This document shows positions 1-56,269 of a DNA stretch of 56,269 bases, one piece after another. The stretch is taken from the NCBI GenBank assembly GCA_001938485.1, contig MQRK01192887.1, positions 1 through 56,269 of the forward strand. The letters are read 5' to 3'. The translations under genes and the position numbers were made by a program. The number at the start of each line of letters is the position of its first letter. The first letter of the stretch is position 1. The notes beneath the pieces were generated by a model. The model worked only from the letters and a program-made list of their open reading frames with translations. It searched no databases and was not told the origin of the DNA. Origin of the DNA: Girardia tigrina (Eukaryota).

Positions 1-220
1 TTGTTCCAGTCCGTGTCGATGAGGCAGAGATCGTCAGCATAGGCTAGTCTGTTGATCTCAAGGAAGCTTCCATCTTCATGTTTCATCATCACTCCTCCAG
101 AGAGACCGTTCAATATTGCGCTTTTCACAACCGTGTCGAATACAATATTGAACAGGAGCGGCCCTAAAACACAACCTTGACGCACTCCTTTATCCATGTT
201 GAAGGTTTCATCAGTTTCAT
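1..220 (-). mobile_element. RTE-like non-LTR retrotransposon reverse transcriptase fragment (5'-truncated, runs off window start)
   Basis: Minus-strand translation DETFNMDKGVRQGCVLGPLLFNIVFD...INRLAYADDLCLID contains the RT motifs GVRQG..L.P.LF and YADD; similar to the element at 23.6-26.2 kb. Confidence 0.9.
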
Positions 221-372
221 CTCTCCGATGTACGAGTTTTGACACCCGTGACAATTAAATTTATATACCAGATTAGTTTGCAAATCACAAACTGTTTTCG
301 ATTTGTTTGAGAGGAAACTTTGATCTTTGGATGTGACAGAGACTATTTTAGCACTACTCAAACAATTCAATA
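221..372 (-). mobile_element. Penelope-like element GIY-YIG endonuclease fragment
   Basis: LVYKFNCHGCQNSYIGE matches the Penelope VY.F.C..C...YIGET motif; cut off at the RT fragment junction. Confidence 0.8.
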
Positions 373-394
373 TTCATATACTAAACATCCGAAA

Positions 395-436
395 ATTGCT
401 GATGGTGATGTATGTAAACATCGAAACATGTCCAAT
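395..436 (+). ncRNA. Minimal type I hammerhead ribozyme (Penelope-type), core variant CUGAUGG
   Basis: ATTG-CTGATGG-T-GATGT(atgtaa)ACATC-GAAA-CATG-TC-CAAT: stem I ATTG/CAAT, stem II, palindromic stem III; adjacent to a Penelope fragment. Confidence 0.75.
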
Positions 437-474
437 AATTATATAAAAAAAGCTTTAATCAAATTATATTTTCG

Positions 475-524
<50 letters not shown>

Positions 525-574
525 NNNNNNNNNNNNNNNNNNNNNNNNNNNNNNNNNNNNNNNNNNNNNNNNNN

Positions 575-1084
575 GATTAATTGTAGCCCACAGTGCGTTT
601 ATTCGTTGCAATTTATTTTTAAGCAAATTGTCAGTTACCTTGCTATATTTGACAGCAAGAGTATTTTTTTAAAAAAAATTCAAATTAATTTCTCCAATTT
701 CTTTAAATGAAAAAAATCAGAAAAAAAGATAAACATGAGTAATATATATTTGTTTTTTTTAATATTGTTTTAATATTTAAACAATATTTACTACCTTCAA
801 ATAATGCAAGTAAGCCATATTGTCTTTAATCTTTCTTTTCTGGTATTAAGACATGTTTGTGAATCACAAGACTTATGATATTGCATTTTTGTAGTTATTA
901 TTATTTTCTTTACTTTTTATTTAAAATTAATAAAGATTGATCCCATATTCGAATTAATAAAAGTGGAACTTTCATTCTAAAACCAATCAGAATTATCACT
1001 ATTTAAGAGGGTGCGTTTATTAAAACAACGTACCAAAGGAAGTGCGTTTAATCGATGGGTGCGCTAATTCGATAAAATCTAGTA
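575..1084. mobile_element. MITE-like remnant (possibly pogo/Tc type)
   Basis: Repeated GTGCGTTTA(T/A)T motifs at 594 and 1010-1070; ends CGATAAAATCTAGTA next to (TA)n; left end lies in a gap. Confidence 0.4.
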
Positions 1085-2539
1085 TATATATATATATATA
1101 TATGACATAATACTTCGGTAAGTTTGAAAGGTAGAAAGACAAAATTTCCACCTTAAATTTATATTTTTCTTATTGAATTATTTAAATGAAACATCGGCTT
1201 CTGTAATTAATTGTTTGATTATTAAATTAGATGTAAGGCAAACGGGAACCTCGCAGAGTCTTTCAGTTTTATTTTTTCACGAAAAATAGACAAGGAAATT
1301 TTATTGAAGCTTCAAGAAATATGATAAGAAAGTACGATCTTGCTGTTAATTATCCTTTTGCTTACTGATTTGAAGGGGTTTTGAAGATTCCTTACAAATG
1401 CCATCAATTAAGTACAAACTACATTAAGTACTTGCTAATTTAAATGTTAAAATGTATAAAATATAATAATATAGTAATATAATATAATATAATATAATAT
1501 CTTATAAATAAAATTGTTTAATATTATACTATATTTGATAATGTATTATAATTCAATTGCCAATAGTTTTCCTTTCTATTATATTTTACTAAAAATTATT
1601 TGGTAATAAAAAGTTTTTATTAAAACAATGTTTTCCTCGACCAAAATGACCTTCTCTCAGCAAGTAGATTTATATCTGTCTGGACAAAGTTCCGCTAGGA
1701 TTTGTCATCCAGGGGGTCTGACAGAGATTAAGAGTTATTAGAAAATCTTTTAAACATATTAATTAAAGCAAAGTTAAGAATAATAATATTTATAAATGTT
1801 AAGCTAACCTTTTCTCATGCAAAATCAGTTGTCAAGAAATAATAGAAGATCATTTACATCTGTCAATTAATTCAGTGACGATTGTATTTAGTTTTTCTGA
1901 CAATTCTCAATTTTATTTTTTAATTACTTTAATTCAGTGTTTGTTTTGGACTGATTTTAGAGTTTTAATGAGACTTTTTGATGGATTCTATTGATGAATA
2001 ATGTAATTCGCTAGAAAAAAATAACCGAAAATGATTTCGAAATTATTTAACTAATTAATTCTTTATTATATGTGTAAACGGGGGTCAAATACTTTTAAAA
2101 TTTCAATGTTACAGTTTTAAAATATCTTTGAAATATATTCGCTTTAACGGATTTCCGAATGTTATGCTGTTTCAATTTTAGATCATCGCAAATTATGAAA
2201 GAGACAATCGAAAAAGATTTCCATGATTTATAAAAACGTAGATGCTGTTTTAAGACTGTAGTAGTAGTAAGGTTCTGTAACATAAGCTTGTATCTGAGAG
2301 TTATCATAAAATTCAGAAGATCACCAAATATTTATTATATACTATTGCATTGTTGATGGCAAACAGATTGAATATTCTGTCAGTGGTCCTCGTAAAGATT
2401 AAAAAAACAATAAATGTAAAACACTACAAAAAATTATGGTTAGCTTAGTAAAAGTCTAGTCATATTGAGCTGATAAGATTTATATCCTCTAATTTATATC
2501 TGATCTCTATATCTTTATTTGAAATCTTTAATTTTATTA

Positions 2540-3110
2540 TTGCCCTGGGTCACGTTCTCCAAACCTATTTTGATTTTCGTAACATTGTGTTATATTTAAC
2601 GTTTAGGTATTCTCTTCACATATGTCCTTCCTCATAGTAGGCCAAACAAATAATTATTCTTACTTTATAATTTTTTCTTTTCGTGTCTTTTTTTCGGGGT
2701 TTTGGTGTTTTTTCTTTTATTGTCCACCGTTTCCCATTCGTTTTATTTTCTTGTTTTACATGCTACAATCGGTGTATTCCGTTTCTTTTTACCGTATGTA
2801 TCCATTCTCATTTGTATGTTTTCAATTACATCCGCCTTCGTCACATCTCAAATCGTTTTCTATCGCTCAACATTATCATCTTCAATCATTTTAGCATAAA
2901 CCAAGTATGATAGTTACTTTTAATCAATTTTTTCCTCAACTAGTTTGCAGAATGCAATCGACGGTTTACCGAAACTCACTCACAGTTTAATAAGATCTTT
3001 CATACAATTTAAAATAGACTTTTCTTTTGCAAATGCTGCTTATAACTTCTCTTTGCAAGTACTTCCAGGTTGTAATGGAAAATGAGAGCGAGTGGATCTC
3101 TATCTTCCAT
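2540..3110 (-). pseudogene. Decayed gag-like ORF of a retrotransposon
   Basis: Stop-riddled minus frame, basic/charged, ending ICLAYYEEGHM*REYLN, a degenerate CCHC zinc knuckle (C..C.E.GH..REC). Confidence 0.4.
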
Positions 3111-3213
3111 TAACTAAATAAATTAATAAACACAAAATAATCTGGAAAATTTATTGTTTAGAATGATCAACATAAGGTTGTTTTAGGATTGTTGGTATTA
3201 GTGGTATGAAATA

Positions 3214-3604
3214 AATAGATTGTTTTCCGGAGTCCTAAATCAGTAATAAGTATATTTCTGTACCAGTAAAAATGTGTCAACTGAAATCATCAACAAGAGA
3301 TTTGCTGAACAAATGTTGATTCCATGTTTAGACCGCTACTAAACATTCATCGGGTAAAACTCACTATGCGAGTTGTTTAGGTATCGGTAATTTCATGGAA
3401 ATTCGTCGGCGTGAGTGCCATGTGAAACGGGTTTCTAGTACCGACTAAACCTGAAAACCCGATAAATGATTAGTGCTCCGGTTGGATGCGTCGCAGCTAA
3501 TGTTATGGAAATCGATTTGTTGATTTTATCAATGTGACAAAAATCCGCTGACATTGACTGGTACCGTATACTTACATACTAGTTTGGGACTGTAGAAATC
3601 TATT
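3214..3604. mobile_element. Old MITE with degenerate ~60-bp terminal inverted repeats
   Basis: AATAGATT..AGTCCTAAATCAGTAATAAGTATA..GTACCAGT..TGTCA (3214-3280) is an imperfect reverse complement of 3549-3604. Confidence 0.5.
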
Positions 3605-5712
3605 ATGTGGTCGCATTGTGATACATGTAACAACATACATAAAAATAACATTGTCGTGCTTTAAAAAAAACATACTCACTTGTTACAGGAAATTAAAGAC
3701 TGATTAATCAAATCAAATTCTAGATAAAAATTACACATAAAAATTCGAATTATCGGTATGATAGTTAAAAATAATCTTAATAAACCATGGCTTATGATAT
3801 TTGGGAGGTAGACAAACGATTCATTGACGGTTAAGGTATAACTGGATGTTATAACTATGAATTCTGATGACAGAAATGCCCACATAAATTAGAACTTCCT
3901 CTTTGAATTAGACGAGTTCTGGCGGATTGCGCCCCGTTACACGAACCAATTTCATCCAATACGACACTAATGCGTTCCGAATCTGATGGTCTCCAACGTT
4001 GTATTTCGGATCAACAACACGTCGTATCCAGCGAATTTAATTGTATTGATTTTATTCATTAAATCAATTATTTAATTTTTATATATNNNNNNNNNNNNNN
4101 NNNNNNNNNNNNNNNNNNNNNNNNNNNNNNNNNNNNNNNNNNNNNNNNNNNNNNNNNNNNNNNNNNNNNNNNNNNNNNNNNNNNNNNNNNNNNNNNNNNN
4201 NNNNNNNNNNNNNNNNNNNNNNNNNNNNNNNNNNNNNNNNNNNNNNNNNNNNNNNNNNNNNNNNNNNNNNNNNNNNNNNNNNNNNNNNNNNNNNNNNNNN
4301 NNNNNNNNNNNNNNNNNNNNNNNNNNNNNNNNNNNNNNNNNNNNNNNNNNNNNNNNNNNNNNNNNNNNNNNNNNNNNNNNNNNNNNNNNNNNNNNNNNNN
4401 NNNNNNNNNNNNNNNNNNNNNNNNNNNNNNNNNNNNNNNNNNNNNNNNNNNNNNNNNNNNNNNNNNNNNNNNNNNNNNNNNNNNNNNNNNNNNNNNNNNN
4501 NNNNNNNNNNNNNNNNNNNNNNNNNNNNNNNNNNNNNNNNNNNNNNNNNNNNNNNNNNNNNNNNNNNNNNNNNNNNNNNNNNNNNNNNNNNNNNNNNNNN
4601 NNNNNNNNNNNNNNNNNNNNNNNNNNNNNNNNNNNNNNNNNNNNNNNNNNNNNNNNNNNNNNNNNNNNNNNNNNNNNNNNNNNNNNNNNNNNNNNNNNNN
4701 NNNNNNNNNNNNNNNNNNNNNNNNNNNNNNNNNNNNNNNNNNNNNNNNNNNNNNNNNNNNNNNNNNNNNNNNNNNNNNNNNNNNNNNNNNNNNNNNNNNN
4801 NGATAAAAAATAATATAAATTATCGTTTTATAAAAATCTTTTGTCAATATTTTATAGTGAAATCAAAATCGTAAATCTGTTTGTAAAGTTTGTCTTAGGA
4901 AATCAATACTTTTTTATATCTTTTGATATTTTCTTTTATATTATTTTCTTTCATTAAATAAGTTTTTTGCTTGAAATTGTTAACAGATTAGATAAAGATT
5001 AATTATTTAGCTCAAAAGTGTTCTGATTTTCATACGAGACGAATATTTCGTGATAGATTTCCTCAAGGGAGTGTGGACGTTGAAGTAAGGAGGAAACATC
5101 ACTTATTCTAACTGTTAAAAATATCAGGAAAATTGTTTACTTTCTCAAACTTTTATTACACAGAGAAGGTCAATGAGAAGATTCTGTCTGGCTGACTCTC
5201 TGCCTCAAATTAATAAATTAATTGCTAAGTACTTTTATAATTTTAAAATATTAATAATAAGGTGACTACTAGTTGGTCAGAATATAAAAATTTAGAAAAT
5301 AAATAATTCAAAATTGTTCATACAGGATGTCTTGAAAGATATGTTCTATTTTTAAAAGCAATAAATACATTATTTATTGACCTAGGAATATGATTAAGTA
5401 TTAAATCTACAAATACTTGAAGTAACGACCATCTCACTCAAACATGGACAACATGAGTGATTTAACTGAAAAACATTATTATTTTTTCTTCTTCAGGTTA
5501 TAGTCTGTTGCTAGTTTGAAGCCCTAAACCTTGTCTAGTATAAGCTATAAAGATAAAAAATTAATGCAAGCAACATATTTTATATACGTGCACTTATGCG
5601 TCTGATACTAAAAAATCGAATTATTTTATTTTAATGTTTGAGCAGTCTTGTGGTAAGAAACTCTGAAGTGTGATTTATCTTCGTCTTTAGCCTTTGAAAC
5701 ATAATGGTGCAT

Positions 5713-5807
5713 GTGATGAATATTTTACATTTGCTATGTTGAATTTGGTATGTTGAGTTTAGTATTTGGGAATGTGTTTCTCCCACCCAGATGGAAAATT
5801 GATATTT
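5713..5807 (+). promoter_or_regulatory. Conserved block A, module copy 1 (putative cis-regulatory)
   Basis: GTGATGAATATTT..(TATGTTGA)x2..GTGTTTCTCCCACCCAGATGGAAAATTGATATTT; homologous to four other copies; function inferred. Confidence 0.55.
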
Positions 5808-5966
5808 TAGATGTTCACGATAAATAATTATTCGAGTATAATTTGCATTTTAAATTATAGCATAAAATATTTTAAAAACTTTAAAAATAAAATCTGAAAA
5901 TAATGACAAATTGTTCAAATAATTGTTTATTAAAAAATATTAACTAAGATTTATCAATTTAGAACG

Positions 5967-6080
5967 ATGTCGAATGACGAAAGCTTTGCTGAGAGTTGTC
6001 CAAAGGACAATTCAAATTGTATTGAAAATAAATGTTCAAGAACCCGTATTGGTGTTCTTAACAACAATTATATAATCTAA
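5967..6080 (+). CDS. Short ORF family member 1 (37 aa, MSNDESFAESCPKDNSNCIENKCSRTRIGVLNNNYII)
   Basis: Gap-free codon alignment with four other copies, each downstream of a block A. Confidence 0.5.
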   Translation: MSNDESFAESCPKDNSNCIENKCSRTRIGVLNNNYII

Positions 6081-6438
6081 ATGGTGTACTAACTGCAGTC
6101 GTTTTAATGTTTTATTTATATATTATAATTTAAAGAAAGGCTGTCCCCAAATCCACGTTACTAAAGATTGATGTAGGATCAAATTTCGGCAAAAAATATA
6201 ATCTGACTGAAAAAAGAAAATTTTATAATTTACAAGTTATATTTTAATTATAGATATATTATTTTTTATTATATATATATATATATATATATTTTATATA
6301 AAATTAAATTAATAAATTCTAAATAATTAATCAAATAGTTTGTAAATCATTTGACTTATTTATTAATTGTTATCAAATTTTTTATCAAAAATTTTTCAGA
6401 TTTGCAGCTCAAACCGACACTGGACAGAGAGATAAATA

Positions 6439-6678
6439 TCATCTGTAAAATTTGTAGTAGACAAACAGACGATTAAAACTTATAAAAGTGAGGTAAAAAG
6501 AAACACAAATGAAACATTCATCTTTTCTTAGGACGTTCTTTTCTTTTAACCATTCTGGAGGATGCAGATCATTTCTACTCAGGCCGTTTCTCATCGGAGG
6601 TTTTTCCTCTAAAATTTCTCTTCCAACGTTCTTCCTCCTATTGTTTCTTATACGATTTTTTTTCTTTTGGTTTGACAT
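6439..6678 (-). other. Orphan protein-like ORF fragment (basic N-terminus MSNQKKKNRIRNNRRK...)
   Basis: GC-richer island with protein-like composition; no family recognised. Confidence 0.25.
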
Positions 6679-9600
6679 ATAAAAATACAAAATCAAAAAC
6701 TAAAATAAAAATCTTAATTTAAAATGAAAAACCTCAATACAAATTTTCTTAAAAATAAAATCCGTTTAAAAATATATGTTAGAAATTAAAATGAAATGTT
6801 AGGAAAATTTTTAAAATAAGGTTAAATTAAATAAGTACAAATTAAAATTTATATATATTTAAATATGTAAAGTTTGAAAAAGAAATTTCGTCTTACTTAT
6901 TTCGTAATTAAACTGTTAAGAATTAAAAATTTTTGACATAGTCTAAAATGTAATATACGAAGTAAAATGTGTAATTTTTAAATGTGTAACGATTTTTAAA
7001 AATTAATAAAATTAAACGAAACAATAATATATTTTAAAATGTTATCGTAATTTAAAATTGATTTATAAAATTAAAATAAAATGAAATATTATTATTATTA
7101 GTATTTTGTTTATATCTGATTAAGATTTATAAAACAAATTGTTTCTCAAATAATATAAGTTTGTTTAAATATTAGATTTCAACAATTTTTTTGTTGTGGA
7201 TAATAATAAAATTTGGATATCTGAAATAACTCTTAATACTTATTCTGAGGATGTTCCAAGAACATCTAATAATATAAATTTTAAAAAAATAAAATTAACA
7301 TATCCACCATTACATTTTATACGAAAATTACAATTTAATTACCAAAAAATTAATAAAAAATACCAAAGCTAAAGATTAATATAAAAATAAAATTTTACTA
7401 CTGAAAAATAATTTTGATTTGAAAATTTGAAATTGCTTTTAGATAATTTAGTCTCAAATATTTTTTTCGAATCTCAAAATCTTATGAAAAAAGTCAACAA
7501 CGCAAATCAAATTTTTGATGAAAAAATTGTCTTTCAGATAAAGTTTTTTTTTATGTTTATCATCACTCTGCTCAAATGATAAGGAAGACTCGCTCGTCTT
7601 TAAAATAATTTTCTAATATACATACAGCAATATACAGATATATACGGATTTCAGTGTTATATATTTGTCGATTTATTAAAAATTTAAAATTAAAAAAAAG
7701 CATTTCTACGAAAGCTATAGTTAGACTTACAAGATTTATTTTCTAAATAATGTTATTAATGACTATATGAAAAGTTTTTAAATTTTATAACTAATCAATA
7801 TTAAAACCAACTAATTTTTAATACAAATGCATATCTTTTTAAATTTTTTTTATTATTTTACCTGGTTTATTAAGCAGACAAATGAATAGCTAACTGGCCG
7901 AACAAACTATACAATCGTTCGATTCAAGATACACTGAATCCATAAAAAAATTTAAATGCATCCAATGTTTCATCCGATCTCCAGCTTACCCCAAATACCA
8001 GACAATGGTAACAGAGGCATGGTGCTCGTTACTTTCGTACTGGGTTCATTTTATATTTATGGTTTGACTGTTATTATTTTGGTTCGAGATCATGAGTCAG
8101 TAGCAATCAAAATCAAGAGCTTAACGTCTTTTAAAATTAAATTCATAGCATTCGTCCTAAATCATATCAAATTTACCAGTAAAAATTAAACAACTTCGTT
8201 GCTAATCATAAAAATAAATGTTCAAATAATAATTGTCTCAAGGTTCTTAACATACATAATTGTATTAAAAAGTTTCTAAAATATAAAATACATTTAAAGG
8301 CTGCAAGGAAATAAATGAATTAATTTTAATATTAAAAAGAAAAAATAAAACAATATTTTAACTTCAAAGCTTTAATAGTCATTGTGAGAGTAAATGATAA
8401 TAAATTGAGTAACAAATAATTAGTAATTGTTTTAATATTTGGAAACTTAGGCGGGAAATTTCAGTAGAGCTTAAGAATTGTGGAGTTAAATAAATTCTCA
8501 TTTATTATCGAACTTTGTCTTTTGATTTTGTCGCAACAGTTATCATAGTTTATAAACTAATTTAATTTTTGGTAACACCCTTGACCACTTTATATCATCT
8601 AAAATTGTTTTTTATCTATTAAATTCTTTTAATCATAAACTTTTCTTCTCAGGACGGAAATATCAAAAAATAAATACATTCATAAAATATGATGAGATAG
8701 AATAAATAAAATGTATTTTGTGTATATTAATACTGTAAAAACATTAAAAATTTAAGAAAAAATAATATAATATTAATAAAGAAATATAATTTTTTTATTT
8801 AAATTCTCATTTGCATTAACAAAATATGAAAATGTCAATTTAATTTTTATTATTTTGTTTTGAAAAAAAATTACACTTACTTTATAATTAATTTAAATTA
8901 ATTTCTTTTCGATTAAAATGAAACAAAAAACCAAATGATATTTTTATCATTTCATTATTTTCAAAATATTTTCAAATATTTCTTAGAAATTTGACATTGA
9001 ATAAAAATAATTTATTTTTTTTGCATTTTCTCAAGACGATTTTGAAAGACAAAAATACAGAATATCTTTAAAAAGTCTCAGTTCGTATAATTATTGAGCC
9101 TGGAGCTATGATAGCGAATTTTTATAATAATTAATATGAGTCAGAGAATATGTTGATAAATTCTTTTCAGGAATATCTCTAAATAAATAAAAATAAATAA
9201 ATAAAAACATTTCCCCATAAACTTCATTAATTTTAGATGACTTAGCGGAATGAAAAATAACAATTGATAGAATGTACCAAAAAATTATTTTTCATAATTT
9301 TGTATGATGGAGAAAAAAGAGTTATTTTTCTTCAGTAAATTTCGAAAGATAACTAAATTAATATTATATTTACTGAATGTTATCTTAGAAATAGTGCTTG
9401 GAATCCGGGACAATATTTCCATTCCAAAGATTTATTGTCTAATAAGAATCATTATTAGATTCTTATATTAGATTAATATTTTCGAAAAATTTTCCTCAAG
9501 CATAAAAGTAACAAATTAATCCTCTGTAAAAATACAAATATTTTACAAACACATTTTATATTAACATAATAATTTTGTAAACATAATTTTTTAAATTAAC

Positions 9601-10744
9601 GATCAAACACTTTTTAAGGATTCATGTTCAAATTTTTTAAGTTGAAAAACATTTTTCGACCTTAATGTATACCAAACTGTATTTATCAAAGGGGATAAAT
9701 TAAAGTTAGGGGATATGGTAAAGTTAGAAAATAATGACAAGCTATTTTTATAAATTTAAAAACTCCATTTTATAATAATATATTTTATTGCAATTTATTT
9801 TGACGGAATATCCCTTATTGTCAGGCACTTCTGATTCTAGCTGTCAAGCTTTTATATTTCCAATTGTGATTACGCAATTAATTATGTAATTACTGTCGCA
9901 TGCAAACACTCAATAAAGTTGATGAGTCATTGATTGTATTTTAATCGCTATATTAACTGCTTTAATTAATAATGCCTCACACGAGATTCATTCCCAATAA
10001 TTTTTATCGAGTTTCTTTATTAAAATTTTAAAATCATCATCATATTTTTTATGCAAACAAAAACAATTCTGGTATTCTCTACTATGATCAACAGAAATTA
10101 TGACATGATTATCGTTGAAGCATTATTAATTAAGTATTTTAAACCATAACTAAATTTGCTACGTAATTCTTCCATTGTATTAAAATATTTAGTATATTAA
10201 TACAAAAGCTAAAATTTGTAAATAACAAACTTAAAGTTTGATACAAAGATCATTTAAAAATGTTAGTCAGATTGTGTCAAGATTATAAAACTCTGCCTTT
10301 TAATAACTTTTGAAATATGTCTACGAAAATTCACTGACAAAAAAAAATGCAAAATGTGAATCTTAAAAATTATCTCATTCAGTGTTTCTAAATCGATGGT
10401 TCGCAAATTAATTTTTATTTTTTATATATTTTTAAGATCTTTTAGATTATGGTTTATTTTTTTAATTTATCTTTAATTCGGTCGAAACCTTTTCATCTGT
10501 TTCTAAGTTGTTTTTACAAAAAAATTTTCCCAGTTGTGATTATCTCATGATCACCTGAAATTAAATTTAAGGACTTCCAAAACGTTACTTTTCAAGAAAT
10601 TGATACAAATATGCCTTCTTCAATATGAAATCAAATTGTTATATTGATATTCAGGTTTTCTTTACTTCAGATTACATTATGTTTCATTTTTTAATCACTG
10701 AAAAGATAGTTTAAAAACGTTATATTCCTCGTTTGTTACGTTAT

Positions 10745-10920
10745 GTCAAAGGAAGAAAAGCTGCGCTTGCGAGTCGCATGCGGCTCTTCCGATGTAAAGT
10801 TACGGCTTTCCAGTTCCATACACATAAATTAAATATTTTATTATTCTAGCAGAAATATGTGATAAAAATTTTATAAGTTTTTACGTGAATAAATATTATT
10901 TCTTTAGGTTATTTATTTTA
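10745..10920. mobile_element. hAT (Charlie/SPIN-type) MITE end remnant
   Basis: GCGCTTGCGAGTCGCATGCGGCTCT resembles the typical GCGGCTCGCGAGCCGCATGCGGCTCT subterminal motif. Confidence 0.45.
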
Positions 10921-10921
10921 A

Positions 10922-10975
<54 letters not shown>

Positions 10976-11409
10976 NNNNNNNNNNNNNNNNNNNNNNNNN
11001 NNNNNNNNNNNNNNNNNNNNNNNNNTATATATATATATATATATATATAGTACCGGTCAAAAGTCTTGAGCCATCTAAAAATATTTCAAAATGTCACAAA
11101 TATATGCAAAATTATATAATCTGTTGAAATAAATTTAACATATTTTATAAACCAGATAATCCTGCATTATGTAATGGTATGGGTATTAAAAATATGTCCT
11201 GCTTTAAGATTCTAAATGATAAAATAAAATTGTTTAAATATTCTATTGGGTCAAAAGTTTTGAGCCACTTTCAAACTGTCGTTATAATTAAAATTTAAAA
11301 ATTGGTTTGTTTCAAAAGGATAAGTATGTTTTATGCCATAAATTATATTAATATATAAGTAGAAAATTACTAAAATATCTGAACTGAAAAGATAGTAATT
11401 GTTGATGCA

Positions 11410-12368
11410 ATGAAAAACAAGAAATCCCAAAGACAAATGGCAGAAGAATTTGGAGTTTCGCGAAGAAATGTACAGGAAATATATGAAAAATCTCTAAACA
11501 CTATGTCTGTAGTAGATAGGTACAGATCAGGCAGTCCTACAAAGACAACTCTACGAGAAAGATGTCATTTGATAATAATAAGCAAGAAAAAACCTTTTCA
11601 ATCTTCAACAATTCTTCAAAAAAAAGTGAATAAGTAGATTAACAATGTCTAATTCAACAGTCAAACGAATCTTACGACAATATGGTTTGTATAGACAAAA
11701 AGCTGTTTTGAAACCTCACTTAACAGCAAAGCAAATCAAAACGCAAAAACACTGTTGCCATCAGTATAGTATTTTAAGCGATAAATATTTCAAAAAAAAT
11801 ATGATTTATTTAAAGATTTATATAAAGATTTATTTATACCCAAACCGTCGTGTATATGTCAGAAGAAGCAGAAAACAACAATGTCACCCTAGGAATGTAA
11901 AGTCTTCAAAGACATTTGGAGGGAAATCTCTAATGATATTGGGATTCATTAAATTAGATGGTTCTCGTGTTTTGGTTAGAGGCAGCTATTATATGAATTC
12001 CACTGAATATATATATCACTACTGCAAAATGAACTTTTCCCAAATTTTTATTCCGACGAAATTTTTCAACAGGACGGTGATCCTTTTTATAGAAGTAAGC
12101 AATCAATAACATTTCTTGAAGAAAATGCAATCAACTACATTTGTGATTGGCCAGCACAAAGTCCTGATTTAAATGTAATTGAAAATATGTGGTATTATGT
12201 AAAACAGAAACTATATTTACTGAATTTAACAATATCAATGAACTTTAGATAAACTTTAAAAAAGAATTTTTCGAAGTCCCGAATGACTATATACGAAATT
12301 TATATGCTTCCTTTATGACAAGGATAAATGCTGTTTTAGCCGCTAATGGAGAAATAACAAAGTATTAA
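11410..12368 (+). pseudogene. Tc1-family transposase, frameshifted (second D to E spacing of 35)
   Basis: HTH region SQRQMAEEFGVSRRNV..RSGSP, then FQQDG...WPAQSPDLNVIENMW; several stops and frameshifts. Confidence 0.9.
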
Positions 12369-12576
12369 ATGAATTATTTTATTCATTATTCGAATAATAA
12401 ATGTTCTTCATGGTTTTCATTTTGTGATTTTGCACAAAATAATAAAAAAGTAAGAGTGGCTCCAGACTTTTGACCGCATTTGGCCATTTTGTGTTGCTGT
12501 GTTTGTGTATCGTATTTGATATTATTCTGATGGCTTCATCTGTAAATTGTGCTTCATATACAGTTTTTTCAACTTT

Positions 12577-12703
12577 TTTTTGGTACCGTAGCCTTTGGGC
12601 CCTGGGTGCACTCAATTATGCGCAAGCATATGGCTTGGGTTTGCATATATATTTGAGTGTCTCAGTAGGCAAGGAACCTGGTGGCGCCTATCTCCTCTCC
12701 AGG
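12577..12703 (-). mobile_element. Short retroposed insert (SINE-like, LINE 3' end or ncRNA retrocopy)
   Basis: GC-rich insert with a short A tail on the minus strand, flanked by a 10-bp direct repeat TTTCAACTTT (12567-12576, 12704-12713). Confidence 0.7.
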
Positions 12704-13312
12704 TTTCAACTTTAGCAAACTATAAATTTCAATTTAACAACGTTACTTTTAAAAGTGTTAGGGGTGATTCAAGACTTTTGACCGGTACTGTATATATACA
12801 TTGAGTGTCCTTTTCAAATCTTTTAAATTGTAAATTGTAAACTTTTAGCTCTTCCGTCCTAAAAAAATGGCGACCTCTGCATTAAGTCATTGATCGTAAT
12901 GGTCGAGATTTTCTATACGATAATCTTCAGGAAGATAGATTAATCGGAGTGTACTAATGGAGTTGCAAACCCAGTTTACCCAATTTAAAACCTGCATACT
13001 TTGTTCCTCGGACATCTGCCGAATGATAAAGTTCGATCCCGAAGACCTATCTTTTCAACACCCTTAAAAATTTCTTAACAGAAACAAATAAATGAACTGA
13101 GATCTCGCAGATCTATTCAAAATAAATTGAAGATGTCCATTGAAAACAATAATTTGAACATCTTTGATTCTTTTAATTTATTTTCTATAACCTTTGAAGT
13201 TAAAAGAATTAGTAAAATTTTGTTTAACTGTCTCATAATCTTAACAATTTTTATTCCTGTTAAAAATATGTTGCTTTTGTTAATGTCATTTGTTTTATTT
13301 TTTCTAAAGATA

Positions 13313-14528
13313 TTAGGTTGTTCGATATGAAACGGGTCAAACTTCACACCTTACATTTCAATCGCGTATAACTTAACTTTGAACTATCGTATGAAAATAA
13401 ATAAGGTATTTCTTGACAGATATNNNNNNNNNNNNNNNNNNNNNNNNNNNNNNNNNNNNNNNNNNNNNNNNNNNNNNNNNNNNNNNNNNNNNNNNNNNNN
13501 NNNNNNNNNNNNNNNNNNNNNNNNNNNNNNNNNNNNNNNNNNNNNNNNNNNNNNNNNNNNNNNNNNNNNNNNNNNNNNNNNNNNNNNNNNNNNNNNNNNN
13601 NNNNNNNNNNNNNNNNNNNNNNNNNNNNNNNNNNNNNNNNNNNNNNNNNNNNNNNNNNNNNNNNNNNNNNNNNNNNNNNNNNNNNNNNNNNNNNNNNNNN
13701 NNNNNNNNNNNNNNNNNNNNNNNNNNNNNNNNNNNNNNNNNNNNNNNNNNNNNNNNNNNNNNNNNNNNNNNNNNNNNNNNNNNNNNNNNNNNNNNNNNNN
13801 NNNNNNNNNNNNNNNNNNNNNNNNNNNNNNNNNNNNNNNNNNNNNNNNNNNNNNNNNNNNNNNNNNNNNNNNNNNNNNNNNNNNNNNNNNNNNNNNNNNN
13901 NNNNNNNNNNNNNNNNNNNNNNNNNNNNNNNNNNNNNNNNNNNNNNNNNNNNNNNNNNNNNNNNNNNNNNNNNNNNNNNNNNNNNNNNNNNNNNNNNNNN
14001 NNNNNNNNNNNNNNNNNNNNNNNNNNNNNNNNNNNNNNNNNNNNNNNNNNNNNNNNNNNNNNNNNNNNNNNNNNNNNNNNNNNNNNNNNNNNNNNNNNNN
14101 NNNNNNNNNNNNNNNNNNNNNNNNNNNNNNNNNNNNNNNNNNNNNNNNNNNNNNNNNNNNNNNNNNNNNNNNNNNNNNNNNNNNNNNNNNNNNNNNNNNN
14201 NNNNNNNNNNNNNNNNNNNNNNNNNNNNNNNNNNNNNNNNNNNNNNNNNNNNNNNNNNNNNNNNNNNNNNNNNNNNNNNNNNNNNNNNNNNNNNNNNNNN
14301 NNNNNNNNNNNNNNNNNNNNNNNNNNNNNNNNNNNNNNNNNNNNNNNNNNNNNNNNNNNNNNNNNNNNNNNNNNNNNNNNNNNNNNNNNNNNNNNNNNNN
14401 NNNNNNNNNNNNNNNNNTGTGTTGACAACATGGGGGGATATTTTGATTAAAAATAAAATGTTATTATTTAAAAAAAATCGATTTACATTTTACTTTAATT
14501 TTGACCCGTTTCATATCGAACAACCTAA
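13313..14528 (+). mobile_element. Young mariner element (interior in assembly gap)
   Basis: Perfect 29-bp TIRs TTAGGTTGTTCGATATGAAACGGGTCAAA, TA on both sides, ~1.2 kb; mariner C-terminus CVDNMGGYFD* just after the gap. Confidence 0.92.
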
Positions 14529-15044
14529 TATATAACGTTAACCATTTCAACTTGATTAATTTCATTTCATATATTTGCATTATGAGAATTTAGTTAATTT
14601 TCTTTTTAAAAAAAATTTTAATGACTTAGGAATGACGGATCTGCAACCACGAGGACATCTCCAAACCTCCATCAACAAAAACAAATAAAAGGTAAAATTT
14701 ACTAAGTCAAATTCTTTTACAAAATATATTTGATGATAAAAGTTCTGGTAGAGTGTACAAATTCAGACGAATTTATACCAATCTTTCGACACAAAAACTC
14801 ACAGAACCAGCAAACAGTCAATTTTCACAGTCAACCTTCAATCATCATCACTAAGTCAACAGTCCTCAGATAGAAACAACCCGGAGAAGGCCAAAATTCC
14901 GATCAAACCCACGTCAAAAAATCAGGCCATCAAATTCTCACAAGAAAATATTCAAATCGACAGGATCCAAGGGTCAAAACCAATTAAAAGTTTCTCTTTT
15001 TTAATTAATTAATTATAATATTTTATTTTTATTTTTTTAGATTC

Positions 15045-15941
15045 TGGGACCTTTTCCTTCACCTGCCTCGGTGACGGTGCAATGAATAGGCCCGAGGCCG
15101 ACGTGAAAGAAAAACTCACTGGTCCCAACACTCGTGTACTGCGCATTTCTACCACTTTCTGTCATAACTTCAACACGTCATCTGCTTTAGCATTGAAACG
15201 GAGTAGAGCTCGAAAATTACCATCATTGTTCTCTGGTTCACTTTCTAGTGCAATGAGACCAGAATCTCGATGCCCCCTTAGCACCAAGCCTTGCCTTCCA
15301 CACAACAGAACTGTTTCGATGATTGGTACTAGACTTTTTCTGTTTTTTTTCATTTGACGTCTTGCCTCATTGTCAATCTGGAGAATGACCGGAAGCTGCT
15401 TACCAGACACTACTCTGCTAGCGTTTAAGGCAAATTCCGCACAGCGTATATGATACAGACACTTCTCGTGTGTAGAGAAGCGTTCACACGTATCTTTCCA
15501 GTTATCAAACGTCATTGTGCACAACTGTCCTAAAGGCTGACTTCCAGATACTCCGGCAACTGGATTGAAAAGTAAACAGAACTTACAAAATGCACCATCC
15601 TGAGAGGCTGAATACGCTAGCCACTTCCACTGATAGAGCCACTTCTGTTGAAAACCCATGTTCTTAGGTCCACTTGGTGGAAACTTAAATTGGGGCTCCG
15701 GAATCCATAGATTCTCCAACATTTCTACTTTCTTGGGATCAGTCATAATGGTGTTTGCCCACAGTCCAATGTCAGTGACAGGGAAAACTTGCATGTCATT
15801 AACACAGGTTGAATTGTGCATGTTTACAGAAGACACTTGACACACGGGAATAATAGGGACGATGGATTCCGTGTCATCCGACTTCCGGGGTATTTTTACG
15901 AAATAGTTCAGAAGAAATACACTTGGTCTCTTAGAGCTCAT
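15045..15941 (-). pseudogene. hAT transposase N-terminal half (ZMYM1/THAP12-like, TTF zinc finger plus DUF4371-like region), truncated
   Basis: FQQKWLYQWKWLAYSASQDGAFCKFCLLF and LRGHRDSG...NDGNFRALLRF motifs. Confidence 0.85.
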
Positions 15942-16074
15942 TCAGTTGTGTTATATATTTGTATTAGAAATTCCAAAATTCAATTCAATTTTTATCAAAA
16001 ACTTATATTTGATCCAAATTTATCACAAGCAAATTTATTTAAAAAAAACAATTTCCTTTTTTTACATAATAACT

Positions 16075-16183
16075 GTGAGGAATATTTTAAATTTGGTATG
16101 TTGAAATTGGTTTGTTGAATTTTGTATGTTGAGTTTAGTATTTGGAAATGTGTTTCTCCCATCCAGATGGAAAATTGATATTT
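16075..16183 (+). promoter_or_regulatory. Conserved block A, module copy 2
   Basis: GTGAGGAATATTT..three ~14-bp T(A/T)TGTTGA units..GTGTTTCTCCCATCCAGATGGAAAATTGATATTT. Confidence 0.55.
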
Positions 16184-16507
16184 TAGATGTTCACGATAAA
16201 TAATTATTCGAGTATAATTTACATTTTAAAGTACAGCATAAGATATTTAAAAACTTTAAGAATATTAAATCGTTTCAAATTTTCATATTAAAATTTAAAT
16301 AAAGTAAATAGTTTTAACTAAGTTTTGAATTAAATAAATGTTCTTTCTTTCCATAAAATAATTTTTTAATTTAAATTAATATGTAAATAAAATTATTACT
16401 AAAATTACAAAATTAGGACTTTAAAAATAAAATCTGAAAATAATGAAAAATTTGTTCGAATAGTTGTTTATTAAAAAATATTAACTAAAAGTTATCAATT
16501 TAGAACG

Positions 16508-16609
16508 ATGTCGAATTACGAAAGTTTTGCTGAGATTTGTCCATAAGACAATTCTAATTGTATTGAAAATAAAAGTTCGAAAACCCATGGTGATGTTCTT
16601 AATAATAAC
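16508..16609 (+). pseudogene. Short ORF family member 2, premature stop at codon 13 (MSNYESFAEICP*DNSNCIENKSSKTHGDVLNNN)
   Basis: Close paralogue of 5967-6080; TAA at 16544-16546 replaces AAG. Confidence 0.5.
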
Positions 16610-16711
16610 CTTTTTAAAAAAGGTTATTTCATTAAAATTCTTTTTCATTAATTTTATAATAAAATTTTAACAATCTTAATCAAAATTTTAAGTTTTTCGG
16701 TTCATATATTT

Positions 16712-17156
16712 TTTCTGGTTGTCCAAGTGGAACAAAATGCCATAACACTGCAAAAATAAAGTGACGTAAAATGAGACAAAGAATGAGAAATGTATGTGTG
16801 TGTAGTCTGGAATGGAACAATTAACAAACTACGTGAAGTATTGAGACATGTTCTATCTACAGCCTTGTACCTATTAGCCGGCAGACTATACCGCACCATT
16901 ACGCAAGTGTGTGTTGTGACGAATAGATAGAGAGAAAGACAGGCAAGACTGAGCTCCCCACACCTCTGTCTATCTGGATACAGGTGAGGGTAGTACAAAT
17001 TAGAACTTGTATATTGTTAAGCCTATTTATATAAGGACAAATGCGTTGGAACAATAATGTTTTTATTGAAAAATGTTAAGCCAATTATTTTTTGACAACG
17101 TCAAGGNNNNNNNNTGGGGTTACAACCCCAAAACCCACCCCTTCCCTAAGCCACTG
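16712..17156 (-). mobile_element. Probable hAT terminal/subterminal region
   Basis: Ends ...CCCCTTCCCTAAGCCACTG (reverse complement CAGTGGC...), a typical hAT terminus; upstream of the hAT ORF on the same strand; small gap inside. Confidence 0.45.
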
Positions 17157-18349
17157 TTTTGTTTTAAATATTTGTTTAGGTCATAATAATTAATTATTTT
17201 TTATTTATCTTTCCATTGAGTTGTTTTTATTTTTTATTGAAAACAAAGAATACAAAAATTTCGAATTTTACATTTTGATTAATAATAATAATAAAAGTAA
17301 ATCGAAAATGAAAAACAAACATCAAAGGATATCAACATTATCTATTTTACATTCATTTTAGCTTCAGGAAATATAATATCATTATAAAATAATATCGTTT
17401 AAATATTCTATTATTATATATGATAAAATAAAAAATTACCCGGGTTTCATTTTGTGATTTTTTTATATTTTCTTTCTAAAGGAATATCAAATTTTTCTTT
17501 TTTTATTCTTTCTATTAATTTTTTAGTTAAAATTTCTTTATGAATAATCTATTTTATAAATGAAAAATAAAATAATTTTAAAATGAAACTATCAATATAA
17601 AATAAAATATTATATTATATTTTATTATTTATAAATCACATAAAATCAAAAATAATTCAAAGTAAACTTTAAAATTAAAACATACTTCTACTTAAATACA
17701 ATATTAATAAAATTCCTTACAAATTAGATGTTATTTATAAATTTTAAAATGTTAAATTTTATAAAATGTCATTATACATCAAATAATATTTAACGGAGCT
17801 ACGGCTTTCAGATAATATATTATTTTTGAAATGTCAATATTTATTTATTATTCAAAATCATTAAAAAAATTTAAGGCTGGAAGTATTCTTTCATTTTTTA
17901 TTTTAATAATTAAATATAATTAGTTTAACTCCGTATTATAAGACTTGAAAATTTATATTTTTGAAATATTCTTTTCAAAACCAGTTTAGTAAAACGATTA
18001 ACTGAGATTTAATTTATTTTTTTTAATATTTAAATAAATTTAAAATATTAAATCAAATAAATCATTTTTAAAACCTCTTTTAAAATACTAAACAAACATT
18101 TATATTGTCAAATTATCTTTAATCAAAATAAAAGAAAGGAAATTGTTCTTATTCTTCTTGCATCATTGAACTTTAATGGCGCTCTTTACCTTAATCTGAA
18201 CATAACCTTACTAAACCTTACCGAACCTACTTTGTCAAATAGTTCTAATAAATACTTTTTACTGAAATCGATTTTAAATTTACATTGACGATACATACTA
18301 TGAAGTAGATTAATTGTTCTGTAAACTTGTAACTAGTATAATATCTATT

Positions 18350-19820
18350 TTACAGGTGCTAAGATGTTGAAGCTCCATTACCAACATGCTTTCTATTTTT
18401 TAGAACGCGATATTTTTTTAATTTATGGTCCTATCTACTGCTACTGAAATATAATTTTTAAATATTGAAAATCTTTCAAAATAAATTCGCTCGTCAGATC
18501 TTAAGTCCATATTCAAGCGATGTGATGAGAGTCTTAATACGTATAGCAAATACGTATACAGCGTTGAAAAGAAGTGCGTTTTATCACAAGGTTTTCAGTA
18601 TCACGCCAGAAAGCTTCTGCAGGAGTCATTAATATGTAAACCCCATTTCTGTCAGTAATTTTGCACCGATTAAAAACTTCCACGGGATTGGGAGTGAAAA
18701 ATGGCAGTGTACATCGTGTTTTTGGAACTTTTACTATTGCTTTTGGCATTTGTGGATCGATGGTAGGTGAACTTTCATTATCGTCATCAATATCGCTGTC
18801 TTCACTTTTTGAATCTGAGTCCTCGTTTTTGATGTTGGAAGCTCATGAATGCCAAAATGTTATTATTATTTATTTTCTATTTATTAGTTATTTCTTCAGA
18901 AGTCCTTTTCGATTTTGGTAGTTTCCATTGTAGTGCTCTTCAGTGCCCTGTCTTCCTTGTGTTTTAGTTCGTGATCCACATCAAGCATATAATTTGGTCC
19001 TCCTTTTTTTACTCTGAATGATTAAGATGTTCTTATTTTCTTCATTTTTCAAGTGTTTCAAAACTTCCGAATGAGCTATGTCGAACAGATCATTCATATT
19101 ACATAAAAGATTTCTTGCTTTTTCTTTTTCTTTGCCTGCAACTCTAAGAAAATTCTTTTGTAAGGTTTTTCATTCATCATACAGAGTCAAAAACCTCTCA
19201 ACACAGCGGTCAGCTCCTTTAGTAGGAATTCTTAATTTTGCGAAAAAAATTGATAACTTCAAGAAATACAAGTATTGCACTTTCCTTTGTTATAAGTTTT
19301 ACAACTCTTACATTGTAGAAAAAAAACGCGTAAAACTTACCAGTTCGAAAACAATTTAGCTCTGACGATTTGATTTTAAATGTAGCCAAGAAGAGAAACA
19401 TGAAAATCTTTTTCTTAATTTCTGTGACGAACTCACAGACAAACTTGATGTCATTGAACAAAGCTAAAAAGAAGACAAGATAAAAGTCACTTTACACGAG
19501 CAGGACAAACCTTTTTTGTGACTCAAAATGAAAGAACATTCATTAAAACAGCAGCTTATTCAGTTATTAAATAGATTTAGGAAGCATATGACATAAGGTG
19601 GCCGTTATTTTAAAACATTTTGTGTGAAAATATCGAAACTTCATAGACAATGAGGATCAATTTACAGTTGTAAGATTGAGCTAAATTTTTGCATAGATCA
19701 CTTATTTTCATGATTGAACAAGAAATAAGTTTGGGATCTAAACAAATCGAAAGTGTAGTGTACTCGCGACTTCATAACACCAAACACGAAAAAAACATTT
19801 GCTCCGCATTTAGGGAGAGG
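18350..19820 (-). mobile_element. Decayed DNA-transposon transposase (possibly Spy/Sola-like; family uncertain)
   Basis: Minus frames give LRIPTKGADRCVERFLTLYDE*..MNDLFDIAHSEVLKHLKNEEN and FNRCKITDRNGVYIL..AEAF..LVIKRTSFQR, motifs typical of an invertebrate transposase family. Confidence 0.6.
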
Positions 19821-20502
19821 GCTTATGTAAAAGTACATATATTAATATTATACATATAATATATGTATATATAAATAATATATCAATATTTAATATTGAT
19901 TGAAAGTTTTAAATCCATTAATTACGGACTACAATTATATAATACTACCCATCAAGCATTTTCCTGTAAAACCGGCTCATAAAGGAATTTTACCGCAAAC
20001 CAACCTATCAATATTCCCCCTGAAGGTGCATCTCTCAGATAATCTATTTCCTCAAAATCTTGTCATGCAACCGAATAATTCTTTGACGTTCCCATCAATA
20101 TCGTTGCAACAGAAGATCGTTCTTTAGAAATCTTTGAACAATAGACACAAATCGAAACCGAAAATTATCCGTGCCATTCTCTCTCTCGTATGTGATTTTT
20201 TTTGTTATATATTGGTTGAAATAATTCACATCTTGATCGAACTTAAGCAGAATTAATTTAAGAAACATGTTTTTTTAAAAAGAAATTAAATAAAGTAATT
20301 AATTAGAAATTTTAGTTAAGTTAAAAATTTAAGTAAAATCAAAATTTAAATTTNNNNNNNNNNNNNNNNNNNNNNNNNNNNNNNNNNNNNNNNNNNNNNN
20401 NNNAATTTATATAATGTAAAAAGTTGGTTGTTTAAATAATAGCGGAATCACCGCACAATTTTTTAAAATAAAGTATTTCGTTTTCGATTGTTTTGAATTG
20501 AA

Positions 20503-20820
20503 ATGAAATTATTCGAAACAGAATTTATGATTAAAGAATCCGTTAAATCGGATAATTTTGAATCAATCTCCAAAGAAAAACTATTTATCAGTTTTATATC
20601 ACCAAAAGATTGGCAAAAGCATTTAAACTTTATTAATTCCGTTGTAAATGATACGGATAATAAGAAATTAATTAATAATCTTCGGGAATATTCCCGGATT
20701 TTCAAGAATTCATGTTCGTTATCATCAGTACAGAATTCCCTTACGTATGCCAAAGAAAGAGAACGAGAAAAAGTCCTCTTGAGGACTAAAATTATTGATT
20801 GGATGCGCAGTGCGACACAT
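20503..20820 (+). other. Orphan ORF or gene fragment
   Basis: About 105 open codons with protein-like composition in very AT-rich DNA; not recognised. Confidence 0.3.
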
Positions 20821-21940
20821 TTTTATACATATTTATTTTTATGTTTTTGTTACGTTAAAGGAATTAATTGAAACTCGTTTTCAGTTAGCTCTTTTACAGA
20901 AAGGTTAAAATAAGGGCTACCTTAATATTGTCGAAATAGGTAAGCTTGTACACCCAGGCAAACTTAAATGGAAGACACAGTGATCTGATAAGAAAAATTA
21001 AATAATTAATCAAATAAAAGAACCACAACCCATAAAACTATATTTGAATACAAAATGTCATCTGTAATTATTTCAAAAATAAACATTAGATCAAACAATA
21101 AATAAATTAAAAGAGAAAAAATAGCAACTTGAAATAAAATTAAAAAGCACCTTAACATCAGAAAGAAGAGCTCAAATGCCTTGCATTTCGTCCGACAAAT
21201 TGAAGAAAATTATATATTACCTTTCCGTAAACTTGTCACCGCTTTTCCGAGTTCATTTTCACTGCGGTAATTTTTAATTTAGACATTTTTCAATTTGGTA
21301 TATTTTTATATTTATGATGGAATAGGAGGAACCAAAATCTGCTAAAAATAAAAATATTGCCGGGAAAACAATTCTTTCATCCCCTTTGCTTCAAACTTTA
21401 ATGAAACAGTACATGCAGAAAACTAATTTTGATATTTTAGACTTAACGTTGAATGTCGAGATATTCTATATTTTTGTACAAGACAATTTTAGTCTTTTAT
21501 ATATTTAGATAAATCTAAAACTAAACTTTGAAGAAACGTAATATTATTTACTGTCATTCCTTTCCTGTTTTCCTAGCAAAATTCTATCACTTTGATCGGC
21601 CTACTGCCGTTGTATATAAACAGTAAACAATCGTCGAAACTCAGGACGTCTCCAACTAAACAATTAGGAAAATTATTCTCAACTATCAATGTAGTTTACA
21701 ATTTTTTGTTACTGAAAATATTGTGAATCGGTGAAGTTTTACCTTTGTGTTAAAAAAATTGATGCCTTTATTGCTTATTTATTTCATTATTTTTCTGCTG
21801 TGCTCTACACTACTTTTATTCTTGTCTTCGTTTATGCTTGGCATTTTCACTCTATGTGTAATTCACGTGGAAAGTTTCTTACACCTTTTATAGAATTGAA
21901 TAGGCTTATTTATTTTACAAATAATTTAATTTCATTGTAT

Positions 21941-22570
21941 ATATTAGGCCGTCCCAAAAGTCTTCAGGTGGCCTTTAAAAACACACTAATATTTTACCAA
22001 ATTTAACCAAATTTGGACTGAATATTATTCAGACTGTCATAAATACTGTGTTAAAATTTCAAAGAATAAAATTAAAAAAAGTAAAATTTTGTTTTATTAA
22101 AGTATTGAAATTTTAAAAGTGCAGCGAATTCAAATCAAGCGGTTTTTAACAATGGAACCAAATAAATGTTGCCAACATTTTTTTGTTCTAACTCAAAGTA
22201 GAAGAGGATTCTCTGCTTCAGAAATTCTTCAGCAACTTCAGCAGGCATGGGAAGACACAAATCACCCAGCACTGAAAACTATTCAACAATGGTTGACTGA
22301 TTTTAAAAAAGAAAAGCGGACGTCCTTCATCAAGAAGTGGCAGGCCGTCATTAATAGACGATGAAAAGATTAAAGCAGTCAAAGAAGTGATTGATGAAGC
22401 TCTAAATGCGTCTTTGGGTTATATTGAAAATGAACTTTCTTTAGACAAAAATAGTCCACAAAATTTTGCGTGAAAAACTTCATTGCAAAAAAGTTTGCTC
22501 TGTTTGGGTCCCTGACGAACTTTCTGCTGCTAATAAACAACAACGCATTAACACTGCTAAGCATATACGC
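21941..22570 (+). mobile_element. Mariner element, 5' half (defective)
   Basis: TATTAGGCCGTCCCAAAAG TIR-like start; HTH GFSASEILQQLQQAW..TIQQWLTDFK, then RSGRP and WVPDELS motifs across frameshifts. Confidence 0.85.
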
Positions 22571-23473
22571 ATATATAAAGTATTTTTAAATAACATTTTT
22601 TATGTATATTTAAATTGTAATATTAATGTTTCATAAATTAGCTAATCCACTATTAAAATAAGGCTAAATAATTTCTTGAAATATATTTATGTAACGAAAC
22701 TTCTGACACCAATACAAAAATGTATCAAATAATAATTTTTCATATGTAAATAATAAGAGAAAATATGAATATAAATGCGAATAAATACAAAAAAATTTTT
22801 TAGGCCTATTATTATTTATTCAAGTATTATTTGCTATTATTTCAAAAGATTATTTCTTTGATAGTGGATCATAACAAAAATTCAATTAAGGTCCTCCTAT
22901 TTCACTAAGACACTTAAGGACCCTCTAAAATATTTTTTGATTAGAAATTTCAGTTTTTTTTCAATATTCTTAACTGATTCAGCACAAAATTACTACTTAT
23001 AATACAAATAATGTTTTTTTAAAAGCAAGTTTTTTTCAAAAAAAAGTATTTACAGAAATGATAAATAAAATAAAATCAAAGTCCGAGAACAACGAAGGCA
23101 ATTAATGAAAATATCTTTTTTTCGCCTTTTTTTGTCAATGAACTAATTAATTAGGTGCAAATATGGCCGGGTGAATTTCCTTGTTAGTATTAGACGTGAT
23201 ATTTATGAATTTTTTAAAAAGAAAAAAAGTCAGCAAAAATTTATCTACAGATTAGACTGTAATATTTTTGTAAAAAAATGACCATGCATATGGAAAAATA
23301 AATTTCGGACATTTGGACTTTAACTGTCATTGACTAATTGGGGTTTTAGTCGTAAGAAGAAAATGCTGAGAGTGAAAGAAGAATAGATTTGTTTTTGCTT
23401 TGGTGTTCAGTTAACTCAACATCAAATTTATGGAAAAGAAAATGTTTTTTTTTCCAAACGCCTTTTATATTAA

Positions 23474-26373
23474 CACGTTGTCGACCGGCAATTTTACGCC
23501 AAATCTATTGTAGGTAACCGACTATCTTTCCGAAATTCAATGTGGAAGTGAAAAAATATAAAGAACTTTCAATATAAGCCTCCTACGACTGCACGGATAA
23601 CTGTGTGTTTTAGAAACTACAGTACCAGCATTGGTGTACAGGGTAGTGAGTCATAGACTCTTTATCGGATAGAAACCAAAAAATAGACAATACAGAGCCC
23701 ACTGAATTTCTCTCACGGCCTTAGATGCAAGAATGCAAGCTTTTAGTAGACGGACACGCTTCGGTTTACCAGTCAGAAAGGACTAGTTATGATTCCTCGT
23801 ACTTTGATTCTATAGAGATTTATCTGTGTAAACACATTTTGTACAATGAGTAAAAGGACACCGAAATATCCCCACATCATTTGTATTATTTATTTGAAAG
23901 TCGAGAACCACCCGTTGAATCACTCTTTATTCCATCTCCGAGGTACCAACGATGGGCACTGACACATTGGGTTCGAAGATTTTGTACATCCTTCATCTAC
24001 GTTATTTTGTGAAGCTTTAATACCATTGGTACTGCCTTGGGTTCGATGATTGATTAATAAATGTCGCTTTAACCATCGATCCGTTTCATAGATCTTGTGA
24101 CAATTTCCCGTGGGACATTGGAAAAGTCTGTCACCATTCTGTAGCTGCGGTGTCGTAACCGTATGCATGTTTTTGATGTGTCTTCTTTGGTTCCTTCTGT
24201 TCCTCAAAAGCTTTGAAACAAGAAGAATACGTGCATTACACTCTTTTGATAGCGGCTGGAGAATTTTCAGTTTTTCAGACACAGTTCCTTTGATCATGTG
24301 TTTGAATTCCTCGTCACTGTCGAGAATTCCTCTCCCATTCAAGCATTCCTGGTATTCGACCAGATCTTCTTGGCCGCCAAGTAAACAGAGCATATCGCGG
24401 GCCATATGCACTTTCATCAACTGCTTTTTACGGTCGCTGAATTTTCTATTTCCTGAAGCCATTTCGGAGTTTAATACTCTTTCTACCTCACGTACACCTT
24501 TTCGTGTATTGTACTCAAAGAATACAATACGCCGTTTCACCAGTATCACACGCGCCTCGGACAAACCAATTTTACATATCCGTATTACATATTCTGCCAA
24601 GTTTAATTTTACCAAGATCAGTACGTGTGCAGGTATTATGAAGAGTTTGTAGCAGAGTTACCTCTTTTTCAGGTCTTGCCCAGCACTCACTCCCATAATA
24701 AACTGCCGGAAAAATGCTTGATTCGATTAGTCTTCTTTTCAGCGCTATAGGAACTCGGTTACTTTGAATTGCATACTGCAATTCTCGTAACTTACTCATT
24801 CCACAACGCAACCGCTGACCGATATCCCGACTGAAGCTACCACATGAAGTCAAAATACTGCCAAGATAACAAAACTCGCTCACCCATTCTATGACTTTGT
24901 CACCACCCATCACTTGCGATATTCCTGTCCTCGAGTCCTCAGTTAGGCACATAACTTTCGTTTTACATGCACTAATAGTCAACCCAAATTCTGAAAATGT
25001 GCTTCTAAGTACATCCAGGTTTTTATAGGCACCATCAAGATCAGAGTCGATAATACATAGATCATCTGCATAAGCAAGTCTATTGACTTGAAATTCGTCA
25101 CCATACTCGGCGATCAGGGTAATTCTTCGAACGAATCCTTTCAGTATCGCATTTTTGATGACTTCATCGAAGACCAAGTTAAAAAGACTAGGTTTGTTAC
25201 ACATCCCTGCCTGATACCTCTTTCCATGAGAAACTCACAATCTTCCATGGAATTCCTTGAACAGGTTGAGAATCTTGTAAGTCAAGTCAAATCTTTTCAT
25301 GCTGGCTCACAGAGCTTCACGCGGGGCACTATCAAATGCCTTTTCCAAATCGACGAATATCACAAATACTTTCTGGTTTGTATATCGACCTTCTTCCTGT
25401 ATCCGCCTGAGTATACTTATAGCTTGTATAGTTCCTCTTTTCGGCCGAAAACCGAACTGGGAAGGGTCTAACCTTTCTTCCATCACCGGCGTCATTCTAT
25501 TTACGATTATTCGTCCAAAGACTTTGTCGGTGACTTCCAAGAGGAAGATCCCTCCTTAATTATTCGGATTAGACCTAGTAAACTTTCCCTTGAAAAGTGT
25601 TACCACTTTTGCACTCCTCCAAGCCGTTGGGAACTGATGATCACCCCGTTCCAAATTACCTCTAAATCGAGCTTCAATCGAGCTCGCCCCATTATAAAAC
25701 CTCTGTAGTCACCCCATTTGAGTCGGATGCCTTCTCACTACTCATTTGTGAGCAATCGTATCATTATGGCAATCCGTAACTCTTCTGTGTTTGGTGGATC
25801 TATACCGATACAACTTTCATCAGGGAATCGAGTCATATCCGCCAACTCAATAAATGAACGCGCTTCGAAGAGCTTCTGTAATGACTTGCCATTTGATTAT
25901 TGGGAAACTGATGGCTCTAGCGTAAAAAGCGTATGCATTTTCGTTTCTGCATTCCCCAGCATATGCAATTCTAGATAAGCCACATCTTTCTGCTTGAGGG
26001 TTCTAACATTACTTAGATTGATCAGTCTATCTCGCTTCCATTTACAAATAGAACTAGTTACCTTATTTCGTGCGGCTCTCAAGCGTTGCAAATTTTCTGC
26101 AGAAGGTTGCAATATCCATTTTTTCTGTGGTGACTCTTTTCGTTTATGAGATGACATTGTTCAGTTTTGTGATCAGGTAACCAGCTTCCTTTTAGAGGTG
26201 TTATTTGACCTTCCAGTTCTTTTCCACTAGTGATGTAATAACTTTCTCTTTGTTTCAATAATTTTAACTTTCAATAATTTATTTGCAGTATTCTATATTT
26301 ATCTGGGTTTCATAACTTAAAATAGCTAATGCAAATGCAAAAACGAGTTAACTGGGGACCGGTAAACAATGTA
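23474..26373. mobile_element. piggyBac-like non-autonomous element interrupted by an RTE insertion
   Basis: TTAA-CACGTTGTCGACCGG ... CCGGTAAACAATGTA-TTAA: imperfect TIRs with TTAA on both sides. Confidence 0.5.
23600..26235 (-). mobile_element. RTE-like LINE, 5'-truncated and frameshifted, with C-terminal C2H2 zinc finger(s)
   Basis: QFGFRPKRGT, FVDLEKAFDS, LAYADD, FCYLGS, YGSECW and FQCPTGNCHKIYETDRWLKRHLLINH. Confidence 0.93.
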
Positions 26374-27034
26374 TTAAAGCTTTTATCTGAAAATATAATT
26401 TTGCACAAAATATAATTTTAAACAGACATTAAAACCTAGGAATAACTTTGAATTCTCATGATAAAATAAAGAATGTATGAATATAAGGGTGGCCCTTATT
26501 TTGAAACTTCCGAATTGTTTATCTTCTAATCCCATTTCTTGTTCCAATAATAGGTGTTCGGGACATGACTGACCATCTATAAAAATCAAAGGTGGCTGAT
26601 GTCGAGTGCTGGAAGAGGGGAGAATATTCTATAGTTCTTTAGTGTATGGAAGTAGCCGCTCATTTCTAGAGCTCTTTTCCACAAATTAAAAGACGAATTC
26701 AGGTCCTTAATTGAATAAAATTTTTTTATTTCTTATTTTTTGCTGAAAACGGTTTGTCAAAAGATTTATGTCAAAATATTTTTTTTATTAAAAGTTATTT
26801 CATAATCAAAATACTTTGAGTTCGAGTAAGAGTGTTATTGAAGCAGTTTATTCATTTCAAATTGAAATGAAAATTTAATTAAACTAATTATTGAAGTTTG
26901 GTTATAAATGTCACTCATGATTTCGAAGTTGAATTAATTACTAGTTTCCTTTTTATGCATTATTTATTTGACCTTTTATTCGTATAGTTTTTATAAATCG
27001 TTTCTAAATTCACTAACTTAAAATATATTGTTTT

Positions 27035-27169
27035 TTAAATTTTATTTATTATTAATAATAAAATATGGATATTATTAAGAAAACTAATTTGATTTTCAAT
27101 GCATTTATTGATATCACAATTTGAATTGCTACTCGGAGAATTCTCCATAAAACTTTCGTAACAAATCAT
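27035..27169 (-). CDS. Short ORF family member 3 (44 aa, MICYESFMENSPSSNSNCDINKCIENQISFLNNIHILLLIINKI)
   Basis: Gap-free alignment with member 1 (ESF.E..P..NSNC..NKC....I..LNN); about 205 bp downstream of block A copy 3. Confidence 0.5.
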   Translation of the reverse strand: MICYESFMENSPSSNSNCDINKCIENQISFLNNIHILLLIINKI

Positions 27170-27374
27170 CGTTCTTGATTGATAAATTTTAATTCTATTT
27201 CTAAACGTTTTATTATTTAAACAAATTTAAATTACAATTTAATAATTTTCATAATAATTTGAAATATTTTAAAAAATATTTTAAATATATTGTTTTTGAT
27301 AAATTAATTTAATTTAAAAGTTATTTATTTAAATTTTAAAATTGATTAAATAATCCGACGTTTTAAAATATTTA

Positions 27375-27463
27375 AAATATCAATCTTCCATTTGGTGGGA
27401 GAAACACAATCCTAAAACAACATACCAAACAACACACAATAAACACCATTCATAAATATTCCT

Positions 27464-27466
<3 letters not shown>
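27375..27466 (-). promoter_or_regulatory. Conserved block A, module copy 3
   Basis: Reverse complement TGAGGAATATTT..TGTTT/TGTTG tract..GTGTTTCTCCCACCAAATGGAAGATTGATATTT. Confidence 0.55.
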
Positions 27467-27503
<37 letters not shown>

Positions 27504-27839
27504 TCACAAAGAAATCGAATGACAGTAGTTTAGATAAAACTCTAAGCTTTTATGCTTTTTATATGGTCCACTATTTTGTAGATGATACATAGGTATTTTA
27601 CTATAGTATCAACCGAGAATCAACGGAATGCAGAAAACCGGGTGAGGTTCAGATCCAAAGACCAATGTCACTCATTCAATTGAAAGATAAAGATGTCAAT
27701 ATTTTGGGATTTCAAGTGTCTTTAATTTATGAACACAGGTAAGAAATGAGTTCCATTCCAGTTTACTAAACCCCATTGCGTGATGCTTTCAAAGTGAAAA
27801 GACAAGGAAAGTTGACAAATGACTTACGTCTTCTCTTTG

Positions 27840-28255
27840 GCTATATGTGGATGCGGGAAAAGGAGTAAATGCTTTGTCACATCTGGTACAATAAACACAG
27901 AAGTCTATGTTAAGGAGTGCTTGCAATAGCGTTTATTACCATTCATAAGTCAGCATGGAGGTCTTACTTTCTTTTGGTCGGATTTGGAATCGTGCCACTA
28001 TGGTAAGGCAGCCAAGAAGTGGTACGAAGACAATAATGTCGATTTGGTGCAAAGAAAGGTAAATCCACCAAATTTTCCAGAGCATCGCCCAGTCGAAAAA
28101 TATTGGGTCTTGGTAAAAATTCAATTAAAGACGATAAACAAGAGGGCCTAGACAATTTTAGATTTTCTGAACAAGTTGAATAATGCAGCCAAAAACATAA
28201 CATAAACTATAATTGAAAGTCTAATGGCAGGCATTTTGGAAAAGCTCGCAGAATT
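27840..28255 (+). mobile_element. ITmD37E (DD37E) Tc1/mariner-superfamily transposase fragment
   Basis: AICGCGKRS..INTEVYVKECLQ*RLLPFI..FWSDLESCHY...NPPNFPEHRPVEKYW; 37 residues between D and E. Confidence 0.85.
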
Positions 28256-28533
28256 TTTTAAAAATAATAAATAATTTTTCTTAGCTTACTAAAATTATTT
28301 TGAATTAAACACTTTTTTCAAAACAGTCGGTATTTTTTCAATGAAAAATATCGTTTTGAAGATAGAGGATTTTAAAGTTAATAATATTTTATGCACAAAA
28401 ACCTTACCTTACACATTAAGTAAAAGAGCAAACTTAAAAAATGTATATATATATATATATATATATTGAGTCTTGTGAACGCAAGTTTAGTATTTCGAAA
28501 ATATAATTTGATTAAAGCTTTTTTTATATAATT

Positions 28534-28575
28534 ATTGGACATGTATCGATGTTTATATACATCATCATCAGCAAT
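28534..28575 (-). ncRNA. Minimal hammerhead ribozyme relic (GAAA mutated to GATA)
   Basis: Reverse complement ATTG-CTGATGA-T-GATGT..ACATC-GATA-CATG-TC-CAAT; 28491-28577 is a second copy of 394-480. Confidence 0.7.
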
Positions 28576-29737
28576 TTGAAAACAATTGTAATAGATACAT
28601 TAACTTTAAAGGGTATATTAGGGATTAATTATTATTATTTATGAAAATATTATTGGGTAATAATGGCAAAAAGAATATTTTAATTAAAAATTTTAAGTAT
28701 TGAAATAACCTTACTTTGCCCATTCTGAATGTTAATTGATGTGCTGACAATTTAATTTAATATAACACAATAAAATTTTGATTTGAATCGTCTTTGGACA
28801 AGGGAAAAGAGGAATTTATAAATAAATATAACAATATATAATTTATAATTTAAATTCCTAAATAAAACTTTATATAATATTATATATTTCAATATTTGGT
28901 GAATTAAATATAAAATTAATTTAAACATAAAATTAAGTAATTTGTGAGCTCATATTTTCATTTTTACTGATAGAAATAGATGTACTTTTTTTCAACATTA
29001 ATATTTAATTTTGAACAAAAATATATAAAATAACAACAGATTGTTTGAATAATTAATTAATGTTAGAAGTGACAAAATTTAGTGTTTATTTTACAATTAA
29101 ATTAAAATAATAAATTTCAACTCGTACTTACGAAATAAAAATCCAAAACAAAACAACCGAAAGGAAAATAATTAACGGTTTTACACTGTTTTAAAATGAT
29201 TATGAACCTTTTTTTCCTTTAATCACTGACGAAACACGACGATTTTTCAAGAAAATCTGATTTTGCTTTTGTCTTATTTATAAATTTATACGGTGGCGAA
29301 AGGAAAGAGATAAGAGAAAGACCGACAGGACGCTCCCCGCCAACCTGTTACTTCGACTCTTTCCGTATTTGCGCTACCTTTTTCACTTGAAAGAGCGACA
29401 TATTACATTATCTTTTAGTTTTTCTTATGTTATTTATAATTAATTGGCTTGTCAATTTATTTTTTACATTTTTGTCTTTTTCAGAGTATATATATTAAAA
29501 AATGAAAAGAAATTCGGACAAAATATCTCACAGGATTTTTATTGTCATTCTGTGAGATTTGCGTGTTTATTTTTACTTTTTAATTTGGTAGACTAATTAA
29601 TTTTGATAATGATAATATGTATATTAAGTAAAATAAAAATTATTATTATTATTAATATTCAATCTAAAATTGGAAAAGTATGCTTTTTAATTAAATTTAG
29701 ACATAAATTTTATTTATTCCAGAAAAGGTGGTTCTCA

Positions 29738-30060
29738 TTAAACTTGTTGACGTGAGCTTTTCAATTGAATCCGAGTATTCTTCGAATTTTTTCTCAATCC
29801 CTCTGAGATCTTCGTTGATTTCGTCAACATCATCGAACCTTCCGAGCTTCGTTCCGATTTCTTTGAGGGATTCCAAGTTGGATCTATTGATTCAATTTTA
29901 AATGTCTTCAATTGAACTGAAATCAAGACTTCATCAATCAATGTTTCAACACTCTCCAGAAAATCTTTTACATCAAACGAAACATTCAGGTTTTCTAAGG
30001 ACATGTCGATTTCATTGATTTCTAATTTGATTTCCATTTCAATTTTATTTGATTTTCTCC
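29738..30060 (-). pseudogene. Unidentified gene fragment inside the fold-back (MEIKLEINEIDMSLENLNVSFDVKDFLESVETLIDE...)
   Basis: Acidic, helical protein-like part of ORF 29738..30361. Confidence 0.35.
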
Positions 30061-30158
30061 ACTTTGAAAAGAATATATAATCATAAAAGTAATCACAAAA
30101 GGCAGTAATGTTAGATTGAATATAACAAATTATTTGTTGAGATCCTTTTTGTTGATGG

Positions 30159-30374
30159 ATGAAGACGCTGATGGATATCAATAATGAAATCGTAGAAATT
30201 GCTCGTTCTGTAAGTAAGAACTGGCTGCTGTTGGAAAGGCAATTGTATTTCAAGAAATCTATACACGACTCGGGTAACCGCAAAATAAAACTCCAAAGTC
30301 TCTCTAGCAAGTCGAAGTGGAGGAAGTACCGACATGATTCTGTAGTGGTTATTACTAACAAAAAAGGTTCATAA
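30159..30374 (+). pseudogene. Death-domain-like fragment
   Basis: EIVEIARSVSKNWLLLERQLYF...KWRK resembles death-domain helices 1-2 (IA..G..W..L.R.L); runs into the inverted-repeat arm. Confidence 0.4.
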
Positions 30375-30586
30375 TCATTTTAAAACAGTGTAAAACCGTT
30401 AATTATTTTCCTTTCAGGTTGTTTTGTTTTGGATTTTTATTTCGTAAGTACGAGTTGAATTTTATTATTTTAGTTTAATTGTAAAATAAACACTAAATTT
30501 TGTCACTTCTAACATTAATTAATTATTCAAACAATCTGTTGTTATTTTATATATTTTTGTTCAAAATTAAATATTAATGTTGAAAA

Positions 30587-31049
30587 CAAGTTAATAAAAA
30601 GTCTAGTGACAATTTAAGCGCAATTTCCTTATGTTATTCGGTGCCCAATTATTAAAACGTTTATATCAGTATTTGACTATGATTAATTTTTTGTGACCGA
30701 ACGAAAGGATATTTTTGAAAACTTTCTTCGGCAATATTGTTCTAAATTATTGCAGGAATCGATTGGTAAATGTTTCAAGTCGCTAAGTGGTCTGGTTGCC
30801 GAGATATAGGCCAAAAACTGCATTTTTTCGAGGTTTTTTGGCTTTTCCGGGAAATCCATGAAGGAATTCCGGGAATTCTTTTGGCCCACAATCATCCTCC
30901 GAACTTGCTTAACATATTTGCTTTTGGAACTAGCCCTTGATATTGCTTCGTTGAGGAGGAGATACGACTTAAAGCTGCGGACACACATCCATCCATCCAC
31001 ACAGAAATAACCAATTAATAATCGCAATTGTCAGTATGGAAATTGCGCT
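30587..31049. mobile_element. Helentron-associated (HINE/DINE-1-like) non-autonomous element
   Basis: Absent from the other arm; inserted in an A/T run with no obvious TSD; 12-bp subterminal IRs AGCGCAATTTCC (30617-30628, 31038-31049), terminal hairpin, (CATC)n tract, AACAAG end. Confidence 0.7.
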
Positions 31050-31859
31050 AAAAAGTACATTTATTTCTATCAGTAAAAATGAAAATATGAGCTCACAAAT
31101 TACTTAATTTTATGTTTAAATTAATTTTATATTTAATTCACCAAATATTGAAATATATAATATTATATAAAGTTTTATTTAGGAATTTAAATTATAAATT
31201 ATATATTGTTATATTTATTTATAAATTCCTCTCTTCCCTTGTCCAAAGACGATTCAAATCAAAATTTTATTGTGTTATATTAAATTAAAATTCACTTATC
31301 ATTTATCGTTTAATTTCGTTGCTTGCTATATATAAAGATATGTATAAATAATTAAATAGTATTTAAATTAAAAAGAAAATTAAATAATTAATGAAACAAA
31401 TTAAATAAAAATAATTGAATTTAAAAGTTATTTATTTCTTTTTTGTTAAACGAAACAAAAAACCATTTTTTAACGATGACTCGTGGTAATTAGCTGATTT
31501 GTGCGTGCGCCGATTGTTTTGTCGAGTGGCAAGTGAATGAAATTCCTCGTTCTGATTGGTTTACCTATCAGAGCGAACCGTGAGCCAGACATTATTTCAC
31601 TTTTACAATTTTGAAATTTTGTGGAACGCTTTGAAAGATTATAATTTTGACATTTTGTCGAACTGTGATTTGAGTTCTGAAATCACAATTTATTTGTCTA
31701 ATTTGAATTTCTTATTACGAATATTGCTAAATCCAATATATAAAAAAATTATTATTCGATAAGTAAACATTTACTATTGTAAAGCTCACTCTTTGTTCTA
31801 TGCAAGATATAGGCCAAAGGGGGAGCTTTAACAATTAGTTATTAAAATTTTATCGCTTA

Positions 31860-31933
31860 AAACTATTAAAAAGTCTATATTTTCTAAGCCAATTAACTAT
31901 TAAAAAGTCTATATTTTCTAACCCAATTAACTA
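31860..31933. repeat. Tandem duplication of a ~34-bp unit
   Basis: AACTATTAAAAAGTCTATATTTTCTAA(G/C)CCAATT x2. Confidence 0.85.
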
Positions 31934-32647
31934 CAAACTTATTTTTTAATAAACTTCAAAAAAAAAAATAAAATAATAAATCACCGTACAATAGATATAA
32001 TCGTCTGTTGTAATCACGATCAGTAAAAATTCTTCTGGACCAAAAAGCGTTATTCAATTGTTAACGAGTTTTCACAAAATATCGTCTGATAGTTAATTGA
32101 ACGATTTGAGAGGTTCGTTTTCGGAAAACTTCTTTTTTTTTTGTTAATTTGGTTGTATAAAATCTGTCTAATAGATATAATCGTCTTTATTTATTTACGG
32201 TTTCAGACCACAATCCACGGACACTATATAATTCTTGAATTTGTGGTATTGATTTATTTTTTGATTTTTAATTTTTAAATTTATCAATTCCATATTACTA
32301 TGGAATAAACGACTATTACATTATTCCATTATCAGTTGTTATTCTTTCAGTTGTTATTATTCCATTATCTCTGTCTCATTAAATAAAAGCAACAAAAAAA
32401 AATAAAAATCATAAAAAAAATAACCGACACACCCCAAATCAAAAGGGTAAAAAAAAATAAAAAAAAATAAATAAAAAAAACTACGTCAAAAAAAAGCACA
32501 AATTAAAATAAACACACCCGACCACTCTCAAAAATTAAAAAAATATAATCACTCTTTTATTTTTCTTTTTGGTGTAATGCCTTTACAACTATGTTCAATA
32601 AAATGATCCAAGCGTAAACAAGAAATGTCCCAGCTTCAAATCCATCT

Positions 32648-32785
32648 CTACAACTCTATTACTACCACCGTCTGGTCTTCGGGGAAACCTTTGAGATCAG
32701 GCGGAACAGGTTTCATTGTTGGATGTTTGACAGAATCAAAGGCAAGACAGTGATTATTGCATGGATCACAACATTTTAATCTCAT
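32648..32785 (-). CDS. Possible small Cys-rich ORF (45 aa, MRLKCCDPCNNHCLAFDSVKHPTMKPVPPDLKGFPEDQTVVVIEL)
   Basis: ATG-to-stop ORF in a GC-richer island 90 bp downstream of module copy 4; no homologue in the window. Confidence 0.25.
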   Translation of the reverse strand: MRLKCCDPCNNHCLAFDSVKHPTMKPVPPDLKGFPEDQTVVVIEL

Positions 32786-32875
32786 AGTTGTCGTATATAA
32801 CAAAACAAATAAGAATAAAAGAATTTCATAAAACTCCTCTTTAGATAAAGTCGATCAATTTTCAACTTTTAACAT

Positions 32876-32989
32876 TCAATCATCTACTGAGATTCGAGTA
32901 ATGAAAATATTAACATTTAAACATTTATTATTATTACAAATAGAACTATCATTACAAAAATTCTTCAAATCACTTTCACTATACGTTAT
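32876..32989 (-). CDS. Short ORF family member 4, most divergent, ATA at the start position (ITYSESDLKNFCNDSSICNNNKCLNVNIFITRISVDD)
   Basis: ES, D, C and NKC at exactly the same codon positions as member 1, same length (37 codons); preceded by TCCAG-AAAG. Confidence 0.4.
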   Translation of the reverse strand: MTYSESDLKNFCNDSSICNNNKCLNVNIFITRISVDD

Positions 32990-33241
32990 CTTTCTGGATT
33001 AATATTTTTCTGTAGATCATTCTTCTTTTGAAAACAAATGGAAAATATTTGTAATATTAATTAATTATCAAAACTCTCATTGGTTAAAATCAAATTTAAA
33101 CATTTTTTTAAAAAAGATGCACCAATTAAATTAATACATTAAAATTTTAAATTACATTAAAAGTTAAATATTTCATCTGCAACATATATTAAATATTTGT
33201 AATTTAAAATAAAATAATTTTCAAATAGTAAGAATCAAAGA

Positions 33242-33337
33242 AAATACCAATCATCCATCTGGGTACGAAAGACACAATCTGAATCAACACACAACATTCA
33301 AATGATAAAGTAACAAAAAATTCAGTAGATTCCTCAC
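33242..33337 (-). promoter_or_regulatory. Conserved block A, module copy 4
   Basis: Reverse complement GTGAGGAATC..TGTTGTGTGTTGA..GTGTCTTTCGTACCCAGATGGATGATTGGTATTT. Confidence 0.55.
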
Positions 33338-33781
33338 CGATAAATACAAATATCATTATAAAAACTTTTTTATTAATTGTAAAATTAAATACTTCAAGAT
33401 AACAGTATTGGAAAATCGTTAGACTTTTAAATTCCTTCTTTGAATTATCTGTTACTAATTTGAGTTAGAATTCATCCATCCGCATTATCATCGATGTAAT
33501 GCATTTAGATCTAACCTTATACAAGTGGGAATTAAATAAAATAAAATAATGTTAATTCAAATTTATAGAAGAAGTTGTGACATCTCTCCAAAGAATATGT
33601 GTTATGGAATTAATATAAGAAATAAATAATAATAATTTGTGTAGGATATAAATAAATTATTTTATTAATAAAGATAAAACGAAGATATTTCTCGTATATA
33701 CCAATAGATTTAATCCTAAATCTATCCGAATGGGACTTAATGTAATAAATCTTTATAATTAAAGTTATCGTTTTTCTTTAA

Positions 33782-34789
33782 CACATTGTAATCGGATCAC
33801 GTATTAATACGTTTTTAGCAAATTAATGCTAGAGAGCGGATCACGTATTTATACATTTTTGATAGATTGTTAGTGGAGCGCGGGTCACGTTAAAATACGG
33901 GTTCCAATATACTTGAGTTTTCGCTATATAGCGTCTGTAGGGTTGTACCCATGCAGATAAAAACCTTTTGAGAACAATAGATGGGGTGTACGATGGGTAC
34001 CGAGGTAGTGTTATTCATCACAAAAATAGTCGAATATAACGGTACATATAACGGTCTACATGCAACACTAAGACGAAGAATAATATTTTTTTTAGTTTAT
34101 TTCACTACTCTTTGGTGGTCGGACGTTGCTAAAAGCTAAATATCGAGTACATAGATATTATATATATTACGTACATGGACTTCCGATTCGATTCATGAAG
34201 AAGTTATTTCTGAAGATCCAGGGCCATCGACATCTTCATGGAAAAGGGCTCCTTCTCGTGACCCTCCCGGAAGGTTTTCCATGGACATGCGCAAACATGT
34301 GATAGCCAAAATTGAAAGCAAGGGAAAGAAGAAATTTGTTCAAAGGCAATGTCATGTCTGTTCAGCGCGCAAGGTACGTAGTGAAACATGCTTCATATGC
34401 AAATTTTGTGAAATTCCCCTACACAGGGGCAAATGTTTTGAAAGATATCACACCCTAAAACAATACTAATTTTTATTTTACATTTAGAAATAATTTTTGT
34501 GTATAATTTGTAAAATAAAGGATGTGATGTAAAAAAAATATGATTTTTTTCAAAACTTTCCTACTTTATGTGAAATTCTGCACTAGTTTAACGATGAAGA
34601 AGACATTTCTAAATATAATAAAATAAAATGTAATAAAATAAATAATTTGCAAAAAGAATTATTGAAATCAAACAAATATTTTTGAAGTTATCGCAATTTT
34701 TCTAGAGGTCTACGTTAGCGCGAAATTACGCGAAAAATCACCCATTACCAGCACTAGTACGCGGCCGAAAACTGCCCGATCACAATGTG
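33782..34789 (+). mobile_element. Non-autonomous piggyBac element retaining the C-terminal Cys-rich domain
   Basis: TTAA TSDs, TIR CACATTGT(A/G)ATCGG, ORF ...RQCHVCSARKVRSETCFICKFCEIPLHRGKCFERYH. Confidence 0.93.
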
Positions 34790-35149
34790 TTAATTTAGTA
34801 CTTCAATCATATCCAGTAAATGAAGTCTATTTTGTATTGGTGCCTTGACCGGGCTATAGGTAGCCCACTTGTAAAACCATTGATCATTTTTAAAATATAT
34901 ACATATTTATTTTAGTAAGAAATAATCTCGACAACTGAATTTTATGAAATGAATTTTATTTTTAAAATATATATTTGTATGATTATTAAAAAAAATAAAT
35001 TGAAACATTATTTATAATAAATATTTTATATTAAACATTATTTATAATAAATCTTTATAGTCTTTTGGAACACCCATCTCTTTCAAGAATGGTATTTAGC
35101 CTATAGACTTTTTAGATGGTCCTCCCAAACAAAATAAGTCTATAAGCCA

Positions 35150-35640
35150 CTTGATAGGCCACCTATGGTGACGCCCGTCTTTCGCTTCCGTGCACACTTC
35201 GGCAATTCAGTGAACAATGACCAGTTTTGGATAGCGGTCTCATGGTTCTGCATCCCTTTGGCCAGTAACTAAGAATGCGTTGGATGGTAGTCGTCTCTTT
35301 GCTAGAATGTTCATTGGGTGTGATTGTATCCATTCTGATTTTCTAATCCTTCCTTATCCCCAAAACCAGACGCGTATCATGATTAGGTTAACCTCAAATT
35401 TCTTTATTAGTCTATGGGTAGTCATCCAATTTTTACACCCAGATAGTATATAAATCTCAATCAATTTTTTCTGGCTTCGGATCGTTAGTTTTGGAAACTT
35501 CAGAATAGCTTAATAGTTAGTACTATCCTTATCTTTTCCTTATTCTGTCTCACAGGTTCCATGAGAAGATATTATTGATCCAACGTAACGGAACTATGTC
35601 CCCACTCAATTCCTTACATTATCAGTCAACCTGTTGTTTG
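35150..35640 (-). mobile_element. Highly decayed LINE RT C-terminal fragment
   Basis: Minus frames give FRYVGSIISSHGTCETE and ILSGCKNW, equivalents of FxYLGS and YGxExW. Confidence 0.55.
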
Positions 35641-35699
35641 TATTATTGCATAACCATTTAGATTGATAATCTTGGTCTTGAGTTGAAAAAAGTCATAAC

Positions 35700-36300
35700 T
35701 ATAACATATTAAATATTCATGGAGGGTATGTACACAGACAAACGGATAAATCACAATACTAAGGTAACATTTGACAAATTATGTACACAAACACTAGTTG
35801 AGAAAGAACCAAATGAAGTAAATATAAAAGAGCACAAACACAATACCATATTTTTAAGGATTTAAAGCATTTAAGAAGAGTATTTGAAAGAATATAAGTA
35901 GTGTCAAAGAAGTTTAAATGACATCCAAAGTTGAAAGATTCCTTTCAAATAAATCGAAAATTATTTGTAGATTGCAAGCTGATTTAGTTTATATATTTTA
36001 TTGTCATGGGTGTAAACACTCGCACATCGGAGAGACAAATCGTCATTTCAAAATCCGGATTAAGAAGCATTTACAATCAAGTCGATCGAATAACGTTCTT
36101 GATCATTAGTTACACTTTAAAAAGAATCTATTCTATTTTAAAAGATGAATTTTCTGTTTTACAGAAAGACTTTGCTTCACACTATGATCTGCAATTTTCT
36201 GCATTATTATTAATATGACACCACAACCCTTTCATAAACATTAAAAATGGACATTATTATTACAAATGACACCTTTAATAAACAAGACACCACAACCCTC
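35700..36300 (+). mobile_element. Penelope-like GIY-YIG fragment
   Basis: LVYIFYCHGCKHSHIGETNRHFKIRIKKH; similar to 221-372. Confidence 0.8.
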
Positions 36301-36398
36301 TTTTTTCAAATAGCCGTTTGAAATCTAAAAATCTAAAAGTAACATATAAAATAGTAACTAACAAAAACTATTGCTGATTATGGAAAAAGAATTTGCGA

Positions 36399-36441
<43 letters not shown>

Positions 36442-36527
36442 TATTTATAATATTCACAAATAAACTTGAAAAAAGATGGCAATTTTTTATTATAAACAAA
36501 TAAACGCCATTGAAAAATATATTTTAG

Positions 36528-36566
36528 GATAATATATTTCGACGGTTTAACCGCCATCATCAGATC
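36528..36566 (-). ncRNA. Minimal type I hammerhead ribozyme in the Penelope pLTR
   Basis: Reverse complement GAT-CTGATGA-T-GGCGG(ttaaa)CCGTC-GAAA-TATA-TT-ATC; intact core, palindromic stem III. Confidence 0.8.
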
Positions 36567-37957
36567 ACTGATTATGTTCTTTTTTATTGCTTTTATATAA
36601 GAAATGAAAGCTTATGTAATCACTTACGTAAGTCTAATCGAAAACTCTTAACAAATTAGTTGAGAGTGCTGTTTGAACATTGATTTTAGGATCACATGAT
36701 CTTATCAACAATGCTTCACATGACACTCTCTCCTAATAATTTTTAAAATACTTGCACAAAATCTTAAAATCATTTATGCTCATATTACATTTACACTTTT
36801 TTATTTATGCTCAGCAATATTACTCTTTCCCCCTTTTTGACTGTGTTCTTGGACTCGTTTGCAGAGATGACGGGCAGACTCTCCGATGTATGTGGCATTG
36901 CATCCATTACATGTGTATTGATAAACAATGTCCGAACACAATCCTAAAGGAGTATGTGATTTATTGCAAAACATATTTTCAACTTTAAATGATTGAGATA
37001 TAATTTTTAAATTTAAAATGTTATCTGTTGATTTGAAGATCGAATTCTTGAGGTGTTTAAAACCCTTGGAGTAAGGTAAGCTTAGAGTATACCAAGGTAT
37101 AAAGCAGTTTTCAATGTTTAAACTATTATTTTTTTCATTTTTGATTTTTTCTTTTTTGATTATTTTATCTACAGTCTCACGAGTGAATCAGTCTATGATG
37201 GACTTAGAGTAACCGTTATTATTCAATAACTTGCTCAATGTATGAATACTTTTAATAGATTTTGAAAACGTGGAAGAAAGAGACCAAGAGCGGTATAACA
37301 AACCTTTGATCATATTCCTTTTATATTAAAACTCACAAAAACTGTTTATGGAGGTGTACGAACCTGTATCAGTTTTCTTTCGATATATTTCAGTTTCATA
37401 ATGATCATTTTTCCTTTCAATTAACAAATCAAGGAATGGTAATTTTCCGTTTATTTCCTGTTCTAGTGTAAAGATTATATTTGGATGAATCGAATTCATG
37501 TAATCTAGAAAAGGAAACACATGTTCTCGAGATTTAAAGACTAGAAAGATATCATCCACATATCTCTTATAAAGTAGTGGTTTTTTCCCCAAAAACAATT
37601 CTATTTTTTCTTCAATGGAAGAAAGAAATATAGAGGCTAACGTCGGAACCAATGGTGAACCCATTGCAACCCCATCAAGAACACAGTCAAAAAGGGAGAA
37701 AGAGTAATATTGCTGAGCATAAAAAACGAGTAAATGTAATATGAGCATAAATGATTTTCAGATTTTGTGCAAGCATTTTAAAAATTATTAGGAGAGAGTG
37801 TCATGTGAAGTATTGTTGATAAGATCATGTGATCCTAAAATCAATGTTCAAACAGCACTGTCAACTAATTTGTTGAGAGTTTTCAATTAGACTTACGCAA
37901 GTGATTACATAATCATTCATTTCTTATATAAAAGCAATAAAAAAGAACATAATCAGT

Positions 37958-37996
37958 GATCTGATGATGACGGTTAATCCGTCGAAATATATTATA
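37958..37996 (+). ncRNA. Minimal hammerhead ribozyme in the inverted pLTR
   Basis: GAT-CTGATGA-T-GACGG(ttaat)CCGTC-GAAA-TATA-TT-ATA; one stem I mismatch. Confidence 0.75.
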
Positions 37997-39681
37997 CTAA
38001 AATATATTTTTAAATGACGTTTATTTGTTTATTTATAATATATTTGTTATTTATGAACAATATTATTCCCTGATCCATCTAGAAGTCCACTTCTCCGGAA
38101 ATTATTTAAATAGATACCACCACTGAAAAATATATATTTAATATCTTGTTCCTAGTAAAATAAGATGTTTGGCATTAATTTTTCTAGTTACGTTGAGCTT
38201 TTGTACTTACATGGTCAAGATGAGCATTGATTTGAAACCCGTGCAGAGGAGAGAATGTTGATATAAGAGTCTTATTTTTCTTTTTTTCAGTTGATAAAAT
38301 GTTTTCAATGTACATTTCATCATTATTATTTGATTTGCAAGACAGTTTTGCTCCTAGAAAACTTTATTATCCTCAAAGGAGATTTTGTTATATTTCAATA
38401 ATAAGTGAAAATTACATAAAAATTTTAAAATAAGCAAAAGATAAATTTAAATTTTTTAATATTAGGCTTTATAATTCGTCTACCACAAATATACAAAAAT
38501 ATCTTGAATCATAATTACACTGTCTTAGTGCAAAGTTTTTAACAAACTAAGAATAAATTAGCATATAAAGCAAACGAAGTTACGCCGATGGAATTAATAA
38601 TGAAAAGCTTTTTTCACATCAGAGTGCCTAGTAATTCAATGTTTTCAAGGATAACGTTTAAGTAAACGAGTTATACAGAACATTTTATAATAACTTTACG
38701 CTCCAAAACAGTTCGGTTTCACCAAAAAAATCATAAACTGAATTTAGTCACCTAAACATAAAAGGCCTTTAAATTATGAATATTTCTAGAAATTTGTAGG
38801 GTAAAAATTGAGTCAGTACAATGATGTTCAGAGTGTAACCCCAAACTTTAGGCAAAAGAGTTATCAAACAACGAACAATTTCTTCCGTCAGTTAAAAAAT
38901 AATGAATAAGTTAGGATTCCAATGATGATACGTTAAAAAAATTTTTATCTACAATCAAAGTGAATGCTTGAATCAATTATTAAATAAGAACAGGGGCGCC
39001 AAGTTAACAAAATGACTCAGTTTATTGCTCAATTTGTTTAATAGATTTAAATTCAGTTTAAAATGATAATCATTAAAAAAATCATTTTAAAGTACAACAG
39101 TTTTATGTCTGTTTCAAAGCTGGGTGCGTGCAGGGTTCCAGTTAATATGTGGTGACAGTAGGGGGAAATGGGCATTCGGCCTCACGAGCATTGTAAAATA
39201 ATTTTTTCAATACAAAAATCTTTTAAACACATCACACTTAATTACTGGTCAGATAGCATTGCACTGATTCAGAGTAATGAGCGGATGCCTTGTCCAGCCA
39301 GAATAAACTGTTGCCGATCAAATCATTTTTTTCTATGAAAGAAATGATTGTTCGGGATTCGAACATTTTAATTATTATATTTTTGTTTTTTAAATTAATT
39401 ATTATCATCATTATATATTCTTTTCAAAGTGGAGAAAATCAAATCAAATTGAAATGGAAAATTAATTCATTAATTTTCGTCATTGAAATTATTCGATGGA
39501 AATTGAATAATTTGAATTGTAAAAATCATATCTAGTTTTGAAAAATTCAGTAGTTATTTTTTAAGAAAAATTTTAATGTTTGTTTGTAAAAAATCGAGGA
39601 ACTTTACAATTAATAACGTTTGTTTTACTATATCATTGAAAATATTTTGATTACAATAAACGGAATTATTTTTGAAATATG

Positions 39682-40301
39682 CAGAGCCGTGGCAACCACC
39701 CCTCGCGCCCCCCGGTCGGGGGGGGCCTCACGCTTGCATGTGGCCTCTCCAAATAGGGTCAATATTTGAAAATGAATAGAATAACAATAATAAGATCTAA
39801 CACACACACACTGCATATCGGCATGCTTCGTCTACCGTATAATTCAATCCTTAAAATAAATAATGGCTGCCTACTATACAGAGCATCCCACCACACTCCA
39901 CTCCACAAACCTGCCACACCGCGTTGATGCAGTGAGTGTACTGTATGACAATGCCCTGTGTACTTTTAAGCCCTGACTTTATCTCTCACCCATACGCTAT
40001 GCTATAATGGCTGTTACAGCTAATAGCCAAACATCAAATCATTTTCATTGGCTACCCAGACAGACAGCAGTAGACTGTACATACTCAGAGTATGTAACAT
40101 ATAATAAAAACTATTCAATATATATTGAATATTATTCAATATTATTCAATATTATATTTTCTAGTTTTTCTAATAGAGTATGATACTCTAACTCAGAATT
40201 TATTGCACCGCCATTAGCACGAGAGGATTGACAGTGAAAAAATCTAAGGGGCCTCATAAATTTTTTCGGGGGGGGCCTCCGGGTACTCTGCCACGGCCCT
40301 G
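39682..40301. mobile_element. Non-autonomous hAT element (620 bp)
   Basis: TIR CAG(A/G)GCCGTGGCA and a perfect 8-bp TSD GAAATATG (39674-39681, 40302-40309). Confidence 0.93.
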
Positions 40302-40433
40302 GAAATATGAAAAAATTTGCATGTTTTGTGTAATAAGTTTTTTTGAAATTAATAAAGGTTTTTTGATATTGAAGTGTTTATATTTCTTGGAACTATCAAT
40401 TGTTGCTTGTCTCTTTATTTACATTAATATTTT

Positions 40434-41320
40434 ATGAATGAACGAGGAATAACGAAATTTGAAATCGATAATTATTGAATATTTGAACCGAATTACGACT
40501 TTATGTTTTCATGTGAAAAATTTATGAAAAATTTACGATTATTGATCGATGAATTTGGATCAAATGAGAGATCTCTCGATGAGGACACCGCCTGCCGCCG
40601 GTTGATTTCATCGCGAATCGTGGCAATCCAAAGGAGGTCATTTGTATTTTAAACGTTTATTTCGATAAAACCGATTCGATATTTCTCGGTCTTTTGTTTC
40701 TGCTATTGAATGCTCTACATATAATCGATTCGTCGTCTTCCGGTTTCGTCAATGTTCTCTGAGAACCGTTAAATTGCGCTATTTCCTACTTCGATCACGT
40801 ATCGGTCGCGCATCACGAAGGGCACGAGGGAACCGAGCTCGAGAGGTACATCGAGGTCACAGAGACTCGACAACTGCTGTCGCTCACGAACTCTTATTTG
40901 TCGTTTCTCGAAACGCTAATGAAGAAAGATGAACTTCTCAATCGATCGACAGCAATTCCAAACAAATTTTTGTGGAATAGTTTACGACTGTTCAATCGGA
41001 GTCTCGTTAAACTCGTGTTCTATTGTCCGGGCGTCGTCGGGGAGGAGTGTCGAGCGAGTAGGGTGCGAATATTTCGATTAGCCGAGCGATGTGTGACGTG
41101 TTGGCACGAGTGGCTTCAGCGAGGCAATCCAATTCTCTCTGAATCACCTTCCTCGAGCATCGTATCTATTCTCTATCACATTTTCGTCTCTGAAATCTCT
41201 GTCAAATTTCCCCAAATTCTCTTGATTAATTACAATTGGTCAATTTGCGTCCAAAGAATTTCTTGTTCCCTCTATTCTAACCAAAACGATCCTCATGCTG
41301 TTCGACTTTGTCTTGTTCCC
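40434..41320 (+). pseudogene. Intronless host-gene pseudogene, possibly glomulin/ALF4-like
   Basis: One frame nearly open from ~40583 to 41320 (one internal TGA): DFIANRGNPKEVICILNVYFD..LLFLLLNALHII; NPKE plus helical context recalls glomulin. Confidence 0.4.
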
Positions 41321-41595
41321 TCTGACTGCGCTCCAAGCGGTTTCAAGTCATTTCAAAGTAAGGAAGATAAGTACGAATCTAAAGCACACTTTTTTGATAC
41401 CCATGGATTTCAATTTTCCGTGGGTTGTATCAACACTGATGTTGAGCTTCTTTAAACGCATTTTCATGGTAATTCGACGCTATTCTTGGACCATCTTCTT
41501 AAATTTTTTATTTAGTTTGGGTTCGATCATCGGTTACTCTCCGATCTTAAGACACGTCTTGAAAATGCGAGTGTCAGTTGGAAGAAAGACAAATA
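41321..41595 (-). mobile_element. Mariner transposase fragment
   Basis: MVQE*RRITMKMRLKKLNISVDTTHGKLKSMGIKKVCFRFVLIFLT matches the mariner second HTH and WVP-region pattern. Confidence 0.7.
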
Positions 41596-41602
41596 CAGTC
41601 AA

Positions 41603-42049
41603 ATGGGATTGATGAGGGCGTTACAAATCACTGCGACGGCTAATTTCAATCGGGAAATTCGAAGAAGTGTACTCAATAATCATCACCCTGAGCGTCAGTT
41701 AGCTGTACACTTCAATGTCGTATTCAAACCTAACTATCAAGCGAAAATCACATCACCAGATGCAGAAATATTATCTAATCATACAGATTATCACGTCAGG
41801 CAACAATCCAGTAACAACAAGAACCTGTTGAAATTAATGAATGATTCTTTCATCGATTATCCGAGTGATGAAAATGGAACAGATCAACGAATACAGGACG
41901 ATCTCAATAAATGGGCCCAGCAAATTCGAGCTAAGCCACGGCGCAGCTCTGCTACCTCCGTCCGATTCTCGGGCAACCTGAGGGTCGGGTGGACCAATGA
42001 TTCTGCGTTGAATGCAGTAGAATTTGTAGATATTACTGCTGATAACTAA
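41603..42049 (+). other. Unidentified 148-codon ORF within the mosaic
   Basis: Open, protein-like composition; not recognised. Confidence 0.3.
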
Positions 42050-42079
42050 TCATTGACGCCATATAAACCAATCCGATAT

Positions 42080-42469
42080 TCAACAGTCCGAGACAGCGTA
42101 CCACAGTCCCAGTTTTATGGGGTATTTGGTGACATCAGTATACTTAATTCGATTTGGAGATGTGGTCGCATCCTTGGAATAGACGTGTGAGAAAGAGAAA
42201 TTAACAGAATCATTCACTGTTATGTATGTTTCTTCATTCAGGATGATTAGTGGAGGTTGGTGGCAGTTGCTTAGAAGATGCTGATTGTTAAGAATGACAA
42301 ACATTCTTCTGACTTTGTTTGAAAGACCTGTAGAAGGGAACTTTCTTTCGTTTCCTATGCTCAACACCAGCTCTTTGTAGAATATTGGCGATGGATTTGT
42401 GACAGACATTACAACTTTTTGCTGGTTGTCGTACACTTTTTCTGTTTTATTGTTGTAGGAAGAAACCAA
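42080..42469 (-). other. Unidentified 129-codon ORF within the mosaic, convergent with the previous one
   Basis: Open, protein-like composition; not recognised. Confidence 0.3.
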
Positions 42470-42600
42470 ACCACCCTAACCCCCTCAAAAATGGAATCTC
42501 CCCAGGATTTTTCCGCTCTGATGACTCACGCTTTTTTCCACCAAATTATACTGATTAAGGTTCCATCCTTCGTAATTAAAATTTTCACAGGTTTAGGTTT

Positions 42601-42811
42601 TCTGACTGCGCTCCAAGCGGTTTCAAGTCATTTCAAAGTAAGGAAGATAAGTACGAATCTAAAGCACACTTTTTTGATACCCATGGATTTCAATTTTCCG
42701 TGGGTTGTATCAACACTGATGTTGAGCTTCTTTAAACGCATTTTCATGGTAATTCGACGCTATTCTTGGACCATCTTCTTAAATTTTTTATTTAGTTTGG
42801 GTTCGATCATC
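42601..42811. repeat. Identical 211-bp direct copy of 41321-41531 (mariner fragment)
   Basis: Base-for-base identity by inspection. Confidence 0.95.
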
Positions 42812-45800
42812 TAAAGACCCTAGAGGCTCAATTCTATTCAAAAGAGATAAAATAAATAATCGAAATAAACATCGAAAAATTGAAGTTTATTATAACCAAA
42901 AAAAGGCCCCTGAAAGTTGTATCCGAATACAGTGATTTGCATATCTGACTTCATTTCTGCAACCCGACTTGATATAAATTATTTTTACAAATTTCGTTGT
43001 TTATTATTAAATTAATCAATACATATAAGATAACTAAATTTTTCACTCTGTTATTTCACATATAATTTTAATGATATCGTTTTAATCAACGCAACAAAGT
43101 TTAGATTTAAAGTTAAAACTAATATTTAATATATATTTTTTAAGATTTATAATAATAATGATCATTAATAATAGTAAAGAAGAATTTTGAAAGATATATA
43201 TTATATTTTATAAATGATTTAAAAAAAACTTACTTTCGAGTTATAGAAAATAATTTGACGACCGATCAGTAGCGTGAATAAGGGTGGGGGGTAGGGTGCT
43301 ATGGCCCTCCAGATACTTCCAAAAATATTTTTTTTAGTCTATGTGTACATTACTAAAATGTTATCTTTTGTCTTAAAATTCGTATTCTTATAGCATTTCA
43401 GTTTGGACTTAATTATTAATTTTGACATCATTAAATAATAAAATAAGTAATTAAAAGCGGTATTTTAATTTAATATTAATTGAAAATCTTTGGTTTTGCG
43501 GAATTTTGAAATGAAGAAGCGTACATCTGAGTATTGTAAAATCGATGCTTTATTTTGAGAAGGTCAAAGCAATCATTTGAACAAATTGAAAGAATTACTG
43601 GCACTTCAAGCTCAAGTTTTATAAATCCTAGCAAAGTAGCATGCATAAGGGGTGCAGGACGACCGTGTCTTCCAAAGAATGAAATCGTATGTACACTCCT
43701 GCAACCGATTAATTAATATCTCTGTTATTAGTCCAAAATCATCTCTTACAGCCACCACATTTCAACTATCAATCTTCTATTATATAATATATATCTTTTC
43801 TTATTTTCATTTAACAGTTCGAACAGTATTCCATGCGTGTTTCAACTATAAAAATCCTATTATATCGAACCTCAATATATTTCAGACAACAATGTATTGT
43901 ATCTCATCAGTCCTGAGCAATCAATATCCTTGACTCGTATGTATTCACTAAACTTGAACAATTCTACAGTATTTAGAAGACATTCTATTGATAAATCATG
44001 AAAAGTATATTTAGTGGATGTTTTTATATATCTCCTTACGACTCCTTTCATTATTTTTTGTGTGATACAGAGCTCTTATTTTTTTCTTTGTATTATTATT
44101 TCATCAATTAATTATATTTTAATAATTCAAAGTTTGTTATTTTATTTATTATTATATTAGTTTAAAGTTAATCGAATCTGTCAGCTCACTTTTACAGCAA
44201 CCGTGTAAAAAAGACTAGATGAAGGAGATCATTGATAAAATAGATCTAAAAGGGCCAGTGAATAAATGATAATTACAAGGAATATTTTTAATATTTCTTT
44301 TTGCGTTTGATATAATAAATATTTAAATATAAAAATATAAAAAGAATGAAATGAGTAAAGATGGTTTGTATTTCTTATAATTTTTATTGACAATTATTAT
44401 TACGTTAATATTAATAAATAGTTATATAGTTAAAAAAACATGATACAACCCGAAGTCAGTAAGTAACATACAGATAAATAAATAATAAAATATTTACAAT
44501 GGCTTAATTTGATTGGTTAGAAATACTCAATTTTCATTGGTCAATTTTCGTTAATATTATAACACAATTTTATCAAATATTGTTTTATCGGATGATTCGT
44601 TCAGGCATTAACAACTAAATGGAAATTTAACAAAAATCAATCAAAAAATACGAATATTTTCTATTGAAATTATAAATGAATTTCTTTATTATTTTTATTT
44701 TTATTTTATTCAATACCCAATTTATTTCCTCAAAAATCGGTAAGAAATTCGTATTAATATTTTTTATTATAATTGTTATAATTTATTTGTATTTTTTGAA
44801 ATATTATTAAATTATATTATTACGATTTTTTTATAAAAATAACTTTTCATTATTAAAAATTAATTATTTAAAAATTAAATGATTTTTTTGGGAAAAAAAG
44901 AAAATAATTATTAGAGGATTTTTTAATATAATTTTCGTTACAAATATTTTGATGATATTTTTTTGACAAAATAAAAATTGATTTAATAATATTTTTAGGT
45001 AAATATTATTAATTCATAATAATACAAATAGAAACATTATTATTCTGCAATTATTAATTATGAAACTATTTAATTAATCTGAAGCATTCCATATTGCATG
45101 CTTTAAAAAATAAATAAATTTATTTGCAGATATTATGTAATAAATAAGTAAACATTCACCTATTAAAAAAAGATCATTCATATTATTCTTTTTTTGAGCT
45201 TTATTTAATTAATTTGTCTATTCGACTGAACATTCTCATAAAATTTTTGATTTTTGTTTTATCCGAAAGTAAATTTTGTTTTAAATTTTCTTATTTTTCG
45301 GTATTTTTCATCAAAATATCAAAGAATTGAAAATTAATCTAACGGAATAAATTCCGTCAAGATTTTTTTTACTAATGATGAAAGCCTGAAAAAAACTTTT
45401 TTTGGTTTTAATCTCTAAATAATTTTGTTTTTAAAATGATAATTTGTATGAGTAAAATGTGAAAAAAATAATTATTTTTATTTTCTTTTTGTCAAAAAAC
45501 AAAGTGAATGATTATTTTTGTTTTTTTATCATACACGTTTTTTTCGATCTAAAATTATTTAAACCAGAGTTTTAGAAATTTTTCATATTTTTATTATTTT
45601 TAATAATTTTAATTTATAAAATTTTGAGTTAAAATTATAGAAAATTCGATCATGCTTTATTTTTATTTGATTAAATATTAATTTAAATTTTAATGACAAT
45701 TTTTTTCTAAAAGTATAAATTTTCTTTATTAATATTTTAAAAATTACAATATTTATATTGTAATAATCATTTGTATATTATTTTGTTTCATTTATTAAAA

Positions 45801-46829
45801 TTATTAAAATATTTTTTTTACAATATATATATTTCATTTATTATTTATTTACATTAAAAAGCGCAAATTATTTTTTTTTAAAATAGAAAAGAATTTAAAT
45901 TATAAATTAATATAAAGTACAGAAAAAACATTTTAAACATAAAATTAATAAAAGTAGAAACAATATAAAAGTAAATAAAATAATATTTTATTTGATAGAA
46001 ACATCAATAAATTATTTTTTTGGGATATTGGAAAAATATTTTTTATTAATATTTATTTTAAATGATTATTAAGTTTTTAATTAATGATTTAATTAAATTT
46101 TAACATCTAAAAATCAATATTATTTTTTGAAAAAACATAATCGACATTAATCCATTAAAAATTATTGTAAATTTTATAATATAAAATTTAATTGAAAATC
46201 AATAGGAAAAAATGTCAAAATATTGATTGATGTTTTATTTTATTTATTAATTTATTTCAAAGATTTGTCTCATTTATTTAATTTATGAGAATAGATTGTC
46301 AATAGTAAATTGTTAATTGAATTAATTTTTAATTGAATTTTATTTGTTGTTTTGAAATCGGATCTGACATTGATCTACCGATCGTTATTATTTTGTTTTA
46401 ATTATTTATCACATTATGATTTTTCTTTTTCAATTTATTTTCATTCTATTTTTATAATTTATTGTATTGTCTGATTAAATTAATTGTTTTAAATATTGAA
46501 CATTTTTGAGTTTTTTGGGGAAAAAAATATTTAATATTTTAAACTTATTTAATATTAAAGAAAGAAATTATTGATGACAGTGATATTTAATTTAATTTTT
46601 CGATATTTAATTTAATTAATTTAAAGATTGCAGATTTGATTTAATGGAAAATATTCAAGAATTCCTGTGAGTACAGACGATTTGACACTAATTTATCAAT
46701 TGAGATTTTAATGTCCGGTGTAGAAAATATAAAAAAAATAAAATTATAAATCATAAATTATGAAAAAAAATCAAAAATACAAATATATATAAAAATAATA
46801 TTTGAAATAGTTTTAAAATAAATTCAAGC

Positions 46830-47272
46830 CACTTTCCGATTTCATAATTTATTACGTGCTATCACTAAATATGGCTTTCGAAACGTTACCTGTATCGTGT
46901 TTGTAAGGGTTTATAAAATTCAATTAAATATTGCATTCAGAACGTTCAAAAGTTTCAATGAAAATAACCTATCGGGCACTTAAAGGATTGTTTTTTGTAA
47001 ATGACTTTTATGATTTTTATATTCGAAAATTAATTTTTGAATATTTTGGTATCATTATCATTACCGCCATGTTTTTTCTCCTCTAGTGCCCCTGTAGCTC
47101 GTCGGCTAAAGTAGATGATGTCAACTGATATTTTGCTATATTATTGACGTATTTTTGAGATAGTTAAATCTAAATTTTATTACAGTTTATAATAAAAAAA
47201 TAAATAGCCCAGCGAATTTTCGTTTTTTTGTAATGTGGCCCCCAAGTGGTCATAATTTAGACACTTATGGTT
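46830..47272. mobile_element. Degenerate hAT/Charlie-type MITE remnant
   Basis: Ends AATGTGGCCCCCAAG...TTTAGACACTTATG, resembling the ATGTGGCCC...TTGAGACCCCTG terminus. Confidence 0.35.
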
Positions 47273-47805
47273 TAGATCGTAATGATTGATACTCATGTAT
47301 ATTTACAAACTTCAAATATTGAAGGGTAACAATTTGGTTTGATAGGGTTAAAGGCTGTAAAATTTAATTTGAATGATTTTACTTTCTACAAAGTTTTAAT
47401 TTTACACATTTTTAAAAAATTACCTGATCAATTATTAAAATGGAATAGTTTTAATAAACATGTTCATTATTTACATCACTTTTACACAGCTGATCTAAAT
47501 ATTCCCAATATAACTTGCTTTTTACTTAAATATACCAAACCCTTTATTAAGTATGAAACCCATTGCTAAATAATTTCTCGAACGATAACCCTTATCGATT
47601 GTTCTCCGGAATCTTTTCACAGAAACTACGGAAAGGACGAGGAACAAGACAAGGTTGTGGAAGTAACTGATTTTATTTGGCAAAAATAATTTTTGAATTT
47701 ATATTAACAATATTTACATATATCTAACACATTTACAATTTTATTGTATATATANNNNNNNNNNNNNNNNNNNNNNNNNNNNNNNNNNNNNNNNNNNNNN
47801 NNNNN

Positions 47806-47840
<35 letters not shown>

Positions 47841-48930
47841 AAATACATGAAACAAGTTAGGAGTGTTAACTTTCAAATGAAAAGAGAATCTAATCTTTTA
47901 TAATTTTACTTCCTCAAATTTATATTACATGAAAAAAATGTAATTTGGAAAAAACTGTTTTACTTCACAATAATTATTATAATATGTTTCATCAAGAAAA
48001 GTTAACGCCCTCTATTCAGCACTTACATTAAGTGATTTTACATTGATTGTTTGATAAAATTCCAATTTTTTATTTGTATACATATTTTTCAGATTACTTA
48101 ATACGAAAAAGTTTCCATTTTATAATAATAAATAACTTCAAGAAGTTTTATTTTGAATAAATATTTGAAATGCGTCTTTTACTTTAAAAAATTGCATAAG
48201 AGTTTACAACGTTTTAGTTTGACTTTCAATACACAATGCGGGTCTTACAACAAATTATTCAACAATTGTTTACTTAATTGTTATTATTTTTTGGAATTTC
48301 CACAATCATTTTTCTAATATTTCTTTTATTAAAATGTTTTCCTTTAAAATTTTTTTAAAAATTTCTTCCTTTTAAATCATTATAAAAATAATCATATCAG
48401 AAATATTTCAATTATTAGGGTTTCCGTTTTAATCTTTAAAGATATTTTTTTTAAAAAATCTTTAACTAATTTTTTCATTTTGATTTTATATTCTTATAAA
48501 TTTGCATGTTTATAATAATTTTTCAATAATAAAATTTAAAATATTTTCAACCATAAAATATTTCAATTTTATAATCTATAAAACATGAATTTTTTACTGT
48601 AAAATTTCTTCAGTTATATTTTAATGTGTTAAATATTTTCAAATTCTCTTGATAGATTGTAAATATTCAAATTTAAAAAATTATGTGAACTCCCTAAAAT
48701 CCTAACAGTTAATTTACTTTGCAAGTTTGTTGAGGCTTAAAAAACTCTATGGCAATTTTATACTATTATCCTAATCAATAATCTTTTATAAATTTTCAAG
48801 AAAAACTCATCTAAATATTTAAATTATAATCACTGAGTAATAATAACGACCATAAATGTTTCATATTCTAGACATGTTTGCATTAGTTCAAGTAAATGTG
48901 ATTGGTTAACATTAATAATTAACCACAGAA

Positions 48931-49041
48931 TCATATACATTCGCTATTAAGAACACCAATTTGACTTTTCATATTTTTATTTAAACAGTAATTTTGATTG
49001 TCCTTAAGAAAATTTTTGTCAAAGCTTTCGTGCGTTTGCAT
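48931..49041 (-). CDS. Short ORF family member 5 (36 aa, MQTHESFDKNFLKDNQNYCLNKNMKSQIGVLNSECI)
   Basis: Gap-free alignment with member 1 (M...ESF, KDN.N, NK, IGVLN); about 240 bp downstream of block A copy 5. Confidence 0.5.
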   Translation of the reverse strand: MQTHESFDKNFLKDNQNYCLNKNMKSQIGVLNSECI

Positions 49042-49283
49042 TCTAAACTAAATTGATTAATGAATTAATTCTTGTTATTTTTTTAACAAATGGGGAAATA
49101 AATATTTTAATAAAATATTTACTAAAAACTTATTGGATAGAAATTAAAATGATTATTAATTATTTAAAAATATTAATTTGATTTAATTATTAAAAATTGT
49201 AAAAAAACTAAATAACTTATTTAAAATTTTAAAATTATTTGAAATTAAAAATAAATTTAAACATTTTTAGATAATAAGAATTC

Positions 49284-49378
49284 AAATATCAATCATCCAT
49301 CTGGGTAGGAGAGACACATTTCCAAATCAACATACTACATTCAAACACAAAACATCAAACATTCAAAATATTCCTCAC
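49284..49378 (-). promoter_or_regulatory. Conserved block A, module copy 5
   Basis: Reverse complement GTGAGGAATATTT..TGTTTGA..TATGTTGA..GTGTCTCTCCTACCCAGATGGATGATTGATATTT. Confidence 0.55.
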
Positions 49379-52259
49379 ACTCGCAAATATTGATTATGTG
49401 ATTACTCTTAAAATGGGAATTTGTTCTAGAGTAACCTCTACGACCACAACTATAAAAATTCAATTTTCGTGTCAAATTTATGTCATGTTTCTCCAATTTA
49501 CGTGGGTTTACACTTGTGATGTTAATCTTGATGAACAAAATTTATCGATGTCCAATTATGATTTGAAACAATTTGTGATTTATAAATTAACTGATAGTAC
49601 TTTCAAGTTTCAAGTATTTTACAGTATAATTTATTTAAAAATAAAGTTAAATATAGAAAAACTCAATTAAAACGAATTAAACAGCACAGTCAAACTTTTT
49701 ATCAATTACTTGAAAGGGTTGAAGTTCAACAAATTGTTAAATTCAAACTTTCCTACAGTTATTTTTATCAAGTTTCGGTACATTGACATTTTAAAAATGA
49801 TAGAGGGTCATCGTTGCGTAGTAAAGAATATATATNNNNNNNNNNNNNNNNNNNNNNNNNNNNNNNNNNNNNNNNNNNNNNNNNNNNNNNNNNNNNNNNN
49901 NNNNNNNNNNNNNNNNNNNNNNNNNNNNNNNNNNNNNNNNNNNNNNNNNNNNNNNNNATTCTCGAAGATAATAAATGATAATATAAAAATTTGATCAAAT
50001 TAGTAAATCAAAAATTTTTTTGCAAAAAATCTTTAACGACTACCCACATATGTTTAAACTGTATTAAATATAAGTATTTAGGTTTTTTCATTCCATGTTT
50101 TATAATAACTGTATGATGTTATTAGTAACTATTTAATTGCAAAATTAAGTAGTAGAATTGTTTGTATGAAATTTTTCCTTCCACAAAAGATTTATTATAA
50201 TTTTTAATAACATAATAAATTTATCAAAAAATGTAATAGTAATTTTACCTTCTACAAGAGAGAACAAAAAAGTTACTTTGGCCAAGTAGAGTTCTGCCCG
50301 TTTAAAGAATGAATATAAAAGACATTTTTTGATTTACTAGTTTATATTTTAATATTAATTTAAAAAAAATATAATATAGTATGATCTGTTATTTTTGAAA
50401 GTGTAATGTGTATTTTTTTAATTATCGATATATCTAAGGGCTAATTTGAATTAATTTAAAAATATTTGCAAACTTTAATCTATTCGACTGATTTTTTTAC
50501 ATTATAGATTATATATGAATGTATTATTTTAAATATGGAAATTGTGTTTATAAATAAAAAATTAAAATTACTGTTTATTTATTCTTTAAAAATGATTGAC
50601 TAAAATCTCTTTCAAAATTAACAGTTTTTGTGATACAAATACTCATATAGGAATAATTAATAATTTCATAATTAATATTTAATCTCATTAAAAGCTCAGA
50701 AACAAACATTCAAAATAATTTAGATTTAACATACAAAAAGAATGTTTCAAAGGTTCAAAGAAATGTTTCTAGCAACAAATAATAATAAACATAATTTTGA
50801 GATTTTATTCATTATTAAAATTGTTATTATTTATCACAAATTATTTGTTTTGTTAATAACTCCTATAAAAATAGTGAAGAATATTAGTAAAGCAATAAAT
50901 CATGAAAATAATTTTCCCTTGTTCCTATCAGTTATGATTCTTTGTTTGTTCGCATCCTCCAGGGCGGCCAGCTCGAATCAAGTCATTTTTCCATGACTCA
51001 TCATTACTTGTCGCACAGAATTTATTTTTTGTTTTTTACTTTGTTACAAAAAATGAAAATCTTTCTATTCAATAAAAAAATTGCATCACATGTTCATTGG
51101 AGAGACCGCATTTCATTTGTCTTGTTTTCATATTATATAAAATAATTAATATTTTCATTAACTTTTTCTTTGGTTGATATTTTTCTGTTGAAAATTTTCA
51201 GTTCTTTTTTGAATTGACTAAGTTTAATTAATAATAATAAATTAAAATTTTAGTTTGGTAAATCGTTGGGCATTAATTAGGGATTTTTTAAAAACTAAAG
51301 GAACGCCACTTTACAATATAATTTATCATAAATTATTAAAATTATTGTTAAGTCATACTTTCATTAAGTCGTGTCAAACATCAATTTATTTTTTGTATAT
51401 TTACTAACCATTATTTATACGCCTATGTATAGATATGTATTATTTTTTATTCATTTTTATTTTATTTATTAAATTTTTATGATTAAAGAAAAGAAAAGGA
51501 AAAGAAAAGAATTTGTCAAAGGGATTATGGAAAAATCTTCAAGAATTGTGACCTTAGTGGCGCTAGAAAGTTGTATATTTTACTAACCAAAATATACATT
51601 ATAATTAAAATCATAATTATAATTCAAAATTTAAAATTAAAAAAACATCAATTCAAAATTAATATAGTCATAGATAATAGAATTAATTTTGAAATTAATT
51701 TTAAAAGTAATATTGAAAATAAAAGTCTCCTTTCCAGAGAAATAAACTAAGAACGAATTTCGACAGGATAATATCTGGTTCGAGTATCTATTGAGATAGT
51801 ATCGAAAAAACCTAACAAATCATCAAAACCAAATCACATAATCTATCAAAAGCTTGAATCCAGCGATTTACGAGTCATAGTTATTTCAAACATTAATAAA
51901 TATCAAGACATCCCGCTGTTCACATTGAAGACCATGACAAACTTCTCTCTGAGCATTTAAAAAATATTAAGAGTAATTTTATTTAGTGATTATATTTCCC
52001 TCAGTTCACTATTTCTCATTTTACTATGATTTAATATCCCTCTTTGTCTCCTGCCGTTGTAAAGTTCGTTAACAATATTATTATATATTTTAAAACTTGT
52101 ATTTATTTTTTTATCTCTTAATAATTACACAAAAACAAATTTATTCTATTGATATACTTGAAAGGACTTGTTTCTTAATAATTCTTGTAAAGATAAGTTC
52201 ATTAATGCAATTATATAAATAAGGACTTATCATTACAATTATTATCATAAATTAACTAA

Positions 52260-52850
52260 GATTGACCACTTTGACGCGGTATGACGTTTATCTGAGGATT
52301 TTATGGTCCAATTTCAAAATAATTCTTTGATAGCATTGTTTAGTAATTTAGCAAGTGGAAAATCTGTTTTCATAGATGCTTTGATCAGTTTATCATTGTG
52401 AGATATTATAAAATTAAATTTAAATTAACTAAATAAAGTATTACATAATAAACAAAATTAGAATAATTCTAAATTTGTATTATATAACTATTACGGGGTC
52501 GAGAGCAGAGTTATCCTTTGACTCTCCTTTTATTCTGTATATAACTGATGTATACAGTTATATATGCTGTGATTTAGTTTTATTAAATATAGTTTAGTGC
52601 AGATCTTTTGTCTTCTAACAATCATAAAAATAATTTTTATCAACGACGATGAACTACTGATTCTGGTTATCCTTAACGATTTTTGATGCTCATTAATATT
52701 AAAATATTTTTTGCCTTTGACTGTAATATTGAACAATTTGCAAAAGAGATTCCGAGACGGAGATTCAAGAAATTATAGTTAATTTCTTCACATAAATGCA
52801 AATTTTTTCAAAATTGATTTTTCTAATTTCGACATTTTATGATTTTAATT
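52260..52850 (-). mobile_element. Decayed CGGBP1-like/hAT-related transposase N-terminus
   Basis: NLFCKLFNITVKGKKYFNINEHQKS (BED-like zinc finger relic), then DKLIKASMKTDFPLAKLLNNAIKELF (cf. AF..ADIPL.KL.N). Confidence 0.5.
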
Positions 52851-53089
52851 CAAATAAATAAACAAACATATTTTAAAATTTTTTTCTGATCAATTACCTA
52901 TTTTATTTAATATAATTCATTTTTTTTTCAGTTTTTATAACTTTTCTAATTCACTTTCTCAAATACAAATTGACTTTAGAGATTTAAAATATAAAAATTG
53001 ATCTAATAGGCCTCCACAAAGTTGCTCCTCATATTACTGTTTATTTATGTGAAATGTAATTATGTAATTAGATTACAAGCTAATAATTA

Positions 53090-53132
53090 ATGATCTGAAG
53101 ATGGCGTTAAAACCTACGAAATATATTATCAT
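53090..53132 (+). ncRNA. Degenerate hammerhead relic (solo Penelope end)
   Basis: ATGAT-CTGAAGA-...-CGAAATATATT-ATCAT; shares the CGAAATATATTATC.TAAAATATATTTT tail with the 36.5-kb copy; stem II eroded. Confidence 0.55.
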
Positions 53133-55702
53133 AAAATATATTTTAAAATGGTGTTTCTTTTGGTTTTTAAAAAATTGCCATTATTTTTTAAATTTCGATT
53201 TCTGAAAATTCTTTTTTTTAAATAAAAAATCTGTTTTGGTTTTTTTTCGTTGAGAGGAAATCCATTTGTTTACATTTCTTTGGATCAACAATTGATTTAA
53301 TGTGTTTTCAGTTTTTTAGACTGATTATGACAGAATATGAATAAAATATTCTTGATGATTTTCAGCGGTTTATTTACTCAATTATACGTACAGAATGAAC
53401 TCAACATTTAGTAATAGATAAAGAAAACGTTTGGCTAATTATTATAAAACAATATCTCCTTCCTAATACGATAGTCGGATATTAAAATCTAAAATTCAAA
53501 TAATAAAGTTAATTTTTATGTGATCTGACTTCAATTATCAGTTTGTTCTTCTGAATAAAAATATATGCAAGAACTTCAAACAAAGAGACTCAAAATGGAA
53601 TTCAATACTTTATGGAAGAATAATTTAATTTAATTTCACTTTAATAAATTATATCTATGAGGGGTTAGTTTAAATTTCCATTTCGCCAAAATATTTTGTT
53701 AATTTTTTAATTTAAAAATTAAAATGTAAAATAAATTAAATACTTATTTCATAACTTTTATTAAAATATATCAATTGTTATGACTGCAAGAATATCATAA
53801 ATAAGTTCAAATGAATTTTAAAATAGATAATTAACTGATTAATATTTTAAGAAATAATTTTTTAAATAAAAGGCTTATAGTAAATTTAAATTAATTAGTT
53901 TTTATGATAAAGTTTCTTAAAAATATAAGAATTATTTTAAAGTTTAAAATTTAGCAAATTTTCAAAATTTAATCGAAATAAAATTTAATAGATTAATTTT
54001 TGGCGAAATAATTGAATTAACAAGAAATTTGTTTAAATATGTGAATTGTTGATATGAATAAAGATTGCGGTGTTAAATTATGAGTACTGAATTTGATAAT
54101 AATGAAAGTGGCATAAACGCTACTTGCAATATCAATTAGTGCTTTACGTTTATTGTTCACCCAAACGGCGCATTTATCACTTTTTAGTTATTTTTAAGTA
54201 AACCTTTATGAACCCCATCGATGTTAGCATAAGATTTTGAATATCAGAAACCGATCTCCAAACCTTTAATCATAATTTGCTTCACAAGAAACTTTAGGAG
54301 TCGAATATTACTAATAATTATCAAAAAAAATACTAAAACTAGTTTTAATTTGGATCATAAGAAGATAAATTATGAAATATAAATCCCATTTTTTTACGAA
54401 CTTAGGGTATAATTTACTATTTAACACATTTTAATAGCTAATTAATCTTTTCATTTTGTTTACTTTACCATGCAGATGATAATATTCAAACATAAATAGC
54501 AAAACAAGACAAATATAGGGATTGGTTATGGAGAATGTCCATTAATCTAAAGATTGGAGCTGCTGATTATCAGGCATTTGTGTGACAATATATACGCTGT
54601 TTTACCTCTTCATCAATTGGCCATGTGTCACAGACCCGCCTAATCTGATGGTAGCGTCATTAAGAAAATCTCCCCTCCCTCAAATACATTAGTCACTATT
54701 TTTTGTCATCGCTTCTTAGCTCTTTCCATTTGAGTTGGTGATTTTTTTTCGTTTTAAATTTGATTACATATTCACGATATCCTGACATTTTATATATGAG
54801 TAATCAATCATTTAAATTTTAACTCAAACCTTTTAATTAAATTTCGTTCGAAAATAATTATTTTTTACAAAACTTGTATCAAATCAAAATTATAATTACA
54901 AAGTGAGTGAGACTTTCCTCTCTCTTTCTCGCACTCACCTTTTTTCTATCTTTCCTTTTTTAATTTTACAAAATTAATTATCGATTGTTAAAACAAAATA
55001 AAATAAAAAAACAAAACGAATTATTTTTTTCGATTAATTCGTTGGTTTATCAACAAAAAAAACAATTGATTAAAATTATTGATTTTTAATTTAAATTAAT
55101 TAATTATTGATTTTTTAAACTGTTTTTTCAAAGATGTAAATTATGCTTTTTATGTTATAAATTATTTTTTCTTCTTTATTGTTATCTGTTTTTCATTTTT
55201 TTCGGAGAAAAAATAATATTTTTTTATGTAAATTTCGATCTATTTATTTCCATTCTGACTGGAATATGTATTAAATTAATGGTAATTTAATATATTTTAA
55301 AAAAATGAAAAATTTTCTCAATAAAAAAAGAAAGATATTTCTTGAAAATATATTTTTCATGGTTTAAAAAGTAATTTTCGGATTATAAAAAAAATCAAGA
55401 AAATTTTTTATGTCTAAAGATTGAGCTCCTGCGTGTACTACGATACCCACTCCCAAATAACCACCATCTCACTTTCATTTTCTTAATCCTTCTCTTTTCA
55501 ATTCCATTAGACTTATCTTTGACAATATCCCCAGTTCCATTAAAATGAATATTCTTAAGTTAAAAAATAATTTTTTTCTCATCACTTTTGAGTCTTTAAT
55601 TCACTATAAGTTCTCATTTTCTCCAGGAAAAAGATGATCGGATAAGGATGATTAGTCTAATCCATGGGTATCTGTAAGAGAAAGACAAATGACTTACTTA
55701 CC

Positions 55703-56269
55703 CTTTACTAAAATCGAAAAAGAAACATTTTTGGAAATCTATGTTAATCTGATTAAAATTTTCAGTAATTCATTTATGCCTTTTTTTAAAGATCATTCGG
55801 AGAAAATTCATATAAATTTTCGGTTTATTTCTGTAAGAACTAAATAATATATCATTACAGTTTTAGGCAAAAGTCACCTTATTATATTAAAAAGTTTAAT
55901 AACTTTTTTCTTTACTTTTTCTTAATTTACTTTTTTCTATTACAATATATATATATATATATNNNNNNNNNNNNNNNNNNNNNNNNNNNNNNNNNNNNNN
56001 NNNNNNNNNNNNCTTTACTAAAATCGAAAAAGAAACATTTTTGGAAATCTATGTTAATCTGATTAAAATTTTCAGTAATTCATTTATGCCTTTTTTTAAA
56101 GATCATTCGGAGAAAATTCATATAAATTTTCTGTTTATTTCTGTAAGAACTAAATAATATATCATTACAGTTTTAGGCAAAAGTCACTTTATTATATTAA
56201 AAAGTTTAATAACTTTTTTCTTTACTTTTTCTTAATTTACTTTTTTCTATTACAATATATATATATATA
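55703..56269. repeat. ~260-bp duplication either side of a gap (tandem repeat or uncollapsed haplotypes)
   Basis: 55703-55962 versus 56013-56269, two substitutions seen. Confidence 0.9.

Follow-up and report, generated by a model that had tools for sequence, protein, structure and literature searches.

Five copies of a two-block unit in the window

The window, that is, the entire stretch of 56,269 nt analysed here, is transposon-rich, insect-like DNA with fragments of reverse transcriptase, Tc3-type, hAT and piggyBac elements, the hAT fragment being most similar to aphid and phylloxera sequences. It contains five non-coding units of about 0.45 kb each (range about 0.37–0.55 kb), denoted c1 to c5, and all five were found at the places given in the original prediction. 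In each of them block A is followed by an AT-rich spacer and then by block B. The copies are 6–16 kb apart, with transposon fragments lying between them.

The c1 unit (5691..6063, plus strand, about 373 nt) consists of a leader with ACATAAT, block A (5713..5806, the nhmmer envelope), the spacer and block B (5944..6067, with AATAAA at 6027–6032), and has an intact short frame of 37 aa at 5967–6080. Its spacer is shorter by about 165 nt, this stretch being present in c2 and in the external copy L005. The c2 unit (16055..16604, plus strand, about 550 nt) has one additional short GT-rich repeat unit in block A (16075..16182) compared to c1, while one in-frame stop in block B (16485..16609) breaks the short frame.

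The other three copies are on the minus strand. The leader of c3 (27073..27498, about 426 nt) contains a (TA)n microsatellite; block A, as matched by the nhmmer profile, is at 27376..27465, block B at 27068..27190 (AATAAA at 27104–27109), and the short frame, 44 aa at 27035–27169, is intact. The most diverged copy is c4 (32893..33372, about 480 nt), with TTTTTATAAT in the leader, common to the external copy L008, block A at 33243..33337 (nhmmer profile), and block B at 32890..33012, where the short frame has no start codon. Finally, c5 (48945..49405, about 461 nt) has block A at 49285..49378 (nhmmer profile), block B at 48942..49061 (AATAAA at 48976–48981) and an intact short frame of 36 aa at 48931–49041.

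The window contains runs of N at 525–574, 4087–4801, 10976–11025, 13424–14417, 17107–17114, 20354–20403, 47755–47805, 49836–49957 and 55963–56012. None of them falls inside any of the five copies, the nearest being more than 400 nt away. However, the copies are split over four gap-bounded pieces, with only c3 and c4 together on one (20404–47754), and hence the spacing and relative orientation of c1, c2 and c5 depend on scaffolding. The strands of the copies are as predicted, but their apparent convergence on the 17–27 kb interval rests on the scaffolding across gaps.

This bears on the suggestion that the copies are dedicated promoters of piRNA precursors or other long transcripts in a transposon graveyard, block A being the promoter and the rest not a product. 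While the transposon-rich setting and the presence of copies on both strands agree with it, the convergence depends on scaffolding, no sequence is shared downstream of the copies, and block B is conserved like block A and has a sharp end, which would be needless for a mere promoter. We consider this explanation extremely improbable.

Copies outside the window

An exhaustive protein-profile search yielded seven further copies, all on short metagenome and SRA contigs, so that the total is 12. These copies were retrieved through their ORFs, and only seven emerged despite the very large size of the protein-based collections. Copy c5 is 88% identical to L003 across 343 nt covering the spacer and block B, and c3 is about 85% identical to L007. 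Two convergent copies are situated 250 nt apart in L006. Three to four subfamilies occur side by side in the window, and the same is seen in one external sample.

The 5' part is missing from L003, L006 and L007, thus the predicted constant pairing of the two blocks is true of the window copies only. In L007, a hAT element is inserted within the spacer and ends there in its own terminal repeat. Hence it is a nested insertion, not one element together with the module, and this explains the missing 5' part. Nested insertion may likewise be behind the missing 5' parts of L003 and L006. L004 adjoins a hAT fragment.

Similarity between copies

BLASTN links the window copies via block A (c4/c5, E=7e-21; c1/c5, E=3e-12, among others) and via block B (c1/c3, c1/c5, c2/c3). 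Following the original prediction, nhmmer profiles were built of the two blocks; in the window each matches exactly five places, always paired, the next best match having E>1. Since the profiles were built from the very copies they then matched, this result mainly means that the window has no further or solo copies; solo blocks A or B were found neither in the window nor in shuffled sequence. Degenerate patterns, one per block, each match four of the five copies and none of 100 shuffles.

Compared with shuffles, both blocks are similar in nearly every pair of copies (z about 5–17), the weakest case being block B of c4/c5 (z 1.7). The spacers, 137–302 nt long with 9–16% G+C in the window copies, are similar above shuffles only in c1/c2 (z 15) and c4/c5 (z 5.3). 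The aligned parts of the copies are 61–95% identical. The closest relationship is that of c1 and c2, about 93% identical overall: 94–95% in block A and the spacer and 86% in block B. The 150-nt flanks of the window copies show no similarity above shuffles.

In all 12 copies, block B aligns with no gap along the 99 nt that begin at the ATG position, in agreement with the earlier claim of gap-free alignment, whereas the spacers carry many indels. The observation that the two islands retain their order, strand and rough spacing is also supported, and between old copies the blocks are indeed better conserved than the spacer.

Unit boundaries and transcription-like signals

The unit may be divided into four parts: a leader with a TATA-like box; the 5' block (A) of about 95–110 nt, formed by short GT-rich repeats and a core, about 35 nt long, that is strongly conserved; the spacer, a hypervariable core with 85–91% A+T, which changes via slippage and deletion; and the 3' block (B), which spans about 125 nt, contains the invariant AATAAA and has one fixed end base. 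All 12 copies cease to be homologous at one and the same 3' base, after CTTAATA. On the 5' side, which is readable in six copies, the homology sets in at the TATA-like box, about 35 nt upstream of TGAGGAAT, so that the unit is slightly longer than originally described. The flanking sequences are unrelated, whether compared over 150 nt or over 2.5 kb, even for copies that are 85–93% identical. The discrete common ends, the unrelated flanks and the subfamilies are all observed directly.

In five of the six full copies, the TATA-like box (ACATAAT, TATAAT or TATAAAA) is located 11–24 nt before strong conservation sets in, while c3 carries CATATAT and then a (TA)n run. The AATAAA hexamer inside block B is invariant in all 12 copies, being the only invariant run longer than three columns. 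At 17–19 nt past it there is CA and then a GT-rich stretch, and the conservation stops just beyond. Block B is preceded by AG in ten of 12 copies. No conserved GT donor was found at the end of block A: four of the five window copies have AT there, and the candidate GTs nearby occupy differing positions. A third conserved part downstream of block B was not found either. Taken together, these signals give the unit the look of a small but complete pol II transcription unit. To this extent the proposal of small transcription units is supported, by the TATA-like box, the invariant AATAAA, the CA and the GT-rich stretch.

At the 3' end there is a TAA-like tail of 5–10 nt, varying among the copies from TAATA to TAATAATAA. 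The first base past the end may be A, G, T or C, with no T-run, and a T-run directly precedes three of the six full copies (c2, c4, L008).

The short frame in block B

The original prediction considered the copies as possible micropeptide genes, with the 36–44-aa frame of block B translated and being the selected product. The frame has no indels, and six external copies, like c1, c3 and c5, keep it open for at least 33 codons, while stops are expected at about 9% of codons given the base composition. However, the intact frames of external copies are a selection effect, because these copies were found through their ORFs. Among the six copies found without the use of ORFs, the frame is broken in three: in c2 by the in-frame stop, in c4 by the absence of a start codon, and in the minus-strand L006 copy. 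Thus the short frame is intact in three of the five window copies and not in the other two.

The differences are spread evenly over the first, second and third codon positions (78/93/78 among the old copies of the window, 93/108/95 between members of one subfamily), and pN/pS of 0.58–0.93 is the same in two control frames. The only invariant residues are M1, N21 and K22, the latter two coinciding with the AATAAA hexamer. Cysteine positions are not kept, and the tails of the frame beyond the shared part have wholly different lengths and sequences. The peptide has no match in Pfam or to any protein family. Both the broken frames and the absence of coding constraint are direct observations: the conserved ORF of block B is not coding, and a micropeptide family is very improbable.

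Comparison with known classes of mobile elements

As stated in the original prediction, the copies have no consistent inverted repeats, and no LTR-type ends or poly(A) tails were seen when the sequence was read directly. The best inverted matches between head and tail, including subterminal ones, are no better than those in shuffles. The terminal inverted repeats expected of a MITE, a deletion derivative of a TIR transposon, are lacking. Direct repeats of 7–9 nt occur near the ends of c1, c2 and c5, but 29% of random site pairs do as well, the comparison of own versus cross flanks yields p=0.08, and the 5' repeat of c2 falls inside the c1/c2 homology. ARAGORN found no tRNA, and there is no pol III head derived from tRNA, 5S or 7SL, such as a SINE would have; runs of at least four T's inside block A, seen by direct reading, would stop pol III. 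The proposed search of Rfam (release 15) produced no match overlapping a copy, either at the gathering score or with E up to 10.

HINE/DINE-1 elements are non-autonomous Helentrons that carry subterminal inverted repeats of 12–15 bp and, close to the 3' end, a short palindrome; they insert in T-rich DNA, with T's on both sides and no target-site duplication (PMC4067079). The module resembles them in being non-coding, dispersed, of similar size, with defined boundaries and hard to classify, in having conserved ends flanking a variable, repeat-prone centre, in having no target-site duplication above chance, and in the T-run directly 5' of c2, c4 and L008. However, it has no 12–15-bp subterminal inverted repeats, a short 3' palindrome is present in c1 only, and the 3' flanks are not T-rich.

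Another group is that of non-autonomous retroposons dependent on LINEs, either SINE-like or made from both ends of a LINE. Such elements have a fixed 3' end with a short TAA-like tail of variable length, a variable body set between conserved parts, a promoter at the 5' side and a recognition region at the 3' side, and subfamilies, all of which the module shares; loss of the 5' part, seen in L003 and L006, is a further similarity. On the other hand, the module has neither a pol III head nor poly(A), it has T-runs in block A, and its flanking direct repeats are not above chance. The block B profile identified no LINE in the window that would share this block.

A solo LTR or a terminal piece of a larger transposon, left by recombination or deletion, would have a suitable size (0.37–0.55 kb), TATA-like and AATAAA signals and TG opening the strongly conserved part; besides, a hAT transposase ORF starts at a distance of about 130 nt from c2. 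But the 3' end, CTTAATA, has no CA, there is no 4–6-bp duplication, and the TATA-like box is at the extreme 5' edge, which would leave almost no U3. None of the 12 copies runs into retroelement or transposase sequence common to another copy; the hAT element of L007 is the nested insertion described above, and the hAT proteins beside c2 and in L007 are unlike in the compared part. Such an origin seems improbable.

A proposed dispersed repeat with pol II-like signals

Copies of one subfamily differ to the same extent in the spacer and in block B, by about 16–18% each (pooled per-pair counts), although equal substitution divergence could hide some constraint on block B, as it is richer in G+C than the spacer. 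In c1/c2 the divergence is even higher in block B (14%) than in block A and the spacer (5–6%). Between subfamilies, only the blocks persist. The claim that selection acts on each copy is not supported. Neither is the dismissal of simple repeat decay, given the sharp common ends and the unrelated flanks at 85–93% identity; the combination of these two features makes the module look like a dispersed or mobile repeat.

Hence our preferred reading, to which we assign a probability of about 0.45, is that the module is an unclassified non-coding dispersed repeat with pol II-like signals, most likely a non-autonomous mobile or copy-and-paste element. Copies would arise by transposition or retroposition using the enzymes of an autonomous partner. 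Both blocks may be cis-acting ends that source copies need for transcription and/or for recognition and copying, and this need would keep the blocks alike across subfamilies, whereas a landed copy would decay without detectable constraint.

In favour of the dispersed repeat are the transposon-rich setting, the hAT element nested in L007 and the hAT fragment adjoining L004, the co-occurrence of subfamilies, seen both in the window and in one external sample, the equal divergence of the spacer and block B, and the non-coding frame, broken in half of the unbiased copies. Against it, no hallmarks of known transposition mechanisms were found, and the unit has no coding capacity. A retroposed pol II transcript would carry neither the TATA-like box at its edge nor the GT-rich stretch past AATAAA. 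The indel-free 99 nt of block B in 12 copies, compared to many indels in the spacers, also count against a dispersed repeat, and the low number of external copies and the local clustering also fit a gene cluster. Gene conversion among members could also yield young pairs with homology ending at the unit edges.

Possible small non-coding RNA genes

The main alternative, with a real if smaller chance of being correct, is that the units are small non-coding RNA genes transcribed by pol II, forming a lineage-specific family comparable to the aphid Ya lncRNA. The TATA-like box would drive a transcript starting in block A, the spacer would be an intron or be retained, and block B would provide the signals of 3' end processing, the short frame being incidental, as it is in Ya. 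Pseudogenes would be numerous in such a family, and neighbouring copies would stay similar through gene conversion. This is consistent with the signals at both ends of the unit, the AG before block B and its indel-free alignment, with the clustering (five copies within 56 kb, plus the L006 pair within 250 nt) and with the few copies in very large collections. The uneven divergence of c1 and c2 fits a conversion mosaic. On the other hand, the conserved GT donor is missing, copy-level constraint on block B relative to the spacer is undetectable, and the flanks of young pairs are unrelated. No conserved RNA structure was found in the module: the folding z is about zero or positive, and the single candidate helix has no covariation.

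The precedent comes from the Ya genes, which are 357–403 nt long, have three exons and a dispensable 38-aa ORF, are 85–99% identical and less than 1 kb apart, and form tandem clusters on both strands, often as outward-facing pairs; they are transcribed, polyadenylated and expressed in the salivary gland, and long remained unannotated (PMC7293609; 10.1101/2025.09.25.678037). The module is similar in that its units are of a few hundred nucleotides, with conserved parts split by poorly conserved DNA, that many members keep a short frame, about 38 aa long, which function does not require, and that multiple copies per region, on both strands, are missed by standard annotation. There is a fair, if smaller than even, chance that the units are functional small pol II non-coding RNA genes forming a second, sequence-unrelated Ya-type family in a sap-feeding or related insect lineage. 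If so, each Ya-type unit of about 0.45 kb would hold a TATA promoter and a poly(A) signal of its own, and gene conversion together with birth and death of copies would shape the family within a transposon-rich region.

There is no sequence similarity to Ya transcripts of Myzus persicae. The conserved strings of the module are absent, by inspection, from the M. persicae Ya rows of the alignment (10.1101/813964, supplement 10), and no match to a 30-nt segment from the Ya ORF region was found in the window with up to three mismatches allowed. In that alignment, M. persicae Ya has a much higher G+C content and an unrelated ORF. Further, Ya genes have three exons, whereas the module has no demonstrable GT-AG intron. 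The distances and identities also differ, less than 1 kb and 85–99% for Ya versus 6–16 kb, amid transposon debris, and 61–95% for the module. Finally, unlike the outward-facing pairs of Ya, the sole close pair of the module, that in L006, is convergent.

Copies in the window and elsewhere

All five copies of the module that had been predicted in the window, c1 (5713–6080, plus strand), c2 (16075–16609, plus strand), c3 (27035–27466, minus strand), c4 (32876–33337, minus strand) and c5 (48931–49378, minus strand), were found at these positions. They are connected by BLASTN via the 5′ block A and via the 3′ block B; each block is more alike than shuffled sequences in almost all pairs of copies (z of 5–17), and the degenerate patterns of A and B each match four of the five window copies and none of the shuffles. 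The AT-rich spacers (137–302 nt, 9–16% G+C) are indeed poorly conserved, showing no likeness above shuffles except for c1/c2 and, weakly, c4/c5, and no such likeness is seen in the 150-nt flanks. In the window the profile HMMs of the two blocks, which served for searching only, match just the five copies, always as a pair; the predicted pairing of A and B holds here, but not outside, where, for example, the copy in L003 lacks block A. There are no gaps inside any window copy or less than 400 nt from one. However, the copies are spread over four gap-bounded pieces, and hence their predicted arrangement is certain for c3 and c4 and uncertain for the others.

To find further copies, the intact short frames in block B of c1, c3 and c5 were used as queries. 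A word-based protein search with these three peptides produced no match, and the exact look-up of the window ORFs returned no record. When 1.84 billion representatives were searched exhaustively by profile, six small predicted proteins emerged, and the contigs behind them contain seven further copies of the module. A second word-based search, with nine peptides, added no new copies. The DNA pattern scans gave no matches in viral contigs and, for either block, none in metagenome contigs; the latter missed the JGI copies because these deviate at fixed positions of the patterns. The scan of bacterial and archaeal genomes yielded two matches, both to block A and both in an archaeal coding gene (L001, 7240–7266; L002, 4739–4765). 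The gene is protein-coding and orthologous in two Methanovirga bins, and neither contig shows any other likeness to the module; these are chance matches. L009, an ENA locus of 21 kb in which there is a related hAT, does not contain the module.

The copy in L003 (JGI 3300037309), comprising the spacer and block B, matches c5 with 88% identity over 343 nt. In L004 (JGI 3300013315), block B stands at the start of the contig and is followed by a hAT fragment; the end of this contig (about 930–995) resembles a sequencing adapter. L005 (Logan SRR13496040) has the spacer and block B, with about 72% identity to c2. The 1-kb contig L006 (JGI 3300033082) contains two copies, 427–541 on the plus strand and 789–909 on the minus strand, which are convergent (tail to tail), separated by 250 nt and assigned to different subfamilies; a reversed match to the first 11–12 nt of block A is seen at about 140–160. 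The same sample provided L008, with a full unit, and L007, with the spacer and block B. The spacer of the latter copy has received an insertion of what looks like a complete hAT element (193–2806), whose two adjoining ORFs have DUF4371, hAT dimerisation and RNase-like domains and whose terminal repeat is palindromic and rich in G+C. The element stops, with its own terminal repeat, exactly at the start of the homology to c3. As it thus ends inside the spacer, the possibility that the module is a hAT terminus was rejected.

Structure of the unit

The alignment of twelve copies of block B demonstrates that at the 3′ end the homology stops at a single position behind CTTAATA; zero to four extra TAA-like bases come next, beyond which the sequences share nothing. 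At the 5′ end the homology extends about 35 nt upstream of the originally predicted start of the block, and this leader contains a TATA-like box: ACATAAT in c1, c2 and c5, TATAAT in c4 and TATAAAA in L008. In these five copies the box lies 11–24 nt upstream of TGAGGAAT; the exception is c3, where CATATAT is followed by a (TA)n microsatellite (about 27467–27510) and then by block A. Block A itself combines a strongly conserved core of about 35 nt with three to four short GT-rich repeats (one more in c2 than in c1). In block B, 21 columns of the alignment are invariant; the AATAAA hexamer, which 12 of 12 copies have, is the only place where such columns form a run. Downstream of this hexamer there is CA at 17–19 nt, then a GT-rich stretch and then the end of the unit. 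Taken at face value, and from the motifs alone, the module would be a small pol II unit with all its parts, from the promoter to the downstream element of the poly(A) site.

Several other models were considered. Splice models with GTATGT in block A as the donor, and CAG in A or AG before B as the acceptor, were dropped, since they imply a first intron of only 35–43 nt, require an AG that c3 lacks and place the best-conserved stretch in an intron. A block A of the spliced-leader or snRNA type (GT followed by an ATTTGG motif) is not supported by Rfam, and c3 and c4 do not keep the motif. No stable or covarying RNA fold was observed in A or B; the 9-bp inverted repeat in block B of L003 and c5 shows no covariation. 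Neither the six-frame all-against-all comparison nor BLASTN of the 2.5-kb flanks revealed anything in common, whether exons further downstream or a longer repeat unit.

The short frame

The original prediction allowed for micropeptide genes, but the short frame does not code for a protein. Differences are spread evenly over the codon positions, 78/93/78 among the old window copies and 93/108/95 within the subfamilies of all twelve copies, and in the former set pN/pS is 0.58–0.93, compared to 0.45–1.16 in two control frames. Of the residues, M1 and N21-K22 alone are invariant, the latter pair being the AATAAA hexamer as it is read in DNA. Cysteine positions shift between copies, the tails past the common part are unrelated, so that the products vary from 36 to 126 aa, and the Pfam search produced no match. 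The frame is broken in three of the six copies found independently of it: by one in-frame stop in c2, by the lack of a start codon in c4, and by both defects in the minus-strand copy of L006. The intact frames in the external copies are a selection effect.

Dispersed repeat or gene family

The copies may be grouped into three or four subfamilies: c1, c2 and L005; c3, L007 and the minus-strand copy of L006; c5, L003, L004 and the plus-strand copy of L006, with L008 near them; and c4. Several subfamilies co-occur in the window, and likewise in sample 3300033082. Within subfamilies, the substitution divergence of the spacer equals that of block B, about 16–18% each (pooled per-pair counts). Hence the contrast between blocks and spacer arises between subfamilies, as expected where selection on the ends acts on source copies only.

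We rank first, with a probability of about 0.45, the reading of the module as a dispersed, probably mobile repeat. It has two sharp ends shared across all copies, and the flanks are unrelated even in pairs of copies with 85–93% identity, although segmental duplicates of the same age would retain common flanks. If only source copies were under selection for their ends, the blocks would stay alike and the spacers would become unlike between subfamilies. On the other hand, as originally observed, there are no TIRs, LTR ends or poly(A), and subterminal inverted repeats, a pol III head or a known RNA family were not found in the module either; all this counts against a repeat. The direct repeats seen close to the ends of c1, c2 and c5 are equalled by 29% of random site pairs, and the likeness of the 3′ flank to the copy's own leader does not exceed that to the leaders of other copies (p=0.08). 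SINE, MITE and solo-LTR each fail at least one tested defining feature. The module resembles HINE/DINE-1, the non-autonomous Helentrons (PMC4067079), in having conserved ends on either side of a variable centre and an apparent lack of target duplications; the subterminal inverted repeats, the palindrome near the 3′ end and the T-rich flanks of those elements (PMC4067079) are absent from the module.

The second-ranked reading, a family of small lncRNA genes, is possible, though less probable. Several observations counted against a repeat bear on it: the module holds what look like promoter and post-cleavage elements, seemingly untranscribed; block B has no indels across 99 nt in twelve copies; and very large collections yielded few copies. 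Moreover, gene conversion could account for the young pairs (c1/c2, c5/L003 and c3/L007), and c1 and c2 have in fact diverged unevenly, by 5–6% in block A and spacer versus 14% in block B. The closest analogue in design is Ya, an aphid lncRNA gene family with 357–403-nt transcripts, three exons and a dispensable 38-aa frame, forming clusters on both strands and overlooked by annotation (PMC7293609; 10.1101/2025.09.25.678037). However, the M. persicae Ya rows that were examined have no sequence in common with the module, a scan of the window with a Ya core pattern gave no match, and the two also differ in gene structure and spacing. The module is not a member of Ya, but by analogy it may function in a similar way. 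If it is a family of small RNA genes, the compact, clustered lncRNA gene of the Ya type would no longer be a one-off, and there would be a second family for asking what such RNAs do.

As a dispersed repeat, the module would be mainly of practical value: it represents a family unclassified so far and worth adding to repeat libraries, where the entry would keep the short frames and conserved blocks from passing as genes or regulatory elements. The absence of all standard transposon hallmarks would then be a small classification puzzle.

Genomic setting

The window has about 25% G+C and nine N runs, and contains no tRNA and no Rfam family at the gathering score. The longer open frames come from mobile elements, of which they are pieces only, and the original wording, TE debris, is fair: there are reverse-transcriptase pieces at 3–254, 24575–25234 and 37329–37757, all on the minus strand, a Tc3-type HTH (11645–12109), a piggyBac-type zinc finger (34155–34466) and the N-terminal 259 aa of a hAT/DUF4371 transposase of the TTF zinc-finger type (15162–15941, minus strand). 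The latter starts about 130 nt from c2 and adjoins a gap of 994 N; its nearest named relatives are aphid and phylloxera proteins with 45–60% identity. The DNA was accordingly judged to be probably that of a hemipteran-like arthropod; its low G+C content and insect-type TEs rule out human DNA.

Several other repeats were observed. Between c3 and c4, an inverted repeat with 98–99% identity (28751–29214 and 30360–31289) surrounds a 207-aa ORF on the minus strand (29738–30361) that has no Pfam match; the whole looks like a foldback or long-TIR element. Where the window is richest in G+C, a 211-bp sequence occurs twice without any difference, as direct repeats separated by 1.07 kb (41321–41531 and 42601–42811); they may represent an LTR pair, result from a local duplication or reflect the assembly. 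The 257-bp repeat with 99% identity (55703–55959 and 56013–56269) flanks the gap at 55963–56012, as if the overlap of two contig ends had not been collapsed. Finally, an inverted repeat with 94% identity (36492–36851 and 37676–38032) is situated amid reverse-transcriptase fragments.

Follow-up and report, generated by a model that had tools for sequence, protein, structure and literature searches.

Five short frames in a Girardia tigrina contig match a Gag N-terminus and close dispersed repeats that are likely solo LTRs

Five short frames in a stretch of Girardia tigrina DNA (contig MQRK01192887.1, 56,269 nucleotides, hereafter the window) are the last 97 bases of dispersed repeats and match the head of a zinc-knuckle Gag-like protein. 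We consider it very probable that these repeats are solo LTRs of a retrotransposon, probably of the Ty3/Gypsy type, whose gag likely starts inside the 5' LTR. The short frame is likely a real coding frame, but one that belongs to a Gag N-terminus instead of a host micropeptide; what the window holds is likely ordinary transposon debris that adds no new host peptide family. The full-length element presumably had paired LTRs, a primer site and pol.

Results

The initial annotation had described the five frames as a micropeptide family. All five translations are present in the window, with first codons at 5967 (+), 16508 (+), 27169 (-), 32989 (-) and 49041 (-). Four of the five copies are open, as had been claimed, with a single stop in total (copy 2), and the ES and NK pairs are invariant in all copies. 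A profile built from these same five copies recovered them at E 3e-24 or better, with no further match in the window below E 1.2. Among 20000 alignments with shuffled columns, 505 reached four of five open copies in their best frame out of six and 290 had no more than one stop, which corresponds to a P of 0.015-0.025 for the openness of the frame. The block has no gap in 90 alignment columns, and the upstream conserved block has 9 gap openings in 111 columns. Since copy 4 carries a 1-nt gap at column 709, the reported absence of indels over about 33 codons holds for four copies, whereas copy 4 stays in register for only about 30 codons. The argument from synonymous changes turned out to be weak: among the window copies we observed no excess of differences at third positions, and pN/pS in this frame (0.71) is no better than in the other five (0.58-0.93).

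The homology ends one base past codon 32, a feature absent from the initial annotation, and the tails and stop codons are therefore unrelated flank. The tails are mutually unrelated in the five window copies and in five outside copies, with no common C-terminus or stop codon; in the four open window copies the stop lies 4-12 codons past the head. Reading the copies with other genetic codes (tables 4, 6 and 10) gave no longer common frame.

A profile search of 1.84 billion representatives returned five matches with the 32-residue head followed by unrelated tails, and a search among longer proteins returned three matches out of 280 candidates, two of them proteins of 370 and 388 aa with PF00098. 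The head thus forms the start of proteins 370-388 aa long that bear two CCHC zinc knuckles, which marks them as Gag. These proteins fall into two clusters of 9 and 15 members, 16 of the 24 bearing the head; two other members, P0009 and P0015, lack it, their called sequences starting only at residue 39. Altogether, 21 outside proteins have the head: 16 continue with M[AV]T[HY]D, the Gag start, and five run into unrelated flank like the window copies, from which we infer that gag is likely entered from within the 5' LTR. At position 33 all 21 have M, N or T, and because the codons for these residues all begin with A, the repeat edge is fixed. When the Gag proteins were compared with the window by tblastn, copies 1, 2, 3 and 5 were matched over the head only, up to residue 32. 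An exact protein look-up of copies 1, 4 and 5 gave no match in the collection, an Atlas search with the copy 1 peptide gave no usable match, and no loci related to P0008 were found in viral or genome contigs. A search of sequencing runs yielded nine, with a best share of 0.14.

As for the kind of Gag, P0007 and P0008 each have two CX2CX4HX4C knuckles, and PF00098 (zf-CCHC) matches them at 27.1 and 25.2 bits, above the cut-off of 20.8. No Pfam capsid family was matched in either protein, with PF03732 and PF19259 giving nothing at E 0.1; these two families appear only among the Atlas neighbours of P0008, whose look-alikes at 0.92-0.95 belong to zf-CCHC, Retrotrans_gag (PF03732) and Ty3_capsid (PF19259) clusters. 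Two structure models were poor (mean pLDDT 35 and 45), and a low-confidence model resembled the Arc, Copia, HERV-K, dArc1 and PNMA2 capsids at Z 4.7-5.3, tied with unrelated proteins. A sequence search of the PDB gave only weak nucleocapsid-type matches, the best (E 0.001) being to an unrelated protein.

Each short frame forms the final 97 nt of a dispersed unit of 352-531 nt (Table 1). The unit starts with TG in three of five copies and ends in CA or TA in four of five (CA only in copy 1, TA in three), with 6-8 of 12 bases complementary between the termini. Copies 1 and 2 are 89-92% identical over two segments, in unrelated flanks. Five-base flanking duplications are found in copies 2, 3 and 5 (5, 4 and 4 of 5 bases matching) and are absent from copies 1 and 4 (0 and 1 of 5). 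The flanks match at 14 of 25 bases in total (P 0.008 against random pairs), a figure to be read with the unit ends having been chosen after inspection of the sequences and with joint shifts of both ends by -2 to +1 also giving 13-14 of 25. In no copy does TGG occur in the 8 nt that follow the unit, and none is preceded by a purine tract. An initiator-like TCAATY lies 13-15 nt ahead of the ATG. A clear GT-rich stretch near the 3' end is seen in copies 1, 2 and 5. The match to the Gag head and its position at the repeat end together indicate that the units are likely solo LTRs, the origin of which is described in PMC7175516.

Table 1. Positions of the repeat units and Gag-related features in the window
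Feature	Position	Strand	Remarks
Likely solo LTR, copy 1	5712..6063	+	352 nt; TG...CA; no flanking duplication
Gag head, copy 1	5967..6062	+	32 codons; 27/32 to P0018
AATAAA, copy 1	6027..6032	+	likely poly(A) signal; Asn-Lys codons 21-22
Likely solo LTR, copy 2	16074..16604	+	531 nt; TG...TA; longer AT-rich middle
Target site duplication ATAAC, copy 2	left 16069..16073, right 16605..16609	+	5/5 identical
Gag head, copy 2	16508..16603	+	28/32 to P0018; stop at codon 13
Likely solo LTR, copy 3	27073..27467	-	395 nt; 5' end adjoins (AT)n run; flanks 4/5, weak, inside the run
Gag head, copy 3	27074..27169	-	13-16/32 to known heads
Likely degraded LTR, copy 4	32893..33338	-	about 446 nt; uncertain ends; no TG start or flanking duplication
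Diverged head, copy 4	32894..32989	-	7-9/32; first codon ATA, not ATG
Likely solo LTR, copy 5	48945..49379	-	435 nt; TG...TA; flanks GCGAG/GCGAA, 4/5
Gag head, copy 5	48946..49041	-	27/32 to P0007; 26/32 to P0012
Decayed gag fragment from a related element	2549..3069	-	stops and frameshifts

Judging from its lower head identity, copy 3 likely belongs to an older or a third subfamily. The decayed gag fragment is 45-48% identical to Gag residues 97-231, with further pieces up to residue 290, and no LTR of this family was found beside it. A Pfam search of 146 of the window's 172 frames with at least 55 aa, a set that leaves out 26 frames under 24% GC, gave mainly transposon domains. DNA pattern scans returned 0 matches, 5 matches and 120 loci of about 800, and neither block profile matched any of these 125 loci.

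The initial annotation had offered a fixed-spacing poly(A) or core-promoter element as the alternative to coding. We found AATAAA 37 nt from the unit end in all five copies, as expected of an LTR poly(A) signal; according to PMC3601003, LTRs have such a signal there, with a GT-rich stretch after it. The alternative is borne out in part. Both readings likely hold, the six bases serving as the Asn-Lys codons and as a predicted poly(A) signal.

Discussion

We propose that the upstream conserved block and the AT-rich middle would form U3 and that transcription may start at the initiator-like motif. The ribosome would begin at the ATG that follows and read through R and U5, AATAAA doubling as Asn-Lys. 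Reading would then cross the LTR end, with the last A and the TGG of a likely primer-binding site making up Met33: in the proteins, Met33 followed by Ala34 (or Val) implies TGG directly after the terminal A. Past Met33, translation would proceed into capsid and nucleocapsid. Because a single template gives rise to both LTRs, the 32 codons would be present in every LTR. If the two LTRs recombined, a single one would remain, flanked by its target duplication and holding an orphan frame that would terminate at whichever stop the flank provides.

The same solo LTRs might instead stem from an element whose Gag starts at Met33, the 32 upstream codons being untranslated or dispensable R-U5 kept open and gap-free mainly through promoter, poly(A) and integrase-site spacing. 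Met33 is indeed kept in all 16 proteins that continue into Gag, and between the two subfamilies the head is only 56% identical (18/32), against 80% (135/168) for residues 33-200, the capsid region. Moreover, the pN/pS ratio does not single out this frame, and the outside proteins were called by software and selected for openness. On the other hand, both subfamilies and four of the five window copies retain Met1; in those four copies it is the first ATG past the initiator-like motif, and a scanning ribosome would reach it ahead of Met33. Together with the openness of the frame and its freedom from gaps, this makes a start at Met33 doubtful, and we favor a start at Met1 inside the 5' LTR.

Adoption of some solo LTRs by the host, to make functional peptides of 36-44 aa, is very improbable in our judgment. 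Each unit does have a likely promoter, a start codon and an open frame, intact in four of five. However, copy 2 is broken and copy 4 lacks the ATG, the parts beyond the head come from the flank, and openness is accounted for by recent descent from a Gag head (27-28 of 32 residues in copies 1, 2 and 5); cleavage after AATAAA would, in addition, cut the RNA ahead of the stop codon. The micropeptide family of the initial annotation is therefore not upheld, as its frame matches the Gag N-terminus. We also think it improbable, though less so, that a recently active Gypsy-type family scatters short peptides and chimeric N-termini through solo LTRs that supply promoter, start codon and open frame, some of them translated and kept.

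We give hardly any credence to the idea that blocks A and B represent a pair of exons from a host gene family, spliced at the AG or via a minor AT-AC intron. It drew on an AT-rich middle (10-17% GC, 165-330 nt) that in all five copies comes after ATG-GAW-RAT-TG and then RTATTT, and on an in-frame ACG at most three codons from the start in every copy. Yet if the AG pointed out in the initial annotation is used, an upstream ATG exon runs into a stop after three codons, and the outside proteins, beginning with that same Met, read unbroken into Gag. The outside relatives of copy 5 have L, S or M in place of its ACG codon. The frame is that of the Gag head, and the unit ends and target duplications are those expected of an LTR; the AT-AC intron was dropped. 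Equally remote is a non-autonomous DNA transposon (hAT-, Kolobok- or Helitron-like) or a structured RNA. The fixed ends, a TTAA near the 3' end, the compatibility of copy 2 with an 8-bp duplication and the good fold of copy 1 alone (z -3.0) would suit one or the other, but the window holds no matching second terminus, outside copies preserve three further bases beyond the 8-bp edge, the window copies share no common RNA structure, and Rfam gave no match. Continuity with Gag speaks against both and for an LTR.

When gag starts in the LTR, the solo LTRs of an element look like a conserved, gap-free family of micropeptides, and screens for small ORFs will be misled by them; our findings are thus mostly a caution. 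For the study of transposons, their interest lies in the 32 gag codons that overlap R-U5, in a likely poly(A) signal read as Asn-Lys and in a Met33 that spans the LTR edge, and they raise the testable question of how the poly(A) signal in the 5' LTR is bypassed.

Relation to known elements

The units resemble the solo LTRs of animal Metaviridae (Ty3/Gypsy) modelled in PMC3601003 in their TG start (three of five copies), their short imperfect inverted ends, the AATAAA and GT-rich stretch near the 3' end, the variable T-rich U3 and the initiator-like motif. Their length of 352-531 nt compares with training-set means of 174-695 in the same source. By eye, the 5' end agrees with the CsRN1 motif of PMC3601003 at 5 of 7 positions; we take this as a lead only. 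Unlike the Metaviridae model, three of the five units end in TA instead of CA, and R-U5 holds the first 32 gag codons. In the literature that we searched, we found no statement of a gag start within the LTR of a Gypsy-type element, which does not prove its absence in print.

A precedent for a gag start in the LTR was found in Ty1 of Saccharomyces (Pseudoviridae): its gag begins in the 5' LTR (PMC3522557) and its primer-binding site lies inside GAG (PMC4974528). Ty1 thus shares with the arrangement proposed here both the start of gag in the 5' LTR and a primer site within gag. The LTR-encoded part of Gag is shorter in Ty1 than here, and to our knowledge Ty1 Gag is without such CCHC knuckles. 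Finally, Ty1 is a Copia-type element primed by initiator Met tRNA, whereas the Gag described here combines two CCHC knuckles with look-alikes of the Gypsy type.

Results

We recovered all five frames that the initial annotation had proposed as micropeptides, and found no sixth copy of their alignment (the block) in the window. The copies share 47-85% pairwise identity over 99 nt. As had been claimed, the block is free of gaps (0 over 90 columns) and four of the five copies are open, with one stop in total; openness of this degree occurred in 505 of 20000 column-shuffled alignments, or in 290 of 20000 when judged by stop count. The conserved upstream block shows 9 gap openings over 111 columns despite its higher conservation (77% vs 62%). 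At the codon level the signal is weak, and so is the argument from synonymous changes: third positions have no excess of differences, and pN/pS is 0.71 in the proposed frame and 0.58-0.93 in the remaining ones.

Every frame is the terminal part of a larger unit, in which the upstream block of ~110 nt is followed by an AT-rich middle of 165-330 nt and then by the frame. Since copies 1 and 2 are ~90% identical, including shared stretches of the middle, but have unrelated flanks, the repeat unit appears to be mobile. AATAAA lies 37 nt from the unit end in all copies (5/5), and when the 12 bases at the two termini are paired, 8, 8, 7, 6 and 7 positions prove complementary in copies 1-5. The 5-base left and right flanks match at 0, 5, 4, 1 and 4 positions, respectively; this total of 14/25 has a P of 0.008 against random pairs drawn from the window, with unit ends picked after the sequences were inspected, a copy 3 match falling inside an (AT)n run and uncertain ends for copy 4. 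Shifting both ends jointly by -2 to +1 also gave 13-14 matches. An initiator-like TCAATY is found 13-15 nt 5' of the ATG in four of five copies, none of which has another ATG within 60 nt upstream of the start. Neither TGG just after the unit nor a purine tract just before it was present in any copy (0/5).

A four-copy profile run against 1.84 billion representatives retrieved five singletons, which match over the 32-residue head of the frame and then diverge. With a wider profile, no further match was obtained among similar-length proteins (4/4 candidates examined), and three were obtained among 280 longer candidates. Two of these three, P0007 (370 aa) and P0008 (388 aa), carry the head at the N-terminus, followed by MATHDH, and two CX2CX4HX4C knuckles; the first 16 residues of P0008 are also those of copy 1. 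Their clusters comprise 9 and 15 members, of which 16 have the head, six are called from later positions and two (P0010 and P0011) are apparently unrelated. The best head identities are 28/32 (copy 2) and 27/32 (copy 1) to the head-bearing P0018, 27/32 to P0007 (copy 5), 16/32 (copy 3) and 9/32 (copy 4).

The head occurs in 21 stored proteins, of which 16 run on into the Gag start and five into unrelated sequence. For instance, P0027 has exactly the head of P0018 and then an unrelated 8-residue tail, the pattern also seen in the window copies. In P0005, the head and the next ~20 Gag residues are fused in frame to unrelated sequence, which we take to resemble a hAT-type transposase; its precomputed annotation lists PF27046, and our Pfam search gave no match. 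All 21 proteins have M, N or T at residue 33, hence the base following codon 32 is always A. Because the structure models were poor and the fold search tied capsid proteins with unrelated ones (Z about 5), the capsid assignment rests on the knuckles and on the Atlas neighbors of P0008 (zf-CCHC, Retrotrans_gag and Ty3_capsid clusters at 0.92-0.95).

The window (26% GC, 2090 N) comes from a transposon-rich eukaryote. Pfam searches of 146 of its 172 frames returned mostly transposon domains, and we recognized no host gene in the window. No LTR of the family of the five copies lies next to the decayed gag fragment.

Features of the window (unit lengths run from TGTGA to one base past codon 32)
Feature	Position	Strand	Details
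Copy 1	5967 (frame start)	+	unit 352 nt
Copy 2	16508 (frame start)	+	unit 531 nt
Copy 3	27169 (frame start)	-	unit 395 nt
Copy 4	32989 (frame start)	-	unit 446 nt
Copy 5	49041 (frame start)	-	unit 435 nt
Inverted repeat	16599-16623		perfect, 12 bp, 1-nt centre; overlaps copy 2 3' end and right flank
Decayed gag fragment	2549-3069	-	45-48% identity to same Gag family; stops and frameshifts
Nested inverted repeats	28751-31289		28751-28990 with 31050-31289, 99%; 28984-29214 with 30360-30591, 98%; frames of 213 and 115 aa inside, no Pfam match
Repeated 63-nt piece	30031-30093, 39398-39460
GIY-YIG match	35918-36106		weak; accompanies the next feature
Reverse transcriptase fragment	36492-38032		presumably Penelope-like; flanked by 311-nt inverted repeats
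GC-richer island	40763-42811		several frames without Pfam match; exact 211-nt duplication (41321-41531 = 42601-42811); only homologue found is the outside protein P0001 (88% identity over half of query), which lacks two stretches (19 codons, ~225 nt; edges not GT-AG)
Other transposon debris (Pfam)	1-254, 11383-12369, 15165-15941, 22101-22361, 24575-25555, 34155-34466		RT fragments, Tc1-type transposase, DDE_Tnp_1-like zinc finger; 15165-15941 and 22101-22361 are presumably hAT and mariner
Near-exact 257-nt duplication	55703-55959, 56013-56269		on either side of N gap; likely assembly overlap

Discussion

Our data do not support the micropeptide reading. In outside sequences the head runs uninterrupted into a Gag-like protein, and the units show a sharp edge, LTR-type motifs and, in some copies, duplications. 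The motifs are those given for animal Metaviridae LTRs in the consulted part of PMC3601003; primer site and target duplication are defined in excerpts of PMC4558846, and solo LTR formation in an excerpt of PMC7175516. We regard the copies as likely solo LTRs, belonging to an unnamed retrotransposon family in which the LTR encodes the Gag head.

In such an element, the upstream block and the middle would constitute U3, and R would begin near the initiator-like motif. Translation from Met1 would proceed through R, U5 and the putative primer site, whose TGG would complete Met33. The 5' poly(A) signal, ~70 nt past the presumed transcription start, would have to be skipped in full-length elements. 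Recombination between LTRs may have left the solo copies, the tails and stops of the window frames then being flanking DNA. It is rather unlikely that Gag starts at Met33, at the LTR edge directly after the head, instead of Met1; the solo LTR reading would be unaffected by such a start. The many near-identical full-length Gag sequences among the outside proteins suggest that two subfamilies were recently active.

Judged by its Gag type, the element is likely Ty3/Gypsy. We found no DNA loci for the Gag proteins in viral or genome contigs, and a partial literature search yielded no Gypsy-type precedent for a gag start within the LTR, the passage found concerning Ty1. According to an excerpt of PMC4974528, the Ty1 primer site lies inside GAG. 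In Ty1, gag begins in the 5' LTR, as stated in the consulted part of PMC3522557, and our candidate element would work in the same way.
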